A stretch of 64,000 nt of DNA from Liolophura sinensis. Taxonomy: Eukaryota. Of the stretch, positions 1 to 64,000 are shown in pieces. Numbering within the stretch: position 1 is the first letter of the stretch; every line of letters starts with the position of its first letter. The notes under the pieces were generated by a model. That model had not been told where the DNA came from, made no database searches, and was given only the letters and a program-made list of their open reading frames with translations. The translations under genes were made by a program, and so were the position numbers. Location of the stretch: contig NC_088295.1 in the NCBI RefSeq assembly GCF_032854445.1, positions 28,692,498-28,756,497 on the forward strand, given 5' to 3'.

Positions 1-892
1 AGAAAGACGTTAAGATAAAATAATTTTTTGAGTGCATAGAAACGCAGTTTATTACATGTTGTTGTGTGAAAATATGCGCAGAAACAGGATACTCTAATGT
101 ATATAATTATCAATGGATATGACCATTGTTGTATTTTTGTAATGTGGGCGGAACGCTCAAGATGTATTTTATGATGTTACTTGTGTTTATGGAAGCTGAA
201 AAACAAGGCTATATGCGTTGTTACACCATTTGGTATATTACGGTGGTTTAATGTGAACAATCTTATGGTTGTATTTAACTTACAAATACGAGGGATATTG
301 TTTGCATCTTGTGTACGTCAATAACAACTATTATGGAAATTAATTACTTCTCGTTTAAATGACAACATACCTATAATAACGCCTTTTTGCCGGTATATGT
401 ATCTATCCCACAATTAGTTCGTTAATTTAGAACTTACATTTAAAGATTGCTAAATTATATACCAACTATATATATACCAATTTCCAGTGCTTCGTAACGA
501 TTCAAGCTGCAGATTTACGAAAAAGATGTAAATCTGTAAGATTTATTCATGATATCAATGTCTTTAACCATACAATTTTATGATTACAAATTAAAAACCA
601 ATGTTAGTCAGATAGTTTTATACTTAATTTTACATGTGGGTTACAAAGTATGCTTTTGTTCACTTAAACATGACCTTTAAATCAACTCAACAGACTATTA
701 ATATGAAAATTTTAGTTTTATATTTAAATTTGTATAATTTGGAAGAGAACGGCAGTCTTTTTGGAGACACTTTGAAGTCATATTATCCCCATTATGATAT
801 CATTAATATACCATTTATATCCAGCAAATGGTAATTAAAGGGCACATGCTTGCATTATAAACCGGTAGCATATACCGGCTATGTTGCATGAA

Positions 893-955
893 ATGTTAAA
901 AAAAAACAAAAAAAAAACAAAAAAACAAAAAAACAAAAACAAAACAATAATGTGA
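893..955. repeat. (A5-8C)n microsatellite
   Basis: aaaaaaaacaaaaaaaaaacaaaaaaacaaaaaaacaaaaacaaaac. Confidence 0.8.
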
Positions 956-3900
956 CATGATTTATTTGGAGGGAGGTGAAGTGTTTTTGCACATTAAAAT
1001 TGTTAGTGGGTCAACAAAATGTACCATGCAATGACGTTTGACGCCATAACATCACCAGAGCACGGCACTATTCTAGTAGACATTGACGCAGTTGCGTCCA
1101 GGTTTCACTGGTTTGTGGCATTCCATCTTCACATTCGTTATACCCGAGGCAGGGGATTTGTCCACAGGGCACCCATGCTTAATCTATCGCACCTCGGCAA
1201 TGACCTACCCTTGCACTAGGAGACGGAAAATCGACACTCTGTGTAAATACCGGCTAATCGGTAATGAGGTGTATTGTGTCTGGCCTCTCATCCTGATCAG
1301 TGCGGGCTTTGTTGTGACTACTAGTCCTCCTCACGGACACTTGACCATGTGTGGTCAGCTGCTGGTCATCTGACGTTTATCCTCCGGCCACAAGTATTGT
1401 CTCCATTGTTACATTGTTTCTTCTGTTGTGTTTTTTAAAACAAGGAAAATTATAAAATAGTGTTCACGGCAGTGCTCCAAACAAAATTCAGTATAATTTG
1501 TATGAATACTGTTTTTATGAAAATCTATGACTTCTTTATTCATATGGAGAAGTGTTCTTATTAAATTTAAATTAGGTGTCCTTCTTTATAAAATCGTGAA
1601 CTGAGAATGTGAAGCATACTATCTTTCACCGTACAGGTATTTGAAAACGTTCCTTAACAAAGTTATAATTACGCCTTACACTGATATTCCTTCAGTCACA
1701 CCCAGAACTCAAAGACCAAGTTTTATTCATGTGGCTACTTCTTCGCATGGAAGCGTTTCTTCGTTTAAATAGCCAAATATGTATTCATTTCAAAGTCTGT
1801 ATAGCATGTACATTCGGGTTATTCGTCTTTTTGACGCATAACTTAATCACTTATCAGACAAATACGGTTTTATTCATGGCGTACTTTTTTGATATTGTAT
1901 AGCGACGCCTAAGGCAAGCAGTTATTTATGAGCTTGTTATCTAATGGCTGGTTACTAGGTATATACCATAAACCGTGTATGCTTTTCCAAATGGGAATGA
2001 GCCATTTAATGTTACCAGCTTCCCAACAGTCATCCCAACGAAGACTAAACTGTACAAAGGAAGTCTATAAAAAAGGATAAAATTTGCTTTTGAGTACTTG
2101 ACAAATACCACACAGTATGTTACGCCAGAAAATGTCAAAATCGCTTATTGAAATCAATTTACAAAGAAATACTGCTGGGTTTAGGGGCGCGGGTGATTTC
2201 GTGCCGGTATATGAATAGACGGGAATTGAAGAGTCGCTTGTTTGTATTCAGCCCTGGACGGCCATAGTATCAACTGAGTTACAGAAAAACGTTGAATTCT
2301 GCCGTTTCACTCCTTTCAGTCACTTTCCCTTTTTCAGCAATTCCTAAGCCATGTCGGCTCGTCAATAGAAACCCTGAATAACATCCGACATAGTCAACAC
2401 TTAGGCCTCCGCCCGCCATTTGGCAGGTAGTTTTCTCAGCCCATACGCCAATCGCTGTTATAACATACTCCATGGTTGCCGTCAATGGGTGTTGGAGGCG
2501 AAGAAAGCCGAAAAGGCCGAGCCTAATTTGTCCTCTACACATTGAAAGGTGCACGGTTGCCCACAGCCTAAATCGGTGCTTTGTGCTGTGGGTGAGAGGC
2601 ATTCTAGACGTACTCTCTCGCCTCGAATCCCCATGAATACCTCTCTCGCCTCTATGTTTAGATACGTCAGTTGAAGTACCCACCGATTCTTCTCTCTTTA
2701 GACCACCTGACCCCGACAGCGCGACCCCGACCCGTTCCGCAAAATTCTTAATTACTCAGTCGAAAACTCTGTGTTATAAAGTTACAAAAGTTTTACAAAA
2801 TGTCAGTTCTTTACAGCTGTAGCATTTGAAACATAAATAAGGAGAGACGGTGAGAATATGCCTGGATGGATTGTTTCGCTTATCAAAGAGCGAATAAACA
2901 TGGAAATTTTCCCGTTTTGTTACCTTTTGCATTTTGGACCATTCAAGACCATGTTATAAAAAAGGGACGTGTTCATAATTTACGAAATAAATGTTCTCTA
3001 TTTAAGGGAGAGCAGTAACATGGCGTATGGGAACTTTAGGCGAACCTTTAATTTAGTTTTAATTTTTCAGATCAGCATATGCGGATGCCTCAGTCATGAG
3101 AACATGTGAACCAAACATCCATTATGCAAAGTCAACAATTTTCCAAAAAAATATCACAACGAAGAAATCCCCTATCTCTCTTAGAGTTCTCGTGTATAAA
3201 TTTGGTTAAACTTGCATTTTATTTGATGACCATTCTGACACTAATCTTGTGAATGAAACGTACAGCTTTGGAAATATTGACGCTTTCTGACAATATTGTA
3301 AGTCTATAAATATTATACGTTTAAGAAGCAGAAACCCGTGATTTAACACTGTGTTAGATATGTATATATAAACTAAACTGAGTTATTAATACTGGTACCC
3401 ATCCACTGGACTACTTTGTTTTAATTATGATCTGCCTGTTGGTTTTGTCGTTTCTTCACATTGTGTTCTGACGCCACGGCCCTAATGTCGATATGTTTGC
3501 AATGCTGCCTGACCCAAGACAACAACAATGACACCCACCTGAACACAGCTTTATGTCACCCAAGATTAGTCCCTGTGCTTCATTTAAATGCCGAGAACCA
3601 AGTCACTGGTTACAAGTTTTGAGTTTTTAATATTATTGAGTCATGTATCAAACGAATGTTGAAGGTTAACAATCATTGACAGCAATACGATCACCACTGT
3701 TAAAACCGTGCTTGCCTACCTAAATCACATGCTCTGATCTAATGTAAAATTTTAACTTTAATAGAAACTTAGTGTTCTGTTTGCTTGACATTCAATATAG
3801 AGACGGAAACGGAAACAACTCTCCACTGCACCTGGACAATGTGCCAGTGTCAGAGTATCTTAAAGTATAAACATGATGGAATAACAAAAATTCCCACACG

Positions 3901-3986
3901 ACACACTATGGCAATGACGTGTAGTGTACCAATTGCTAGAAAAAAATACAAAATAAAAAAGCAATGATGTAAAAGACTACAACAAC

Positions 3987-4127
3987 ATGGGGAATAAAAC
4001 CACAGCGAAGAAAGGTGATGGTAACTGGTCACATGGGGAATAAATCCACAGCGAAGAAAGGTGATGTTAACTGGTCACATGGGGAATAAAACCGCAGCAA
4101 AGAAAGGTGATGGTAACTGGTCACATG
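3987..4127. repeat. 46-bp tandem repeat x3 (GGGGAATAAAACCACAGCGAAGAAAGGTGATGGTAACTGGTCACAT)
   Basis: three near-identical units. Confidence 0.8.
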
Positions 4128-7100
4128 CATAACCGGTAAAATACGGCTCTTGTCGACTTAACCTTACGTAGGGTTTTATTCAGAATATTCATATAAATGC
4201 TTAAAGGGTAGCAGGTAGTATCCTTTAAACAGAATTAGGTATAGGAAGGCAGTGATGCTATTACCAAATATTAAGCGTCTCTGGTCTAGAATTACTCTAA
4301 AAGCTCTGTCGCTACGATATATGTTTAAAGTACTAATAATGGGGCGTTGACAGAAACTTGGGGAGCAAACCCAAATGACGACGAAAGCGTCATATAAAGT
4401 TAGCAAATAGTCACACGTAAATGATGAAATCTGGACTCTTGTCTATTAATTTACGTCCGTTTTTTTTTTTTTTTGCCAGCTGTTCATACAATGTCCAAAA
4501 GCAACAACTTATACTTCCCCTGGCACCATAGCATAAGAAGAATTTGGTAAAGAAAAATTGAGATGACATTAATTGTAATTTATTATACATCAATGGTCTA
4601 GTATTACTCAAAATGCTGTGTTGTCATCACATTTAATAAACATTTACATGAAAATACACGCAAGTAACATGTGTGCATGCAAGGAACAAAGAAATAGTAG
4701 ACAGATACCAGCTGGCCGTTATCCTATATGATTTATTGGATAGGTGTTTTACGCCATAGTCACTTATATTTCACTTATCCGACGGCGGCCATCATTATGA
4801 TGGGAGGAAACCGGGTTTATCCTATATGAAGGTGAAATTCCATGCATGTGCTAAAATAAACTGCACTTCTATTGCATTAAACTTCAAAATGTTCTCTAAT
4901 ACCAAAAATATATGACTTTGTTGACATGCAAGCCTTCATTAAGCACTGCTTTGCTTGAAATAAGAAAATATGCTAACATCATGTTTACATAAGCATATAG
5001 AGTTGTAGACAAAAAGCCACGCGACCATTCATCCACAAGCGAACCTATCACTCCTGCACAATTCTCGTCCGTGTCAAAGCACCGAAGGACAAAGAGGACG
5101 AGATCTTGATAACACCCCAATAGGAAAGTAATAGATTTTTCAACAGCTTGCGGGATGATCGCTTTTCATGTCAGTTTTTAATATTTAGTCAACGAATGGC
5201 CCAGGTGTGGTCGAGTGTTAAGGTAATAGACTAACGTAAGCTACTCGGGCCGGGCTCACACGGGCTCTTTTACAATGGATGAAAAGAGGCATATTTGTCC
5301 AAATGGTTCTTCTGTGTTGCAATCCGTTGCTGATTGTTCTGGGTGTGAACAATATAGGCCGATTGCAATTAAAAGTTAAAGAATTCCTTGTTGACAGTGA
5401 AGAGAGATATAGGCCGATTGAAATGACTATCGGGCTTCGAACCACATCTGTTGCTTCATAGAAGAGGGCTGTGAGATTCTTACGAACTGAGCTCGTCAAA
5501 TAAGCCTATAGTCTGTCAGCATAAGTGTACACTCAAGCGGAACAACATACCAATCCAACAGGACAAACAGATGAAACGAAATAATACAGCTTTTATAATG
5601 ACCTGTCTGAAAGTCTGCAGTGTGGTTAAAGAGTGACCCATCGCTGAGAGGGACAAAGTACTGTGTTTACCTTGAAAACTGGACTACTTCCGACACATTC
5701 TTATTTTGTTATTTAGAATCAAAAGCAAATGCAGGCCTGAAATGTTCTTTACATTAGTCTCTAAATAGAATTTCAATGGCTTCCTTGTTGTATTTTATGA
5801 GTTTCAGCTTGATATATCAGCGTTTTAGCCTCAAATGAAACATATAGTATTAGCTTATTGTTTTGTATCACACTGTTGTCTCTGCTTGGGCTTAACTCAC
5901 TTTTGAAACAAACTGTGGTAAACCGACGAAAGATTGGATTTCAACGTGAATACATGAAAACATTTGCGAACCATGACACCGTCGTCACTGCTCTGGTTTT
6001 ACTCTCTATACTGTATAGCCTTATCTTGTATCCCTGTATAAAAATGGATTTTGCTGGAGAAGTAAGCATCCCCTGTGCCTGGTTCATTTACATTGTTTTC
6101 ATGTTAATGTGTATGGAATGTGATCACAACACAGCATTTTGAGTAACTATGGACCAGTGACATCTAATAAACTGCCTCCTCAACATTAAAATCCTAAATG
6201 AGGTAAACTGTCAAGTGGTTGGATTTAACCGGTAATACGTGTGACCATTTTCCCACTATCACACCATCGTCACTATTGTGTTTTTGCTCTCCATGCTACA
6301 GTATTTTATATTAATATATTTGTCTGTTACCCTATATTGATGTTAGAGTTTTGACTGCTTCATTCGTTATTCTCACCACAAATAAACTATCCGATAACCG
6401 CTGAGGTTACAGGTTCGAACCCCGCTGTCAGATATTTGGATACCTCTTAAAGGTTGAAGGTTTTACACATTGGTGCTTTACTACTTGTGCTTAGGTTTGC
6501 TACACTTTTAAATCTGACTGCCGTCATATAAGTTACGGGTTTAGCATAAATAACAAAAGTTATTGACGTTCATTATAGTATTCAGTGATGTGAGTGCCAG
6601 GGTAAAATCAACGTCCATCACGAAGAGCCTGAAAACCTGACTAGAGGAAGACCAAACAGCGAGAGCTGGATCCGATCCTGTAACCTTTTTGCCCAGGGCC
6701 CAATCAGTTGCTGCGAGAAAAAGTACTTTATGTTAATGTGCCAGCGGGCTACTACTTCTAACCATTACATAAATGGTTTTTAATACGAATGTCTGCTCCG
6801 ATGTATAGATTATATAGTTCCTCCATGTGCCTATATATAGAACAAGCGCCATTACACATGCGCAAAGTTATGTAGTCTTAGAAGATATAGAAAACTGTGG
6901 TCGCTGAGGTCAGAAAGTCACGTTTTAATCTTAGGGGCTGATCCAGGGATTGACTTTGCGTGGCGCCAGGAGTTTGCTTCAGAGCACCTGGCGGTATATA
7001 TGGCCGACGCGCTGGTGTTGCGGAACTCTATCTAGAACAATGCAAAGTGTTGTTTGTGTCAGGAGCTGTGCTGCAGTTTCAATTTGATCATTTGAAATAT

Positions 7101-7180
7101 TAAATGTTGACAAAACGGTTTTTTAAATAATTATATACAGAAAAAAAATAAATAAAAAATAAAAAATAATTTAACCAGCC

Positions 7181-7545
7181 CCAATGGCTCAGTTGGTAGA
7201 GCGTTTGCTTCGAGGGCGGAAGATCCTGGGTCAATCCTGGGTCAGGTCACACCTTAGACTTTAAAACAGGAAGTTGTGGCTTTCTCTCTTGGCGTTCAGA
7301 ATTAAGGGGAAGTCAACGAGTGGTTGACCCGTATCAGTATAATGGCTCGCATGGGGCGGCTTACTTGCCTTCGGTAAGTCGTCTCAATGAAGCAGTACTA
7401 GACAAAAGAGCGGTGGAAATCCGTCCTGCAACAAGAGGGCACATTAAGCATACATGCACTTTAAGGGCTCCTTCAGTGTCATATGACTGAAAAATTGTTG
7501 ATTACGACGTATAAACAACCAAGAACTCGCTCTATATCCAAAATG
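7181..7545 (+). mobile_element. SINE family B (~350 bp): tRNA-like head GGCTCAGTTGGTAGAGCG.., long body, tail ..TGACTGAAAAATTGTTGAnTACGACGT(T/A)AAAC
   Basis: aligns to 55575-55935 over the whole length. Confidence 0.6.
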
Positions 7546-10500
7546 GTGCTATTAACGGTTAAACAATTAATGACTTACACCAACTAAAACCGTTACCCAC
7601 ATTCCTAAGTTATTGTATGTTACATGTGATTTAATTCAGTAATTCTAAACCAGTTTTGGGGTTTTACCCAATTCTGCGTAAGTCATGGTGCTAGGGGGCG
7701 AGTAATTTGCTGCTATTTAAGTATTTACATGAACAGTTAGAATAAAACCCTAGATGAGATAAATTGACATGATGCCGTATTTCACAGGTTACGTGTGACC
7801 ATTTGACAGTTATGACATTGTCGTCGCTGCTTTGGTTTTAATCTCTGTGCTTTTATTATATTATTTTGTTTTAGTTGCCCGTAGTTGCCAGTTTTACCCC
7901 ATCCAATCTTTATATACTGGCGGTCAGTTTTCATACTTGAATTGTAGTATTGTGTTTTGACTTTTTTTTAGGGAGCATTGATCCTTTTTTAAAAGCCTCT
8001 GTTATAACATGTAGACTAAATAGTAACGACGACCTTAAATACAAATACAAGATCTTATACCTATATGGGCTTACAGGTTACTGTTTCAAGTTTTCCGTTA
8101 AGCTTAAATGTATTTTCGTTCGCTGACCTGGTCAAAAAGTTAAGAAGAGATTATGATACCAAACTAATATCGTTTAATCCGACGATTAACTTTTTCTTTG
8201 CCCTCGGATTATCCTAATATTACTTAGAGGCATGGAATAAATCAACGATGATATAATCGCTTCTGTGAGTTGAAATGTAATGGAAATGAACCCATGGGTC
8301 ATTCTGTATACAATCTAGGCCTCAGACAATACTACCCTAATCGCCAGACGTAAACAGCATACCGGGAAACAACGTTTAAACCAAACGTTTTAAAATAAAA
8401 AGCATATAAAGAAAGAGATTAGGGTACATTTTTAGGGTATAAAGAAGCAGTCAGCAGTTCCCAATGATACTAATGTTCTAGGCGTGCCAATTTAATCAAT
8501 ATCCAAATCGTACAGTGGATGGTTGTTTATAAACTGCCGTTGATTAAAAACATGTATTTAAGTTGCTATCTTATTGTAACTCTTCATATACGTCTATCCA
8601 ACGTGGCCGTTTCATTCAGTACGATGTATAACCGTCATCTATACCTGCAGTCTTACACTGAATTGGGGTTCTTGATGAATTTCAATCATCCAAGAGTCAC
8701 CTTGACGAATCTATATAAATGCAGTGTCTACGAAGTTTTCATGGAAATGACATTGTCCCGGTTTTAACTCTATTAGATCATATTTGTCTTAAGATAACAT
8801 TTATGAGGTGATTTGAAATTTATTTTTTAAGTTCCGAGAATAAGCTTTAAAACTCCAGGCCTATTACAAATTTTCTCAGACCTTGAGGGATCGGCCCCTG
8901 TGTCTCAAGAACAAACTTTTGCTTTGTATATAGTTTATATTACAGACAATGCGATAGTAGGTTCAGTCGATCATTAAAAAAATATATATGTATTCACCAG
9001 ATTTGTATATGTAGAAGCTTATACTTCAGTTGTCATCTTATTTTTGGCCAATCATATTACCTCATTGTCCTATCTTCCAGGCCATAACTAGAGTTGACAG
9101 TTTCGCACATATAAATTTACAATAATTACATTTCTAAAGCGTTTATCTCGTTGTGGCCTGTATGTTGTACACCTAAACGTCATCTCCATTTCAAGCAAGA
9201 GAAGTTTCGAAATAGGCATGTCTGTAATTATAATTTTCTTTCCATTTAATATTTTTTTACATCCGGTATTTAAAGCCAACAACTTCTCCTTGAATACCAG
9301 TTTGATACAACTGTAACCAATTCTCACTGTCACCTTCCACCCAGGTAGATTGACAGAAAAGAGTGGCACATCAATCCACTCATAATTACGGATTTTTTTC
9401 TAAGGCTATATACTTTGTCTATACATAAATTTATAGACCAGCCAAGGATATCTTATGTTTTATAATGTTTGGGATATTCTCACATAAGCTAAATGTGTTA
9501 TCTGTAGTTATTTATAAGACTTCATGAGATCGATCTTTGAACATCGAGGTCTATAGCAATATTATCCTGCCCTTATGAACGCCATGCGTCCGCTGTAAGT
9601 CCAATGCGAACTAAGCCACGAGCGTACATGTATGATAAATAACTCAAGCAAGTCAATCGTGCATGTTTCCTCCACAAATAACATGAACAGGCCTTGGTTT
9701 TGATAGCTCAGGTTTAACGGATTAGAAGAAACTTTGTCTATCGCACGCTTTTACTTCCACCCGTTTTCACCCGATAAAAAGCTCGGCATTTCGCACCTGC
9801 CTGAGAGTTGGGGGGCGACACGACTCAGGTCTCTAATCCCACTTCAGGAACAGCCCACGGGCCTAGCCATATTGTTGTTGCGAAATCAAAAGGTCGAAGA
9901 CTTTCTGATCAACATTCACATTGTGACAATATCAATGGCTCTGGCTTGTCGCTCAGCTTGCTGCTTTCAGGCCTGACAAATTAGCCAGCTCATTATACGC
10001 GTATCATGGCGGACATTATGTCAGAGGTCTTTGTGATAGAGGCGAGCAGAATAGCTGCGGTGGCGGGACCCGGGCCCGCAGGTAGCACGCCATCATTATC
10101 CGCACAACGATAATCGGAAACAACAAAAAGAAAATCAAGAGGTTTTTGTCACTTATTCAACTGACCTTTGATGGTCAAGAGTAACCCGAGTTTTAATTAA
10201 GTGCCAAAGATCTGGCCGCTCCCTTATGGTTTCGGGCCGATCATGTGTGAGTCCAGCCAAAGGGCCTGTTAGTGACAATGCCGGAGGCAATCGGGTCAGT
10301 TAAAAGCTGCACAAATAACGTTTTTTGATAGAAATTGAGATTATTACTGGCCCGAGGGTACAAGTAACAGAGAGGGAATAGCAACTATCCCTCGACAAAT
10401 GCAACGCCTTCAATTAGGATCTGTGACAAATTGTGAAGATTGTCTTCAAGAGCACGCGAGAGAACGTTTTTTTTCGCTGTGTATTAGAATACCGTCGCTT

Positions 10501-11580
10501 GGACGTTAAGCCCCAAGCACTCACTCACTCACCGTCGCTTGGTCTAGTTGATGAGCTTCACTTCACAGCAGCTCAGACGAATTATCTGCCAAAAACAGAA
10601 TAAATGCTGGAAACTTATAAATATAAATCCATGATGATTGATTAATTTTACTGATTGTTGCTTAACGCGATTCTTGAGAATTTTTCACTATGGCCGTCCG
10701 CTATAGGCCTAGTGCAAGACAGGTGACCTTAGACTGCACAAATACTCATCACATCGCGTGATGACTATGCGATGTTTAGTTACAATGGTGTGAAGGGTTA
10801 GCAAATTTTTGGTGAAAATGATGCCACGATCGTTTTAGCATGATTACCCATCACAATTTCGCGTCATCGTTTTGTAGCAAGAGTTGATTTAGTGTAGTGG
10901 TTGATGGTCACTGTATACGATCTTTCTATTTAATTTGGCACCCGCACTCAGAACTTTTCCACACAAACTTTGCTTCCTTTGGAGAAAGTTTTTCGTAATC
11001 TTCTTTGTAACAATATTTAGTATAGTTTTATCCTTTTCCAATGCTCATAAAATAAATCTGAAAGCAAGCAAATGACTTCAATCTTTTATTTACCTGCACA
11101 TTCAGACCACGAGACCTTGTACGCAGTGCTAGATGGTTTAAAGGACAGGTGCAGGGGAAATAACTCTGTAACAAAGACACCACAAGGTCTTTCATGGCTA
11201 CACAGGATGTGGTCCAATGCATTATTACACTGACGGTTGATAGATGTCATTTAAAAAGCGGTTTTAAGTGATTAGGGAAAATGCAAATCTAAATAACGAA
11301 AATACTGTTACCCTGATGATCTGTTTGAATATAACAAGAACGATATTGAGCTTATTTTCTTCCTTTCCACCAGGCTATTTGTAATCACTTGCATAATTTC
11401 TGAAACGCGTATTGATCTTTTCTACAGTGAGCTGTGACAGTATCTGCTACATGTCTGAGCTTGTCTGTAATGACGTTCACACTCTTTTTATGCGTATGCC
11501 CAGTTTTATCACAGCGTAGTGTGAATACTGTGGTGGAGGCATAAAGGATTCTATAGTGTCAATTGGGTCAATTTTTGGTA

Positions 11581-11640
11581 AGTGTGTGTGTGTGGTGGGG
11601 GGTGGGGGTGGGGGGGGGGGTCATGAAAGCAGGCTGTTGT
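11581..11640. repeat. (GT)n then G-rich tract (GTGTGTGTGTGTGGTGGGGGGTGGGGGTGGGGGGGGGGG); potential G-quadruplex
   Basis: direct reading. Confidence 0.7.
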
Positions 11641-12140
11641 TAGGCCAATGAATGGGAACCACTGGATGGTTCACGAATGCAGGCCGTTGGAAGATTCATG
11701 ACAGTACGGCGTTGGGATGTGCACGAGAGCTGGCCGTTGGGAGGTTCATGAAGGTATCCGTTGGGCTGTTCATGAAAGGGGCGGCCCCAAGGTTCATGAA
11801 AGGGGTGGTTGAAATGATCAACAAAGTGGCCGTTGGAAGGTTCATGAAAGTGGGTCGTTGGGAGGTTCATGAAAGTGGGTCGTTGGGAGGTTCATGGAAG
11901 TGGGTCGTTGGGAGGTTCATGAAAGTGGGTCGTTGGGAGGTTCATGAAAGTGGGTCGTTGGGAGGTTCATGAAAGAAGACCGTTGCATGTTCATGAATGC
12001 AGGCTGTTGGGTGGTTCATGAAAGTGAGCCTTTGGGATGTTTATGAAAACAGGCCGCTGGGAGGTTAATAAAAACAGGCCATTGGGTGGTTCATGAAAGT
12101 TGGCCGTTGGGAGAATCATGAAAGTTGGCTGTTGGGGTGG
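11640..12140. repeat. 25-bp minisatellite, about 19 copies (GAAAGTGGGTCGTTGGGAGGTTCAT and variants)
   Basis: periodic GGTTCATGAAAG; ORF 11652..11972 (VGRFMK repeats) is an artefact. Confidence 0.85.
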
Positions 12141-12529
12141 CACGGGGTTTCTGATAGTAAGCCTTTGGATGGTTTATGAAACGTGACCGTCTGGAGAAAA
12201 GAGAAAGTTGGCCGTTGCGCTTCAAATATTTTGTTGTATTGCGAGGGCGTGCTGTTCGTAGTGAATAGCCGTAGTGACAGATACCGATATGTTACCAAGC
12301 AATACTACAGAAAGCATATAAAGTAAAAATAAAAATATGACTGAGTTGTGTGAAGATGCAAGGATTAATGTCCTAGGGGCGTAAATTTAAACAGTATCTG
12401 AACAGTGTACCATGCTAGTTTGTAACTTGTCGTTAATCAAAAATATATATCTCATTTGTGCTTTGAATGCAATAACCATGCCTATTCACGGATTAAGTGG
12501 AATTAGACATAACTCTGAAGTAGAGCACT

Positions 12530-13075
12530 GGATATTCTGGACATTTCGCCCACATTCAATAGCTTGTATTTCTCCTGAACATTTCGCCCACAGTCAATAG
12601 CTTGTATTTCTTCTGGACATTTCGCCCACAGTCAATAGCTTGTATTTCTTCTGGACATTTCGCCCACAGTCAATAGCTTGTATTTCTTCTGGACATTTCG
12701 CCCACATTCAATAGCTTGTATTTCTTCTGGACAATGCGCCCACATTCATTTGCTTGTATTTCTTACGGATAATGTGCCCACATCCATTTGCTTGTATTTC
12801 TTATGGACAATGTGCCCACATCCATTTGCTTGTATTTCTTCTGGACAATGCGCCCACATTCATTTGCTTGTATTTCTTATGGACAATGTGCCCACATCCA
12901 TTTGCTTGTATTTCTTCTGGACAATGCGCCCACATCCATTTGCTTGTATTTCTTATGGACAATGTGCCCATATCCATTTGCTTGTATTTCTTCTGGACAA
13001 TGCGCCCACATTCATTTGCTTGTATTTCTTATGGACAATGTGCCCACATCCATTTGCTTGTATTTCTTCTAAACG
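12530..13075. repeat. 38-bp minisatellite, about 14 copies (ACATTTCGCCCACAGTCAATAGCTTGTATTTCTTCTGG; later variant ACAATGCGCCCACATTCATTTGCTTGTATTTCTTATGG)
   Basis: two subfamilies of units; ORFs 12678..13131 are artefacts. Confidence 0.85.
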
Positions 13076-13136
13076 CTATCATCTTATACAATGAAAAATT
13101 GTACAAGACGGATTGTTCTTCTTCTTCTTAGCCGGG

Positions 13137-13405
13137 GGCCTCCGTGGCTCAGTTGGTTAGCGCGCTGGCGCAGCGTAATGACCCAGGAGCCTCTCACCAA
13201 TGCGGTCGCTGTGAGTTCAAGTCCAGCTCATGCTGGCATCCTCTCCGGTCGTACGTGGGTCGGTCCGGCAGCAGCCAGCGGATGGTCTTAGGTCTCCCCC
13301 GTGCTCTGTCCTGTTTCCTCCCTCCATAATGCTGGCCGCCGTCGTATAAGTGAAATATTCTTGAGTGCAGCGTAAAACATCACTCAAATAAATAAATAAA
13401 TCTTC
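13137..13405 (+). mobile_element. SINE family A, full copy (tRNA-like head GGCCTCCGTGGCTCAGTTGGTTAGCGCG.., conserved core ..CCATAATGCTGGCCGCC.., tail ATAAGTGAAATATTCTTGAG..(AAATA)n)
   Basis: A/B-box-like head and TAAA-rich tail; more than 15 copies or fragments in window, both orientations. Confidence 0.7.
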
Positions 13406-14699
13406 TTAACCGTCAACCTTTTCCCCCTAGACCTTTGTCAGCATTCTCGTATGGCTGTCACTGGCATGATGCTAGGAAAATTAACGTCATCCTGATTATG
13501 ATCGAAATTAACAGCGTTAACTGTTTCATGTGTATTAATCTTTCTGAAGGCTCAAGAAAAGAGAATAACAGCAAAAGTATTTCATCCCATAATTTTATTT
13601 TATTTTGTTGGTCACATATCTGTGCAGAAATCGCTAACATTCCACCTACAGCTGAAAAAAAGCCACAAATCCGACCATCGCGCGTCAATGAGCACAGCTT
13701 TACCGACATTTCTCTTGATAAGATATGTTTAAAAATTACTTGTGCTCTAACGGGTTTCAAAGGGCCTATCACTATGATGTTGTTGAAAAAACTCCGTGCC
13801 TGAGGTCACATAAAGAAGACAAGCTCCCCTGCTGTTCTTGACAAATTGTTCCTTCTGGCTTGGCCAATTACTACGGCGTCACGATGCATACAGAAGACAG
13901 GTTTGCGCACGGGGCTTTCTTAACACAACAACATGGGACGCCTGGAGAAAAACGGTGGTCGGCCTCCCTCCCATTTACATTTTATTTCATTCAGGCAAAA
14001 AGGCGCTTGAATTTTGTCGGCATTCAATTTGGTGTGTAAAAGAGCGTGAAAAAGGCGACAAACATGGTGGCCCCCCATGGTTTCGAAGTCGGGAATCAGA
14101 GGTTTACGTTCTGCCCCCAAACAATACACGATGAAGTTAAGGAGTATAGGAAGACAGGGTCATAAATGACCTTGTGGGCAAGTCAACCCGACAACTTCGC
14201 CTAAGTATCCACTTACAATCCAGGCGCAGGTGCCCAGTCAAAACTATCTTGGCACAAATCCTTGAGGTATGTAATTTACACAGCGATTATATAGCCCGCT
14301 CGTGGCTATATAATAATTCTCATCATAAAACTTCACAATCGGTGAGACAAGACGCGAGTTAAATGTGCCACATGATTATAATACGGCTTCTGTAGAATTT
14401 TATCATCTCCCCACCCAGCCTATCTGACAGTCTTAGCTACCAAGCATTCTGCTCAGTTCGAGGAGCATAGTTGATTTGCTCGTGTTCGTTTCTTTATTTG
14501 ATTGCAGTTTAACGCTAAACTCAAGAAACTTATTTATAAGATTGTAAGATTCGTTCACTAAACCTGCTGGATTTTATAACCCGGCAGTTATCATTACTGA
14601 TAAACTTTTCCACGATAGATGACTTATTGATGAAAGACAAGTTAATGAACTCAAGTCGGCCGCACGATCGTTAACCGAGTCGCCGTTTTCGCAGGAAAA

Positions 14700-15050
14700 G
14701 TACCTACCGGTAATTGGTATGTCATATATTTATTTATTTATTTGATTGGTGTTTTACGCCGTACTCAAGAATATTTCACTTATAGGCCTACTATGGTGGG
14801 GGGAAACACAAGACAATGCGCAGGTTGCTGTCAGACCTTCCCACGTGCGGTCTGAGGGGATTTGAACTCACAGCGACCACGTTGGTGGGTGTCATATATC
14901 GGGGGAAGGAAGTTATCTGTAATACACTTTATGAAACGGAAACCCCAAGCACCCAGCGACTCGGGCACTGTTGGCCGCTTACTACCACCAAAGCCTTAGA
15001 AGAGCAGAGGGAGAGAGAATCTCCAGGATTCCCTGAACAAGGCTGACCTC
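14700..15050 (-). mobile_element. SINE family A related copy (shared tail and core, divergent body)
   Basis: tttatttatttgattggtgttttacgccgtactcaagaatatttcacttata... in reverse orientation. Confidence 0.45.
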
Positions 15051-15705
15051 GTGCTTCCTAGTAATTGAAAAACAAACTCGGCCACGATCTACATAGCCTT
15101 TTGCTGAATTCCAGTTCGGTACAGTTTTGACATGAAACACCCAAATTACTCAAGAGCCCATCAAGAAGTTTAAGCGGATATGCTTAAGGAGTTAATCAAG
15201 TTTTTGTTTGCCAGGGTATTTTACACTCGTTCGATCACTTCCCAGCTTCTGGCATAAAATACAAATATCAAAAGATCACAAGGTCTTGAACACTGTTCGT
15301 TCCGTAGAGATAAATATATCATATGAACGACATTACCTCGTTACATTCACGCACAACACGTACATGTTCGAATAGACGATTCTGTAGCCACCTTAAAATA
15401 TTACATAAGTTCAGGAAATATAAATAACACTTTCATGGTAAAATAGAATATATTCTTTAATGGCTAGAATAAGATACACAAATGTCCATAAAAATGCAAC
15501 ATTGATTAAAAAGCTTTATGGGTAAAATGCACATGACCTTCAAAATTGTCAAACTGCTTCCGGAAATATAATATAAATTTCATGGCTGAACAGAATGTGC
15601 TCTTTAATGTTTACAACAAGATACATGAAACGTCTGTCCCAGGTAAAATTTCCAGGTACATTTCAAATAAATTTTAGTCAAATCTGATTGGCCGACCAAT
15701 GTAAT

Positions 15706-16067
15706 ACACACGAACATGTACATCACAAGTTTATCATTAATTGGATATCTATAATGGATACATCAAAAACATGTCATAAACTGGATATCTATAATGGTTA
15801 CATCAAAAACATGTCATAAACTGGATGTCTGTAATGGATATATCCAAAACGTGTGATAAACTGGATATCTATAAAGGATACATCAAAAACATTTCATAAA
15901 CTGGATATCTATAATGGATACATCAAAACATGTCAAACAACTGGATATCTATAATGGATACACCAAGAACATGTCATAAACTGGATATCTTTAATGGATA
16001 CATAAAAAACATGTCATAAACAACTGGATATCTATAATGGATACATCAAAAACATGTCGTACACACA
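15706..16067. repeat. 40-bp minisatellite, about 9 copies (CATCAAAAACATGTCATAAACTGGATATCTATAATGGATA)
   Basis: direct reading. Confidence 0.85.
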
Positions 16068-16194
16068 GACATATCACAGATTCAATTGGCTAGCAACCTT
16101 GCTGGCAAAACAAATATATACCAAACTAACATACTTGTACTTACATGTACATGGATATACTTTATTTCTTATTATACCAAACATAACATAGGGG

Positions 16195-16345
16195 CCTCCA
16201 GATGTATGTGGAAAGGTGTACCAGCAACCCAATAGTCGTGTGTTTCCCCTGCACTCTTCCTGGTTTTCTCCCACCATAATGCTGGCCGCCGATGCATAAG
16301 TGAAATATTCTTGAATACAGTGTAAAACACCACACAAATAAATAA
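16195..16345 (-). mobile_element. SINE family A, 3' part
   Basis: core and tail consensus, reverse orientation. Confidence 0.5.
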
Positions 16346-16766
16346 TAAATAAACATAACAGATGGAATTACAAAAATAAACATATATCGGTATGTGTAAA
16401 ACTATTAATATAGTATCAGTCCACCTGTTGCATATATTTGAACAAATTAATTATTGACGAGTTTTAAACAGGAAAGTGAGATATTACATGGTTCCTGCAA
16501 TTAAATATAAAAAGGATTGCTGTTTTACTTATCACAGCCTATGATTGTACAAAAGGTTGTACACATATTTACAAAAGGAACAAGAAAGCACAACAAGTTA
16601 ACATTTGGAAGATGTAACAAAAGTAAAAAGAAACACAGAGCAGGATGTTCAAAAACAGCAAACACACAGGAAATGGCTTTAATACTTGTACTGTTGTTTT
16701 TGATGGGACTTTTTCGGCCACGTGATTGGACATTGCTTGGCATCCTTCAGGAAAAAGTGCCTATGA

Positions 16767-17086
16767 TTACATAATAAATCCCAACATCTGTGCTGCTGCT
16801 TCTTCCCAGTTACTCCCCAGTTCCAACTGAGAATAAAGTAAAACGTGATCTTTATCCACCTTCAACACAAACTTCCCTGCCAGCAAGATGGAATCTGTAA
16901 ACTTTTGACACTTTGGATGTCCTTTCAAGGCAGCTGAGAGTTTCTTCAATATGGCAGCCAAAGACAGCTCCTCCAGGAATTGGGATCTTGTCACTGGAAA
17001 TGTTGTGGAGGTCAACAGATCCAGCAGCACTAGCAGAGCCATCATGGTCGCCAATACACACATGACCTTCTCACCAACCATTTTAC
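16767..17086 (-). CDS. PARP4: PARP4-like terminal exon (GKMVGEKVMCVLATMMALLVLLDLLTSTTFPVTRSQFLEELSLAAILKKLSAALKGHPKCQKFTDSILLAGKFVLKVDKDHVLLYSQLELGSNWEEAAAQMLGFIM*)
   Basis: acceptor ttaattcacag|GT joins leftover G of previous exon in frame; matches human MVP-interaction region GVKGRECLLDLIATMLVLQF...RLELGNDWDSATKQLLG; stop at 16767-16769. Confidence 0.6.
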
Positions 17087-17159
17087 CTGTGAATTAAAAC
17101 AAACCACTGTTACAATTAACAGTGAAAATACTGGATAAGGTATTTTCATATTAATCTCG

Positions 17160-17400
17160 TTTGTTATTTATTTATTTATTTGATTGGTGTATAATGCGGT
17201 TCTCAAGAATATTTTACTGGGAAGAAACAGAGCAGAACCCAGGGGAAACCCACGATCATCCCCAGGTTGCTGGCAGACCTTCCCAAATACGGCCGGAAAG
17301 GAAGCCAGTGAGAGCTGGACTTAAACTCACAGCTACTGTAATGGTGAAAGGCACCTGGGTCATTGCACCATGCTGGCATGCTAACCACCTCTAACCATGA
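17160..17400 (-). mobile_element. SINE family A copy
   Basis: tail, core and tRNA-like head in reverse orientation. Confidence 0.6.
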
Positions 17401-17439
17401 GATCAAATCATCAAAACAATATTTATGGTTCCTTGTAAC

Positions 17440-17570
17440 TAGCATTTTACTGATTTATTTATTTATTTCACTGGTGTTTTACACTGTATTCATGAATATA
17501 TCACTCATGTGATGGCAGGCGGCATTATGGTGGAAGGAAACCGGGTGGAGCAGTATTCAGGTTGGAGCTG
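17440..17570 (-). mobile_element. SINE family A, truncated
   Basis: tail plus core. Confidence 0.45.
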
Positions 17571-19007
17571 GAAAAGCTTAAAGTGAACATAAAGTCAAGC
17601 ACTAAAGCTAAATTAATTCATAACATAGTGTTCCACAAATGTTCAAAAAATATTTACAAAATTCTACACTGGTTATCAACAAAATAAATAGCAAACAATA
17701 GTCAGTACCTAGCCACACATTTGTTGACACCATTTTGCCATGTTATAGTTATCCAGAGTGACAAAACCTAGGAGCTCTCCCGTACCATCCATATGAAACA
17801 ATGTGACAAAGAGAAAACACAAACAAAAACGCCTGATACCCAACCAAAGAGTATCGACTCTGTTCTGTGTTCAAGGGGCCCATGTTTCTTTTGGTTTTGC
17901 ACTCTGTCAGGGCGATGTTTGTGGACACAAGAGTCATGTTTCAGCGATTTTGCTTGTCCTCCTCCTGCATGGGTGTAAGCATTTGGCCTAGCTGATTGTA
18001 CCGACAGGGAATTACTGAACATAGCAGGACCTTCTGACTGATAACAGACCCTTTCATTCAGATTTTGGGAAGATATTTTCGTAATAAATCAGACTTTGCT
18101 AAGGATAAACAATGCAAAGTCATAATATTTTTCTTCAAACAATGACTCTCCCAAGGCAGTTTTCTTGCCAGCTCACCCTGACAAGTTAATGCAGTATGCT
18201 GCCAAACATGGGCATAAATGTGTGGTTCAAAATCCATCAGTTTAACGCTTAGACTAACTCCAAAATCCAATTTATTGCAATGACATCTGCCTATCCACTA
18301 GAAAAACCATACTGACAATCGAGATCTAATAGGTTTTTTGACGCGACCCTCAATTATCACATGACTCTTTCAGCGCTAGTTATTGGCCAAGTTCATAAGG
18401 GTTTCTACAAATGGCTATTCGGTGTGAATTGTACGTCAGTACCATATCCCCAATGTTGAACTCCATCTTCTCGACTTTCACAACTTAACAGAATTTTTTT
18501 ACATATTTTTCTGTAATAACTGTGACCTACATCATTTTTTCTATGTATTTATTGTGACAAACTTTATGTTCACTTTAAAGGCTTTCAGGGATATGGAAAC
18601 AAAGGAGGGCAGCTAACTCCACTCTATTATTAAAGGCAGATGGGTTTTGGTCTTTGCATTAGGGACATATGATGAATGAGGTGGTTGGCTTGCTTTGTCT
18701 GTATAACTGGTATTTCCTGAGATGAAATACATATTAAAGTGAAGCGTCCAAACATGTAAAACTTGTAATTGTAGTTTACATTTATATTTTTATATGGCTT
18801 ATTAATTTTCCATCTAAAAATGTTCAAAGAGTACATTATACTGTACATGCATGTATATACTAATGTGTTCTTACAAATGCTGCTACATGCATATCTACAC
18901 AGGTTAATCTGAAAAACTCATCTAAAAGGAAACATGGAAAACAATACAGAATCACTTTTTACCTCAAAGAACAATACAACTAATATAATGCAGAAACATT
19001 TCCATAC

Positions 19008-19107
19008 CCAGAGACTTCAATCCTGCTTCATTTAACAAGCTGACACACAAATCCTTGTCCACAGCAATCAGATCATTCACTTCTTCACTGAACTCCCAAT
19101 GTCCAGA
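19008..19107 (-). CDS. PARP4: PARP4-like C-terminal exon (SGHWEFSEEVNDLIAVDKDLCVSLLNEAGLKSL)
   Basis: acceptor ctcttctcctctcag, donor TGG|GTATGG; matches human DGFWKLTPELGLILNLNTNGLHSFLKQKGIQSL. Confidence 0.6.
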
Positions 19108-19892
19108 CTGAGAGGAGAAGAGTATTAAAAAAGTGTAGAAATATTCAGAGCTGCAGAAGCAAATGAATCCTATACATATACATCAAATCAGCAAATTTTC
19201 TTTCCATTTTGTGAGCATTTTAAGGTACTTTACACATGACATAAGATATCACACAAAGCATACTCCTCACAGTGATAGTGATTGCACTGATGCATGTTCC
19301 CATGTCCTCGTTTTTTTTTTTTTATTATTAACTTACAAAACAGGTCCCTCTTTCACAAAACTTCGTAAATCAGTTTTCGTAACTTTTTCTGTAAAAGATG
19401 TTGCTTTTAAGTGAAATCATTTACAAGAAAATTTTCGATAAACTGATAATGAAGTTTTGTCACAGGGGACCCAAGATCATAAAGTCCAACGTCAATATAA
19501 TACCACACTAGTTATACACAAATTACATCTGTCACACAAATTACAGGCTGCTACCTGCAACCATTAAGGACTTAATTAACCATTACGTATGATTACTTTA
19601 ATTCATACAGACAGACACGCAGACAGACATACTACACATCTACAGCATACCAAAGACAACAGGCAAGTTTGGTTTTCGTTCAAGAAACCACTGCAAAAGA
19701 TTCTTTTATTGCTGAGTACTGATGGGAAACAAAGAGGCTGACAAACACTTACATGTATGAAACTTTACAGATTAAAAGTTTTAGACACGAATTAGTGTTT
19801 AGCATTATCACGACACAAGTTCCTGACTCAACGAAAATCCTAATAAAATTTCTTTCACATGAACCTGTGCTTGTTATACAGTCTGAGTATGG

Positions 19893-20550
19893 CTCTATCC
19901 TTTTCATATCTGTCTTGTATCCTCTACTGACAGATATCAACAACATGAAGACAGGGGTGAGACAACCACTGACTGGATGAAAGCTGGATCTGTCTTGTAT
20001 CCTCTACTGACAGATATCAACAACATCAAGACAGGGGTGAGACAACCACTGACTGGATGAAAGCTGGATCTGTCTTGTATCCTCTACTGACAGATATCAA
20101 CAACACCAAGACAGGGGTGAGACAACCACTGACTGGATGAAAGCTGGATCTGTCTTGTATCCTCTACTGACAGATATCAACAACACCAAGACAGAAGTGA
20201 GACAACCACTGACTGGATGAAAGCTGGATCTGTCTTGTATCCTCTACTGACAGATATCAACAACACAAGGACAGAAGTGAGACAACCACTGACTGGATGA
20301 AAGCTGGATCTGTCTTGTATCCTCTACTGACAGATATCAACAACATGAAGACAGGGGTGAGACAACCACTGACTGGATGAAAGCTGGATCTGTCTTGTAT
20401 CCTCTACTGACAGATATCAACAACATCAAGACAGGGGTGAGACAACCACTGACTGGATGAAAGCTGGATCTGTCTTGTATCCTCTACTGACAGATATCAA
20501 CAACACCAAGACAGGGGTGAGACAACCACTGACTGGATGAAAGCTGGTTT
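19893..20550. repeat. 90-bp tandem repeat, about 7.3 copies (TCTGTCTTGTATCCTCTACTGACAGATATCAACAACATGAAGACAGGGGTGAGACAACCACTGACTGGATGAAAGCTGGA), in a PARP4-like intron
   Basis: near-identical units differing mainly at the CATGAAG/CATCAAG/CACCAAG position. Confidence 0.85.
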
Positions 20551-20983
20551 CTATTTCCATGCAAAAAACATTTTCATTGGCCAAGTTCCATGGAAAACAC
20601 ATCTATTTCTTGAGCAGTTCAGATTACTCTTGCAGCCAAAGGATGTGCTCAACAGTCATCATGCACAACCCTTAAAACTGTGAAAATACTATCCTCACAA
20701 TTATGATTGGAAGCGACACAGCACAGATTTAATCAGAATCTGAGATCAGGCCATCTAATTTCCAGTTTTCTCCTACTTTCCCTATCTGTCCTGTGTTAAT
20801 TTTGTCAAAATAGGGCATCTCAAAGAGATACCTGCTAGCTAAACCTATGAGACACAGTACCTACTAGTATCTGTCACTTGTTAAATTGACTATACAACTC
20901 TTCCTACACTCAAGACATGACACAAATAATTGAGAAAAAAAACAAAAACAAAAAAAAAAAAACATGACAAAAACAGATTTTAC

Positions 20984-21105
20984 CTTTTTCTGGGCAGCAA
21001 AGAGTTTCTCTAAATTATGTTGAGACAAAGTTGGTGTTCCACATCTCACAATGAATCGTTTCTGACTCAAAATCTTTGTCTGACCACAATTTTCTGGAGG
21101 CCACG
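20984..21105 (-). CDS. PARP4: PARP4-like exon (AWPPENCGQTKILSQKRFIVRCGTPTLSQHNLEKLFAAQKK)
   Basis: acceptor cgtggtag, donor AAG|GTAAAA; phase consistent. Confidence 0.5.
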
Positions 21106-22049
21106 CTACCACGAATAAATAAAAAAAATAAATGTTGGTAATTGCAATATAAAGTGGGCCGTGGCCTGGGTCATTCAATCCCTAGGACACATATGGTGGG
21201 GATTCAAATCTGGCCTTAGAAATTTGTAGAATACCATGCTCTCACTTGTATGATTATTTGTCTAAGATACATTGAGGACCCTTGTCTTTAGTACATGTAC
21301 ATTGCAAATGGGAAAATTCATGAGTAACTTGAAAAGGGTTGGTGGTTTTCACTGGACACTTTGGTAGCCTCCACCTGTTAAGTTAACAATCATCATATAC
21401 TAGTAAATGCAAACTTCTCAGGCAGGGCACCAAACAAGAATAAAATAAATAAATGTAATATGGACCTGAAGAAGTGAAGGTGTAATAAACTTAGATACCC
21501 TGTTTAGGCTGCAAAAGGGTTAAATGTTAAATCACAGTCTGTGTTTAATTTTCAATGCCTTCAAAGGTTTACAATACATGTATGTAAAAGTTTGGCGTTT
21601 GCAATAAACTTTATATGGACTCTAGATTGATACTGTTCTTCTGTAAGGTCAGGACATTTACAAATTAGCAATGTGTAAAGTAGCATGTACAACTGCCTAA
21701 CACAGAGCTAGATACATGTAGCTTTCTGGTGGATAAGAGTTGAAAGTAAAAATATCTCCCCATTCAGGGATCAACAAAGTCATCGCAAAGGCCAAAGATA
21801 ATAATATGGCCACAGGATGTTAAACTTTCATCACAAAATTTAACCAGTACTTTAATAAACAGTACCAGCAAATTAGACAACTGTTCATAAAAAGTTAATC
21901 ATGAACTATCATACAAAGCACCATATCCATTTTGAGTCTCTGTTAAGATGACACAGGGAGTAAGATGTGCTGTTTTTTTCTTCAAAGTTTCCAGAAAAGG
22001 GGTAGTACAGACATACAAACATCTACTTGAATGCTCTTACCTGTATTAC

Positions 22050-22256
22050 CCGACATGTCAATCAGGTCCCCTATATCATCTAGAACTGACAACAGGTGCG
22101 AGGTTTCCTTTATTGACCACTGGTGACAGACAAACTCCCGCAGAGACTGCAGCTGATGGCCTTCCATGTTCAAGTTTTGTTTTGCCTGGAGAAGTCTTTT
22201 GGTCTGTTCCATTCTCTCAGCAAGGGATGTCAGGTCATGTTTTACGCCATGAAAAC
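22050..22256 (-). CDS. PARP4: PARP4-like exon (FHGVKHDLTSLAERMEQTKRLLQAKQNLNMEGHQLQSLREFVCHQWSIKETSHLLSVLDDIGDLIDMS); alternative donor 9 nt downstream at 22041
   Basis: acceptor ttgttacag; donors TCGG|GTAATA or ACAG|GTAAGA both keep phase. Confidence 0.5.
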
Positions 22257-22587
22257 CTGTAACAATCCGATACTACACATTTTTAATATATGTACATAAT
22301 ATAAAGAATTAGTGTAACCATCATTTATTAAAGTACATATATTTGTAACAGAATTACAATCTTGAAATTTGATGATAAAAAACATTAAGAATAAAAATTA
22401 AAGTATAATGCTAGTACCTTCCTTAACCCTTCAAAAAACAAGGAAATATTTAAAGGGGAAATCATGAAAGAAAACAAAACAAAAAGAGCGAAAACACATG
22501 GGATATATGTTGTACTGTTTGTATGCAGATATACTCTTAGGAGCTGTATCTACAACATAGAATGATTTTGACTTTCAAAAACCCTAC

Positions 22588-24673
22588 CTGTAGAGAGTGA
22601 AGCACCTGACAACATGGCCTCAAAGGCATGGAGGTATTCCACCAGTTTGACATAATCCCACTGTTCCTGTATCACATTCTCAAGGCCTCTTCTATTTGTC
22701 TGTTCACTGGTTTCCACCACAGACTCAAATATACCACTTCTTTTAGTGGTCCTTGATTGACAGCTCTTCAGAGTTTTCCCCAATGATCTAGCTCGTAGTG
22801 TGTTGGATTTCCAAGTATTTGCATGATTTTGTCTGTAGCGACCATCAACCTCTTTTGGCAATTTTAACTTTGAGGGATGCAGTATAGGTCTGGTTCGTGA
22901 ACCATGGCTTAGAAATGGGACATGATGTGACAAACTTTTCTGTGGCACACTGTTGGGATGTGCAATATTGCTCCCAAAGCCTTGACCAAAAGTTTGTCCA
23001 GAATGAGTGTTGTTATTGTTATTATGTAGTTTGCCTCTGCCATTAAAAGTAAAATCTGTCAGAGTAGTGAACTGAGCTCTTCCAGCAGCCCTACCTACAT
23101 CAAAATTTTTAGTTGAAACATTTCCAAAACCAAATGATTGTGCAGGAGCACTGCCAAAACCAGATGTTTGTGCAGGAGCACTGCCAAAACCAGATGTTTG
23201 TGCAGGAGCACGGCCAAAACTAAATGGTTGTGCAGGAGCACTACCAGAACCAGGTGTTTGTGCAGAAGCACTTCCAAAACCAGATGTTTGTGCAGGAGCA
23301 CGGCCAAAACTAAATGATTGTGCAGGAACACTGCCAAAACCAGATGTTTGTGCAGTAGCACTGCCAAAACTAAATGGTTGTGCAGGAACACTGCTAAAAC
23401 CAAATGTCTGAGAAGAACTGCCAAAACCAGATGTTTGTACAGGGGCACTGCCAGAACCTGATGTTTGTGCAGGAGCACTACCAGAACCAGATGTTTGTGC
23501 AGGAGCACTACCAGAACCAGATGTTTGCGCAACAGCACTGCCAAAGCCAGATGTTTGCACAGGAGCACAGCCAGAACCAGATGTTTGTGCAGGAGCACTG
23601 CCTAAACTGGTTGTCTCAGTCAAACTGTTGGAAATCTGAGCATGATCATTAGCAAATTTGCCCATCTTTGCAGGACTGCTTGCACTTGAAACAGGGGTCC
23701 TATCAGAACTGGTTGCACTACTGCCAAAAGAAAAAGGCTTGCCAGAAGAAGCATTAGAACTGATATGAATAGTACTAAGACTATCAATACCACCAGATAA
23801 AGCATTAACAGAACTCATAGACTTAGCAGGAGTACTAGAGGATCTGGCAGTTGTACAGGGAGCACTATCAACGCCAGAAGGCTTGGCCAAAGAACTACTG
23901 AAATGCACAGATGGACAGGAAGTCTTTTCAAAATTTAAAGGCTTAGTCCCAGTGGTAGAGCTGGTAATGAAAGTGGGACTGCTCCCACAGCTAGTCGTTG
24001 TAGAGGGAGTAATATCAACACTAGAAGTCTCAGAAGCAGAACTGGTCTGTGCTAACTTGTTTCCAAACAGGCTTTGAGAACTTCGTATGGTGTTAGATTG
24101 TGTTACATTGTTGCCAAACAGGCTATGAGAGGGCTGTATGGTGTTAGGCTGTGTTACTTGGTTGCCAAACAGGCTTTGAGAGGGCTGTAGGGTGTTAGAT
24201 TGTGAGAGGCTTTGAGAGGGTGGTATGGTGTTGTGCTGTGTTGCTATTTTACCAAACAAACTTTGAGAAGGCTGTGCTTGTACATTGAGTTGTGCTGCTT
24301 TGCTGCCAAACAAACTTTGTGAAGGCTGTACATTGTTAAGCTGTGTTAATTTGTTCTCACACAAAGTTTTATGCAAATATCCACTCTTGGAAAAGAAATC
24401 TGAGTTAGTTCCACAGAGCCCTCTGGAAAACTGAGATGTGCTACCCTCAGATAAACTCTGATTTACAGGATATGTTGGTTTGCAAGTCAACACATCTTGG
24501 GAAGGCTTCTTTTGTTGCAAATGCTTGCTTAAATATCTAGCATTTGATGGTGTAAAATTGTGCATTTTCTTCTGCGAATATCTGTGCTGACTATCAGATA
24601 ACTGTGACTGTTCCTCTGAAGATTCACAATGGTTTTGTGAAGAAGTATCTAAGTCAGATGACTGATCTTCTAT
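22588..24673 (-). CDS. PARP4: PARP4-like large low-complexity exon (about 695 codons). It has SQSLFG-type and SGSAPAQTSGFG-type tandem peptide repeats rich in Ser/Thr/Gln. It is an internal exon that ends at an ACAG|GTAGGG donor, not at the ORF stop.
   Basis: acceptor tgtttatttcag|ATAGAAGAT. Open frame of 2086 nt. Leftover-1 phase joins the next exon in frame. The underlying 36-bp DNA repeat is at 23100-23620. Confidence 0.65.
23100..23620 (-). repeat. Coding minisatellite inside the PARP4-like large exon. The unit is ~36 bp (CCAGATGTTTGTGCAGGAGCACTGCCAAAA on the plus strand) and encodes SGSAPAQTSGFG-type repeats, about 14 copies.
   Basis: periodic 36-bp unit; an open frame is maintained on both strands, and the antisense ORF 23095..23598 is an artefact. 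Confidence 0.7.
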
Positions 24674-24976
24674 CTGAAATAAACACAAAGCAAAAGCACA
24701 TTCTTACACTTGCACATTAACATATTTCTGCAAACAAATGTTCTAACAAACTCATAAGTAATCTTAAGAATGAAAAGTTTGATTTAACTGACAATATCCA
24801 TGTAGCATCAATATTATCTGATTGTCTATGCATCAATCAACAAGAGTTGAATCTATTCTTGTAGCATGTCTATAGAAACATTGAATAAGCCTTTACTTCA
24901 ATTTACGATCCATCCCTCTGCATAAAAGTAAAAATCGCTGGAAACCTTAATTACCCAATGAATTAACAGTACCAAC

Positions 24977-25099
24977 CTCATCAGTGGCTGCATCACCACT
25001 CCTGTTTTCCTCCACTGCAACAAAGCTGGTAAGTGGACACAGGACGTTAAACTCTTTACTCAGCTGTACTATTCTCTCTGTCTTGGAAAACTTCAACAT
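24977..25099 (-). CDS. PARP4: PARP4-like exon (MLKFSKTERIVQLSKEFNVLCPLTSFVAVEENRSGDAATDE)
   Basis: 123 nt; acceptor ttgcttgcag, donor GAG|GTTGGT; TSFVAVEEN matches human TSFVAVEKRDENE. Confidence 0.6.
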
Positions 25100-25739
25100 C
25101 TGCAAGCAAAATGTGTGAGTTCATGTAACTATAATCCTTTATCTACTTCTCATCTTCCTAACGCTTTCTGTTCTGTCACAACATATGTTGCACCTTATGG
25201 ATAAGTTTTCAACAAAGAATATCACACTTTAATGTTTGCAGCACTGCCATGGGAACTTTGTACATAACTTACATATATTTCCATCAAATATTCCAGTGAG
25301 TTTCAAACATGTACAAAATCTTGTTTATCATCTGAGTCACCAGAGTACTTCAGCAACAATGTTTTAGCAAACTGGATTATGGAGATATAAAACTCCTTTT
25401 GAAAAATACCCTTAGGACTGCTGGACAATTAGGAGATCAGCTCACCTCATGAAGTGTATGATCTGTGTGCAGTATACCATACTGCCAATCCCTGATCAAG
25501 GCATGCGCAGTCAGGCTGTGGAGAATCTGTGGATATACAAAAAGCAGGAGAAACAGCCATATGAGTCACCTACTGTAAACTTCTCCTATATCAGTGATGT
25601 TGATAAACTTTACCACATATCACATTACTGCATTCTTTAACAATGCAGTCCCACATGACACATCCAGACACTTTACATGCACTGTAGCGAAATGAAGCGA
25701 CATACTTAACAATATATAAGTTTGTGTCACTCATGCCAT

Positions 25740-26035
25740 TTGGCTGTAATAAACACTTCTTTATTTATTTGATTAGTATATCACGCTGTGTTCAAGAATA
25801 TTTCACTTACACGAAAGAGGCCAGCATTATGGCCGGAGGAAACCGAGAAGAGCCTGAGGGAAACTGACGACCATCTGCGGGTTGCTAGAAGACCTTCCCA
25901 CCTACAGCCAGTGAGGAAGCCAACCTGAGCTGGACTTAAACTTACAGCAACTGCATTGGTCAGAGGCTCCTGGGTCATTGTGCCGTTCTGGCGTGGTAAC
26001 CACCTCGGCCACAGGGGCCCGCCATAATAAATAAA
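25740..26035 (-). mobile_element. SINE family A, full copy
   Basis: tail ttatttatttgattagt..., core gccagcattatggccggagg, tRNA-like head at 25950-26030. Confidence 0.7.
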
Positions 26036-26263
26036 TCTGAGTCAATTTTTAATACAAGACAAAATATCAATATATTTATTTATCTACATATGTTTACTAT
26101 ATATGACAAAAATGTACATAAAACCTGAGCTGTGTAGTACATATTGTTTCCTCTGTGACACACATATCAGATTTACAACATTTACATATATCCTATAGGA
26201 CACTGTTTTCTATGTGATATGGATTAGGTGGTGACATTTATACCTAATTAATGTGACACTTAC

Positions 26264-26343
26264 TGTTCCCTCTGTGACACACAGATCAGGTGTTGACACC
26301 ACAGTGGACACCTCTTCTCCATTCATACGGCCATTCAAATATG
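26264..26343 (-). CDS. candidate PARP4-like exon (AYLNGRMNGEEVSTVVSTPDLCVTEGT)
   Basis: acceptor cattttaaag, donor ACA|GTAAGT; weak similarity only; intervening exons not found. Confidence 0.2.
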
Positions 26344-26499
26344 CCTTTAAAATGAGAAAAAAATTGTCTGGTGGCTGTAATTCCACTTGTTTGATTGCTG
26401 TTTTACAATGTTCACAATATGACAACTCTATTTTATTTGTTTTATTGATATGTATGTATGTATGCTTGGGGTTTAATGACCTACTTAATTTTTCAGTCG

Positions 26500-26640
26500 C
26501 CGTTCACCGGACGGTCTGCCAGCAACCTGTGGATGGTCATGGGTTTTCCCCGGGCTCTATCCAGTTACCTCTCACAATAACGCTGGCCGCCATCATAAAA
26601 GTGAGATATTCTTCACTACTGTGTAAAACACAAATCAAAT
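26500..26640 (+). mobile_element. SINE family A, 3' part
   Basis: core ..ataacgctggccgccatcataaaagtgagatattcttc. Confidence 0.45.
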
Positions 26641-27039
26641 ACTGTATTTCATCTAAAGTTTGGCCTGTAATAATTCACTTTCAGCAGCACATTAAGGCGT
26701 TACCTGATATTTTTGATGTCAACAGCTTTCCTGATAAGAAATTAATCAAATTTCACAAAAAAGTTGTCCTAAAAGGTGAATGAATCAATCAGAATCAAGC
26801 AAAATGCTAAACTTTAGGTCAAATACAATAAATAAATAAATACACTTTTCAGTCATATGATGAAGAGGGGTCATTACGTGTGTACATGTACTGTGCCTTC
26901 TTGTGGCAGGACGAGTCGATGCTGATAAAATGGTGCTGCCACTGAAGAATCATGCCAAAGACATCAGATATGACACCCCACCAACTCACACTCACTAACA
27001 AATACTATTTTTTTTAAAAGTCTGTGGAATGACCCAATC

Positions 27040-27195
27040 CGGGTTTGATTGGTGTTTTCACGACATACTCCAGAGTATTTAATTATACGATGGAGGCCTG
27101 CATTATGATGGGAAGAAACCAGACAGAGCGCGGGGAAAAACCAAGGTCATCTGCAGGTTGCTGACCACTCTAACATACAGAATGGGAAGAAAGCC
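27040..27195 (-). mobile_element. SINE family A, partial
   Basis: tail and core; immediately flanks the 102-bp array. Confidence 0.45.
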
Positions 27196-27329
27196 AACTT
27201 TATGTCAGGAACCTTCTTACATAAAGCCACAACTGAGCAACAGTCAGTTGAACTAAAACATGCAACCTTTTCAAGTAAACTGCTTTGTTCTTAAACAAAA
27301 AAACACAATTTACTGTATACTACAGAGGT

Positions 27330-29005
27330 TTACCAACATCTTGGAGAACAGCAGGACTTTGTTCAGGGAAGACAGTGTCACTTACCACAGTACAGTTCTG
27401 AACAAAGCCATACACGACATCTGGACCCAGGGTAAAGGTTTTGGAGAACAGCGGGACTTTGTTCAGGGAAGGCAGTGTCACTTACCACAGTACAGTTCTG
27501 AACAAAGCCATACACGACACATCTGGAGCCCAGGTACAGGTTTTGGAGAACAGCAGGACATCGTTCAGGGAAGGCAGTGTCACTTACCACAGTACAGTTC
27601 TGAACAAAGCCATACACGACACATCTGGATCCAGAGTAAAGGTTCTGGAAAACAGCGGGAATTTGGGAAGGGAGTGTCACTTACCACAGTACAGTTCTGA
27701 ACAAAGCCATACACGACACATCTGGATCCAGAGTAAAGGTTCTGAAGAACAGCGGGACTTTGTTCAGGGAAGGCAGTGTCACTTACCACAGTACAGTTCT
27801 GAACAAAGCCATACACGACACATCTGGATCCAGAGTAAAGGTTCTGAAGAACAGCGGGACTTTGTTCAGGGAAGGCAGTGTCACTTACCACAGTACAGTT
27901 CTGAACAAAGCCATATACGACCCATTTGGATCCAGAGTAAAGGCTTTGGAGAACAGCAGGACATCGTTCAGGGAAGGCAGTGTCACTTACCACAGTACAG
28001 TTCTGAACAAAGCCATACACGACACATCTTGACCCAGAGTAAAGGTTCTGGAGAACAGCGGGACTTTGTTCAGGGAAGAGAGTCTCACTTACCACAGTAC
28101 AGTTCTGAACAAAGCCATACACGACACATCTGGACCCGGGGTAAAGGTTCTGGAAAACAGCGGGAATTTGGGAAGGGAGTGTCACTTACCACAGTACAGT
28201 TCTGAACAAAGCCATACACGACACATCTGGACCTGGGGTAAAGGTTTTGGTGAACAGCGGGACTTTGTTCAGGGAAGGCAGTGTCACTTACCACAGTAAG
28301 AGTTCTGAACAAAGCCATACACGACACATCTGGATCCAGAGTAATGGTTCTGGAGAACAGCGGGACTTTGTTCAGGGAAGGCAGTGTCACTTACCACAGT
28401 ACAGTTCTGAACAAAGCCATACACGACACATCTGGACAGGAATAAAGGTTCTGGAGAACAGCGGGACTTTGTGCAGGGAAGGCAGTGTCACTTACCACAG
28501 TACAGTTCTGAACAAAGCCATACACGACACATCTGGACCCAGAGTAAAGGTTCTGGAGAACAGCGGGACTTTGTTCAGGGAAGAGAGTCTCACTTACCAC
28601 AGTACAGTTCTGAACAAAGCCATACACGACACATCTGGAGCCAGGGTACAGGTTTTGGTGAACAGCAGGGCATCGTTCAGGGAAGGGAGTGTCACTTACC
28701 ACAGTACAGTTCTGAACAAAGTCATACACGACACATCTGGATCCAGAGTAAAGGATCTGGAGAACAGCGGGACTTTGTGCAGGGAAGGCAGTGTCACTTA
28801 CCACAGTACAGTTTTGAACAAAGCCATACACGACACATCTGGATCCAGAGTAATGGTTCTGGAGAACAGCGGGACATCATTCAGGGAAGGGAGTGTCACT
28901 TACCACAGTACAGTTCTGAACAAAGTCATACACGACACATCTGGACCCAGGGTAAAGGTTTTGGTGAACAGCGGGACTTTGTTCAGGGAAGGCAGTGTCA
29001 CTTAC
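27330..29005 (-). repeat. Tandem array, about 16.4 copies of a 102-bp unit. The unit is the last 84 nt of the PARP4-like exon 29006-29176 plus the first 18 nt of the intron, including the GTAAGT donor. Each unit is 34 codons and keeps an open frame.
   Basis: unit (minus strand) CCTGAACAAAGTCCCGCTGTTCTCCAGAACCTTTACTCTGGATCCAGATGTGTCGTGTATGGCTTTGTTCAGAACTGTACTGTG|GTAAGTGACACTGCCTTC; the first copy is continuous with unique exon sequence. Confidence 0.8.
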
Positions 29006-29176
29006 CACAGTACAGTTTTGAATAAAGCCATACACGACACATCTGGATCCAGAGTAAAGGTTCTGGAGAACAGCGGGACTTTGTTCAGGGAAGGGAAGGT
29101 CAGGCTCAAACTGCTGCCATGTCATGGTTAGATTAGTGACACATGGGTTTGAAGCCTTCTTCAGCAACTCTGATAT
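29006..29176 (-). CDS. PARP4: PARP4-like exon (ISELLKKASNPCVTNLTMTWQQFEPDLPFPEQSPAVLQNLYSGSRCVVYGFIQNCTV) followed by GTAAGT donor; its 3' 84 nt plus 18 nt of intron is the unit of the downstream 102-bp tandem array
   Basis: 171 nt phase 0; acceptor ttgtttcaccag; matches human QIEDQMTRLCSPSCHSVSVKWQQLNPDVPEALQAPAQVPSLFLNDRLLVYGFIPHCT. Confidence 0.65.
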
Positions 29177-29799
29177 CTGGTGAAACAAGAAACAACATTC
29201 ACATACTATAAAATCCACCAGCTGCATTGTTTCATCTTGATAATTAAATTATGTAAGGTTTTGTTCATGTTTCATTTAACAGGTATGTTTTGTTTTAGAC
29301 TACAGAGGAAGGTGAAAAATTCTCTGCCTTGCATGGCAAATTTGAAAGTGGCACAATCTGAAAAATCTGGTGTTTTGGGATACAGACTGTTGAAGGGCTA
29401 CCATTTTAACTGTACAATAGTTCAGTGAAGATAAACGGGCGATGCTGTAATAATTTGGAATAATTTCCAACTGTAAATTAGGTTCACATGTGCATTTTCA
29501 CAATCCAAAAATAACATATTTGTTGAATTTTATATCCCCAAATTCTCAATTCTTTTCAACCACCTCTGCAACCAATACTTTGAAACAGTCTGGGAGAACT
29601 AAGAAACATTCTGGGAGAACTATGGTGTGCAGAGAACTAATAAGTACAGTTTTATAAAGCTTGCAATTCATTTTTAGCCTCATTTTCATCTGAACTGTAT
29701 GCATAAATTCTGCAGGAATAAGTGCTTTGGTGGTCTACATTTTCTTTTCTAATAACACTATTACATGATACAAAACCTCTTTGTCAGTAATTCACTAAC

Positions 29800-29899
29800 C
29801 TTTCTGTCCCATAAATCCCTCTCTCTGGGTTCAAACATTTCAAATAATCCACCTCCTTCTCGAGCTAGAGTGCACAAGAAGTGACTGTTGGTTCTGGAC
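29800..29899 (-). CDS. PARP4: PARP4-like exon (SRTNSHFLCTLAREGGGLFEMFEPRERDLWDRK)
   Basis: acceptor tttttggtag, donor AAG|GTTAGT; matches human ANRHVLRILSQCGAGVFEYFNAKSKHSWRK. Confidence 0.65.
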
Positions 29900-30363
29900 C
29901 TACCAAAAATAAAGAAACCACAAGCTGCACTTATGGTCTAGGGGGAGATAACCATGTACAACCGAATACTGTCTTTAAGCTAATATTAACACAATTAACG
30001 TAAGCAAATCATATTAAGATGTCTGAATGGAAAAGATTGCCCTTCTGATTTTTTGCGAGGTAAGAGAACAGACATTATGCAGTGGCTGGTAAGATTGCTG
30101 TCCATCCAAACTTTTGGATTCAGTTTGGGTGAATTGCATCAAATACTCCAAATCTACAGAACATACCACAGGTTACAAGCTGCCTTTAACTCATGCCTGA
30201 TGTTGTAACCATTAAATATTTACTCTGGCAAAAACTGTCCTCTACCCTGCTAAATTTTGTGATCGGTTTCTTAATAGTTTTTTAACATGTAATGATGTCT
30301 AGTGTACGTGGTACTGTTCTAAATGACAATGCATGATAAAAGAGAGCAAGGAAAGAACCCTAC

Positions 30364-30551
30364 CCAACAGCCAAAGTAAATATCTGAACATGGTCATCAC
30401 TTTGGCTTGCTGCCATCTTGGCAACCGCTTGTCCGTTAACAAATCCATCTGTGATAAGGAAAACCGCTGTCCTCAGACTATCAGAAGATAGTCTGTTCAG
30501 TGTTGAAATAGCAGCCTTCAAAACGGTACAGTGGCCAGACGGCTTCAGGTT
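30364..30551 (-). CDS. PARP4: PARP4-like VWA domain exon (NLKPSGHCTVLKAAISTLNRLSSDSLRTAVFLITDGFVNGQAVAKMAASQSDDHVQIFTLAVG)
   Basis: acceptor accacag, donor GG|GTAGGG; classic VWA C-terminal motifs; in frame with next exon. Confidence 0.7.
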
Positions 30552-30771
30552 CTGTGGTGATAAAACATGAAAATATTTGTTACTTTAATTCGTCTTTTAG
30601 GAGAGATTTCTGCTGGGTCAAATCTATGGCCAAAGAAACCATGGCTTAGCTCAGTCAGAAACCCCCACAGATGAGAAACACACCTTACAAGAATACTATA
30701 ACAGCTTTAAAGTTTTAACAAACACCGATTAGGCGTGTATGATAAAGTTTATGCACATGTGATATATTATA

Positions 30772-30860
30772 AAACTCTCAGCTGTGTGACAGCTCTTCTT
30801 TGGTGATACACAACTGGGGAGCACTTCACACAGCTCTACCATTGGAATGTTAAACACTAG
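30772..30860 (-). repeat. Degenerate tandem duplicate (~84 bp) of the PARP4-like ELCELF exon. This copy reads VELCEVLPSCVSPKKSCHTAESFI and lacks the GT donor.
   Basis: direct repeat of 30862-30950 with about 85% identity. Confidence 0.6.
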
Positions 30861-30874
30861 TTTACTCACACTCA

Positions 30875-30942
30875 CAAATCTCTCAGCTGTGTCACAATTC
30901 TCTTGAGTTGGTGATACACAACTGGGGAACAGCTCACACAGC
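30875..30942 (-). CDS. PARP4: PARP4-like exon (ELCELFPSCVSPTQENCDTAERF); upstream member of an 84-bp duplicated exon pair
   Basis: acceptor ggtag, donor TTT|GTGAGT; phase fits preceding leftover G; matches human KELFSYPKHITSN..AAEF. Confidence 0.5.
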
Positions 30943-31666
30943 TCTACCAATTGAATGAAAAACTTTAGTCATGACAAGATTCATCAGAAGAGTTTGACTT
31001 AAATCAAATACAATGTCTATCCACTACAAAAATTTCAGAATAGTCATGAAGGAATTTTTAGTGCCATATTTATGAAAACAAAGGCTAGTGAATTATATCA
31101 GAATAGTAAATGTGAATACCTCTTATGATGTACTCTGGTTAAATGATACATCTTAATATTACGAAGCCATTAAACTTAATCCAAATGCCAGAAGTTCACA
31201 GTGATAAGACTACCCAGATAATTCTAGGAATTGTTTTTCTCCTGAAAGTTGTTGCATTTGTTTCCACAAAATACTGTTCCAATGTTATCATTTTCTGACG
31301 GGTACAGCTGTCCCTTGTCTTTTCGATTTTTATGGCCTCATGTAGTTTCTTATCAAAAATTGCACAAAATTAAAACTTGTTGCCTTAAGGACAAGATGCA
31401 ATGGATTTTGATTACCATTATAACTGATGTGAAAGATTTCTTTTCTGTTAAGCTGTAATCACATGATATAATTGGAAGTAATGTCTTGCTGTGTTCATGG
31501 TGTGGGCTATTCCAGGCAGTACATATTAGTACAACAAACTAAAAAGGGGGTGTTTTTATAAACTGATATACTCTTTTCTTAACAGTTTACTCCTCAAACT
31601 GAGTAACAAAGCTACTACATACATGTTCATGAGAACATTAAAGCTAAGAACAAATTGATATTTCAC

Positions 31667-31846
31667 CATGTCCAAAGGTCACGATGTTGAATTTGCATGA
31701 CAGTTCTTTCAGGGCTATGTGTAGAAGACTCTTTGCATTCTCCAGAGGTTTCCCCGCCATGGATTTGGACACGTCTACCAGGAATATCACCTCTGTGCAC
31801 TCATTTTCTGCAGCAGGGTGGTCTGGGTAATAAGTCACCATACAGG
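31667..31846 (-). CDS. PARP4: PARP4-like VWA domain exon with MIDAS-like DVSKS (ACMVTYYPDHPAAENECTEVIFLVDVSKSMAGKPLENAKSLLHIALKELSCKFNIVTFGH)
   Basis: acceptor cctccag, donor G|GTGAAA; matches human ACMLVFQPD..VIICLDCSSSMEG. Confidence 0.65.
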
Positions 31847-32417
31847 CCTGGAGGAAGAAAAAAATGTCAATTTTAAGAAGAGTTAGGAACATCTAGGCAG
31901 AGTATGTGTATGTATGCACATCAAATTCTCATGTAATTCCCATGTACGTACTGGCGTAAATGTACCTGTGTAAGGTAGCATAACTTAACATAGCTACAGC
32001 ACAGTAGGGCTCCTTCTGTAAAGCTCTAATGGCAGTCAAATGCCTGGATATAATGAAATCTCCACATCAAGGGACATCACTCTGATTGTCTTAATTTGTT
32101 TCAATGGGGTTTACCATGGCTTTCAACATTACACTCAAACTGTAGTCAAGGTTTCTCCCTATCTCTGTCGTATAAGTGAAATATTCTTGAGTACAGTGGA
32201 AAACACCAATCAAATAAATAAATAAATAAGTAAGATGCAGTCAAGGATTACATTAATGTCAGATGCGACATTTAACAATGTCAAATGAGTAACCTTCATA
32301 CCGAACGGCTTCTGTGGAATTTCCAAACTTACAGGAAGTTTTAAAATTTATAATTAATTTATCAATGACTAAAAAGCTAACAGATATGTCAGTGAGAAGA
32401 CAGTTTTACAGTTGTAC

Positions 32418-32555
32418 CTGGTGCCACGGTTGATCTGGGTGACGCTCTACCCACATTCTGGGTAAATGAATCTCAGAGAAACCAATGAGAAGTTGGAAGC
32501 ATTTCGTCAACTGCTGATTCCTGTCCATTTTTATCGTTGCCTTTGTTGCTGTTCT
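32418..32555 (-). CDS. PARP4: PARP4-like exon (RTATKATIKMDRNQQLTKCFQLLIGFSEIHLPRMWVERHPDQPWHQ)
   Basis: 138 nt; acceptor tttttag, donor CAG|GTACAA; HLPRMWVERHP matches human YLPRMWVEKHP. Confidence 0.6.
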
Positions 32556-32946
32556 CTAAAAATAACATGTGTACAAGTGAACATATTTAGGTTATTCCAA
32601 TTCATTTAAACGTCAATCTTTTTAATGTAAACGTGTAAAAAAGTCCTAGTTTCTAGATGGAAGAACCTGTACCTGTTTTGTGACTGAGTTTACCTACTTC
32701 AATTGAACAGAAATATCGGCAAGGCATAGATCACAAACACATAGTTATCAACTGGTGTTCATTCGTACAAGGCCGTCCTTTATTACATGCCCATAACTAT
32801 GTGGACTACCACCAATGTAGGCATTGCATCACCATGGAAGTTACAAGATGAATAATGCTATGCTATGGAGGCTTCATGGAATTGGGCCATTGTCTGTAGA
32901 ATGGTCAGCGTACACAAACTATCCAGTAAATGCACTATGAAGATAC

Positions 32947-33054
32947 CTCTATCTTTACTGTGTGAGTCTCACATTTCAGCGTGGTGATGTCAAAGGGCAT
33001 CTCTATGGAAACATCCACAGAACAGTCACATGACTGAATAGCACCAAGTGTGCC
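32947..33054 (-). CDS. PARP4: PARP4-like exon (GTLGAIQSCDCSVDVSIEMPFDITTLKCETHTVKIE)
   Basis: 108 nt; acceptor tttttcacag, donor GAG|GTATCT; SIEMPF matches human SIEMPY. Confidence 0.55.
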
Positions 33055-35379
33055 CTGTGAAAAACAAAGTTTGATTACAACGTTAGGAATGCAATTGGAG
33101 TCTGTATATAACTGGCAAGTTAAAAACATTCGGTCAGTCTCTGATAATGTTTGAAAAAAGCCATAAAATAAAATGTTTAAAAGAAAAGGCAACAAATAAT
33201 GTAGCCTTAGTAGTTTATGAAGAGGAGTGGAAATATATCTGAACAGCCACAACAATTTTTTTACACATGCGTGGTAACTTAGTAAACCAAGAGGGTAGGG
33301 AATGCGCCATGTTAGAGCCACGTCAGCATGACACTGTGTTACTCCATCATAACCCATGCACATATGACCAAACAGCAAAACAGGATTCAGGTGACATCAG
33401 TGGAAATAGCTGCATTCTCGGTAGAGAGGAATAACTTGAAGCCTGATGGATTAAAACCCGTTATCATGTCGGCACTTTCGCTTTACTTGTGTGCGTAATT
33501 TTGCCTTCTTTTAATTGCGATTTTTATAGGTTATATATACATTGTCTCATGTTGTCTCTTCTTTTAACAATTTTACATTAATGTTCTCGATGATGATTGT
33601 ATCTTCAGTAAAAATGGAAAAAATTAAATTAAAATGTAGGCGATACCTATTTACCGACCCTACTCATTAATTAGAGAGACTCGCTAATTGAGACACACTG
33701 GAAGTAAGGAGGTAGATCACAGAAGTCTCTCGCGAAGTGCTCACAGTGGGATATTGACATGCCAGCTGGCCCAGCTGGTCTATAAAGCCAGACTTTCCTG
33801 ACAGCTTGTACATGGCAATTCGCAATGTCATTTTTGAGTATACAAGCTTGTTTAAGAAAAATAAAAGACAAAAATATTGATACCGGTACATCAACATAGT
33901 GAAAATTTCTCTTTGCCATTTCCCTATCCAAAACTCTTACCATACTGTTTTTCCGGCTGTGTTTTACAAAAAATCCTATCTGATATTTAAAGTTATTACG
34001 TATATTGGTTAATGAACAATTACCTACTGCGAAAAAACTTTTGAACCTGGTTTTCATTTTAATGTGGCAATAAAAGGTATTAATTCACGGGGAAGCAGGG
34101 CTTGATCAGCATGATTCTCCAACACCAGCACAAGCTTCATCTGGATGGTAAGCTCAAGTTTCAGCTAGTCTATAAAAAGTATGAGAGGGGTGGTGACTAC
34201 TCAGTGAAAGAATCTCAAAGCCCTGTTTATCTAACTTGGGTTGATCAATCACCCCCTATGGTGAATGGATGCCAGGCTCATTGTATCAGTTGAGTCCACC
34301 AAGTAAAATCACTAGGGGTTACAAACTTTCAGGCAATAACTTTGCTATCAACAGTTTTCTGTTCAAAATTTCTTCTTACTGCATTTGACGTTTGCAAGGC
34401 ATTTTAGTATTTTCCTTGCAGTAAATCTAAAAAACATACACATGTAAAATTCCAGTGCTGTTTATGAGACTACACGAATGTACTTTTGGCTGTCTCCCCC
34501 AACTTTCAGCTAGGTTATCCGTCAAGTTGAGAACTACCTTGTTATTGTTGACCTGATTATTGGTTGACGGCTGATATACAAATGTCTGTTTCGACACAAA
34601 GATGTAAGGATCTTGCAGCTAACCCACGCCATATGTTGTTGTGATGGAAATGGTCTCAAAAGTGAAAGAACTTTAACGGTAGACTTTGCTAACCATTTCA
34701 CATACTCATCGAAGAGTCTGAAAGTTGCTTGTGTCAAATGCAGGACCTGTAGGCCTACAACAATGTGGGCCAACACACAGGTTGAGGCAGGGTTTCATCT
34801 TTGAAAGTACCGCTAATCGTACTGTTTGCTGGGACAGTACCGGTAATTACAAATATGTGTTTAGTTCATCTACATCTCATATTTTTTCTTTTTTTTCACA
34901 TCTTGACATTCATCACAACAGTGAGTCCCTCCCTGCCTCTTACAAATGTTCAATGGAAAAAAGCAAATCTTTAAAAAACAGGAGAGTGTTTGTAAGCTTC
35001 TTGCCAAGCTGGTGAGGCTCATCGAAGTGTGACGGAGGTGTGAACAGTTTGTCACTGATTGTCTACCAGTAATCCCCTACTCCCCACAGAGAGTTTACTA
35101 CTTAACGCAATTGTTTATTCCATTTATGCTTACAATTTGAAAAATTAGAGTAGAAAAGTCAAAACAGAATGTAGGCATAAGAGGAATGGAGGGACAAGGG
35201 ATTAGGATTAACGCCTCAGGTGGCAAGTCAGGTGGGATCAGTCAAGCATGACAAAACTCAGATATTGATAAAAATTGTATATTTCGAACAGATCAGACTT
35301 TAATATAATTATGTTATAAAAAATCAGAAGGACAGCATCCTGAACACCAAGTCAGCATTCTCCATCAGGGAGCATTTCT

Positions 35380-35589
35380 TCAAGGTTGCAAAAAACTACC
35401 AGCAGGGTTTGGTGCGTGGTTGTGATTATCATCAGTGCAAAGCCCAGCTCGACAACCAATAAAATCACATCTCCACCAGCACTTAGTGTCAAGTTTCCTG
35501 TTATTTCTGTAGATAAAGCTGTTAAGAAGTAGGTTGCGTCCTCCGCGCTTGTCGGTAACGAGTTCTACTTCGGTAATATGAGTGGCCAT
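35380..35589 (-). CDS. Small ORF encoding a FLYWCH-type zinc-finger domain (..GGRNLLLNSFIYRNNRKLDTKCWWRCDFIGCRAGLCTDDNHNH), located inside a PARP4-like intron
   Basis: F/Y-x-Y..W-x-C..C-x-A pattern of FLYWCH domain; ATG with TATA-like tatataaaca 30-50 bp upstream on minus strand. Confidence 0.4.
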   Translation of the reverse strand: MATHITEVELVTDKRGGRNLLLNSFIYRNNRKLDTKCWWRCDFIGCRAGLCTDDNHNHAPNPAGSFLQP

Positions 35590-36102
35590 TGTAAGTGTTA
35601 ACTATGTTATGATGGAATCACAGGAATTCAGTCTGTTTATATACAAGAGCCTGCCAAAAGTGAACACTTTTCAGACTAGACCGAATGCTGACAAGTGACT
35701 AGATTTCAATGTCAGACGATGATCGGAGTATAGTATTCCGCTGGAAAGACTACGGGGTGTCCTAATCCACTGCGTAGGCATAAGTGGAATGAAATAATTC
35801 TGAATTGTAGTCAGAAGTGGAAGACACCAACACAAGAGTCTTCGCACTATGGTACACTGTTTTTGAAAATGCACCTGTAATTATTGAGAAGGTACGGTAT
35901 AGTGTAAACTATATGTACAACTTAAACACTGACATAAGCCTGGAGGAAATTTAAGATGAAAAACCAACCATTAAAACATGATCGATTGATACAGATCATT
36001 CTAAGCCCCTTTCACTTATCCATTAGGGGTATACTAGTTGTCAAAGCAGGATGGGAAAAGAAATACAGTACACAGTAAAGCAAATTTTGTAGCTTGTCTC
36101 AC

Positions 36103-36237
36103 CTGGTCATGTGCCTCCAGCTCTGGAAGCCTGAAGCTGATACAATCCATCAACAATGGCAATTCACACACATAAGTCACTTTAACAACCACCGAGTCAT
36201 GTGGTTTTAAATTTCCAACCTTCATGGTGAACACCTC
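36103..36237 (-). CDS. PARP4: PARP4-like VIT domain exon (EVFTMKVGNLKPHDSVVVKVTYVCELPLLMDCISFRLPELEAHDQ)
   Basis: 135 nt; acceptor tatag, donor CAG|GTGAGA; matches human DVFTVSVGNLPP..ITYITEL. Confidence 0.65.
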
Positions 36238-36704
36238 CTATAACATTCATCATGGACATAGGGTTATACATGTACATGTAACAATCAATGGTCCGTGTGG
36301 GTTAGAGGGTATGTAAAATAAGCAGAAGTGCCCTATTTCTTCTAATTTTTGGGACACCTGATCTGCTCTCGGTATACATGTTACTGTAGCAGGAATATTG
36401 AGTTTCTTTTTTCTTACATGGTTAGGCCATCTAATGAACAACATACTCATATCTTTACTTTTCTAAATGGTTGGTAAATGTAATATTCTAATATCAGAAC
36501 TACTAATATCTGTCCCAAAACTTAGAAGAATTAGGGTAGTCCAAAATCTCCTGTGCTGCATGGTGAGCACTGTGATGGAACTGACCAGCTGGGGATTTGA
36601 ACCAGTAATCGGCTTTCCAATCCAGTCTTCTACCCCTGGCCTAAAAGGAAATTCCATCCAGCCCACAGTGTACAAGTGTTTTCCCACACTTCATTACAAA
36701 AAGG

Positions 36705-36965
36705 CGCCTCCGTGGCCTAGGTGGCTAGTAAGCCAGCACAGTGCAATGACCCAGAAGCCTCTCACCAATGCAGTTGCTGTGAGTTCAAGTCGAGCTCATA
36801 CTGGCTTTCTCTCCAGCCATACGCAGAAAGGTCTGCAGCAACCTGCAGATGGCCATGGGTTTCCCTCGCGCTCTGCCCGGTTTCTTCAAACCCTAATGCT
36901 GGCTGCCGTCATATAAATGAAATATTCTTGAGTACGCGGTTAAACACCAATCAAATAAATAAATA
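36705..36965 (+). mobile_element. SINE family A, full copy
   Basis: ggcgcctccgtggcctaggtggctagtaagccagc... head, tail (aaata)n; ORFs 36467..36966 are artefacts. Confidence 0.7.
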
Positions 36966-37393
36966 AAACAAATCTTTACAAAAGGAAAGTTTGACTGTAA
37001 ATTAAGTCTTACATGAGACATAAACTGCACACCATACCAAGCAAAACTAGTGTTATCTTGGAGAGAGAGTCGTAAGACAAAGACTGATTACATTGTTAAT
37101 TTTGCAACTGTACAAAATCTATATCAAATCTGCTTCAGATCTTTTGCCTATGTCCATCATGTAAATATATATTGTCTTTGAAGAGGTTTTTCTTTTCAGT
37201 GATCTACATGTTCAAATATTCTGAAAAAAAATGATTCTTTCCAAAAATGTATTTTTTACTTTTAATGTAATAACTGCTTGGAAAAAAGTGATTTGGTACA
37301 TGTGGATATACTTTACGACACACCCACCCCCCACCCCCACCCGCCAAAACAGGTAGATAAATGGCCTCACAATGCTTGGCAACTCAATCGTAC

Positions 37394-37618
37394 CTGGTTT
37401 GTAGTACTCTGTTCCAGTAAACAGGCTCCCTGTCCTTCTTCTATAGCTTCATTGTATATCTGGTGAGCAGCTTTAACTTCCTCAATCTTCCCGTAGATGC
37501 GCTGGTCATTGATAACTGCCTCAAACCCTGTGATGGCACACAACTCATCCACAGGGAAATGATACTGACCTTGGATTGTCTCATTGCTGTCATTGATGTA
37601 AGTTTGAATTAAGTTGAC
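37394..37618 (-). CDS. PARP4: PARP4-like VIT domain exon (VNLIQTYINDSNETIQGQYHFPVDELCAITGFEAVINDQRIYGKIEEVKAAHQIYNEAIEEGQGACLLEQSTTNQ)
   Basis: 225 nt, acceptor cactgttcag, donor CAG|GTACGA; canonical VIT motif pattern. Confidence 0.7.
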
Positions 37619-37759
37619 CTGAACAGTGAATAACACAATACACAGATATTAGAGTGCTGCAAGTGTGACAGCTTATTGATGTCATGTGATAACAAATAGC
37701 TCTAAAATCTACATACATCTATAATGTGTGTGGTTAAATCTGGGAAATCTGAATGCTTT

Positions 37760-37930
37760 TTAATTACAACCAGCTAAGGCTGTATATTGTAAGGTCTGCC
37801 AGCAAACCTCTGGATGAGAGTAGGTATCCCCAGGCTTTGCATAGTTTCCTCTCACCATAATCTTCGCCGCTGACCTATAGGTAAAATATTCTTGGGAATG
37901 GCGTAAAAACACCAATTAATCAAATAAATT
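37760..37930 (+). mobile_element. SINE family A, 3' part
   Basis: core and tail. Confidence 0.45.
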
Positions 37931-38055
37931 ACAACCAGTCATGGTTTGGAACTGAAATAAGTGCACAACGGGAAGAAAACATATATAAAAACACTCACAC
38001 TAGTATATCACTAAACAAATAAATTGTCTGTATTTAAACAAGTGACATTCTTTAC

Positions 38056-38177
38056 CTCGGCTATCATGTCCATTACTTTTGCTTGAACAGCAATAGAACA
38101 CACAGGAAGGTAGTTTGAGTTGTCTCCCCCTTTTGACACCCCGACTCTCCACTGTTCATGTCTTGTTTTAAGGTCAT
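38056..38177 (-). CDS. PARP4: PARP4-like exon, start of VIT domain (..DDLKTRHEQWRVGVSKGGDNSNYLPVCSIAVQAKVMDMIAE)
   Basis: acceptor ctttctggacag, donor GAG|GTAAAG; continues into VIT exon. Confidence 0.55.
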
Positions 38178-38861
38178 CTGTCCAGAAAGTTTAATTGTAT
38201 ATATAAATTAACAAATATCTGTAAAAAGTCATACTGGTTGGTATCTTAACTGATTTTTAAGACATACTTTCCATCAAAGGGTCACTTTAACCAGTACTAA
38301 CTGCATCGTGCAATAATCATTCTGATCACCACAACACTAGCTGGTACAGCTTTTGTGAGGTTTTACAAGAATTCAGAAACTATCACCATCTGCACCTAAC
38401 CCTTTTGTATATAGGATCAATATGTACCTCACCCTTTACCACACGTGACACAACATTAATCCTTCTGCTCAAGATATATACGTAGATACAAAACGAAGAT
38501 GACTCATTAGTGATGTCACCGCTGCCAAATCTACATAATTAAAGGGATACAGAATCAACGCTGATTGCGTGACTAATGAGTTAGGGTTTCCTGGGTTAAA
38601 TCCTTCAGCTGTGGTCACGGTTGAATAAATGTACCATACAGGTACAGAATTGATTCTGTATCCCTTTATAACAATATGCAATTGTTTAAATAAACCACAC
38701 TGCAACACCTAAGGTCCTCAGGAATATACCTGGCATATGTAAAGTCAATCATATGAATGGTTGTGGAGAAAATTAAGGACAGATATACAGAGATAACAGG
38801 TACTTCAGGTTTTATACAATATTCTAGTCACAAATAAACAGAAACTCTGCAACTGGAATAC

Positions 38862-39087
38862 CTTCTTCAGATGAAGTGCTACTCCTCCTCTGCTGCTTGA
38901 CAGCATTCATGGAATAGTCCCCTACAGTTCTGAAATAATTCCTGAGTAATAATCCGTGATCAGCAGGGGCAGATATCGTACTCAGGCTGCCAACCTCATC
39001 CATATCCTCAAGTAACCTCTGTACAGCCTCAGAGCCATCACAACCTCCATGCAGGACAAGTTCTACCAAATAAACTGAACCCTGTGC
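38862..39087 (-). CDS. PARP4: PARP4-like exon (AQGSVYLVELVLHGGCDGSEAVQRLLEDMDEVGSLSTISAPADHGLLLRNYFRTVGDYSMNAVKQQRRSSTSSEE)
   Basis: acceptor cccctttcag, donor GAAG|GTATTC; long open frame. Confidence 0.45.
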
Positions 39088-39652
39088 CTGAAAGGGGCCA
39101 TAAGGAACAGAGTAAAGACCAGTACAATTATCTTTCCATATCAAAGAAAAGAAGGCTAAAAAGCCTAATTTCCCTGTGATAGCTTAATGGTGTCTACCGA
39201 TAGCAAGGCAGTCACAATAATCTTGTCTTCATAATGCAGTCACTGAGGAATCATTGACTTGACACCTGGACACATATGACACATATATCCACCCTATTAC
39301 AGAATACTCACAGAGACAACAACTCACAGTAATCTCCAAAAAGATCTGTCATTGATTCATTCGGCTACAGTAGATCAGCCCCTGACCTATGATGTTTCAG
39401 GCTCAACCATTACTAGTTGGTTTGGCAGCAGTTTTAAGTGAAAAGGTTTGTGGTTCAAAAGATGATAGTTTATTTCTGTTTACTCAATCCATAAAGTGTT
39501 ATAAGTGAGAATTTCTAATCACATAAATGTAAATCGATAAGTAATGTCTCAAAACATTTTACACACCAGTATGCATGTATTTAATACATGCACTTCTCTT
39601 CAGGCTTTCAGTTTTAAAAAAAAAACTTATAAATATACAGAGGATAATTTAC

Positions 39653-39734
39653 CTTGTCTTCTGTAGATGCTTCACTAACAAACACAAACTGAGTTTTGCG
39701 CACAGTACTGATTTCCCAGCATTCCTCAGTTAAC
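39653..39734 (-). CDS. PARP4: PARP4-like exon (LTEECWEISTVRKTQFVFVSEASTEDK)
   Basis: acceptor ctattcag, donor AAG|GTAAAT; open frame. Confidence 0.4.
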
Positions 39735-40277
39735 CTGAATAGTTAAGCGGAGTAAAATAATTAAGTTCCTGAAAGAACGCCCTTATTTACCCATAGGCTA
39801 ATTATTTTTAAAATATTATTCTCTTGATTAATATTTTAACTGATTTTTTTTTTAAATTTAATGTTTTTCAGTAAAACCATGTTAATTTATGCGTAGAGGC
39901 AGGGAAATAGGGCTTAGACAATAAACAGGTGATGAGAACAGTGTATATAACAATATATACCTACAGTAAAGTAACAGAAGATCTACACTCTATCTCACAA
40001 ATCACATACATGTACTTGGCTTTTTAGTTGCACAAATGGAAGACCATACCAATTTTAATTGTTGTTTTATGGGAATAAATCAATGTCTGGAGAGAGCATA
40101 AACATAAGTAAAACACGAAAATAAACTCATTTATGGAATCATTTATGGAAATGACTATCTTGGTAAGTTTTTCTTGTTGAAGACATAGCTGCATGACAGG
40201 AAAGCATTAAAGAACAATAAAATCATAAAAACATCAAGATCGTACAATACAAAGGTGGATTTTCAGTTCATAGATAC

Positions 40278-40349
40278 CTTTCATCAGACTTGTTAACACC
40301 TTGCCTGCTCAAACACAATCCTGACATTAGCGCTCGTTCAGAGAGATCG
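40278..40349 (-). CDS. PARP4: PARP4-like candidate catalytic-domain exon (..DLSERALMSGLCLSRQGVNKSDE; resembles PARP ILSQGLR/ILCRGLL motif)
   Basis: acceptor attttag, donor AAAG|GTATCT; weak motif similarity only. Confidence 0.3.
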
Positions 40350-41110
40350 CTAAAATATGCAAATTAAGTATACCGGTATAAGAATTTATATATGCATCAA
40401 ATTTCACACTACATACAGGATAATAACATATCAGTACACACAAATGTGTATGTTGTACATGTAACATAGCAGATTGTATTGGCAATATATATGATCAGGC
40501 AAATGGGGATTTCCCTTTCCCACAGTGACAGAAGCACAGGATGGGGGCTATGGTCCCATAATGCTAAAACCCCATCACGGTCACCCCAAGCAGGATGCTA
40601 CAATGAAGAATCACTGATGGTTGGTGTGTTGCTTGGTTCACTGCCTTTACATGAAGGGCTACATGTAGGAGGGTACAATGCACTGGCTCTCTACGACTGA
40701 GACAACATAAAGTTTCCGTTTGAAAAGTGGTAGAAGCTAGGGGTACACTTGCAAAGGTCGATGGTTCAAACCCCAAATACATCCTCAGAGTCACAAAAGT
40801 CATCGCTATCATTACATCTGTATCACAGTCAAATCAAACCACTTTTACATAAAAAATGTCAGAAGATTTTCACTGACAATTCAGGAATGTTAAACCTCTG
40901 CTAGATGTTAAGGATGTATGTGGTAACAGCCCAGAAAGGATGAAAACAAGACTTACATACATATTAATTTCAAGATTACACTCATTTGAACTACACATAA
41001 ACCTGACTGCGACCATATGAAAACTTCTTCATTGTTTAAGACCTATCATGAATCTCTCTCACTATCTACAAACCATGAACATACACTGCACATATAAAGG
41101 ACATTCATAC

Positions 41111-41248
41111 CTGCATAAAATTGCCAGAATGAGATGTGCATTCACTGGGTAAAATGTATAGACAACCTCTGTGGGTAGATTCTCCAGGACATCCTCGCTG
41201 GAAAACTTCTGTATCAAATACATGCTTTTGATGTCTTTGATGTGGGCT
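41111..41248 (-). CDS. PARP4: PARP4-like exon 8 (AHIKDIKSMYLIQKFSSEDVLENLPTEVVYTFYPVNAHLILAILC); phase relative to exon 7 unresolved
   Basis: acceptor ttaaacag, donor CAG|GTATGA. The protein-like frame is offset by 1 from the exon-7 phase. A mini-exon, an alternative site or an indel is unaccounted for. Confidence 0.4.
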
Positions 41249-42177
41249 CTGTTTAAAAAATAAAACATAACTTCTTCTCTGTGCCTCATTCACTTGGATG
41301 GTCCAAACTAAAAACAAAAATTTCCTAAGTGTTTTCAGAAATTTGCAAAGTGCTTTGGTTTATACAAGTGATATCCATTTATAATGTCATTATCACCAAC
41401 AATCGGATTTAAACTGGATGCTGTTAAATGGCAGAAGTTAGCTGCAGTTTACACAAAATGTGAACTCATTTGGCTGACTGCATCTAATAGATAAGACCTA
41501 GAAATGTATGAGGAAAATTCAAATAAGCATTTCAGTTTCTTTACCTTCACAGTTCTAACATTTCTAAAGAGGTTATGCTCTAGTGCGGAATTTAAATGTA
41601 GAAACCTAGCACCATGAGTTACCTGGAACGTACAGACTGTTCATTGTTTTGGAAACATTTACTTTTCTTTTCATCATGAACTTTTCCACTCTAAAATGCA
41701 ACGAAACTCTTTTAACCTACTTATTTACAAACCTGGAGTGGAGAGCAGACTCCACCTGTCTAAATCTTTGGGTGTGTGGTTTTAAGGGACAAAACCTCCA
41801 TCTGAAAGATAGGCCCAAGTCCCAAGGGTTCAGGTTTTCAGAAAAACTTTCTGACAGAGAAAGAGTTCCCCTGATAAACTGTAACAGGATACAACATACA
41901 AATATGAATAAATCCCTGAATCTGTTTGCATGTTTAGACCATCGTTACCTTTCCATATCATAACAAACTTCTCTTTCTAAACAAAACGGTAATCTTTATG
42001 AAGCCATTGTAACTAACCCAGCCATGCCAGTTAGTTGTAAGAAAAACTCTTTTTATGTCAAGCATAAAGCTATAAAATTGTTTTCAATAGAAAACAAGTT
42101 ACCAGATGTGAAACTTAATCCACCACTACGCAGGTATATTTGTAATAAAACTTAAATTTCCATGATGTTACACGTAC

Positions 42178-42354
42178 ATGGCAGAGATCTTGTTTCTGGG
42201 CTATGATGGCCTGTGTGTCCACTGTGAACTGATGTGCTGGAGAATGGGGCAAAGCTTGGTAAAATGAGGTGGACAAGAATTCTACTTTGTTTCTATCACT
42301 TTCTTCCTGCAGCTCTTCTCTCAGAAGTTCCAAAATTCCCATAGCTTTTACAAC
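42178..42354 (-). CDS. PARP4: PARP4-like exon 7 (VVKAMGILELLREELQEESDRNKVEFLSTSFYQALPHSPAHQFTVDTQAIIAQKQDLCH)
   Basis: acceptor tatcag, donor CAT|GTACGT; matches human EGILLLVKAAL...EFYRLIPH...KKADLCQ. Confidence 0.6.
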
Positions 42355-42548
42355 CTGATAATGATATGAATAAAAAACCTACTATAAAAGAACAAGAAAT
42401 ATTTAATACTGGTTCTAGAACTGCTCCTGGTGGATCATTATAGATGTATATATGTAGTTTTCAAAGATTCATCCAATATTTTCCTGAATTAAAGGAGAAT
42501 TTGAGTCCACTGAATAAAGTGAAATTTGCAGATTGTCAGAAAACTTAC

Positions 42549-42671
42549 TTTTTCCAATGTGATATTTTTAAGCTCTGTGGCAACATGATTCCTGATACAC
42601 AGCCAACTTTCCTTCCACAGGTCTTCTATAATATCTACACCTTCTACTGTTGACAACTTAGGGTTCAACCT
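42549..42671 (-). CDS. PARP4: PARP4-like exon 6 (PARP regulatory helical region RLNPKLSTVEGVDIIEDLWKESWLCIRNHVATELKNITLEK)
   Basis: acceptor tttgtag, donor AAA|GTAAGT; 123 nt. Confidence 0.6.
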
Positions 42672-43024
42672 CTACAAAGAAATGAAATGCAAAATGAATG
42701 TAATGTTAGATGTGTGTTTCCCTCGAAGTATGTTCTCTTTCCCCCTACCACTGTCGTATGAGTTAAACATTCTTGAGTATGGCTTAAAATACTAATCAAG
42801 TAAGTCAATACATAAATAATGTTAGATGCATGTTTGACTGGGGTGTAGGCCTAAAGAGAAACTTAAAGCTATGTATAGTCATATTCTCATCTTTTTTTTA
42901 ATCTCAGTCCATAGTAAGTTCTTGTACATACATATACAACTGCACCCAGATACTTATACATGGCATACAAACAGAAACATGGAATGCTTGCCTCTTTCAG
43001 TATAGTGGATCCACAAGGAGATAC

Positions 43025-43147
43025 TTTGGTTTGTTCTATGTTGTAGTTTGCGGAAGAGATCAATTTCTCATAAAGCCAGGTGTACACATTCATAGCCTCA
43101 ACCAGTGTGGGGAAATGACGATATCTGATCACAGTATTTTTTCCATT
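43025..43147 (-). CDS. PARP4: PARP4-like exon 5 (NGKNTVIRYRHFPTLVEAMNVYTWLYEKLISSANYNIEQTK)
   Basis: acceptor tttccag, donor AAA|GTATCT; 123 nt phase 0. Confidence 0.55.
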
Positions 43148-43612
43148 CTGGAAATCCAAATAAAAAATTATTTAATTGTCTGCATTATTTGTTATTTTTA
43201 TACATCAGGTATGCATGAACACAGGGCTGAAATTACAAATCAGAAGTGAATATAACATGAGCAACTTTTCTAACATTTCTTCAATTCACCGATCCTTTAC
43301 ACTGCACAGTATTTACTGAAACACTGATTGGCTGAACAGTTGTCACAGGAGTTTATCATTAAGATCTCACTTTCCAATGAGGATACAGATTAATACATTA
43401 CGAGGGAAAGCCTCTATTTAGTTGACTGAATGACAGCATGTTGTTCAACAACAATCAAGAATCTTTCATGTAATTCTTGAGTATGATGTTGGTGAGCGTT
43501 GTGAGGGGACAAATCAGGTGTACAGGGTGATAATCATCCAACCTGAATTATATGGTTATTCTGAGGGAACATCTGAATAAATCACAGGAATTTGCTCGCT
43601 TTGCTAACTTAC

Positions 43613-43744
43613 CCAAGATGCATCATCGTGAATCTCTTCACTAGAATAAACACGGAATTCAGAACTCTGAGATCCCTGGTTGCAATCTTTGGGCACATGA
43701 AGTTCCAAAACTTGAAACAGCTGATGGCCTTTCTTGTCCATTTT
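43613..43744 (-). CDS. PARP4: PARP4-like exon 4 (KMDKKGHQLFQVLELHVPKDCNQGSQSSEFRVYSSEEIHDDASW)
   Basis: acceptor ctcttcag, donor TGG|GTAAGT; 132 nt phase 0. Confidence 0.6.
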
Positions 43745-44120
43745 CTGAAGAGCACCAAAACAAAACTTCAGTACACCAAAAATAAGAGCAAAAGTTAAAA
43801 TCAACAGTGACAAAGTGATGGGATTGTAAGAAATCTTACTGCTCACGAAATCTAGGAAACTGCTCCAACCCATGCAGTAGTAAGCTGCAAGTCTGCTGTC
43901 CATGTCATAAATGAACAATGAGCCTTATGATCTACACATATGGGTTCTTGCTGGCTTAATTCCTCCACTAAAACATTCCTCTCATCACAGCAAATCAGCC
44001 CTTGACCAATGAGGTTACAAGTTCATATCCAGCTTCAGTAGTAAATCGACATAACATGCCACAACTAAACCTGTCATATTAAGAGAGCGTGACTGACTGA
44101 AATGATCTGCATACACTTAC

Positions 44121-44269
44121 TGGCAGGACACAGAACTTGAGCACCTCATACTGATTGTAATCATCATCAGCCTCATCCAGAACGTCGCCAGAATCCCACA
44201 ACTCAGCATCATCCAGGTCCGTAAAGTCTTTCTCCACCATACACTCCTTTTCTTCAGTTTCTGTCTGGA
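44121..44269 (-). CDS. PARP4: PARP4-like exon 3 (acidic linker VQTETEEKECMVEKDFTDLDDAELWDSGDVLDEADDDYNQYEVLKFCVLP)
   Basis: acceptor ttcatag, donor CCA|GTAAGT; in frame. Confidence 0.55.
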
Positions 44270-44574
44270 CTATGAACAGTAAGACGTTCTTTTTCAAGTG
44301 ACATATGTCCAAGAAAATAACTGCATACCAAGTAGTTAACATGCACATAACATGTAAAACTATAACATTTAACTTTAACTCTTCAACATCTTCTAACAAC
44401 TTTGCATTTCTGGTAGGTCCAGGAAATTCACAATTATAATGTACATAATTAAAAAAACAGAATGACTTCTTCATGCATGTGAGAAGATGTCACCAGTATT
44501 CAGTATGGTTGGGTTACATGTCTATGTTTCCTTTGCCTTGTCCTTAATCATACAATGCTTTACAGTTTTGTTAA

Positions 44575-44990
44575 AACATGTTCAACATACACACGCACTG
44601 TCATGCACCATAATCCGTGACCTAAAGCACCATAATCTATGACCTCACGCACCACAATCCATGACCTCATGCACCACAATCCGTGACCTCATGCACCATA
44701 ATCCGTGATCTCATGCACCACAATCCCTGACCTCATGCACCACAATCCCTGACATCATGCACCGTTATCCTTCACCTCATGCACCATAATCCGCGACCTC
44801 ATGCACCACAATCCCTGACATCATGCACCGTTATCCTTCACCTTATGCACCACAATCCATGACCTCATGCACCATAATCTGTGACCTCATGCACCACAAT
44901 CCCTGACCTCATGCACCACAATCCCTGACATCATGCACCGTTATCCTTCACCTCATGCACCATAATCCCTGACCTCATGCTCTGTTGCCT
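44575..44990. repeat. 22-bp minisatellite, about 19 copies (GCACCACAATCCCTGACCTCAT) with a 66-bp higher-order variant (..GCACCGTTATCCTTCACCTCAT), in PARP4-like intron 2
   Basis: direct reading. Confidence 0.85.
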
Positions 44991-45126
44991 GACATTATTG
45001 TCATCATCCATAACAATCACTGGTGCTATGGTTAGGAAGTGATGATATTCAATGAGTTAAACACCCGTACGATCTTTCAATCTCATATGAAAGTCTGTGT
45101 TTATGTACAAGGCATGTCACTTATAC

Positions 45127-45310
45127 CTGTATCATTTGTAGCAATCTGATATTTCTTGACGAGATACTTTTTAATGTCTTCTAGATTTCCATATTGCATA
45201 CTGTTTAGAATGTAGCTGACAGTCACCACTGGAACTCTGAACGTCTGTGCCTGGTGTAGTTTGTAAGAGTCTGGTGTGTGATCTTTCCCAGCTATCACCA
45301 AGCATGATGT
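45127..45310 (-). CDS. PARP4: PARP4-like exon 2 (BRCT: TSCLVIAGKDHTPDSYKLHQAQTFRVPVVTVSYILNSMQYGNLEDIKKYLVKKYQIATNDT)
   Basis: acceptor tgtgttccag, donor ACAG|GTATAA; phase continuous with exon 1 and exon 3. Confidence 0.6.
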
Positions 45311-45725
45311 CTGGAACACAGAATAAGATATATATTTCACACCTCTTTTTCTCACATCGCTGGCCACAATATGGCGGAAAAATCATCGATGTAGAATCCT
45401 TCTGCTATACATGTAACCATTTGTTTCATTTATGCAGCGTATACAAGTTCCCATATTCCTAAAAATACTGGTCCCTGGGTTAATGTCTACAATGACTAAA
45501 AACATGAACACAGAGAAATTCAAATCAAGAGTATACAGATACTTCTCACATTTGTGTAGGGAGCTGGTAAAGGCTGAATGATTATTGGGCCTCCTTTTTG
45601 AATAGCTCGGTAAAATCTGGGCCTGCACAGTTTCAAGATTCCTATGCTTCCCGTGATTTTTAGGTGTTGTGGGCAGGAAGTGATCGGCACTACTGCTATG
45701 CAGGTATGGAAATCAGTAGATATAC

Positions 45726-45852
45726 CTGTTTTGTGACAGCATAGGTGATATCACCTCCTCTGTCTTGGACCAGCTGTTTCAGATGATCTTTCTCTCGTAT
45801 TGTAGCTGTGAGCTCCCAGTCCAATGCAAAGCTTAGGTTCTTGAACATCTTC
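45726..45852 (-). CDS. PARP4: PARP4-like exon 1 (ATG; BRCT N-terminus MKMFKNLSFALDWELTATIREKDHLKQLVQDRGGDITYAVTKQ)
   Basis: ATG preceded by in-frame TAG; donor CAG|GTATAT; BRCT-like pattern. Confidence 0.55.
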
Positions 45853-46729
45853 ATCTACAGGTGCTATTATAACCAAGATGGCACCGTAGTGATATTTCTG
45901 AAAATATCAAATATACATGACAAACATACATGTAAATAGTATTAAATGGGTGACTATCAACAAATAACAGTTAGCTTCAGTTTCACAGTATAATAACTGG
46001 TTACCTGTACTTGATTTTAAATTTGATAATAGAAGGTAGTACACACTCCATGAAGCTCAACTATCTACATGTATAGCTATTATTTACAGAGAGATATGTG
46101 ACACATTTACTCATCATGAAGTGGTGAGTAATTAAGTTATCCTTTTTATGTATCCTTATAATGATCGACCATATCCAGTATCTGATAGAGAAGGTGGCTA
46201 AATTAGGGATGCTGACTGGTTATATTTTCAAGAAGGCATCAATTTACATGTCACCATGTGAAAAAAAAATTAGTAAATGATGTTGGAATGTAACAGAATT
46301 TGTTTGGAAATATTAAACTGAATACGCATTTTTGTGTCACTAAATTCTGTTGGCATGTTGTTTATTAAGCAAAGATACATTAGATAGGTTTCAAATACTT
46401 GATCAACACATTGAAATAATGTGCATCACAGTGATCAATGTTAAGCCATGCTGTCATGTTGCAGAGGTACCTGACAGAACTATTAATGTACCATACCTTA
46501 CATAAGTTACCTACCCGTACTGTGCATAATTCCATTTAGTTTAAAATCTGACACAAATAACACTACTGGTACACCTAACAATTTTGCAGAGTTCTGATAA
46601 CAACAAGAGATAGTAGTTCAATCTGGTCTCTAAATACATACTATATGACATATACTGATACAGTGTGTGTTGAGATATCAGATTCTAACTTTGACTGGAC
46701 TAAGAAAATAGATAAGAGCTAGCTCAAGC

Positions 46730-47850
46730 AGGTGCTGATTAAGCCAGCGTACCACTAGCTCTGTAGGGCTGTGATTACGTATACTATCACAGCCTAGCTA
46801 GCCCCAAGTCGATACTTCAGCTCCTCTCTATACTGGGCTAGCGGAGTATCGTAGCCACAGGGGGAACCGATGGTAAACCATACACCGATTCAAGCCATGC
46901 CCGATAAGTCCTTTCTAAACACTGGCTGCGGTCCAAAAGTGGCGTCAACTTTGGCTCGCATTCCGGCGACTAGGGACAGACAAATTATTTGGTGCCCAGC
47001 AGTAGAATGCTGAAGCCAGCAGGGGAAGTACCGAAGTGTTCAAGGTAAGCTTACGGAACAAGAACACCTTCAAAACCTCTGTACTTCTCCCGCTGGCTTC
47101 AGAATACTACTGCATGGCACCAAATAATTTGTCTGTCCCTAGTCCTAGTCGTCTCAACTATCAATTCAAAGTAGGTGTTCCCATGTGTCTTCGCTAGTAA
47201 ACCCACACAAGCATGAAACTATGGTGAAAACTTGATAAATTTCAACTCCAACCGCCATGTTTGAATGCATACTCCTCACAGTGAGGGGAATCATGTATGC
47301 AGTTACCACTGCCACTATTAGGCAAGTTAGGCCTTTTTCACAACGGATTCTGGCTAATTGTTCAGGATCAGTCTCACCAGTAATAACCTGGAGGGAACCA
47401 TGATCAACACTGATCACTAAACACATTTCTCAAATAAATTTTAAAAAAAATTAAGAAAAGATTAAACAAGTACAAAATATGCTGGAGGTGGCAGTAGTTA
47501 TCTCCCTTGAATTGGCTGTGAGGAGTATGCATTCAAACATGGCGGTTGGAGCTGGAATTTATCCAATTTCCACTATAGCTTTGTGCTTGTGTGGAATTTA
47601 CTTGTGATGACACATGGGGACACCTAACTGGTATTGACAGCAGAGACGACTGGGACTAGGGACAGACAAATTATTTGGTGCCCAGAAGTAGTATATTAAA
47701 GCTAGCAGGGGAAGTACAGAGGTGTTCAAGGTAAGTATATGCAACAAGACAGGGCTGTGATAGAATACGTAATCGAAGCCTTACGGAACTAGACAGGGTT
47801 GTATTAGTACACATCATCACGCGCAGTCCTACAGAGCTTGCGTACCACAT
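46730..47850. mobile_element. Foldback/MITE-like element with nested inverted repeats. It includes a perfect ~75-bp palindromic hairpin at 46960-47160 and arms at 47100-47300 and 47500-47700.
   Basis: GGGACAGACAAATTATTTGGTGCCCAGCAGTAGAATGCTGAAGCCAGCAGGGGAAGTAC and its reverse complement recur; outer arms ggctgtgattacgtatactatcacagcc / ggctgtgatagaatacgtaatc. Confidence 0.55.
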
Positions 47851-48204
47851 GATCTACACGTATAACAGGTTTCGATTCATCTTCACAATTTGCAAGCTGA
47901 TCGACAATAGTACACACTGTGCATTTAGGGTTACATTTCCGTGTACTGCATCAGGAAATATGGTCTGGCAGCACCTGAAATCAGCTGCCAAAGGACACTG
48001 TGAGTGTCAAGTGGAAATTGAAAGTGAACCTGGTCGTGGGCCAGAATTTAGCCCACAATTTAATTTTAAATTTGATATAGAAATGTATTTTTAGTTTATT
48101 TTAAGACTCAAATCTCAAATAAAAGCTCCCAATTTTACTTTTTTTGAAAGGAATATTGATGAACCCAAATTGCACAAACGCTTCAGTGCGGAGAGAATCT
48201 GAAA

Positions 48205-48303
48205 ATGGGTGACAACAACAACGAAGAAACACGTGAACAGAAAATCGATTGGCAATTCCCAGAGCTGTTGTCAAATGAGGGTTTAATCGAATTTTTGAAA
48301 CGG
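48205..48303 (+). CDS. C2orf49: ashwin (C2orf49-like) exon 1 (MGDNNNEETREQKIDWQFPELLSNEGLIEFLKR)
   Basis: ATG; donor CGG|GTAATT; matches ashwin N-terminal HPELLSEEFLLLTL. Confidence 0.6.
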
Positions 48304-48479
48304 GTAATTGTATATCTGTTGTAAATGTTTTTTGATTGTACTTTGTTTGGAAGGAGGGATTTGTTTTTAGGACGGTGGTGAAAACAATCGTGTTAGGTAC
48401 CAGTGAGGGTCCAGATGTTGAGACGCTGAATTTATAGGTAGGCCTACTGGTAATGAGTATCTTTTAGTTGTGGAGTGTA

Positions 48480-49180
48480 ACTCTGTGTATCGAACAACAT
48501 GAAGTGTCATGAGAGTTACAGGGAATAACTGCTTCTAATGTGTCGGATCGAACTAAAGCCACATTTAACTCATTAAATGTTCCATAGGGTAAATTGATGT
48601 CAACCGAATAGTCCCCATAATCAACTAACCTGTTCTGAGTCTCGCCGAACCAAAGACGATCCCTGACAACAGCACAAATTCACAGAATAAATACATTTTC
48701 AGACACTACACCCACTGTGGCCACCATCTCGTTATGATGGTTTTATATTTAAATCATGTGATCGATGTGAGCGCAAAGCAAAATAAGGTCGTTGAAGGGA
48801 GATAATACCTATGGCAATCATTCTAGTAACACTATAGGCAAGTCTAGTTGTCCATTTGCCTGGTTCAGGCCCCGTTGTCATCATATGGCGCTAATCACTT
48901 CAATGATCTAAATGGTGACAGACGGCTTACGGCCACAGCGGATGTAGTGTCTGAAAATGTATTTATTTTGTGAATTTGTGCGGTTGTCATGGATCGTTTT
49001 TGGTTTGGCGAGACTCAGAACAGGTTAGTTGATTATGGCGGCCTGTCGGCTGACAACAATATGCTAGGGAAGATTTAATATGCAAGTGAAGGTGTGATAA
49101 ATGTGGCTAACCATTGATGTGACGCATTAGAAGCAGTTATTCCCTGTAACTATCCAAACACTTTGTGTTGATCGAGTTAC
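48480..49180. mobile_element. MITE/foldback-like element with ~250-bp terminal inverted repeats (48480-48730 and 48920-49180) around a ~190-bp spacer, in ashwin intron 1
   Basis: gcacaaattcacagaataaatacattttcagacactacacccactgtggcc at 48675 is the reverse complement of ggccacagcggatgtagtgtctgaaaatgtatttattttgtgaatttgtgc at 48930. Confidence 0.55.
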
Positions 49181-50070
49181 GTTCTGCAACTGGGGTATGT
49201 TTGAGTTCGAGCTGATGGTAGTGATCTTAGATTATATACGACTAAACACAGGTGTAGTAAAGCTGATATTGCTTTCTATTATTTGTCATGGACCCACTTT
49301 TCAGATGTTTATTGTGAAAAGCAGATTCTTCATTGTACTGACATAATTCATTTTCTCTGCTGCAACTTGACATATACATTAAAAAAAAAAGAAAAAATCC
49401 CAGAACAGTTTGTGTGCAACATTTGTTTTCTTCATCTTGCTTAATGACTGGTTAAGTGCTGATGTCAGCACTTTCTGATGTTTTGGTTGAATGATTGGCA
49501 GTGCAGGCTCTTACGTTTAAAAACACCCTGTTTTTTTTTTTTAGAGAAGCTCTCACCTGTCTTTCAGTTGCATGTTCTTTAACCTATTTTCAAGGAGACA
49601 GGCTACAATTAAAAATTAGTACAGTAAATCTAGATTACTACTCTCTAACTATCACCAGTCATGAACCAGCAGTTACTAGTAGTCTGGAATTATTTTGTCT
49701 GAAGTCTGGGGCTGTTTTTCTGTTAATCATGTCTTAATGGCAGAAAGTTTAGGTATTTGTGACAAGAGGTCATCTCAAGCTTAAGCAAACAAATTTAATA
49801 TTGGTCAGAGTAGTCATGTAAAGTCAAATAAAATTATCCTGAATAAGGAGTCAAACACCAGTGAAATAAAGTGTTTCTGCCAGGCCCATTTTTTCAATTT
49901 GCTTTTCACTTTGTCTTTAGATAAGATACACAGCCAAGCAGATTGTTGCTCATATGCAGAAAATGAAAATCCTTGGGTCAAGCGTTAATCTCTTAACAAA
50001 TAGATGAACTGTGTAGTTGAAATCCCATTTAAATTTGTTGTATTTACAAATAGTTTTCTTGCCTTTTCAG

Positions 50071-50264
50071 CGTTATGTGGAATTGCCACAGCCTTGCACA
50101 TTGGATAGAGAGAAACTGTTAGAGTTATATTACAGACATGTTATACCACTGCCTCAGCGTCAATACAAGCCCAACAGACGAGGCAGAGAGATGACAAAGA
50201 AACAAATTTTACTGGCCAAAAAGAGAAAGATCACATTTTCAAATGATGCTGAACCCATTGTAAA
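50071..50264 (+). CDS. C2orf49: ashwin exon 2 (RYVELPQPCTLDREKLLELYYRHVIPLPQRQYKPNRRGREMTKKQILLAKKRKITFSNDAEPIV)
   Basis: acceptor gccttttcag, donor AAA|GTAAGT; LYYRHVIPLPQRQYKPNRRGREMTKKQ matches ashwin [27 protein letters not shown]. Confidence 0.7.
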
Positions 50265-50958
50265 GTAAGTATAGCACAAAAGCACTATGGTATCACTGGC
50301 AGAGATAAATGTCAGATTACAAGTGAAATGGATGTACAACTAACAGCCCTACTGGCAGATTTATAGAGCTACGAAATTTGGATATGTCTTCAAGTGTTTT
50401 TTTTTAAATTGGACAGCTACTTAAATTTTAAGCTCGCCTTTAAAAATATGTATAAATGGTGACGAATACTGAAGTATTAGTTTCAATCGTTACTTAAATC
50501 AACAGATTTTACCACAATACAGTATTACATGTGGCAAACTTAAATCTTCTTTATAGAATGTTTTGGGTAGCACTGACATAACTTTTATTGTGAAGTATAC
50601 CACATCTCATAAGGTGCTATGAGGAAAATGATTCATGTTATATATGTGAAACAATCAAAAATTTGTTTTGTTCAGTTTCAACTGTGGGCGTGGAATTTGT
50701 AGATTCACCTAATAAAACTGAAATCTTACCATTTCACCATTTATACAGGCCTTGGTAACAGTAAGCAGGTGACTTTGCTTGTAGAGCCATCTCTCCAGGA
50801 GCTTGTTTCCTAGCATATAGTGTGCTGCTGGGAAATTTTGTCATTATCTTGCCAATGGATGGTGGTTTATATCACGCACTCCAATTTTCCAGCACCCCTA
50901 GATTCTTTTTTCTTAGAACAACAATCAGTCAATCAATTAAAGTTTGTTTTACTTTCAG

Positions 50959-51340
50959 AAAACGTTCCTTATCAAACACATCAGAGGATAAGCCTCTCCC
51001 TAGGTTTATGACATCAGCAAATGTCACCAGCAGTTCTTCAGAAAGGACAGAGCCACCAAAATCTATGATAAATTTTGATCGAAAGGTTATCAGGTTGAAC
51101 TCTGGCAAAGTAAGGTCATCAAGTATTGAATCAGGAAAACAGAGGATTACAGTTTCTAATACAGAATCTGAAAACAAGACAGTTACAGTGAAAAGTGTAG
51201 AATCTTGTAGAGATGTTAAAAATGAATCGTCTTCAAGGACTATTAAATTGGGTGAAGTCTGTTCAACAGTAGATAAATCAACGTCAGAAGGGAGGGAAGA
51301 GTCTCAAGGGTCAGCTGATGCTAAAGTGCAAAAACACAAG
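50959..51340 (+). CDS. C2orf49: ashwin exon 3 (Ser-rich: KRSLSNTSEDKPLPRFMTSANVTSSSSERTEPPKSM...SADAKVQKHK)
   Basis: acceptor ttttactttcag, donor AAG|GTATGT; phases join exon 2 and 4 in frame. Confidence 0.6.
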
Positions 51341-51624
51341 GTATGTCAGATGAAGAAAAAGAAATCTTGATTGAACTATTTCAGTTGTTATTGCATGGGT
51401 TAAGATTGGGAAAGGAGAGAATAGAATTAGTGTATAATGTCTCTAACTATTCAGGGGTTTTTGTTCTTATTTGAAGCTGGCTCCATTTAACCAGCTGAAA
51501 ATTCTCTGTCTCCTTAATATGTTGTTATTAGGGATAATATTTATTGAAATACTAGCATTCATATGCTTATGCGTCAGGAACAATCTCTTTTTGGGGCCCA
51601 TTTTGCCATGCAGGTTAACTAGTG

Positions 51625-51855
51625 CGACAAAATGACCCAGTAGTCTTTCACCAATGTGGTTACTGTAAGCTCAAGTCTAGCTCATGCTGGCTTCCTCTCC
51701 GGCTGTATGTGGGTATATCTCTCAACAGCCTGCAGATGGTTGTAGGTTTCCCCCGTGCTCTGCCTGGTTTCCTCCCACCATAATGCTGGCTTCCATCGTA
51801 TAGGTAAAATATTCTTGAATAAGGCGTAAAACACCAATCAAATAAATAAATAAAT
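51625..51855 (+). mobile_element. SINE family A copy (in ashwin intron 3)
   Basis: head, core and tail with (aaata)n. Confidence 0.6.
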
Positions 51856-52139
51856 CTCTCTCTTTTTTTAAAAAAAAAAAACAGGGATATATAAATATTA
51901 ATAAATGATGCATACAAATATATTTGTAACTATGTGTATCCAGAACTTCAACTTAAGGTTATAATAGAGCAATAGTATTTTTTTTTCTTTTATAGCAGTT
52001 CTTGGATATGTAATTGAATAGTTTCTGATTTTTAATTGTCATGTTTTAGCTTGTTGATTTGTCTGCTTGTGAGCTGTGGAAGTATCGAACACTATCCAAA
52101 TTTTAATTCTTTTTGTGTTTTCTCTTTGTAATGTTGCAG

Positions 52140-52199
52140 ATGGAAGAAGAATCAGGAAACTCACCAAAGAAGAAATTTAAGAGGATATCTTGGCCTTGA
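52140..52199 (+). CDS. C2orf49: ashwin exon 4 (MEEESGNSPKKKFKRISWP*)
   Basis: acceptor gtaatgttgcag; C-terminal ...RISWP stop matches ashwin C-terminus ...HVTWP. Confidence 0.6.
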   Translation: MEEESGNSPKKKFKRISWP

Positions 52200-53254
52200 A
52201 CCATTTTACAGATATTTATTAACTTAAAAGAATTGTCTGCTAGACTTACAAATTTCTTTTCCATGCTCATGTTTATTCTGTCTGAAGGCACAGATAGTTA
52301 AAAATGGACCCTGAGTATTATTTTGTCAGAATGGGACTTGGTACCAGTATATACATGTATAAAGATTCAGGATTTCCCTATTTCTTCTAATTTTTGGGAC
52401 AAATATTAGTAGTGCTGAAAGCAGAATATTACATTTCTTTCCCAGCATTTTGGAAAAGTTAAGATATGAGTATGTTGTTCATTAGATGGCCTAACCATGT
52501 GAGAAGAAAGAAACTAAATGTTCCTGCTACAATTACATGTATATTGGCTGAAAACAGCAGACAAGGTGTCCCAAAAAAGAGAAGAAATAGGGTATAAACA
52601 AGTTAAAACCCAGATAAAGTGCAGGGAATTTTAAGTAGAAATTATAATGAGTCGAATTTTATGAAGTCTGGGGCAGACTTCTGGCCTGTACCAACTGAAT
52701 ATGGAGTTTTCTAAAGGTATGTCATTATGACAACAGTATAATACCAGTGTAAACTAGCGTCGCCGGTTTGTCGTGGGCTACTGGCCAGTCTTTAAACATG
52801 TTAAACATGAAGTGGTCATGTTTAGATAATTTGTTTGGTGTTTTATGTGGTACTCAAGAATATTTCACTTATATGACAGCAGCCAGCATTATGGTGGGAA
52901 ACTAGATAATTTGAATGATCAGTCATTGGCTTCTCAAAATTAGATGTTGGTTTAGAATACAGACACTTATTCTTGTGAAGGACTCTGGAGTGTTTGTGAA
53001 TGTCTCTGGGGTATTTCCAAACCTTTCGGGCTAACAAACCTGTTTATCCATTTTAACCTGTTGTTGTAAAGAACAGTGTTTTGTGCTTAATTTCAAGTAT
53101 GCTCGGTATTTAACACCAGGAGCTCCAATGTTCTTGTGTATTGCTCAAAATATCAATTCATGCTCATGTATCCCATGTTTTTTGTTGTGGCTGTTGCACA
53201 TGGATTAAGTGCTGTATTAGAACAGCTGCATGATTTTATTTTTAACTGTGTTCA

Positions 53255-53400
53255 AGCTCATGCTGGCTTCCTCTCCACTTGTACTTAGAAAGGTCAGCCA
53301 GCAACCTGCTGATGATCGTGGGTTTTCCGAACACTGTACTCCCCCATTATGCTGGCCGTCGGGGTATAAGTGAAATATTTTTGAGTATGGCGAAAAAAGT
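53255..53400 (+). mobile_element. SINE family A, partial
   Basis: core and tail. Confidence 0.45.
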
Positions 53401-54658
53401 CAATGAAATTTAATAAAAGAAATTTTTTTAATGATTATTATTTCTTTGAATGTACATGTAAATCATTGGTGTGCTAGTTGGTTTTATTGCGGTTATAAAT
53501 TGCTGTTATTTGTCACAATTTAAGAGCTGCAGGAGTTCAGGTTTTCACTGATAATTATTCCCTTGTGTATTAATAATCTGTGCAATTACATGTACACTTG
53601 CGGTATACTGCTGTTAGAAATGGCTATGAGCATTTTTCACAATTCAAGCATTCTTTTATCAAAAAATTAGAGCATCTGATGCTTTAAGTCTGTTGGAAAT
53701 CATTATGCCAGTATTTATTTTTTTGTAATACATTCGAAATTAAGCTTCACTCTAACTGCAGTAAAGTTCATGTGTAGCAACAACATTGGATGGTATCACG
53801 CCAGTCATTGATTTTCTCATGGATAGAGGTACAGACAGAGGTACAGACAAGCATTATACATGTAGCTCCATGATACATGCTGATAGCATTGGCACTGGTG
53901 ATTTTTATGAAGGTGCACGTACCAACATATATAACGTGTATATATATATATATCTTATGCATCGAAGATGAAAAGTTATGCAATAAAATGTTTGTAGTGC
54001 AGCATTGTTGTGTGACAATTATTTAGCCAGTTTCTAGTCATTCAAAATGTGAACATGGCTAATGAATGGGTTTTAACTTAGAATTTCATTTTACTCCCTG
54101 ACTGTTTCATACTTATGATAGGTGTTTAATGCCATGAATTCTTGCATAAATCTGAGCTAATGTCTAAGGCTTATATTTATTAAGCAACTTAAGACTGAAG
54201 CCATGAATTGCAAGTGTGCTTAAAATGCCAAGTGTAAAACAGGAAAGAGCTCAAATTGTAGTTGGTGTATTTCTCCACAGTAATGAGGGTGTACATATTA
54301 CAGGCTTCTTAGGGCAAAACATTTTAATTGTAACTGTGTTTGTTTACTGACTTAAATCTTAAGACTAGTGGTAGTCATGGGCCCTGGGTCTGGTTCCATA
54401 AAGTAGTTTAACCTTTAAAAATTGTAATCCAAATTAAACTTTACACATATACATCAAACTGGTATGCTTTAAACCACTGTGATAGGTCAGTTTCAGCCAA
54501 GTTGAGGTTCACGTGTTAAGTTTCAAATAGTTTACTTTATAAAGGAGGTTACAAGGTTTGGACTTTAGCAGAGCTGTTTGAACCAGTTCTTGTGGTGTTT
54601 ATCATTAAGAGTTTCCTTCAGCTCAGAATTTGTTGTTATTTATCTTAAACTGGTACCG

Positions 54659-54800
54659 GCCCGGATAGCACAGTTGGTAGAGCGTCCGCTTCAGGACCAG
54701 TAGATCAAGGATCAGTCCTTGATCGAGTCACACCTAAGACTTTAAAACAGGAAGTTGAGTGAATCAAGTGACACTGTGTTTCTGGTTGCTCTCACATGGC
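54659..54800 (+). mobile_element. SINE family B 5' head fragment (tRNA-like GGCCCGGATAGCACAGTTGGTAGAGCGTCCGCTTCAGG...)
   Basis: A-box-like TAGCACAGTTGG but no canonical T-arm or B box, so not a functional tRNA. Confidence 0.4.
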
Positions 54801-55574
54801 CTAACAAAAATTCCTGATTAAAAGTTGATTTCTGCGGTTAGCACGCACATCACAAAAACAAATTTCTGTGGCCATTTAAGCCTGTTTTCACCACTCTCCC
54901 TAAATAGATAGGTTGAACGACAATGACTTTCCCAAAAATTTCCTACATGTGCACCATTTCCCCCCACATTGTAGTCACCATGTTAGGGTACAGTCTGATC
55001 ATAACAACCCAAGGTGGTTCAAGATATATACATGCAAGAAACGAGTGTGTGCACTGTACATGTATAACAACAGCTCAAACTGTATCATAAAGAGTCTAAT
55101 CACCAGGCTGAGCAATTTTAACATTTAGACAAGAAATGAAACATTATAATACACATACCTCTGGTGCTTGGTCAGTTGACATTACTATGAGCTCAGGCTT
55201 GCAAGAACCTGTTGAACCATCTTGGACATTGAGGTAAGAAAGGGTAATAGTTGCAGGTTTATCAACATAGCCCTGGGGGTGAGGGGCACCTGTGTGGGCC
55301 ACATGGTCAGAGGTTTGGGGTTAAGCACTTCATACCTGCCATACCAAAGTTGTCCACTGTTACCTCTGTTCTGGGACACCTGTGTATATAGTACCAACAT
55401 AATCAGCTTAACATAAATACCAGAACAAATAATTTGTAGCTAGCACTAGGCAGGGGAAGCAATTAATATAACAATAACCTACTAAGCTGTTCTTATGCTA
55501 CAAGGTGTGAGTCAGGGAAAGGTTATATATTCTTCACCTCCCCTCACAATGTTTTGGTTACATACTTTCTCTGA

Positions 55575-55935
55575 AGCTTGCTGAGCCTCCATTTCAGGGG
55601 CAGTAGATCAGGGGCAATCCTGACTTGGGTCACACCTTAGACCTTAAAAGAGGAAGTTCTAGCTTCCTCGCTTGGCGTTCAGCATGAAGGGGATAGTGCA
55701 ACGACTGGTTGACCCGTATCAGTATAATGGCTCGAGCGGGGCGGCTTACTTGCCTTCAGTAAGTCGTCTGAGTGAAGCAGCACTAAATAAAAGAGCGGTG
55801 GAAATCTGTCCTGCAACAAGGAGGCACATTACATGTACATGCACGCTAAGGATTCCTTCGTCGTCATATGACTGAAAAATTGTTGAGTACGACGTTAAAC
55901 ACCAAGCACTCAATCACTTACTCTTAGACTGGCAC
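55575..55935 (+). mobile_element. SINE family B copy; tail ends in (CACT)n-like caatcacttactc
   Basis: same body as 7181-7545; ORF 55672..55875 is inside it. Confidence 0.6.
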
Positions 55936-56039
55936 TGACTTTGACACCTTAGACTAGTCTGTTCTGAGTGTGAGGGATAGATCATCTTGTGAAGACCTGG
56001 TTACACTGGACTTAATCACCGTAAGTACATCAGGAAAAT

Positions 56040-56270
56040 GTGGCCAGCACACTGAAATGACCCAGCGAGCAATGCGGTCACTGTGAGTTTGAGGGCAGCT
56101 CATGCTGGCTTCCTCTCCGGCCTTATGTGGGAAGGTCTACCGGCAATCTGCAGATGATCCTGGGTTTCCCCAGGCTGGTCTTGGTTTCCTCCCACCACAA
56201 TGCTGGTTGTTGTCGTATAAGTGAAATATTCTTGAATATGGCATAAAATATCAGTCAAATAAATAAATAC
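56040..56270 (+). mobile_element. SINE family A copy
   Basis: head, core and tail. Confidence 0.6.
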
Positions 56271-56379
56271 ATCAGGGAAACGGGACGCTGAGTATGGCCT
56301 TGGAGTAGTCTCTATGTCACCTGCTATGCTAATACAAAAAGACACCACTTTGTATTGTAGATATGACAACCAGTGTAAA

Positions 56380-56900
56380 TGGACCTTTATCCAAGAGATC
56401 TCTGAAACCTGGAGTTGTAAGGAAACCCAGGGGAGAGGCAAGAAAACTTAGAGGAATCACCAAACCTGGTGGTGAGGACATGTGAAGACATAGGGAAACC
56501 TGGAGAGATGTGGGCAAACCTGGAGAGGTGTGAGGAAACCTGAAAGTGTAAGCAAACCCTGAGAAATGTAAGCAATTCTGGTTGTAAGAAAACCCAGGGG
56601 AGATGCAAACAGACCTGGAGGTGAGGAAACCTACAGAAGCATCAGCAAACCCTGATGTGAGGAAATGTGGAGGCTTAAGGAAACCTGGAGCGATGCAAGC
56701 AACCCTGGTTAGGTGTAAGGAGACATGGAGGCATAAATAAACAAAGGGAGCTGCCTGCAAACTTGGAGAAGTGTGAGAAAAAGCGGTGCTGGGGGGTAAA
56801 CCAGGAGGTGTAAGAAACCTGGAGTTTGAGGAAACGTGGAGGCATGTACGGAAACCTGGAGAAGTCTGATGAAACTAGTTGAGGATAGAAACCATGCTGG
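56380..56900. repeat. degenerate minisatellite of GGAAACCTGGAG-like units (~18-30 bp periodicity)
   Basis: recurring gaggaaacctg / caaaccctg motifs; minus-strand ORFs 56329..56917 are artefacts. Confidence 0.55.
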
Positions 56901-57308
56901 AACTGACATGACTGCATGAATTCATGAGGCAGAGTATAAACAAAAATATATCTGACACCAACAATCCATGGAGAGAGGAGACCTCCACTTTCTGTTCATG
57001 CTTGCTATCTTAAATAAATACAAAAATGTAAATACAAAACAGACAATTCCATTTCCTTACATTTGCATAAAAAATTTATTACAATGTACTAATCAAAAGT
57101 ATAAATAATCAAACTCCTGACTGGTTCCATACCAGTGATACTTACTACAAACACATGTTAAACAACCATTACCAGATTTTTGGCAACATTTGAGTTACAT
57201 GCAATACTTAAATATCACAAGGTACAACACTGCTGAAACCCATCACAGCTTACAAAATTTATGCAGTGCCTGTTAAGTTAACATTTTAAAGACAGTTCCA
57301 TTGTATGA

Positions 57309-59208
57309 TTAGTCTACCTCCTCTACAGTGGGGCCTTGTCCTGAAGTACCACTGGTGTTCCCTGATTGTGAGTTGCCATGTAACTTTGACATGATTGGGG
57401 AGCAAACATCCTGCACCTCCTTCAGCTTGTGATCTAATTCATCCTTCTCAGCCAGTGAATTACTGTCCATCCACCTGAGTGCTTCGTCACATGTGGTCAC
57501 CACAGTGTTTTTGTCATTCTCTGGCAGTTTGCTGCCCTGCTCACTGACTACCTGTTTAATACTGAAGATGTAGCCCTCCAGTTTATTTTTGGCTGCCACA
57601 CGTTCTCTATGCTGAGCATCATCATCTTTGTATTTCTCTGCCTCAGCCAACATTCTCTCAATGTCAGCTTTACTCAGTCTACCCTTGTCATTTGTGATGG
57701 TGATTTTGCTGTTTTTCCCTGTGCTTTTATCCTCTGCTGATACATTCAGGATTCCATTTGCGTCAATGTCAAATGTCACCTCGATCTGGGGCACACCTCT
57801 TGGTGCAGGTGGGATGCCATTCAGTTCAAATGTGCCCAGTTTGTTGTTGTCCTTGGTCATCGCTCTCTCCCCCTCATACACCTGGATTGTAACACCTGGC
57901 TGGTTATCAGCATACGTGGTGAAGGTTTTGGAGGTTTTCATTGGGATTCTTGTATTCCTGTCAATCAAGTTGGTCATCACACCTCCAGCTGTCTCAATTC
58001 CCAAAGAGAGGGGAGCCACATCCACCAGTAGGACATCCTTAATCACCTCGCTCTGCTCTCCAGTCAAGATGGCAGCCTGAACTGCAGCACCATAGGCCAC
58101 AGCCTCGTCAGGGTTGATCGACTTGTTCAGTTCTTTCCCATTCATAAAGTCGTGTAATAGTTTCTGGATTTTAGGAATTCTGGTAGAGCCTCCGACTAAG
58201 ACAATTTCATGGATCTTGGACTTGTCCATCTTAGCATCTCTCAAGGCCTTCTCCACAGGTTCCAGGGTCCCCCTGAAGAGATCTGAACACAAGTCCTCAA
58301 ACCTTGCCCGTGTGACTTTGGTGTAGAAGTCAATGCCCTCAAACAGAGCATCGATCTCAATGTTGGCATCAGAACTGCTGGACAGCGTTCTCTTGGCTCG
58401 CTCACAGGCTGTGCGGAGGCGACGAATGGCACGTTTATTTCCACTGATATCTTTGTGGTGTTTTCTCTTGAACTCTTGAACGAAATGGTTGACGAGTCTG
58501 TTATCAAAATCTTCTCCACCCAGGTGAGTGTCTCCTGCAGTGGAGCGAACTTCAAACATGGATCCTTCATCTATTGTGAGGATAGACACATCAAATGTGC
58601 CACCTCCCAAGTCAAAGATGAGCACATTTTTCTCACCTTTAAGGTTTTTGTCCAGTCCGTAAGCCAGAGCAGCAGCTGTAGGCTCATTGATAATCCTGAG
58701 AACATTTAGGCCGGCAATTGCTCCAGCATCTTTGGTGGCCTGTCTCTGTGAGTCATTGAAGTAGGCAGGAACCGTTATCACTGCATCCTTGACTTTCTGC
58801 CCCAGGTAAGCTTCAGCTGTCTCCTTCATTTTGGTGAGAACCATGGAACTGATTTCCTCAGGTGCAAATGTCTTTTCTTCTCCCTTGTACTCGACCTGGC
58901 TTGCCGTTATGGTTCACCACAGTGAAAGGCCAGTGTTTTTTGTCAGCCTGTACCAATGGATCGTTGAAATCTCGGCCAATTAACCGCTTGGCGTCAAACA
59001 CAGTGTTTTTGGGGTTGAGAGCCACCTGGTTTTTGGCCGCATCGCCAATCAGTCTCTCACTGTCTGTGAATGCCACATAGCTGGGTGTTGTTCGGTTTCC
59101 CTGTTCATTGGCGATGATTTCGACTTTCCCATGCTGGAACACTCCAACACAGGAATATGTCGTTCCCAGATCTATGCCAATCGCTGTAGATTTTGTACCT
59201 GCTGGCAT
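57309..59208 (-). CDS. HSP70: HSP70 (cytosolic Hsp70, C-terminal EEVD), intronless, copy 1. The frame is interrupted by an apparent 1-bp insertion near 58895 (CCAGGTC), so it is a possible pseudogene or a sequence error.
   Basis: N-terminal [49 protein letters not shown]... runs in one frame to NHNGKPG. It then shifts +1 into [32 protein letters not shown]...GPTVEEVD (ORFs 58858..59250 and 57309..58844). TATA and HSE lie upstream. Confidence 0.85.
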
Positions 59209-59367
59209 CTTCTCTGTCGTTGTGTTAACCTTACAGTTGTTGTTGCACACAGTAGAAAAATCGCTGCAGTCGGCGAATAATAGTATTGAACTACGGTGGT
59301 TCGTCTCTCTTCAGATATGTCTCTGATCGTTTGTGTCTCTTATTCTGACCCGCTACTTCGCCGTGAG

Positions 59368-59382
59368 CCATATTTATATGTG
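59368..59382 (-). promoter_or_regulatory. TATA box (cataTAAATAtgg on minus strand) of HSP70 copy 1, about 165 bp upstream of ATG
   Basis: TATAAATA on the gene strand, positioned 3' of the HSE. Confidence 0.5.
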
Positions 59383-59387
59383 TTGAG

Positions 59388-59406
59388 GTAATTTCCAGAA
59401 AGTTTG
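59388..59406 (-). promoter_or_regulatory. Heat shock element (tTTCtgGAAatTAC; inverted nGAAn/nTTCn pentamers) just upstream of the HSP70 TATA box
   Basis: TTCnnGAAnnTaC about 10-15 bp upstream of TATA. Confidence 0.5.
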
Positions 59407-59497
59407 AGGACGAACCAGACGTACGCGTCGATCGTTACAAGGATTATTTACACCACGTGTGGCCCCATTAGGTCATCGGCCTATCGGGTAAGGTCGG

Positions 59498-59514
59498 TTA
59501 GAAGCTTCCTGACA
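59498..59514 (-). promoter_or_regulatory. second HSE-like site (aGAAgcTTCctGAC) about 290 bp upstream of HSP70 ATG
   Basis: GAAnnTTCnnGAc; the surrounding ~100 bp is duplicated at 59630-59730 without the motif. Confidence 0.3.
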
Positions 59515-60289
59515 AGGACGAGCTATGATAAGCAGACACGCTCTGTTTGTAGTTCGCCAAGACACAATGTTGTGTAGTCCTCGCCAATCAGAATCTTGGT
59601 CTAAACTGTACATAGATAGTATAGATTGTTTACACCACGTACTGTCCCAGTTTGTAGCAATGTCCGATCGGGTAAGGTCGGTTAGAAACTGCCGGAAAAG
59701 CACGAGCTCTAATAATAAACAGATTGGCCCTATATTTGGACACTTCAAAGTGAACAGCATGCTGACTATGAAAAAGACCAACAGTGTTTTTTGGCGTGTT
59801 ATTAAATCTAGTGCATGGCTCATTTCACTGTTGGAGAAAGTTCTCTGCATTTCATAAATTCTGTCTGCTAATAAGTTAAGCAAGTGCACATGTACATGTA
59901 ACTGCAAAAATAACCACATGCACAAATCTGTATCACAATTTAGGCTTTCATGCTAACAGACGTTTTCCATTTCTTTGGAGTACCGGTACAGCTAATGCTG
60001 GTAAAGTGAATACGACGATATTGAATCTATAAAGTTGGCTAATTGTCTGTTGAGTAAATTTATAAGTATATTCAACATTATTCATCTCAGATTCCAGACA
60101 GCTAGAATATGTGACATTTTTCTAAAATGCATTTCACTTGAAACCTTGCTGGCCGAAGAATAGCCTGAAGGACATAAAGTACAAATCTGACCCATTCCAA
60201 AGGTAGTGCTTTACTCTGATGTTGACTGTTGGTGTCACAGGATAAAATGTCATCTAGGCAATATATATAGTGGGTGTCATATATAACTG

Positions 60290-60740
60290 GAGGTTATATC
60301 AGTGCCATTCATTTGACATCCTAGGGTAGCATTGGTAATTCCCACTGTGTGGTGTGGTGTGGTGTAGGGTGTAATGCATTGCATCTGATATCACTGTCAG
60401 TATGGTACCACTGCCATTACATCTAATATCAGTTCTATTCATCTGACATCAGTGTCATTCCACCCCTGACATTTCTAGAGTGACATTGGTGCCTACAGTG
60501 TGGTAATCACGTGATATCACTAGCATTCCACATGATATCAATATCTTTTCATGTAATACCACTGTATTTCCATTGCTATCGGTGTCATTCCACATTTATC
60601 TTTTCTAGGGTGTGGTAAATACATGTGATATCACTAGCATTCCACATGATATCAATGTCATTTCATGTAAAACCACTGTCTTTCCATGGATATCAGTGTC
60701 ATTCCACATTTGTCATTTCTAGAGTGGCGTTTATTCCTGT
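60290..60740. repeat. ~118-bp tandem repeat, 3-4 copies (..ATATCACTAGCATTCCACATGATATCAATGTCATTTCATGTAAAACCACTGTCTTTCCATGGATATCAGTGTCATTCCACATTTGTCATTTCTAGAG) between the HSP70 copies
   Basis: two well-conserved units at 60481-60730, more diverged units upstream. Confidence 0.7.
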
Positions 60741-60759
60741 AGTAAGGTAGAATGACAGG

Positions 60760-61065
60760 TGGTTTATTTATTTATGTATTTATTTGATTGGTGTTTTACA
60801 CCATACTGAAGAATATTTCACTTGTATGACGGCGGCCAGCATTATGGTATGGCGAAACCAGACAGAGCCCGGAGGGAAACCTACGATCATCTGCAGGTTG
60901 CTGCAGACCCCCATCCCACTTACAGCTGGAGAGGAAGTAAACAAGGGCCGAAGAGGAAGTAAACAAGGGCTGGATTTGAACTCACAGCAAGTGCATTGGT
61001 GGGAGACCCCTGGGTCATGGCGCTGCACTGGCGTGCTAAACCCATCAACCAAAAGGCCCTTGAAT
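60760..61065 (-). mobile_element. SINE family A, full copy (between the two HSP70 genes)
   Basis: tail (ttta)n, core gccagcattatggtatgg, tRNA-like head; ORFs 60780..61134 are artefacts. Confidence 0.7.
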
Positions 61066-61189
61066 GTCACGTGGTGTCTGTATGTGTGTTGCTCATGTGA
61101 TACCTCTGCCAATTGTTTTCCTATAGAGAGGTGACATATTTGACATTTTTACCACTGTAAATACAAATAACAAATGTACCTCTAAATAC

Positions 61190-61350
61190 ATTTATTTGAT
61201 TGTGGCTTTTTTAATGGTATCTTCAAGAATTTTTCAGTTCTGAGTTTTCCAACCTGTGGATGGCCGTGGGTTTTCCTCCCACCACAATGCTGGCTGCCAT
61301 TATATAAATGAAATATTCTTGAGTAAGGTGTAAAACACCGATCAAATAAA
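61190..61350 (+). mobile_element. SINE family A, partial or rearranged
   Basis: core ccaccacaatgctggctgcc plus tail. Confidence 0.4.
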
Positions 61351-62555
61351 TAAATAAAAACATCTATGTTTGGTGTATGCTGAGCAACCATCCAAAAACA
61401 AAAAAAAAGTCCCATGCTGAAGATCTTTTTTTCTGATAGAAACTCCTTTTTTGTTTCTCAATGTTGAGTTATTTACAGCTTTTCATTTTCTAGTAGCCAG
61501 AATAAAAAAATTCCCTATTGACTGGACCTATTTTTTGATAAGGTCAGATTACACCCAACAAAGAATTTTTTAAGGATGGCTTGTTGAGCAGAGGAAACAG
61601 GAATGCCACGATTAAGTCTCCAGGATAAATCAATGATCTTTGGCAAATTTCTAACGAAAATTATTTAAAAACTTTCCCACACATGAAGTGAACATGTACA
61701 CCACATTGCTGGAAACACATTGTCTTCAGCGAACATTAGATTCCACAGAACAGACACTACAGTGGTGAGGAACTCCATGTCCCAGGCTGGGTTTGAACCC
61801 ACAACTTGAGACCACTATGTCTGGCCCCTATATCATCAAGCAATCTTCCACTTAAAGTCAAAATTTCAAATCACTATAAAATTGTTATTTCTTATGTAAC
61901 AAGGGCAAAACATTGCTTGATAGCATAAATTCTGGGCAAGTTATACAACAAATTTCAACTAAAATAACAGAAAGGAAGATACCCAGTTTAATGATTGAAA
62001 TTTTGACTTCAGTCTGTAATTGCTTTGTTATCCTGGAGTGACGTACTTCAAAATGATTAATAAGCCAATCAGTGTCAATTCTGTATCCACATAACTAAAA
62101 GCTAACAAACAAAACCCTAATCATGCACTATGTTTACAAAGATACTCCTTTCCAGCAGCGATATTTTTGATTTGTAATCACTTCTGGCCGACAGGAAGCG
62201 TTCTTCACTGTAACATTATACAGGTTTTGGTAACTGGAGAAAGTTTTGGAAACCTGGAGAGATCTGAGTAAACTTAAGGAATATTGTTTGACTGGGGGTT
62301 ATCACATCAGCAATATTTTGGTCATGTAACCTTCTAGCATATTGCATCCAGTGTGAAGATATGTATAGTACTGCCTCCCTGGAGCACAATGCTGAAGAGA
62401 CATGATTCCGCACCCAGTCCCATTATACAAACACTCAGCCGACCAGTACTTGATCACCCGACTTAGCAAGGTAGTACCAACATTACCAATGTATAAGTCT
62501 TAAGTTTTAGGAGGCATACACTGTATTCACTGCACCACTTCAGCCAGTCATAATG

Positions 62556-62640
62556 AAGGAGTGAGTGAGTGAGTGCTTGAGGTTTAACGTCGTACTTAAC
62601 AATTTTTCAGTCTTATGACAACGAATAATGAAGGAAACCA
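62556..62640 (-). mobile_element. SINE family B tail fragment (reverse orientation)
   Basis: reverse complement of TGACTGAAAAATTGTTAAGTACGACGTTAAAC...CACTCACTCACTC. Confidence 0.35.
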
Positions 62641-63036
62641 CATCAAGATGTACGTACGTGTATGAAGTAAGGCAAATAACAAAAAGATCTAGGTACAGAT
62701 CTCGACAAGGAAAGACAGGGATAAAACGAAAGATTCTTCCACTTGATGTTCTGTACACATTTCCCCAGTCACTTGGGCACAAAATGGTAGAAATAAAACA
62801 AGTCATTTAATTAAATTTGTATAAAATTTATTATAATGTGCTAGTTGACAATATAAGTGAACAAAATGCTAAACTCAACTCTCACATATTATAATTTAAG
62901 TATAGCAACATGAAACACAGATGTTCAACAATTATTACTCTGATGATACAAGCAAAAAATCAGTATCGTGAGCAAATTGCATCCTTCAAAAGAATATCCA
63001 GTTCATTAACATTTTAAAGACAGTTCCATTACATGA

Positions 63037-64000
63037 TTAGTCTACCTCCTCTACAGTGGGGCCTTGTCCTGAAGTACCACTGCTGTCCCCTGATTGTGAG
63101 TTGCCATGTAACTTTGACATGATTGGGGAGCAAACATCCTGCACCTCCTTCAGCTTGTGATCTAATTCATCCTTCTCAGCCAGTGAATTACTGTCCATCC
63201 ACCTGAGTGCTTCGTCACATGTGGTCACCACAGTGTTTTTGTCATTCTCTGGCAGTTTGCTGCCCTGCTCATTGACCACCTGTTTAATACTGAAGATGTA
63301 GCCCTCCAGTTTATTTCTGGCTGCCACACGTTCTCTATGCTGAGCATCATCATCTTTGTATTTCTCTGCCTCAGCCAACATTCTCTCAATGTCAGCTTTA
63401 CTCAGTCTACCCTTGTCATTTGTGATGGTGATTTTGCTGTTTTTCCCTGTGCTCTTATCCTCTGCTGATACATTCAGGATTCCATTTGCGTCAATGTCAA
63501 ATGTCACCTCGATCTGGGGCACACCTCTTGGTGCAGGTGGGATGCCATTCAGTTCAAATGTGCCCAGTTTGTTGTTGTCCTTGGTCATCGCTCTCTCCCC
63601 CTCATACACCTGGATTGTAACACCTGGCTGGTTATCAGCATACGTGGTGAAGGTTTTGGAGGTTTTCATTGGGATTCTTGTATTCCTGTCAATCAAGTTG
63701 GTCATCACACCTCCAGCTGTCTCAATTCCCAAAGAGAGGGGAGCCACATCCACCAGTAGGACATCCTTAATCACCTCGCTCTGCTCTCCAGTCAAGATGG
63801 CAGCCTGAACTGCAGCACCATAGGCCACAGCCTCGTCAGGGTTGATCGACTTGTTCAGTTCTTTCCCATTCATAAAGTCGTGTAATAGTTTCTGGATTTT
63901 AGGAATTCTGGTAGAGCCTCCGACTAAGACAATTTCATGGATCTTGGACTTGTCCATCTTAGCATCTCTCAAGGCCTTCTCCACAGGTTCCAGGGTCCCC
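63037..64000 (-). CDS. HSP70: HSP70 copy 2, 3' (C-terminal) part; continues beyond window end
   Basis: 315-aa ORF to GPTVEEVD stop; almost identical to copy 1 (a few substitutions, e.g. AAKNK/AARNK, GNTSG/GDSSG); 3' flank also duplicated. Confidence 0.85.

Follow-up and report, generated by a model that had tools for sequence, protein, structure and literature searches.

A PARP4-like gene of the chiton Liolophura sinensis without a recognisable ADP-ribosyltransferase domain

PARP13/ZAP and PARP9 are catalytically inactive members of the PARP family; they have lost the catalytic triad and act through their binding domains, and they keep a recognisable ADP-ribosyltransferase (ART) fold and sequence. 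PARP4 is the only minor component of the vault with a known enzymatic activity, and the MINT domain of human PARP4 (residues 1562–1724) contacts the major vault protein (MVP) through S1614, K1618 and R1689 (PMC12280208). The MVP residues that touch PARP4 are conserved in vertebrates only (PMC12280208). VWA5A also possesses an MVPID-like helical domain at its C-terminus (PMC10450202).

A PARP4-like gene of 29 kb is encoded on the minus strand of a 64-kb window of the Liolophura sinensis genome (64,000 nucleotides, the whole stretch analyzed here), from an ATG at 45854–45852 to a TAA at 16769–16767. The gene model is already public as RefSeq XP_064611003.1 (P0003), "protein mono-ADP-ribosyltransferase PARP4-like" of L. 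sinensis, 2150 aa. Threaded on the window, this protein matches with 100% identity in 31 exons (45854 to 16770); the translation is identical and all phases are consistent. This alignment joins the exons that the initial annotation, made from the sequence alone, had assigned to a vault-PARP (PARP4-like) gene of ~29 kb. Its span (16767–45852) differs only at the ATG, by 2 nt, and its estimate of at least 28 exons was right: RefSeq has 31, or 30 when the doubtful exon 23 is not counted. The coordinates are correct once read on the minus strand, which had been left unstated. Joining at consensus AG/GT sites in consistent phases holds for all phases and for 29 introns of the GT-AG type; the remaining one of the 30 is GC-AG, with the GC at the donor of exon 5, and the conserved GS..L motif in this exon is retained only if that donor is used. 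Support for the splice junctions comes from the consensus at splice sites, from phase and homology, and from the RefSeq model.

Domain HMMs were built from 39–53 PARP4 orthologues, leaving out the chiton protein, and searched against 3395 six-frame segments. These orthologue-only HMMs match the annotated minus-strand exons with E-values of ~1e-3 to 7e-28, and no comparable match was found outside annotated exons among the 3395 segments of the 64-kb window; the matches are therefore not due to chance. The features, all on the minus strand (-), are as follows.

Exon 1, 45726..45854 (-): aa 1–43, first half of BRCT; BRCT HMM E=2.3e-9
Exon 2, 45127..45310 (-): aa 44–104, second half of BRCT; HMM E=4.5e-10
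Exon 3, 44121..44269 (-): aa 105–154, acidic linker, then the first part of the WGR-like region
Exon 4, 43613..43744 (-): aa 155–198, WGR-like; HMM E=1.6e-4
Exon 5, 42992..43147 (-): aa 199–250, WGR-like; GC donor AGAG/gcaagc, the sole non-GT donor
Exon 6, 42549..42671 (-): aa 251–291, helical regulatory domain (HD); HMM E=8.5e-4
Exon 7, 42178..42354 (-): aa 292–350, HD core; HMM E=9e-13
Exon 8, 41733..41878 (-): aa 351–398, end of HD
Exon 9, 41111..41248 (-): aa 399–444, at the ART start of orthologues; collinear trace, non-significant (hhalign E=0.11)
Exon 10, 40278..40349 (-): aa 445–468, ART position, without ART similarity
Exon 11, 39653..39734 (-): aa 469–496, ART position, without ART similarity
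Exon 12, 38862..39087 (-): aa 497–571, ART position, unlike ART or any Pfam or PDB entry
Exon 13, 38056..38177 (-): aa 572–612, start of VIT; HMM E=2e-3
Exon 14, 37394..37618 (-): aa 613–687, VIT core; HMM E=6.7e-28
Exon 15, 36103..36237 (-): aa 688–732, end of VIT; HMM E=3.6e-11
Exon 16, 32947..33054 (-): aa 733–768, ITIH-like middle region; HMM E=9.6e-9
Exon 17, 32418..32555 (-): aa 769–814, HLPRMWVERHP motif; HMM E=9.5e-18
Exon 18, 31667..31847 (-): aa 815–874, VWA with MIDAS motif DVSKS; HMM E=3.7e-17
Exon 19, 30870..30943 (-): aa 875–899, VWA
Exon 20, 30364..30551 (-): aa 900–961, VWA; HMM E=1.1e-6
Exon 21, 29800..29899 (-): aa 962–995, end of VWA; HMM E=1.5e-5
Exon 22, 29006..29176 (-): aa 996–1052, ending VVYGFIQNCTV/GTAAGT
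Tandem array, 27342..29094 (-): 102 bp x 17.3 copies, 90% matches
Exon 23 (RefSeq), 28292..28406 (-): aa 1053–1090, one tandem-array unit; doubtful
Exon 24, 26264..26397 (-): aa 1091–1135
Exon 25, 25446..25526 (-): aa 1136–1162; HMM E=1.2e-8
Exon 26, 24977..25099 (-): aa 1163–1203, TSFVAVE motif; HMM E=1.6e-10
Exon 27, 22588..24673 (-): 2086 nt, aa 1204–1898, low-complexity linker; donor ACAG/GTAGGG
Exon 28, 22041..22256 (-): aa 1899–1970, both ends in phase 1
Exon 29, 20984..21105 (-): aa 1971–2011, start of the MINT-like domain
Exon 30, 19008..19107 (-): aa 2012–2044, SGHWEF...GLKSL, part of MINT; HMM E=5.4e-6
Exon 31, 16767..17086 (-): aa 2045–2150 (17086–16770) and TAA (16769–16767), MINT; HMM E=5.2e-10

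Among PDB sequences, human PARP4 matches the protein best by a wide margin (E=8.6e-102), with collinear stretches at residues 3–404, 591–1053 (245 bits), 1116–1202 and 2004–2148. The chiton domain order of BRCT, WGR-like, HD, VIT-VWA, disordered linker and MINT/MVPID is that of the human protein (PARP4_HUMAN; PDB 9bw6, 9bw7, 11jf, 8sx1), although the latter is shorter (1724 vs 2150 aa) and its linker is Pro/Ser-rich, whereas that of the chiton carries FG-type repeats. BRCT (E=3.1e-8, aa 2–80), VIT (E=1.9e-29) and VWA_3 (E=9.7e-17) exceed the Pfam thresholds, and the BRCT HMM from orthologues matches both exons 1 and 2. Pfam PARP_reg falls just below its cut-off (19.8 vs 26.8 bits); the HD is found with the human PARP4 HD-ART crystal sequence (8sx1_A, E=1.8e-10, aa 246–404) and with the orthologue HD profile (77 bits), so that all four domains initially named, BRCT, PARP regulatory, VIT and VWA, are supported. 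The WGR-like HMM scores 43 bits, and the invariant MIDAS residues of the VWA are D839, S841 and S843. The features of PARP4 (PARP clade 5) are thus present in BRCT, WGR and HD, VIT and VWA with MIDAS, and MINT/MVPID, and absent in the ART catalytic domain with its H-Y-E triad. The VIT-VWA block is shared with the VWA5A/ITIH family, but these proteins lack BRCT, WGR and HD, and the chiton protein matches PARP4 at ~1e-102 vs 1e-13 for ITIH.

Molluscan PARP4-like proteins, for example those of Potamilus streckersoni (KAK3593675.1, P0081) and Magallana gigas (K1PUC2, P0048), have the same architecture, and the Potamilus C-terminus is strikingly like that of the chiton (QKEDGHWEF, AGLKSMG, LELGKSWEE). 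In the ITIH-like region, identity is 55–68% among the other invertebrates, molluscs included, vs 37–40% between them and the chiton protein. The latter forms a long branch and, because of this and the low identity, could be a diverging paralogue.

The only unexpected point of this otherwise public gene model, as judged by sequence comparison, is that the chiton copy appears without a recognisable ART domain, on which the initial annotation was silent. PF00644 was absent from the protein in Pfam, a PARP4-specific ART HMM (53 orthologues) found no match in the spliced protein, and a PDB search found none either; comparison by hhalign reached E=0.11 at best. With filters off, the ART HMM gave nothing above noise in six frames over 64 kb (best E=1.3, elsewhere). 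The H-Y-E triad is nearly invariant in orthologues (H 51/51, Y 51/52, E 52/53), and the chiton, in contrast to human PARP4, has Y/gap/D at these positions, with FYP in exon 9 in place of the family FHxS. The ART motifs (LFHxS, GIYF, DDE[FY]VVY) are present in every other mollusc examined. In this respect the chiton protein also differs from PARP13/ZAP and PARP9, since its ART escapes even the family profile. Exons 9–12 show coding-like codon usage, exon 9 outscoring over 95% of intronic segments, and the evidence for these four exons is confined to codon bias, splice sites and an open frame. A highly divergent yet folded ART-like domain may be encoded here; the single-sequence AF2 model of the region (pLDDT 33) is uninformative.

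At the other end of the protein, the spliced C-terminus matches the orthologue profile with 73.2 bits over hmm positions 13–154, unbroken over two splice junctions, and contains all invariant and near-invariant MINT residues; intron 30 splits the codon (G/GT) of the invariant Gly2045. The sole PDB match of the family profile is PARP4 residues 1565–1718 (E=4.7e-53). An AF2 model of the domain (pLDDT 89) has only one meaningful PDB match in a fold search, 9bw6_B of the vault-PARP4 complex (prob 1.00, TM 0.52/0.63). Together with the 73-bit score, this bears out, as a MINT-like domain, the MVP-binding region proposed at first, and the peptides quoted for it lie in exons 30/31 (GLKSLG/KMVGEKVM...) and exon 31 (YSQLELGSNWEE). 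Of the three MVP contacts in human PARP4, S1614 has its counterpart in S2043, whereas K1618 aligns with M2047, a Lys (K2046) lying one position earlier, and R1689 aligns with Gln (Q2130). These contact positions, and the restriction to vertebrates of conservation on the MVP side (PMC12280208), leave a reservation about vault docking. The MVP gene of L. sinensis was not found in the 64-kb window.

Between the VWA and MINT domains lies exon 27 (24673–22588), which is contained in an ORF of 712 aa (22550..24688, minus strand). Its donor (tctctacag/gtagggt, last exon base 22588) precedes the TAG of the ORF (22552–22550), and the distance of 38 nt given initially is right when measured to the end of the stop codon. 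The stop is intronic, as had been proposed: splicing at ACAG/GTAGGG would bypass it and carry the frame into four C-terminal exons, with joins identical to those in XP_064611003.1. Exon 27 contains SLFG and SGFG/FSFG repeats in 30-bp x16 and 51-bp x3 arrays, and the 951-aa tail has 20 FG dipeptides. At least one further orthologue of PARP4 (P0088) likewise has an FG-rich tail.

The units of the tandem array are copies of the 3' end of exon 22 including its GTAAGT donor, this exon having seeded the array, and the reading frames between copies are broken. RefSeq exon 23 has no counterpart among PARP4 orthologues and, as a unit of this exon-22-derived array, is doubtful as an exon. In exon 24, homology to orthologues is confined to 26344–26264, and the alignment becomes free of gaps if the exon 22 donor is instead joined, in phase 0, to a second possible acceptor at 26344 (tttttttctcattttaaag/G). 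A second copy of the 5' part of exon 19 occurs 108 nt downstream of it. What is added here to the public model is the undetectable ART, the array-derived exon 23 without orthologous counterpart and the single GC-AG intron.

Three other readings of the locus can be considered. A canonical, active PARP4 whose ART domain the annotation simply overlooked or spliced wrongly is very improbable: small exons can be misplaced by automated models, and exon 23 is a case of doubt in this very gene, but the ART HMM is blank in six frames over 64 kb while its sister HMMs find every other domain, each intron between exons 8 and 13 has only 484–761 nt, and the window contains no N. It is even less likely that the 712-aa ORF stands alone as an FG-nucleoporin-like gene, with the C-terminal exons in another transcript. 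The ORF is long and open, its repeats are similar in composition to those of FG nucleoporins, and it passes the cut-off of Pfam Nucleoporin_FG (PF13634; 35.5 vs 32.2 bits), which justifies the early warning that it could be mistaken for such a protein. However, the ORF opens at a TTG and lacks a Met context upstream, the splice sites at 24673 (acceptor) and 22588 (donor) are both strong and keep it in phase with exons 26 and 28, PARP4-homologous exons flank it on both sides, and in orthologues MINT is the C-terminus of the same polypeptide, beyond a long disordered linker. Nor was a nucleoporin (NPC)-anchoring domain found in the chiton protein with Pfam. An independent FG nucleoporin gene is thus disfavoured, the ORF corresponding to exon 27, which lies within the PARP4-like gene.

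The third reading, that of a PARP4 paralogue which is decaying or has recently become a pseudogene, with a canonical PARP4 elsewhere in the genome, would fit the accelerated divergence of every domain, the unrecognisable ART region and the exon-derived array within the gene. It is nevertheless unlikely in view of the intact frame of 2150 codons across 30 introns with canonical splice sites, the retention of the VWA MIDAS, VIT motifs and MINT invariant residues, and a coding-like codon bias that includes exons 9–12.

The locus is thus probably one minus-strand PARP4-like (vault PARP) gene of 30–31 exons, encoding a vault-docking, non-catalytic adaptor. The predicted product consists of BRCT, WGR-like and PARP1-type HD domains, ~170 residues unlike ART at the ART position, an ITIH-like VIT-VWA with intact MIDAS, a disordered FG-type linker of ~700 residues from the 2.1-kb exon and a helical MINT/MVPID domain from the last three exons. 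By domain homology, the MINT-like domain would dock on the MVP repeat domains inside the vault, while BRCT/WGR may contact nucleic acid and VIT-VWA may contact protein. Because the NAD+-binding H-Y-E fold is unrecognisable, ADP-ribosyltransferase activity has presumably been lost, and the protein would serve as a scaffold or adaptor in the vault rather than as an ADP-ribosyltransferase. A bolder proposal, put forward tentatively, is that chiton PARP4 may be a fast-evolving pseudoenzyme that lost the ART fold, carries an FG-repeat linker and kept BRCT-WGR-HD, VIT-VWA and MINT. If so, vault docking through MINT would be older than the vertebrates, and PARP4 would have a selectable non-catalytic function.

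The gene lies on the minus strand of the window, which is eukaryotic (~38-40% G+C). BRCT, VIT, VWA and C-terminal peptides were recognisable in N-to-C order in minus-strand stop-free segments from 45.9 kb to 16.8 kb. Word-indexed protein searches gave no useful match, whether the query was the C-terminal peptide, a draft spliced by hand or the full chiton protein. A full HMMER search with the VIT exon (75 aa) retrieved a RefSeq protein of 2150 aa, XP_064611003.1, named 'protein mono-ADP-ribosyltransferase PARP4-like [Liolophura sinensis]', with 100% identity across the exon; its record is on a 96-Mb contig. L. sinensis is a chiton; the first paper on its chromosome-level PacBio HiFi assembly called the species L. 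japonica (PMC11068029; corrected PMC12441733). Threaded through the window, this protein (P0003) is encoded by 31 exons between 45854 and 16770, with TAA directly after them at 16769-16767; the threaded translation equals P0003 exactly and the phases are consistent. The initial annotation had placed a PARP4-like gene of at least 28 exons at 16767-45852. The gene is real as described, its span was right to within 2 nt, and its exons and joins coincide with those of P0003, so that the two models are the same. The consensus AG/GT sites it reported hold for 29 of the 30 introns (GT-AG); the remaining one is GC-AG, with the exon 5 donor (42990-42992, minus strand) reading AGAG/gcaagc. A conserved GS..L motif favours this GC donor over GT alternatives close by. 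The last five exons are as follows.

24673-22588, minus strand, exon 27 (2086 nt, low complexity)
22256-22041, minus strand, exon 28
21105-20984, minus strand, exon 29
19107-19008, minus strand, exon 30
17086-16770, minus strand, exon 31

Exon 27 lies within a 712-aa ORF (22550..24688, minus strand). Its donor, tctctacag/gtagggt, has its last exon base at 22588, and the TAG of the ORF is at 22552-22550; the donor thus precedes the end of the stop by the 38 nt originally proposed. The four C-terminal joins were reproduced by a simple donor/acceptor/phase scan and equal those of the public model. The remark that exon 27 alone resembles an FG nucleoporin was accurate, because Pfam Nucleoporin_FG scores 35.5 bits in P0003, over its 32.2 threshold; an FG-rich tail also occurs in at least one other PARP4 orthologue and is not peculiar to the chiton.

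tblastn with a human PARP4 sequence gave leads only, each of which was re-tested with PDB sequences or orthologue profiles. Human PARP4 is the best PDB sequence match of P0003 (E=8.6e-102), with collinear stretches at 3-404, 591-1053, 1116-1202 and 2004-2148, which bears out the vault-PARP identity. The HD-ART crystal construct 8sx1 (helical regulatory and catalytic domains) aligns through its HD half only. Among the four domains originally named, Pfam finds VIT (E=1.9e-29), VWA_3 (E=9.7e-17) and BRCT (E=3.1e-8); PARP_reg falls just under threshold (19.8 bits against 26.8), and the HD was located by the orthologue HMM. The database's precomputed Pfam list for P0003 also includes PF26156, possibly the PARP4 C-terminal domain, which is missing from the local Pfam scans.

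P0003 was aligned with 53 long hits of the same HMMER search; those looked up are PARP4 or PARP4-like proteins from oyster, scallop, mussels, snails, amphioxus, a crinoid and one vertebrate. One HMM per domain, built with P0003 excluded, was searched against the window's six-frame translation (all 3395 open segments). All domains but one located their own exons, on the minus strand and at the annotated positions.

Exon matches of orthologue domain HMMs, minus strand (E-values)
BRCT: 2e-9, 5e-10
WGR-like: 2e-4, 0.03
HD: 9e-13, 9e-4
VIT: 7e-28, 4e-11, 2e-3
Middle region: 1e-17, 1e-8
VWA: 4e-17, 1e-6, 2e-5
Post-VWA exons: also matched
C-terminal domain: exon 30, 5.4e-6; exon 31, 5.2e-10

With the spliced protein as target, the C-terminal profile aligns without interruption over residues 1991-2147 (73 bits, E=1.6e-24), crossing both the exon 29/30 and the exon 30/31 junction. 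A curated alignment of 23 C-termini shows all invariant residues (G61, T74, W154) and the near-invariant ones in the chiton. G61 is Gly2045, whose codon G/GT is divided by intron 30, so the S-L-G motif exists only after the proposed splice. The single-sequence match of the chiton C-terminus to human PARP4 is weak (E=0.06), and the profile step therefore mattered: the sole PDB match of the 23-sequence profile is human PARP4 residues 1565-1718 (E=4.7e-53). This region corresponds to the MVP-binding domain claimed for the C-terminal exons, called MINT (residues 1562-1724; PMC12280208) or MVPID (residues 1570-1724; PMC10450202) in human PARP4. An AF2 model of the chiton C-terminus, with the 23-sequence alignment as input, is all-helical (pLDDT 89, pTM 0.86). 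Foldseek against the PDB gives a single meaningful match for this model, PARP4 in the human vault-PARP4 complex (chain 9bw6_B; E=0.018, prob 1.00, TM 0.52/0.63); all others have E>1 and TM<0.3. These results show that the locus is one intact gene, with the architecture of PARP4 and a C-terminus resembling MINT. By analogy with the human structure, this MINT-like domain would dock the protein to the MVP repeat domains inside the vault. Only S1614 of the human MVP-contact residues is conserved in the chiton, and the MVP side of the interface is reported to be conserved in vertebrates only (PMC12280208).

A point overlooked by the initial annotation is that no ART (catalytic) domain is recognisable. 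Residues 399-571 of P0003, encoded by exons 9-12, stand where every orthologue has ART. Pfam PF00644 has no match in P0003 or in the X-masked frames of 38.7-42.1 kb, and a PDB search with the ART-position sequence, including the concatenated open segments of 38.7-42.1 kb, gave none either. A PARP4-specific ART HMM built from 53 sequences (201-208 positions) and searched with every filter disabled yields only noise in six frames of the entire window (best E=1.3, outside the gene) and zero hits in the spliced protein. When the fragment was compared by hhalign with a 19-sequence ART alignment, the first 55 residues were collinear at a non-significant E=0.11, with the F-H-x-S of the family facing F-Y-P-V in the chiton. 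The catalytic H-Y-E triad is conserved in the orthologues (H in 51/51, Y in 51/52, E in 52/53), and the chiton columns hold Y, a gap and D; LFHxS, GIYF and DDE[FY]VVY are kept in all other molluscs examined.

Hidden ART exons would need space that the locus does not offer: introns across this stretch are short (484-761 nt) and the window has no N, leaving no room for them. Exons drawn by eye around an 'HGA...FYF' catalytic remnant (41640-41452, 40736-40662) are absent from the RefSeq model and lack profile support. Exons 9-12 have good splice sites, and the codon-usage score of each exceeds the 95th percentile of stop-free intronic segments of equal length and falls within the range of homology-confirmed exons. 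On these grounds they are probably genuine coding exons in which ART can no longer be recognised. A single-sequence AF2 model of residues 250-600 was uninformative (pLDDT 33). The sequence points to a fast-evolving chiton PARP4 that has apparently lost its catalytic domain. Having no recognisable NAD+-binding fold, the protein would not be expected to ADP-ribosylate and may act via its BRCT/WGR, VIT-VWA and disordered FG-rich regions.

One exon of the public model is itself doubtful on sequence grounds. A tandem array (102 bp x 17.3, 27342-29094, minus strand) repeats the 3' end of exon 22 (...SGSRCVVYGFVQNCTV) plus the GTAAGT donor of that exon, which puts 17 near-identical strong donors in tandem; the copies shift between frames. 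The array also yields cag/ acceptor-like sites within the intron. RefSeq exon 23 is one array unit (28406-28292), and exon 24 begins at a weak acceptor, 26397. The 62 residues that this choice yields have no counterpart in human PARP4 (1096 runs directly into 1103) or in the orthologue profile (the match leaves off at hmm position 58 and resumes at 57). Joining exon 22 directly to an acceptor at 26344, whose pyrimidine tract is much better than that of 26397, keeps the phase and leaves no gap in the alignment.

Several other repeats occur in the window. The 5' part of exon 19 with its acceptor region is duplicated 108 nt downstream (30800-30861 and 30908-30969; 62 nt, 85% identity), the second copy having no obvious donor. 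Minisatellites lie in intron 29 (19908-20547; 80 bp x 8, 97% identity) and intron 2 (44601-44980; 22 bp x 17). On both strands, introns and flanks contain related short motifs in translation (...QEYFTY..., ...RKPGRARGKP..., ...CCEFKSS...; about 36790-36910, 25780-26050, 17200-17460, 16160-16450 and 60780-61134), which suggests copies of one interspersed (SINE-like) repeat. Two tandem HSP70 copies (57309-59250 and 63037-64000, both minus strand) share 99.2% identity over 995 nt. One copy is complete, and its N-terminal ORF (59250-58858) and main ORF (58844-57309) differ in frame around 58875 (...NGKP / QVEYKGEEK...); either an apparent frameshift or a very short intron could account for this. 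A 182-aa Ser/Lys-rich ORF lies between the PARP4-like and HSP70 genes (50822-51370, plus strand).

The chiton protein is a long branch: its ITIH-like region is 37-40% identical to any other orthologue, whereas those of oyster, scallop, mussel, snail, amphioxus and crinoid share 54-68% mutual identity, and the HD and BRCT-WGR regions show the same pattern. The MINT-like C-terminus is present in the Potamilus streckersoni (KAK3593675.1) and chiton models and absent from the public models of Magallana gigas (K1PUC2), scallop (P0005), Mytilus (P0054) and Biomphalaria (P0078). These models may have been cut off after the linker exon, perhaps because the exons downstream of a long low-complexity exon can be masked when its reading frame runs into an intronic stop; this gene is a good example.

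The original observation was confirmed and its interpretation is supported; as submitted it is an ordinary finding of little consequence, because it reproduces a RefSeq model already public. The clear MINT domain in molluscs bears on the suggestion that PARP4 came to reside in vaults only with 'higher order organisms' (PMC12280208). The apparent loss of ART is a modestly interesting variant and has some value for the biology of vaults and PARPs: a lineage that retained the entire PARP4 scaffold and the MVP-docking domain but had given up catalysis would mean that PARP4 must also serve a non-enzymatic role.

Follow-up and report, generated by a model that had tools for sequence, protein, structure and literature searches.

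To our knowledge, no enzyme other than PARP4 has been identified as a resident of vaults, whose function is still unknown. The long linker of PARP4 is usually dismissed as featureless. Among the FG nucleoporins, the motif classes are GLFG or SLFG, charge-depleted as in Nup98, and FxFG, as in Nup62 and Nsp1. In human PARP4, long disordered regions bridge the folded domains, and the disordered linker gives the enzyme body freedom to move within the vault lumen, with the MINT domain providing anchoring; conservation of the PARP4-binding residues of MVP is reported to be confined to vertebrates (PMC12280208). FG repeats also occur in proteins other than nucleoporins, among them C. elegans GLH-1/2, human trophinin, keratins and filaggrin-2, and a working criterion for FG-repeat proteins is the presence of at least 5 FG per 200 aa (PMC8311347).

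A literature search for PARP4 combined with FG repeats returned nothing relevant. Here we describe, in a 64,000-nt stretch of genomic DNA from the chiton Liolophura sinensis (the window), a PARP4-like gene whose linker exon carries two tandem arrays of FG-bearing units. This FG-repeat-bearing linker is real and unusual for PARP4, but most likely the segment is no novel machine and simply a spacer that evolves quickly.

The PARP4-like gene and its linker exon

The linker exon, its tail and the neighbouring exons that anchor it to human PARP4 are as follows:

24977..25099, minus strand: upstream exon (MLKFSKTERIVQLSKEFNVLCPLTSFVAVEENRSGDAATDE), aligned to human PARP4 aa 1148-1183
22588..24673, minus strand: large exon encoding most of the linker in the PARP4-like gene, identified by splice signals, open frame and protein match
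22589..22963, minus strand: non-repetitive basic tail of the linker exon, aa 571-695, defined by composition (19 K+R versus 10 D+E)
19006..19107, minus strand: first MINT-like exon (SGHWEFSEEVNDLIAVDKDLCVSLLNEAGLKSLG), from the exon map and a human PARP4 alignment starting at aa 1583
16770..17084, minus strand: last coding exon, containing the remaining MINT-like domain and ending ...LELGSNWEEAAAQMLGFIM followed by the stop codon; the human PARP4 alignment extends to aa 1706

The linker exon spans 2086 nt (695 codons plus 1 nt) and is flanked by an acceptor (...tttcag/ATAGAAGAT, AG at 24674-24675) and a donor (ACAG/GTAGGG, GT at 22586-22587), both read directly from the minus-strand sequence. 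It is enclosed by a stop-free run of 717 codons, the longest in the window, where the mean run is 17 codons. The original prediction of a PARP4-like exon at 22588-24673 was thus borne out, as this is a single exon with canonical ends whose neighbours match human PARP4 in order. Across its 695 aa the exon translation shows 100% identity with aa 1204-1898(9) of XP_064611003.1 (PARP4-like, Liolophura sinensis; 2150 aa in length), a RefSeq model derived from the same Liolophura sinensis assembly, so that the identity does not constitute independent support. Look-ups of encoding contigs for the exon ORF taken from either of two starts, an HSP70 ORF, the VIT exon and XP_064611003.1 gave no match, and Rfam and tRNA scans across the whole window gave none either.

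The basic tail of the exon runs toward a C-terminal helical region, and the next annotated exons are at 22042-22254 and 20984-21106. An alternative donor, CTG/GTGGAA, had been proposed on account of the mismatch between the phase-1 donor at 22588 and the phase-0 acceptor at 19107; it was dropped because the annotated model places these two exons in between. Elsewhere in the same gene, an intronic 102-bp array repeats an exon end and its donor 17-fold, with the donor copies at 27385-29005, and the path of the annotated model through it is awkward; 5 of 16 unit lengths in this array are not divisible by 3, and it contains stop codons.

Domain matches support the assignment of the gene to the PARP4-like (vault PARP) family, which belongs to the clade 5 PARPs, with predicted BRCT, HD, VIT, vWA, post-vWA and MINT regions ordered as in human PARP4. 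The BRCT domain scores 34.2 bits in Pfam (cut-off 21.3), its aligned region beginning at human PARP4 aa 5, and the BRCT-HD part matches human PARP4 at E 4e-18. The HD region falls below the cut-off of Pfam PARP_reg (19.8 versus 26.8 bits) and matches crystal chain 8sx1 (human PARP4 HD-ART) at E 3.9e-11. In the 2150-aa protein, VIT and VWA_3 score 102.5 and 61.9 bits, respectively, and the VIT, vWA and post-vWA exons are collinear with human PARP4 aa 637-1183 (E 4e-35); a VIT-vWA concatenate found one weak metagenomic VIT/vWA match (E 7e-8) in an index that excludes XP_064611003.1 itself and possibly animals, and in which neither the exon nor the N-terminal 1052 aa had any relative. The alignment of the exon at 24977..25099 to human aa 1148-1183 fixes the start of the linker. 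At the other end, the MINT-like exons match human PARP4 aa 1583-1706 with 24% identity in a pairwise BLASTP alignment (40.8 bits, E 3e-10), and PARP4 was the top match in a PDB-wide search (E 0.054). One of the four human MVP-contact residues named in PMC12280208 (S1614, K1618, Q1682 and R1689) is kept in this domain, namely S1614. A single-sequence AlphaFold2 model of the C-terminal 312 aa had a mean pLDDT of 39, too poor for fold comparison; because a helical domain also scored low, AlphaFold confidence was not taken as a measure of disorder in the exon.

The N-terminal alignment to human PARP4 ends at aa 404/407, which is the start of the ART domain. No Pfam match to the PARP catalytic domain was obtained at E<=0.01 with the whole 2150-aa protein, in which the scan detected BRCT, PARP_reg, VIT, VWA and the FG region only, and no HG[ST], GxYF or YxE-type motifs were present in the minus-strand open fragments of 37650-42120. 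Judged by sequence, the protein appears to lack a recognisable ART catalytic core, although the core could be highly divergent or split among exons too short to detect.

Two tandem arrays and their FG content

The repetitive part of the linker exon comprises two arrays, with additional FG motifs outside them:

24032..24325, minus strand: SLFG array, 6 units PSQSLFGNxxTQxNTIQ (TRF period 51; units in register)
23723..23734, minus strand: isolated FSFG, exon aa 314-317, outside both arrays (checked against the DNA)
23123..23599, minus strand: decapeptide array, 16 units (TRF and codon-register table)
22973..22993, minus strand: TFGQGFG, two FG motifs downstream of the arrays (checked against the DNA)

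The SLFG array had been described as about 8 copies of a ~15-aa repeat; the count is instead 6 units of 17-18 aa (51-54 bp), of which one is shortened to 12 aa (36 bp) and lacks FG while the other five bear SLFG. The units share ~69% identity, and the array is composed of 25% Q+N and 20% S, with 4% charged residues. The second array had been predicted as a 36-bp, 12-aa minisatellite of ~14 copies at 23100-23620. A tandem array is indeed present there, but its period is 30 bp (10 aa) and it consists of 16 units at 23123-23599; TRF reports a period of 30, 16.2 copies and 83% matches at 23124-23607. Fourteen units are 30 bp long, one is 24 bp and one is 33 bp, and the consensus AGT GCT CCT GCA CAA ACA TCT GGT TTT GGC encodes SAPAQTSGFG. 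Trophinin is also made of tandem decapeptides. Mean pairwise identity among the chiton units is 86%, and 9 copies have no more than 3 mismatches to the consensus. The same codons recur throughout the 14 full units (AGT in 11, GCT in 12, CCT in 11, GCA in 11, CAA in 14 and ACA in 11). Gln5 is invariant and Gly10 changes synonymously only (GGC/GGT/GGA). Units end in FG in 11 of 16 cases (FGF in the shortened 24-bp unit) and in SGSG, with no F, in the other five; charged residues make up 1.3% of the array. Neither the decapeptide nor the SLFG unit sequence occurs at any other site within the window, and plus-strand ORFs within the 30-bp array were discarded as repeat artefacts.

The exon contains 20 FG dipeptides, compared with 3.45 +/- 1.7 expected from 20,000 composition-preserving shuffles (maximum 11), in the contexts SLFG (5), FSFG (4), FGFG (1) and GFG (8). 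The peak density of 14 per 200 aa places the chiton PARP4-like linker among the more FG-dense sequences by published count. What had been called FSFG dipeptides are present as a tetrapeptide, with one isolated copy and three within the decapeptide array. Three FG occur outside the arrays, the expectation for 197 aa being 1.03 (P about 0.07).

With 49.3 bits, the SLFG array exceeds the curated cut-off of the Pfam Nucleoporin_FG family (PF13634; 32.2 bits), as do the exon ORF (37.5) and the full protein (35.5). The decapeptide array matched no Pfam family even at E<=10. The proposed nucleoporin-like FG character therefore stands for the SLFG array by Pfam and for both arrays by composition and FG density, but the decapeptide array does not share the Pfam match. 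As to the suggested FG-motif and disorder predictions, the FG model was passed by the SLFG array, and the Uversky charge-hydropathy measure puts both arrays on the collapsed side of its boundary. With disorder judged from composition alone, the exon encodes a long, uncharged, low-complexity linker that is probably disordered.

A score above a curated nucleoporin cut-off, together with the adjacency of two FG flavours (SLFG and FxFG/GFG), could suggest that exon shuffling or fusion brought the segment in from a nucleoporin gene, which would make it a homologue of a genuine FG domain. We regard such a capture as extremely improbable and reject it. A HMMER search of the whole library (1.84 billion representatives) with the exon returned 63 matches with no nucleoporin among them, the best non-self match (3.7e-33) being a fish MICAL-like protein with decapeptide repeats. 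Apart from the protein itself at E = 0, the ten matches examined by name and those whose sequences were read are unrelated proteins in which repeats recur about every ten residues, including the fish MICAL-like protein, Patella SNAT10 and a DotG-like protein. The similarity is compositional or periodic. PDB matches to Legionella DotG/IcmE were set aside as the same periodicity artefact. Moreover, the exon sits at the ancestral position of the PARP4 linker, and young tandem amplification of single units explains the FG density without any transfer.

Constraint on the arrays and their origin

The length changes among units in both exonic arrays (30, 24 and 33 bp; 54, 51 and 36 bp) are all multiples of 3. 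This frame preservation, unlike the behaviour of the intronic array, speaks against a gene-model or expression artefact, whereby splicing would skip the arrays or remove them as an internal intron, or the locus would hold a decaying paralogue of PARP4 that yields no protein. Such an artefact would account for the undetectable ART domain, in the model as in the genomic interval, and would fit the messy intronic 102-bp array with its 17-fold duplicated exon end and donor and the awkward annotated model. Nevertheless, an open frame of 717 codons is not expected of untranslated or decaying DNA in which the mean stop-free run is 17, and the BRCT, HD, VIT, vWA and MINT exons are intact and ordered, with canonical splice sites exactly at the exon ends. 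We therefore consider an artefact improbable. RNA-seq from five tissues of Liolophura sinensis exists (PMC11068029), as do resequencing data (PMC13334032).

Codon differences among pairs of units amount to 95 synonymous and 255 non-synonymous changes, that is 27% synonymous, in a count that is crude given non-independent pairs and few short units; single-base changes to the consensus unit would be synonymous in about 26.7% of cases, which is the neutral expectation. This neutral-looking pattern is evidence against strong selection for the precise peptide of the repeat. Near-identical codons, a neutral synonymous fraction and frame-keeping lengths together point to recent slippage in a translated, weakly constrained linker. 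The young look of the arrays at the DNA level suggests that, in their present form, they are specific to the chiton lineage.

These data have led us to favour, as the probable though by no means certain explanation, a linker exon in which two in-frame minisatellite expansions arose in the chiton lineage within a weakly constrained spacer or tether. Both minisatellites were most likely expanded in frame by replication slippage or unequal exchange, the 51-bp array (six units, ~69% identity) presumably being the older and the 30-bp array (16 units, ~86%) the younger. Together the arrays contribute about 257 residues of near-uncharged sequence rich in S/T/Q/N/A/P/G, with Phe-Gly interspersed. The linker may serve as a flexible tether or spacer to which the FG "stickers" could lend weak self-cohesion, similar to that of charge-depleted FG domains, and selection would maintain the reading frame and translatability while acting little on the exact unit sequence. 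Some observations run against this reading: two unrelated unit types both bear FG, hinting at selection for FG content, FG is in excess outside the arrays, and within the decapeptide unit Gly10 varies only synonymously and Gln5 is invariant.

The same observations bear on the alternative of a selected, functional FG domain, which would either form a cohesive phase among PARP4-like molecules or bind nuclear transport receptors or pore FG domains and thereby tie the protein or the vault to nucleocytoplasmic transport; in one variant, docking of the MINT-like domain on MVP would place the phase inside the vault lumen. In favour of this alternative are the passing of the Nucleoporin_FG cut-off by the SLFG array, the occurrence of FG in four separate sequence contexts, the synonymous-only changes at Gly10 and the protected frame. 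The spacing of 10-18 aa, the charge of 1-4% and the N/Q/S/T-rich spacers resemble those of charge-depleted cohesive FG domains (Nup98, PMC9579204), vault localisation at the nuclear pore complex has been reported (PMC12547018), and PMC2288824 treats the pore plug. Against it, unit divergence shows the neutral synonymous fraction and F-to-S changes are tolerated in 5 of 16 decapeptide units, while Pfam gives no FG match for the larger array and no nucleoporin is among the 63 library matches. Simple FG density is also satisfied by thousands of non-pore proteins, 2,863 of them in Swiss-Prot (PMC8311347), and MVP contacts are kept at one position in four (S1614). On this balance, a functional FG domain, including its lumenal variant, is unlikely, if less so than an artefact. 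Its boldest form is very improbable indeed: a vault PARP4 relative that is devoid of a catalytic core but has a genuine cohesive FG domain and a MINT-like anchor, so that chiton vaults would be lined or filled with a pore-like selective phase or could attach to transport receptors or to the FG domains of the pore. If true, it would for the first time give molecular access to the proposal, decades old and still unsettled, of an interaction between vaults and the nuclear pore complex.

The two outcomes carry different meanings. Should the FG content be selected, vault PARPs may hold a non-enzymatic, scaffold-like or transport-related role. If it is not, which is likelier, the exon is a clear case of minisatellite slippage within coding sequence giving rise to a match with a curated nucleoporin FG model, which calls for care in domain-based annotation.

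Comparison with known systems

Like the FG nucleoporins, the chiton exon has FG at intervals of 10-20 residues, spacers rich in S/T/N/Q/A/P and almost no charge. Unlike them, the PARP4-like protein has no nuclear-pore anchoring domain detectable by Pfam in its 2150 aa, and the rest of the protein, known here from its sequence, is PARP4-like rather than nucleoporin. A further parallel is offered by proteins with FG repeats that do not belong to the pore, whose low-complexity, S/T-rich regions likewise reach at least 5 FG per 200 aa (PMC8311347). None of those described in PMC8311347 is a PARP or a vault component, the text of that review contains no mention of PARP, and their units are unrelated to the chiton units.

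At the DNA level, the arrays resemble coding minisatellites (in-frame VNTRs), in that they consist of head-to-tail 30- and 51-bp units, both divisible by 3, with 69-86% unit identity, common codon usage and blocks of variant units. Copy-number polymorphism is the defining property of coding minisatellites, whereas the exon arrays are known from one haplotype.

The counterpart by position is the human PARP4 linker (~aa 1184-1582). The original prediction held human PARP4 to be different here, and consistent with this, aligning the exon with full-length human PARP4 gave nothing at E<=10. The chiton protein also differs from human PARP4 in missing a recognisable ART catalytic core. Nevertheless, both linkers lie between VIT-vWA and MINT in the same domain order; measured by alignment end-points, the chiton linker is about 808 residues long and the human linker about 399, and the two tandem arrays, with 20 FG motifs, are a feature of the chiton linker.

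The linker exon of a PARP4-like gene

Positions 22588-24673 form a single minus-strand exon with a canonical acceptor (tttcag/ATAGAAGAT, AG at 24674-24675) and a canonical donor (ACAG/GTAGGG, GT at 22586-22587). The feature is real and was rightly placed in the original prediction. Spanning 2086 nt, or 695 codons and one further base, the exon lies within a stop-free run of 717 codons; such runs average 17 codons across the 64-kb window, and none is longer. Rfam and tRNA scans showed nothing overlapping the exon; open frames on the opposite strand and in other frames within the 30-bp array were rejected as by-products of the repeat. When the exon was searched exhaustively (HMMER) against 1.84 billion representative proteins, one was 100% identical to it over all 695 residues: XP_064611003.1 (annotated as PARP4-like, 2150 aa), in which the exon encodes aa 1204-1898. 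The model comprises ~31 coding exons, all inside the window from 45854 to 16770. The animal, a chiton (Mollusca, Polyplacophora), was named L. japonica in the original genome paper, a name afterwards corrected.

The proposed assignment to a PARP4-like gene is borne out by this identity and by flanking exons that match human PARP4 in order. Minus-strand exons on both sides carry Pfam matches to BRCT, PARP_reg, VIT and VWA. The N-terminal exons align to human PARP4 aa 5-407 (E 4.4e-18), while the VIT, vWA and following exons, concatenated, align collinearly with the full-length human protein (E 4.2e-35) in blocks at aa 637-751, 873-1006, 1043-1098 and 1148-1183. The last two exons match the human MINT (MVP-interaction) domain, aa 1583-1706, with 40.8 bits, E 3e-10 and 24% identity in a single pairwise comparison; in a database-wide search the match was weak (E 0.054), yet PARP4 was the top match.

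The ART catalytic domain was undetected in the annotated protein: no Pfam match to it was obtained, alignment to human PARP4 stops at the ART start (aa 404/407), the HG[ST]/GxYF/YxE motifs are absent from every open minus-strand fragment of 37650-42120 (aa 351-613 of XP_064611003.1), and the annotated exons within that interval match nothing. The gene may encode a pseudo-enzyme, or the interval may be mis-modelled. In the MINT-like domain (16770-19107, minus strand), our mapping by pairwise alignment retains one of four human MVP-contact residues, S1614, the others being replaced in the chiton (K1618 by M, Q1682 by D, R1689 by Q). The MVP residues that bind PARP4 are reportedly conserved only in vertebrates (PMC12280208). 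Vault association of the chiton protein is therefore an assumption and not a finding.

Repeat anatomy and FG content

FG dipeptides in the exon are confined to two arrays and two short sites outside them:

24032-24325, minus strand: SLFG array, 51-bp type
23723-23734, minus strand: isolated FSFG
23123-23599, minus strand: decapeptide array, 30-bp type
22973-22993, minus strand: TFGQGFG (two FG)

The motifs originally described were found in both arrays, but their periods and copy numbers required revision. Instead of 14 copies of a 12-aa, 36-bp repeat, Tandem Repeats Finder detected a period of 30 at 23124-23607 (16.2 copies, 83% matches). Read in codon register, this array consists of 16 units, fourteen of 30 bp, one of 24 bp and one of 33 bp, with the consensus AGT GCT CCT GCA CAA ACA TCT GGT TTT GGC (SAPAQTSGFG). 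Eleven of the 16 close with FG, as SGFG, FSFG or FGFG (FGF in the shortened 24-bp unit); in the other five one TTT has become TCT, giving SGSG at the end. The second repeat, given as eight copies of 15 aa, comprises six units of 17-18 aa, PSQSLFG(N/K)xxTQxNTIQ, one of which is shortened to 12 aa and lacks FG; Tandem Repeats Finder recognized 2.9 well-preserved copies of period 51 at 24057-24204. Neither unit type was found elsewhere in the 64-kb window. By eye, a P-x-Q-x(1-3)-F-G core is common to both (PSQSLFG versus PAQSFSFG/PAQTSGFG; exon aa 117-214 and 359-517, respectively), and the decapeptide might be descended from part of the older 17-aa unit.

The exon contains 20 FG dipeptides, three of them outside the arrays; 20,000 shuffles averaged 3.45 +/- 1.7 and never exceeded 11. 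Its densest 200-residue stretch holds 14; under one published working definition, an FG domain has five or more per 200 residues (PMC8311347). FG-rich sequence outside the pore is not rare in itself, since up to 2,863 Swiss-Prot proteins meet this definition, including keratins, filaggrin-2, trophinin and GLH-1 (PMC8311347).

The nucleoporin-like character originally proposed holds for one array and less well for the other. The SLFG array on its own reaches 49.3 bits against the curated Pfam Nucleoporin_FG cut-off of 32.2, and it also passes within the exon ORF (37.5) and the complete protein (35.5). For the decapeptide array, the larger of the two, no Pfam family came up even at a limit of E<=10. 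The composition of both (20% S, 16% Q, 9% N and 4% charged in the SLFG array; 23% S, 18% G, 16% A, 10% Q, 10% F and 1.3% charged in the decapeptide array) fits that of charge-depleted FG domains. A Pfam scan found no pore-anchoring domain in the rest of XP_064611003.1, and no nucleoporin was among the other 62 library matches to the exon (HMMER). The ten of these looked up by name, and those whose sequences were read, proved to be unrelated proteins whose repeats recur about every ten residues; PDB matches to Legionella DotG were rejected as an artefact of the same periodicity. The likeness is one of kind and not of homology. Capture of an FG segment from a nucleoporin gene, for which the Pfam score speaks and against which these null results stand, is highly unlikely.

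Tandem amplification and constraint

Codons are nearly position-for-position identical among decapeptide units, and unit pairs are on average 86% identical in the 30-bp array and 69% in the 51-bp array, indicating that the peptide repeats stem from tandem amplification at the DNA level. Of the two arrays, the decapeptide one is the younger. Codon differences between unit pairs comprise 95 synonymous and 255 non-synonymous changes, a synonymous share of 27%, which is a crude measure because unit pairs are not independent. Among the 90 single-base changes open to the consensus unit, 24 are synonymous (26.7%, our own count). Units have therefore diverged approximately as expected without selection on the peptide.

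All unit-length changes in both exonic arrays are multiples of three. The 16 unit intervals in the intronic 102-bp array of the same gene include lengths of 101, 103, 97, 97 and 100 bp, and stop codons occur there. Unlike there, the reading frame of the exonic arrays is apparently protected, which argues against an expression or annotation artefact, an improbable explanation. Selection for FG itself is hinted at by an invariant Gln5, a final Gly that shows synonymous changes only, and mild FG enrichment outside the arrays (3 versus 1.03 expected, P about 0.07). Set beside the neutral synonymous proportion, these signs leave a selected FG domain, receptor-binding or phase-forming, a minority possibility.

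Tandem arrays are unusually abundant at this locus. The 102-bp array (27342-29094, minus strand, 17 copies) lies inside the PARP4-like gene; its unit joins the post-vWA exon's 3' end (PAVLQNLYSGSRCVVYGFIQNCTV, with homology to human PARP4 at about aa 1060-1098) to the first ~29 intron nt. Every unit carries a consensus donor, GTG/GTAAGT (29005, 28903, ... 27385), 17 of the 18 GGTAAGT of the minus strand fall here, and these 17 donors may compete in splicing. Indels and stop codons disrupt the array's frame, and two small pieces of the array enter the protein in the RefSeq model (aa 1053-1090). Further repeats, the minisatellites having 8-19 copies each, are:

11668-12136: minisatellite, period 25 bp
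12535-13070: minisatellite, period 38 bp
15734-16058: minisatellite, period 40 bp
19908-20547: minisatellite, period 80 bp, within a PARP4-like intron
44601-44980: minisatellite, period 22 bp, within a PARP4-like intron
13217-13387, 16074-16337, 17184-17324, 25724-25978, 36721-36966, 51660-51917, 56100-56441 and 60784-61134, both orientations: examples of a dispersed repeat

The dispersed repeat, presumably a SINE-like element, numbers about ten or more copies per 64 kb and has the recurring translation ...QEYFTYTTAASIMVGGN...GE/NP... (opposite strand ...NDPGASHQCSCCEFKSSS...). Downstream lie two intronless HSP70 copies in tandem (57309-59250 and 63037-64000, minus strand), with few residue differences across their common C-terminal 315 aa; in the first, an apparent frameshift near 58850 leaves separate ORFs of 130 and 511 aa, and the second extends past the window end.

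The linker and known systems

Human PARP4 is held by its MINT domain to the inside of the vault wall, and its long disordered stretches leave the folded domains mobile in the vault lumen (PMC12280208). The chiton exon takes the position of the human linker, between the VIT-vWA body and the MINT-like domain. By alignment end-points the human linker measures about 399 residues and the chiton linker about 808, of which about 257 belong to the two arrays. The human linker did not align to the exon at E<=10 in a PDB search including full-length human PARP4, consistent with the original view that the human protein differs here. The non-repetitive parts of the exon matched only XP_064611003.1 in the library, where short divergent flanks would escape at such database size, so that these negatives weigh little. 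A single-sequence AlphaFold model (C-terminal 312 aa) had a mean pLDDT of 39.

The exon encodes a linker rich in FG and expanded by minisatellites, in a gene annotated as PARP4-like. We consider it rather probable that this linker serves as a flexible tether with almost no charge, which slippage in two coding minisatellites has enlarged and which is weakly constrained in exact sequence. Slippage would have lengthened the PARP4 linker, the arrays in their present form probably originating within the chiton lineage, and FG stickers could render the tether somewhat self-cohesive. Interest is modest unless the FG content is selected. PARP4 linkers and non-nucleoporin FG-repeat regions are both known kinds of sequence, and the present exon is a variant of both.

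Follow-up and report, generated by a model that had tools for sequence, protein, structure and literature searches.

Gene and exons at the locus

The window analysed here, a 64-kb stretch of the genome of the chiton Liolophura sinensis, contains a PARP4-like gene on the minus strand (16770-45854; RefSeq XP_064611003.1, 2150 aa). In a tblastn comparison the RefSeq protein mapped to about 30 exons of the window, many of them at 100% identity, from the start codon at 45854 (MKMFKNLS) to the end of the last coding exon at 16770. PARP4 (vault PARP) possesses an N-terminal BRCT domain, PARP regulatory and catalytic (PF00644) domains, a VIT-VWA region and a C-terminal region that interacts with the major vault protein, for which Pfam has no model. 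Pfam matches in the chiton gene comprised BRCT, a weak PARP_reg, VIT, VWA, and Nucleoporin_FG. The N-terminal BRCT exceeded the cut-offs of PF00533 and PF16589; VIT (102.5 bits) was followed by VWA_3 (61.9 bits) in XP_064611003.1, with matches at the exon level as well, and PARP_reg remained below threshold (19.8-24.6 bits vs. a cut-off of 26.8). The catalytic domain PF00644, which the oyster and amphioxus homologues both carry, was detected neither in XP_064611003.1 nor in six-frame scans; at 38.7-42.5 kb, crude six-frame scans with Pfam gave nothing beyond the weak PARP_reg, and nothing resembling the catalytic domains of oyster or amphioxus was found in the gene by BLASTP or tblastn. No Pfam family matched the C-terminal exon (16770-17087).

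A profile search returned 1,808 matches at E<=1e-30, which were proteins of 1,400-2,500 aa with VIT-VWA at about residues 700-1300. The closest relatives are annotated as PARP4 and share its domain order; they come from Lemur, Camelus, Caretta (turtle), Lytechinus (sea urchin), Magallana (oyster), and Branchiostoma (amphioxus). K-mer searches were less productive: a 505-aa exon concatenate retrieved distant homologues alone (<=36% identity), and the 57-aa peptide of the exon at 29006-29176 gave no match. These searches also miss the locus's own RefSeq protein in the collection, and their results have no bearing on transcripts.

The exon of interest (29006-29176, minus strand; 171 nt, phase 0-0) encodes ISELLKKASNPCVTNLTMTWQQFEPDLPFPEQSPAVLQNLYSGSRCVVYGFIQNCTV. 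Its splice signals were read directly, with the acceptor TTTCACCAG| (that is, GTTTCACCAG|ATA) and the donor GTG|GTAAGT after the last exon base at 29006. Its peptide aligned with 40 PARP4-family proteins. A preliminary description of the locus had taken this exon to be PARP4-like and to end at a GTAAGT donor, and both points held, as PARP4-named homologues aligned across it. The next conserved exon (26264-26344, minus strand; 81 nt, phase 0-0, AYLNGRMNGEEVSTVVSTPDLCVTEGT) is bounded by the acceptor TTTTTTTCTCATTTTAAAG| and the donor ACA|GTAAGT, and homologue HSPs started exactly at 26344. It is followed by another 81-nt exon (25446-25526, minus strand; ILHSLTAHALIRDWQYGILHTDHTLHE), which was placed by splice reading and homologue alignment.

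When the donor at 29006 (donor 1) was joined to the 26345/26344 acceptor, the product was collinear with the family: the junction ...ATTCAAAACTGTACTGTG|GCATATTTGAATGG (also ...TTTATTCAAAACTGTACTGTG|GCATATTTGAATGG) was free of gaps against the 40 PARP4-family proteins. The homologue of the clam Tegillarca has an intron at the same position and in the same phase (NCLM|GTATGA), with a 27-aa next exon at the equivalent place.

Anatomy and origin of the array

The intron between these two exons begins within a minisatellite. Tandem Repeats Finder (TRF) placed it at 27342-29094 with a period of 102 bp, 17.3 copies, 90% matches, and a score of 2844; in gene orientation it lies on the minus strand, and the unit list, alignment and identity matrix describe the same array. 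Unit 1 straddles the exon-intron junction, taking in some 87 nt of exon and some 15 nt of intron, and units 2-17 and a partial 18th copy are intronic. The seventeen tandem copies of an exon end with its GTAAGT donor that had been described earlier were thus recovered, as was their extension into the intron. Two of the earlier boundaries needed revision. Unit alignment put the beginning of exon homology at about 29092-29094, so that the proposed split into 84 and 18 nt was not retained, and the array ends at 27342, past a partial copy of about 45 nt, not at 27330.

GTGGTAAGTGA occurs in 17 exact minus-strand copies without a variant, as seen by exact motif search and in the unit alignment, and the 17 minus-strand donors, GTG|GTAAGTGA, are identical. 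The authentic site (29000-29008) is the most upstream, and the 16 pseudo-donors, the same as the authentic one, lie at 27377-28906. The last "exonic" bases of donors 2-9 are 28904, 28802, 28700, 28598, 28496, 28395, 28292, and 28190, and those of donors 10-17 are 28093, 27991, 27889, 27787, 27685, 27588, 27486, and 27386. In the whole window GGTAAGT was found 18 times on the minus strand and five times on the plus strand; all but one of the minus-strand occurrences fall inside the array.

The spacing is less regular than the donors. Five of the 17 units depart from 102 nt (units 7, 8, 10, 15, and 17, with 101, 103, 97, 97, and 100 nt), and the reading frame is therefore repeatedly broken. Pairwise identity among units 2-17 ranged from 81 to 100%, units 13 and 14 being the sole identical pair, and likeness also appeared in blocks, with units 6-10 resembling units 11-15. 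An intragenic minisatellite expansion, which the preliminary description had offered as one reading, is the best supported of its proposals; the attribute "recent" applies in part, given this range of identity and the one identical pair.

Could the array or its length be spurious? Tandem repeats are prone to mis-assembly, and units 13 and 14 are identical. The units can be told apart, however, by unit-specific indels and by sequence differences of up to 19%. The published assembly of L. sinensis, from which the window presumably derives, was built from PacBio HiFi reads (SRX20411988) that average 8.3 kb and span the 1.75-kb array. We regard an assembly artefact as very improbable.

No copies of the unit were found elsewhere in the 64-kb window, an Rfam scan of 26.0-30.5 kb (E<=1) gave no matches, and no exact match to the unit was present in JGI metagenome contigs; therefore, the unit is not a dispersed element. 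The chance that events ran the other way, and that an already existing satellite or mobile-element repeat became the exon's 3' end, is practically nil. It is a formal possibility, nothing more, and it is already refuted by the coding part of the repeat: FPEQSPAVLQNLYSGSRCVVYGFIQNCT matches the block QAP...LF.GSR.VVYGF..C, which is conserved in 40 PARP4-family representatives and across Metazoa in PARP4. The confinement of the unit to this one place in the window also speaks against it. Because of the gap-free family alignment and the shared intron position and phase in Tegillarca, the exon is ancestral and the array was derived from it.

RNA folding of three units gave z = -4.9, since every unit contains an inverted repeat, CTGAACAAAG...CTTTGTTCAG. 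A conserved hairpin was considered and rejected, as its first arm varies more than any other part of the unit and is not matched by compensatory changes.

Comparable arrays in human genes and in a clam

The array is a head-to-tail, many-monomer intragenic repeat whose first monomer lies across an exon-intron boundary, and it belongs to a type already known: junction-spanning minisatellites occur in human F7, LMNB2, PDGFA, CBS, and IFI6 (PMC1557585). In these human genes the most upstream donor is used, at times together with the next one or two (PMC1557585). The nearest in unit size and copy number to the 102 bp x 17.3 found here are LMNB2 (100 bp, 10-15 copies; de Stanchina et al., 1997, as cited in PMC1557585) and PDGFA intron 4 (81 bp, 16-18 copies; PMC1557585). 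Both repeat an exon/intron junction and take up a large share of the intron, and in both the authentic first donor alone is reported to be used. The chiton array differs in its gene, exon and phylum and in its perfect GTAAGT donor, and its donor use is predicted by comparison.

The IVS7 VNTR of F7 (37 bp, 5-9 copies; Borensztajn et al., 2006; PMC1557585) likewise has a first monomer across the exon-intron boundary and identical pseudo-donors after the authentic one. Its unit is shorter, with four exonic nucleotides and the weak donor TGG|GTGGGT, against about 87 exonic nucleotides in the chiton. Experiments on F7 have shown that the pseudo-sites are functional yet silent, since splicing selects whichever identical donor lies furthest upstream, and that the next donor is used when the first is mutated (PMC1557585). 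IFI6 (6-16) intron 2 and the 31-bp VNTR of CBS IVS13 are also junction-spanning, with 15-25 pseudo-donors, the first two of which are constitutively used (PMC1557585). In the chiton an intact open reading frame (ORF) could come from the first pseudo-site (donor 2) alone. Tandem exon duplication with mutually exclusive exons shares with the chiton array the intragenic duplication of coding sequence with splice signals. The array differs in that its units begin inside the exon and copy the 3' part and the donor; the authentic acceptor is not copied, and the frame is lost through five frame-broken units of 17 and a stop in unit 3.

A second molluscan case was found in Tegillarca granosa. The PARP4-like gene of this clam has an array at the exon ...VEVAIEMPFDIREIECTSHKIRMK (L001, 4946-5438; 95 bp, 5.2 copies), in which the exon 3' end, an AAG|GTAAGT donor and about 20 nt of intron are repeated into the intron. 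It lies at another exon, has another period, and is of independent origin; it cannot be a coding device, because 95 bp is not a multiple of three. The Tegillarca intron orthologous to that of the chiton array is about 620 nt long and contains no array. Tandem repeats make up about 8% of the window and roughly a quarter of Tegillarca L001, and junction-overlapping arrays are therefore expected by chance. At the Ridgeia homologue locus, intronic arrays with GGTAAGT-like motifs were rejected as simple TGTGTCACTG-type repeats that are not derived from an exon.

Donor choice, the gene model and interpretation

The splice product of each donor was examined. An uninterrupted in-frame extension is obtained from donor 2 alone (+34 aa; junction ...GACTTTGTTCAGAACTGTACTGTG|GCATATTTG). 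The first in-frame stop, a TGA in unit 3 (28877-28879, minus strand), is met by every product of donors 3-17. The preliminary description had correctly placed the first premature stop in copy 3, yet its view of every copy as an in-frame 34-codon extension is not supported, given this stop and the five irregular units. Its proposal of graded 34-aa additions by donor choice fares no better, as only donor 2 keeps the ORF, and in unit 2, as in unit 4, the YGF motif that is invariant in the family has a G->D change.

The copies are without strong protein-coding constraint. Variable sites fell on the three codon positions in the ratio 6/8/10, without third-position bias, and the variants comprised 13 synonymous, 16 non-synonymous, and two stop changes; with 23% expected, the synonymous ones are mildly over-represented. 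Variable columns numbered 10 of 51 near the donor (about 50 nt, which hold the acceptor-like TTTGTTCAG|) vs. 27 of 52 elsewhere (shuffle p ~0.0006). Weak selection might lie behind the uneven variation or the synonymous excess; both patterns can also arise from common descent of the copies and from transition bias.

The array is likely a near-neutral, junction-spanning intronic minisatellite, a tolerated by-product. A 102-bp segment, comprising the exon end, the GTG|GTAAGT donor and the intron start, would have been tandemly duplicated and then expanded to 17.3 copies, most likely by replication slippage or unequal crossing-over that included multi-unit steps. The duplication would be tolerated because the exon acceptor can still pair with the first donor met by the spliceosome. 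The downstream sequence, with its 16 pseudo-donors, would then leave as intron to give a normal PARP4-like mRNA. By analogy with human F7, LMNB2, and PDGFA, and given the collinearity of the donor-1 product with homologues, donor 1 is presumably the site used in vivo, and the pseudo-donors should be silent or see little use. Splicing from donor 2 would lengthen the protein in frame by 34 aa; transcripts spliced from donors 3-17 would contain a premature stop and would likely be substrates of nonsense-mediated decay.

The RefSeq model, the sole public one for this gene, takes another path. After donor 1 it includes a 115-nt "exon" from within the array (28292-28406, minus strand), which runs from the acceptor-like TTTGTTCAG| in unit 7, through donor 7, to donor 8; the next exon is extended upstream by 53 nt (26345-26397, minus strand) to an A-rich acceptor, TGTAAAACAG|. 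Splicing 29176-29006, 28406-28292, 26397-26264, and 25526-25446 reproduced residues 996-1161 of XP_064611003.1 exactly. The two junctions are ...CAAAACTGTACTGTG|AACTGTACTGTGGTAAG (also ...CAAAACTGTACTGTG|AACTGTACTGTGGTAAGTG) from donor 1 to 28406, and ...AACTCTTACTGTG|CAATCAAACAAG (also ...AACTCTTACTGTG|CAATCAAACAAGTGG) from donor 8 to 26397. Together the 115-nt piece and the 53-nt extension restore the frame and insert 56 aa into the protein.

A real isoform that used the array, by this path (+56 aa) or through donor 2 (+34 aa), would duplicate the conserved GSR.VVYGF segment. The model does keep the frame, donor 2 keeps the ORF, and IFI6 and CBS offer a human precedent for the use of pseudo-sites. 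Acceptor-like sites are also at hand, with TGTTCTCCAG| present in 11 copies, the authentic exon's own included, and TTTGTTCAG| likewise upstream of the unit donors, and the mild synonymous excess and the conserved donor-proximal block point in the same direction. At the unit-8 donor used by the model the sequence, AACTCTTACTGTG, is unique, and reads could be placed there without ambiguity. Against this, neither the 56-aa insertion nor any other insertion at this junction was present in any of the 40 PARP4-family homologues, and the path requires the A-rich TGTAAAACAG| when the strong, positionally conserved TTTTTTTCTCATTTTAAAG| lies just 53 nt downstream. The model also skips simpler in-frame paths, such as 114-nt pseudo-exons via units 5, 6, 9, and 11-14, so that its choice resembles frame rescue by a gene predictor. 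The altered YGF motif in unit 2 and the sole use of the authentic donor beside the 100-bp and 81-bp monomers of LMNB2 (as cited) and PDGFA weigh on the same side. We consider such an isoform unlikely. The 56-aa insertion is probably an annotation artefact, and the public gene model seems to have been misled by the array; if the model is RNA-seq-based, it would imply use of a pseudo-site, counter to the near-neutral explanation. Copies of about 87 exonic nucleotides resemble coding sequence and therefore mislead ORF and gene finders, and the long ORFs noted earlier across the array on both strands are indeed present.

A regulatory role is quite improbable. Seventeen strong U1 sites, or unproductive pseudo-exons, might slow or block removal of the intron and so adjust the level of PARP4-like expression by intron retention or nonsense-mediated decay. 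Each of the 17 donors can pair with U1 over seven contiguous bases (G-1 to T+6), most units have an acceptor-like CTCCAG| 57 nt upstream of the donor, and the half of the unit next to the donor is conserved among copies. In Tegillarca, however, the orthologous intron lacks an array and the clam's own array is at another exon; therefore, no conserved regulatory need is visible. The indels and point changes of the copies fit neutral turnover, and the pseudo-sites of F7 do not compete with the first donor (PMC1557585). More broadly, it is unlikely that the array is other than inert, that is, that regulated splicing of pseudo-exons or donor 2, at which the 115-nt array exon of the RefSeq model might hint, yields unproductive transcripts with an effect on expression or an isoform peculiar to chitons in which the GSR.VVYGF segment is duplicated, with the donor-proximal halves (acceptor-like TTTGTTCAG and GTAAGT) kept intact by weak selection.

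The near-neutral minisatellite leaves the knowledge of splicing and of PARP4 unchanged, and the reasons for interest are modest. One is practical: the array is an annotation hazard, and a RefSeq protein contains 56 aa of array and intron origin. Another is that 17 identical, perfect GTAAGT donors, 102 nt apart, form a natural test case in an invertebrate; five tissue RNA-seq libraries of L. sinensis exist (PRJNA973839; SAMN35319765-69) and are able to show donor choice, and population resequencing of the species has been published (PMC13334032). The chiton array extends a class known until now chiefly from a few human genes. The phenomenon recurs in repeat-rich mollusc genomes, where such arrays probably arise on a regular basis, and the duplications that an exon can bear are those in which the donor is copied as well.

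Structure and origin of the donor array

The dominant tandem array of the region lies at 27342-29094 (Tandem Repeats Finder: period 102, 17.3 copies, 90% matches, 1% indels, score 2844). A motif search located GTGGTAAGTGA 17 times on the minus strand, at spacings of 102 (11 times), 101, 103, 97, 97, and 100 nt; the preliminary description of an array with 17 donor copies was thus borne out. Of the 18 occurrences of GGTAAGT on the minus strand of the window (the plus strand has five), 17 are array donors, a concentration that is not due to chance. Unit list and alignment placed unit 1 at the exon end. The 102-bp unit does span the exon-intron junction as proposed; however, similarity to later units starts at about 29092-29094, giving a split of about 87 exonic and 15 intronic nt rather than 84 and 18. 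The array is closed at 27342 by an incomplete 18th unit (about 45 nt). As was suspected, the long ORFs found on either strand of the array are a by-product of its periodicity.

The array-bearing exon (29176-29006, minus strand; 171 nt, phase 0-0) has the acceptor TTTCACCAG and the donor GTG/GTAAGT (the slash marks the junction). It is followed on the same strand by two exons of 81 nt, both phase 0-0 (26344-26264 and 25526-25446). Splicing of donor 1 to 26344 yields ...VVYGFIQNCTV/AYLNGRMNGEEVSTVVST..., which aligned without gaps across the junction with 40 PARP4-family proteins, from mammals to molluscs. In the clam Tegillarca granosa the orthologous intron has the same codon boundary (NCLM/GTATGA) and is followed by a 27-aa exon. 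This intron is about 620 nt long and lacks an array, which answers for this relative the question whether orthologous introns carry one. Because of the collinearity with 40 proteins and the shared boundary in an array-free intron, the exon sequence is ancient, donor 1 the ancestral splice site, and the array derived from the exon; the reverse derivation is ruled out by the same alignment and intron match.

Pairwise identity among units 2-17 ranges from 81% to 100%, and units 13 and 14 are identical. Units 6-10 resemble units 11-15 (pairwise 99, 87, 96, 93, and 97%; units 10 and 15, the last of these pairs, have a 5-bp deletion in common), which suggests a five-unit block duplication within the array. 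Unequal exchange or slippage that goes on over time usually leaves such block-wise likeness behind, and the array is neither brand new nor static. The recent minisatellite expansion proposed earlier is indeed intragenic, and recent only in part, given this range of identity.

Most variation falls within unit columns 9-60, where 27 of 52 positions are variable. Within the block TCCAGATGTGTCGTGTATGGCTTTGTTCAGAACTGTACTGTG/GTAAGTGA, 10 of 51 columns vary (circular-window shuffle p ~0.0006, overstated since the copies are related by descent); this low variation is compatible with either selection on splice signals or mutational heterogeneity, which the comparison does not distinguish. Upstream of the donor, each unit has two acceptor-like motifs (TGTTCTCCAG and TTTGTTCAG), defining potential pseudo-exons of 57 nt and 12 nt. 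Each unit also contains an inverted repeat, CTGAACAAAG...CTTTGTTCAG (27386-29094), both arms of which are intact in most array copies; in the real exon the second arm is mismatched (CTTTATTCAA). The inverted repeat explains the low folding energy (z = -4.9). A conserved hairpin was rejected, one arm being highly variable without compensation; speculatively, the inverted repeat might have favoured slippage.

Coding consequences and the RefSeq model

Spliced in silico, donor 1 gives an intact ORF, and donor 2 an intact ORF with 34 additional amino acids (VSDTAFPEQSPAVHQNLYPGSRCVVYDFVQNCTV). Donors 3-17 all run into a TGA at 28879-28877, and units 7, 8, 10, 15, and 17 additionally break the frame, so that the graded in-frame 34-aa additions envisaged earlier fail beyond one unit. 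In unit 2 the family-invariant YGF is changed to YDF. In the exon-derived part, codon positions 1, 2, and 3 hold 6, 8, and 10 variable columns, respectively, and the variant classes among units comprise 13 synonymous, 16 non-synonymous, and two stop. Synonymous variants are mildly in excess if equal rates are assumed (23% expected; p ~0.015, our own estimate), but this fades to p ~0.1 with 30% expected under transition bias. Overall, these comparisons offer no convincing indication of protein-level constraint on the copies.

Residues 996-1161 of the RefSeq protein XP_064611003.1 (P0301) were exactly reproduced by joining four minus-strand pieces: 29176-29006, up to donor 1; 28406-28292, an exon of 115 nt inside the array that starts after TTTGTTCAG in unit 7, reads past donor 7, and stops at donor 8; 26397-26264, the following exon with 53 nt upstream, behind an A-rich acceptor (TGTAAAACAG); and 25526-25446, the exon after next. 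The extra sequence (115 + 53 = 168 nt) produces a 56-aa insertion, found in 0 of 40 aligned PARP4-family homologues. The canonical acceptor, 53 nt downstream of the RefSeq one, has a far better pyrimidine tract, and the homologues align to it. Possibly the insertion is a real minor isoform; we regard it as a probable frame-rescuing prediction artefact from coding-like repeats.

The PARP4-like gene and its neighborhood

P0301, annotated as 'protein mono-ADP-ribosyltransferase PARP4-like [Liolophura sinensis]', was among the matches when 1.84 billion representatives were searched with a profile; L. sinensis is a chiton. Starting at 45854 and finishing at 16770, the exons of P0301 show 100% or nearly 100% identity to the window, which is eukaryotic (G+C 39%). 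Other top matches, from lemur, camels, turtle, sea urchin, oyster, and amphioxus, were named PARP4. BRCT, VIT, and VWA exceeded the Pfam cut-offs and PARP_reg fell below. The name PARP4-like is justified by orthology and architecture. The PARP catalytic domain (PF00644) was undetectable by Pfam in P0301 or the DNA (37600-42200, minus strand; P0301 residues 351-612). The oyster and amphioxus proteins do contain PF00644, yet BLASTP and tblastn revealed nothing similar to their catalytic domains in the chiton gene. Either its enzyme domain has decayed, leaving a pseudo-PARP, or this part of the exon model is wrong. A giant exon of about 2.1 kb (22553-24703, minus strand; 717-codon open frame) is S/T-rich with FG-type repeats (...APAQTSGFGS..., QPSQSLFG...), matches Nucleoporin_FG in Pfam, and includes coding minisatellites at 23124-23607 (30 bp, 16 copies) and 24057-24204 (51 bp, 2.9 copies).

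Two tandem HSP70 B2-like genes lie upstream (57312-59208 and 63040-64000, minus strand), and the HSP70 ORF adjoining the PARP4-like gene has 96% identity to the L. sinensis HSP70 B2-like cluster. In the complete copy the reading frame shifts near 58885-58898, where about 8 nt are missing relative to the L. sinensis protein (KPRVQVEY vs KPG/VEY); either this copy is a pseudogene or the assembly has an indel. An old oyster 'PARP4' model (K1PUC2) has actin and HSP70 fragments at its C-terminus, the latter matching the window genes at 57636-57941 and 63364-63669; oyster and chiton may share a conserved PARP4-HSP70 arrangement, or two genes may have been fused artificially in the oyster model.

Minisatellites also occupy introns of the PARP4-like gene at 19908-20547 (80 bp, eight copies, 97% identity) and 44601-44980 (22 bp, 17 copies), and lie downstream of it at 12535-13070 (38 bp, 14 copies), 11668-12136 (25 bp, 19 copies), and 15734-16058 (40 bp, eight copies). 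A SINE-like dispersed repeat (translated ...IFHLYDGGQHYGGRKPG... or ...QQPADDRGFP...) has many copies on both strands, for example at 13073-13405, 16077-16450, 25784-26048, 26967-27146, 51619-51952, and 60751-61148; one is located downstream of the array, some 200 nt from its end.

Recurrence and significance

At the Tegillarca PARP4-like locus (L001, from CM056596.1) an array is found at a different exon (4946-5438; period 95, 5.2 copies, 94% match). It again consists of an exon 3' end and donor, each copy ending ATGAAG/GTAAGT, and in the annotated protein splicing is from the first donor. Next, at about 5430-5480, comes a copy that has diverged further. This array is independent of that in the chiton, and its period of 95, not being divisible by 3, precludes a coding device. 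About 8% of the window consists of tandem repeats, as does, by our own sum, roughly one quarter of L001; since a gene has dozens of exon boundaries, a few of them should be overlapped by repeats. A duplication that takes in the donor leaves the mRNA unchanged if the first donor is used, and would therefore be the kind of exon-overlapping duplication most likely to survive.

Junction-spanning minisatellites have been described in F7 IVS7 (37 bp, 5-9 copies), in LMNB2 (100 bp, 10-15 copies) and PDGFA (81 bp, 16-18 copies), where the authentic donor is the only one used, and in CBS and IFI6, where the first two pseudo-sites are used too (Borensztajn et al., 2006; PMC1557585). Mutagenesis showed that pseudo-sites are functional yet are outcompeted by the site furthest upstream; inactivating upstream sites led to use of the next one and to more exon skipping (PMC1557585). 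The chiton array has the structural hallmarks of this type, and in unit size and copy number its nearest counterparts are LMNB2 and PDGFA.

Gross misassembly is unlikely, because the aligned units are distinguishable and the HiFi reads of the published L. sinensis assembly, from which we infer the window to originate, are longer (mean 8.3 kb) than the 1.75-kb array; exact copy number may differ between haplotypes. Most likely the array is a junction-spanning minisatellite that is nearly neutral, the first donor giving rise to the functional mRNA. The feature is real and well defined, adds another example to a kind already known, and poses no challenge to current understanding. It presents 17 perfect donors in a clean natural series in an invertebrate and is a demonstrable gene-annotation pitfall, with a second junction-spanning case in the clam homologue.
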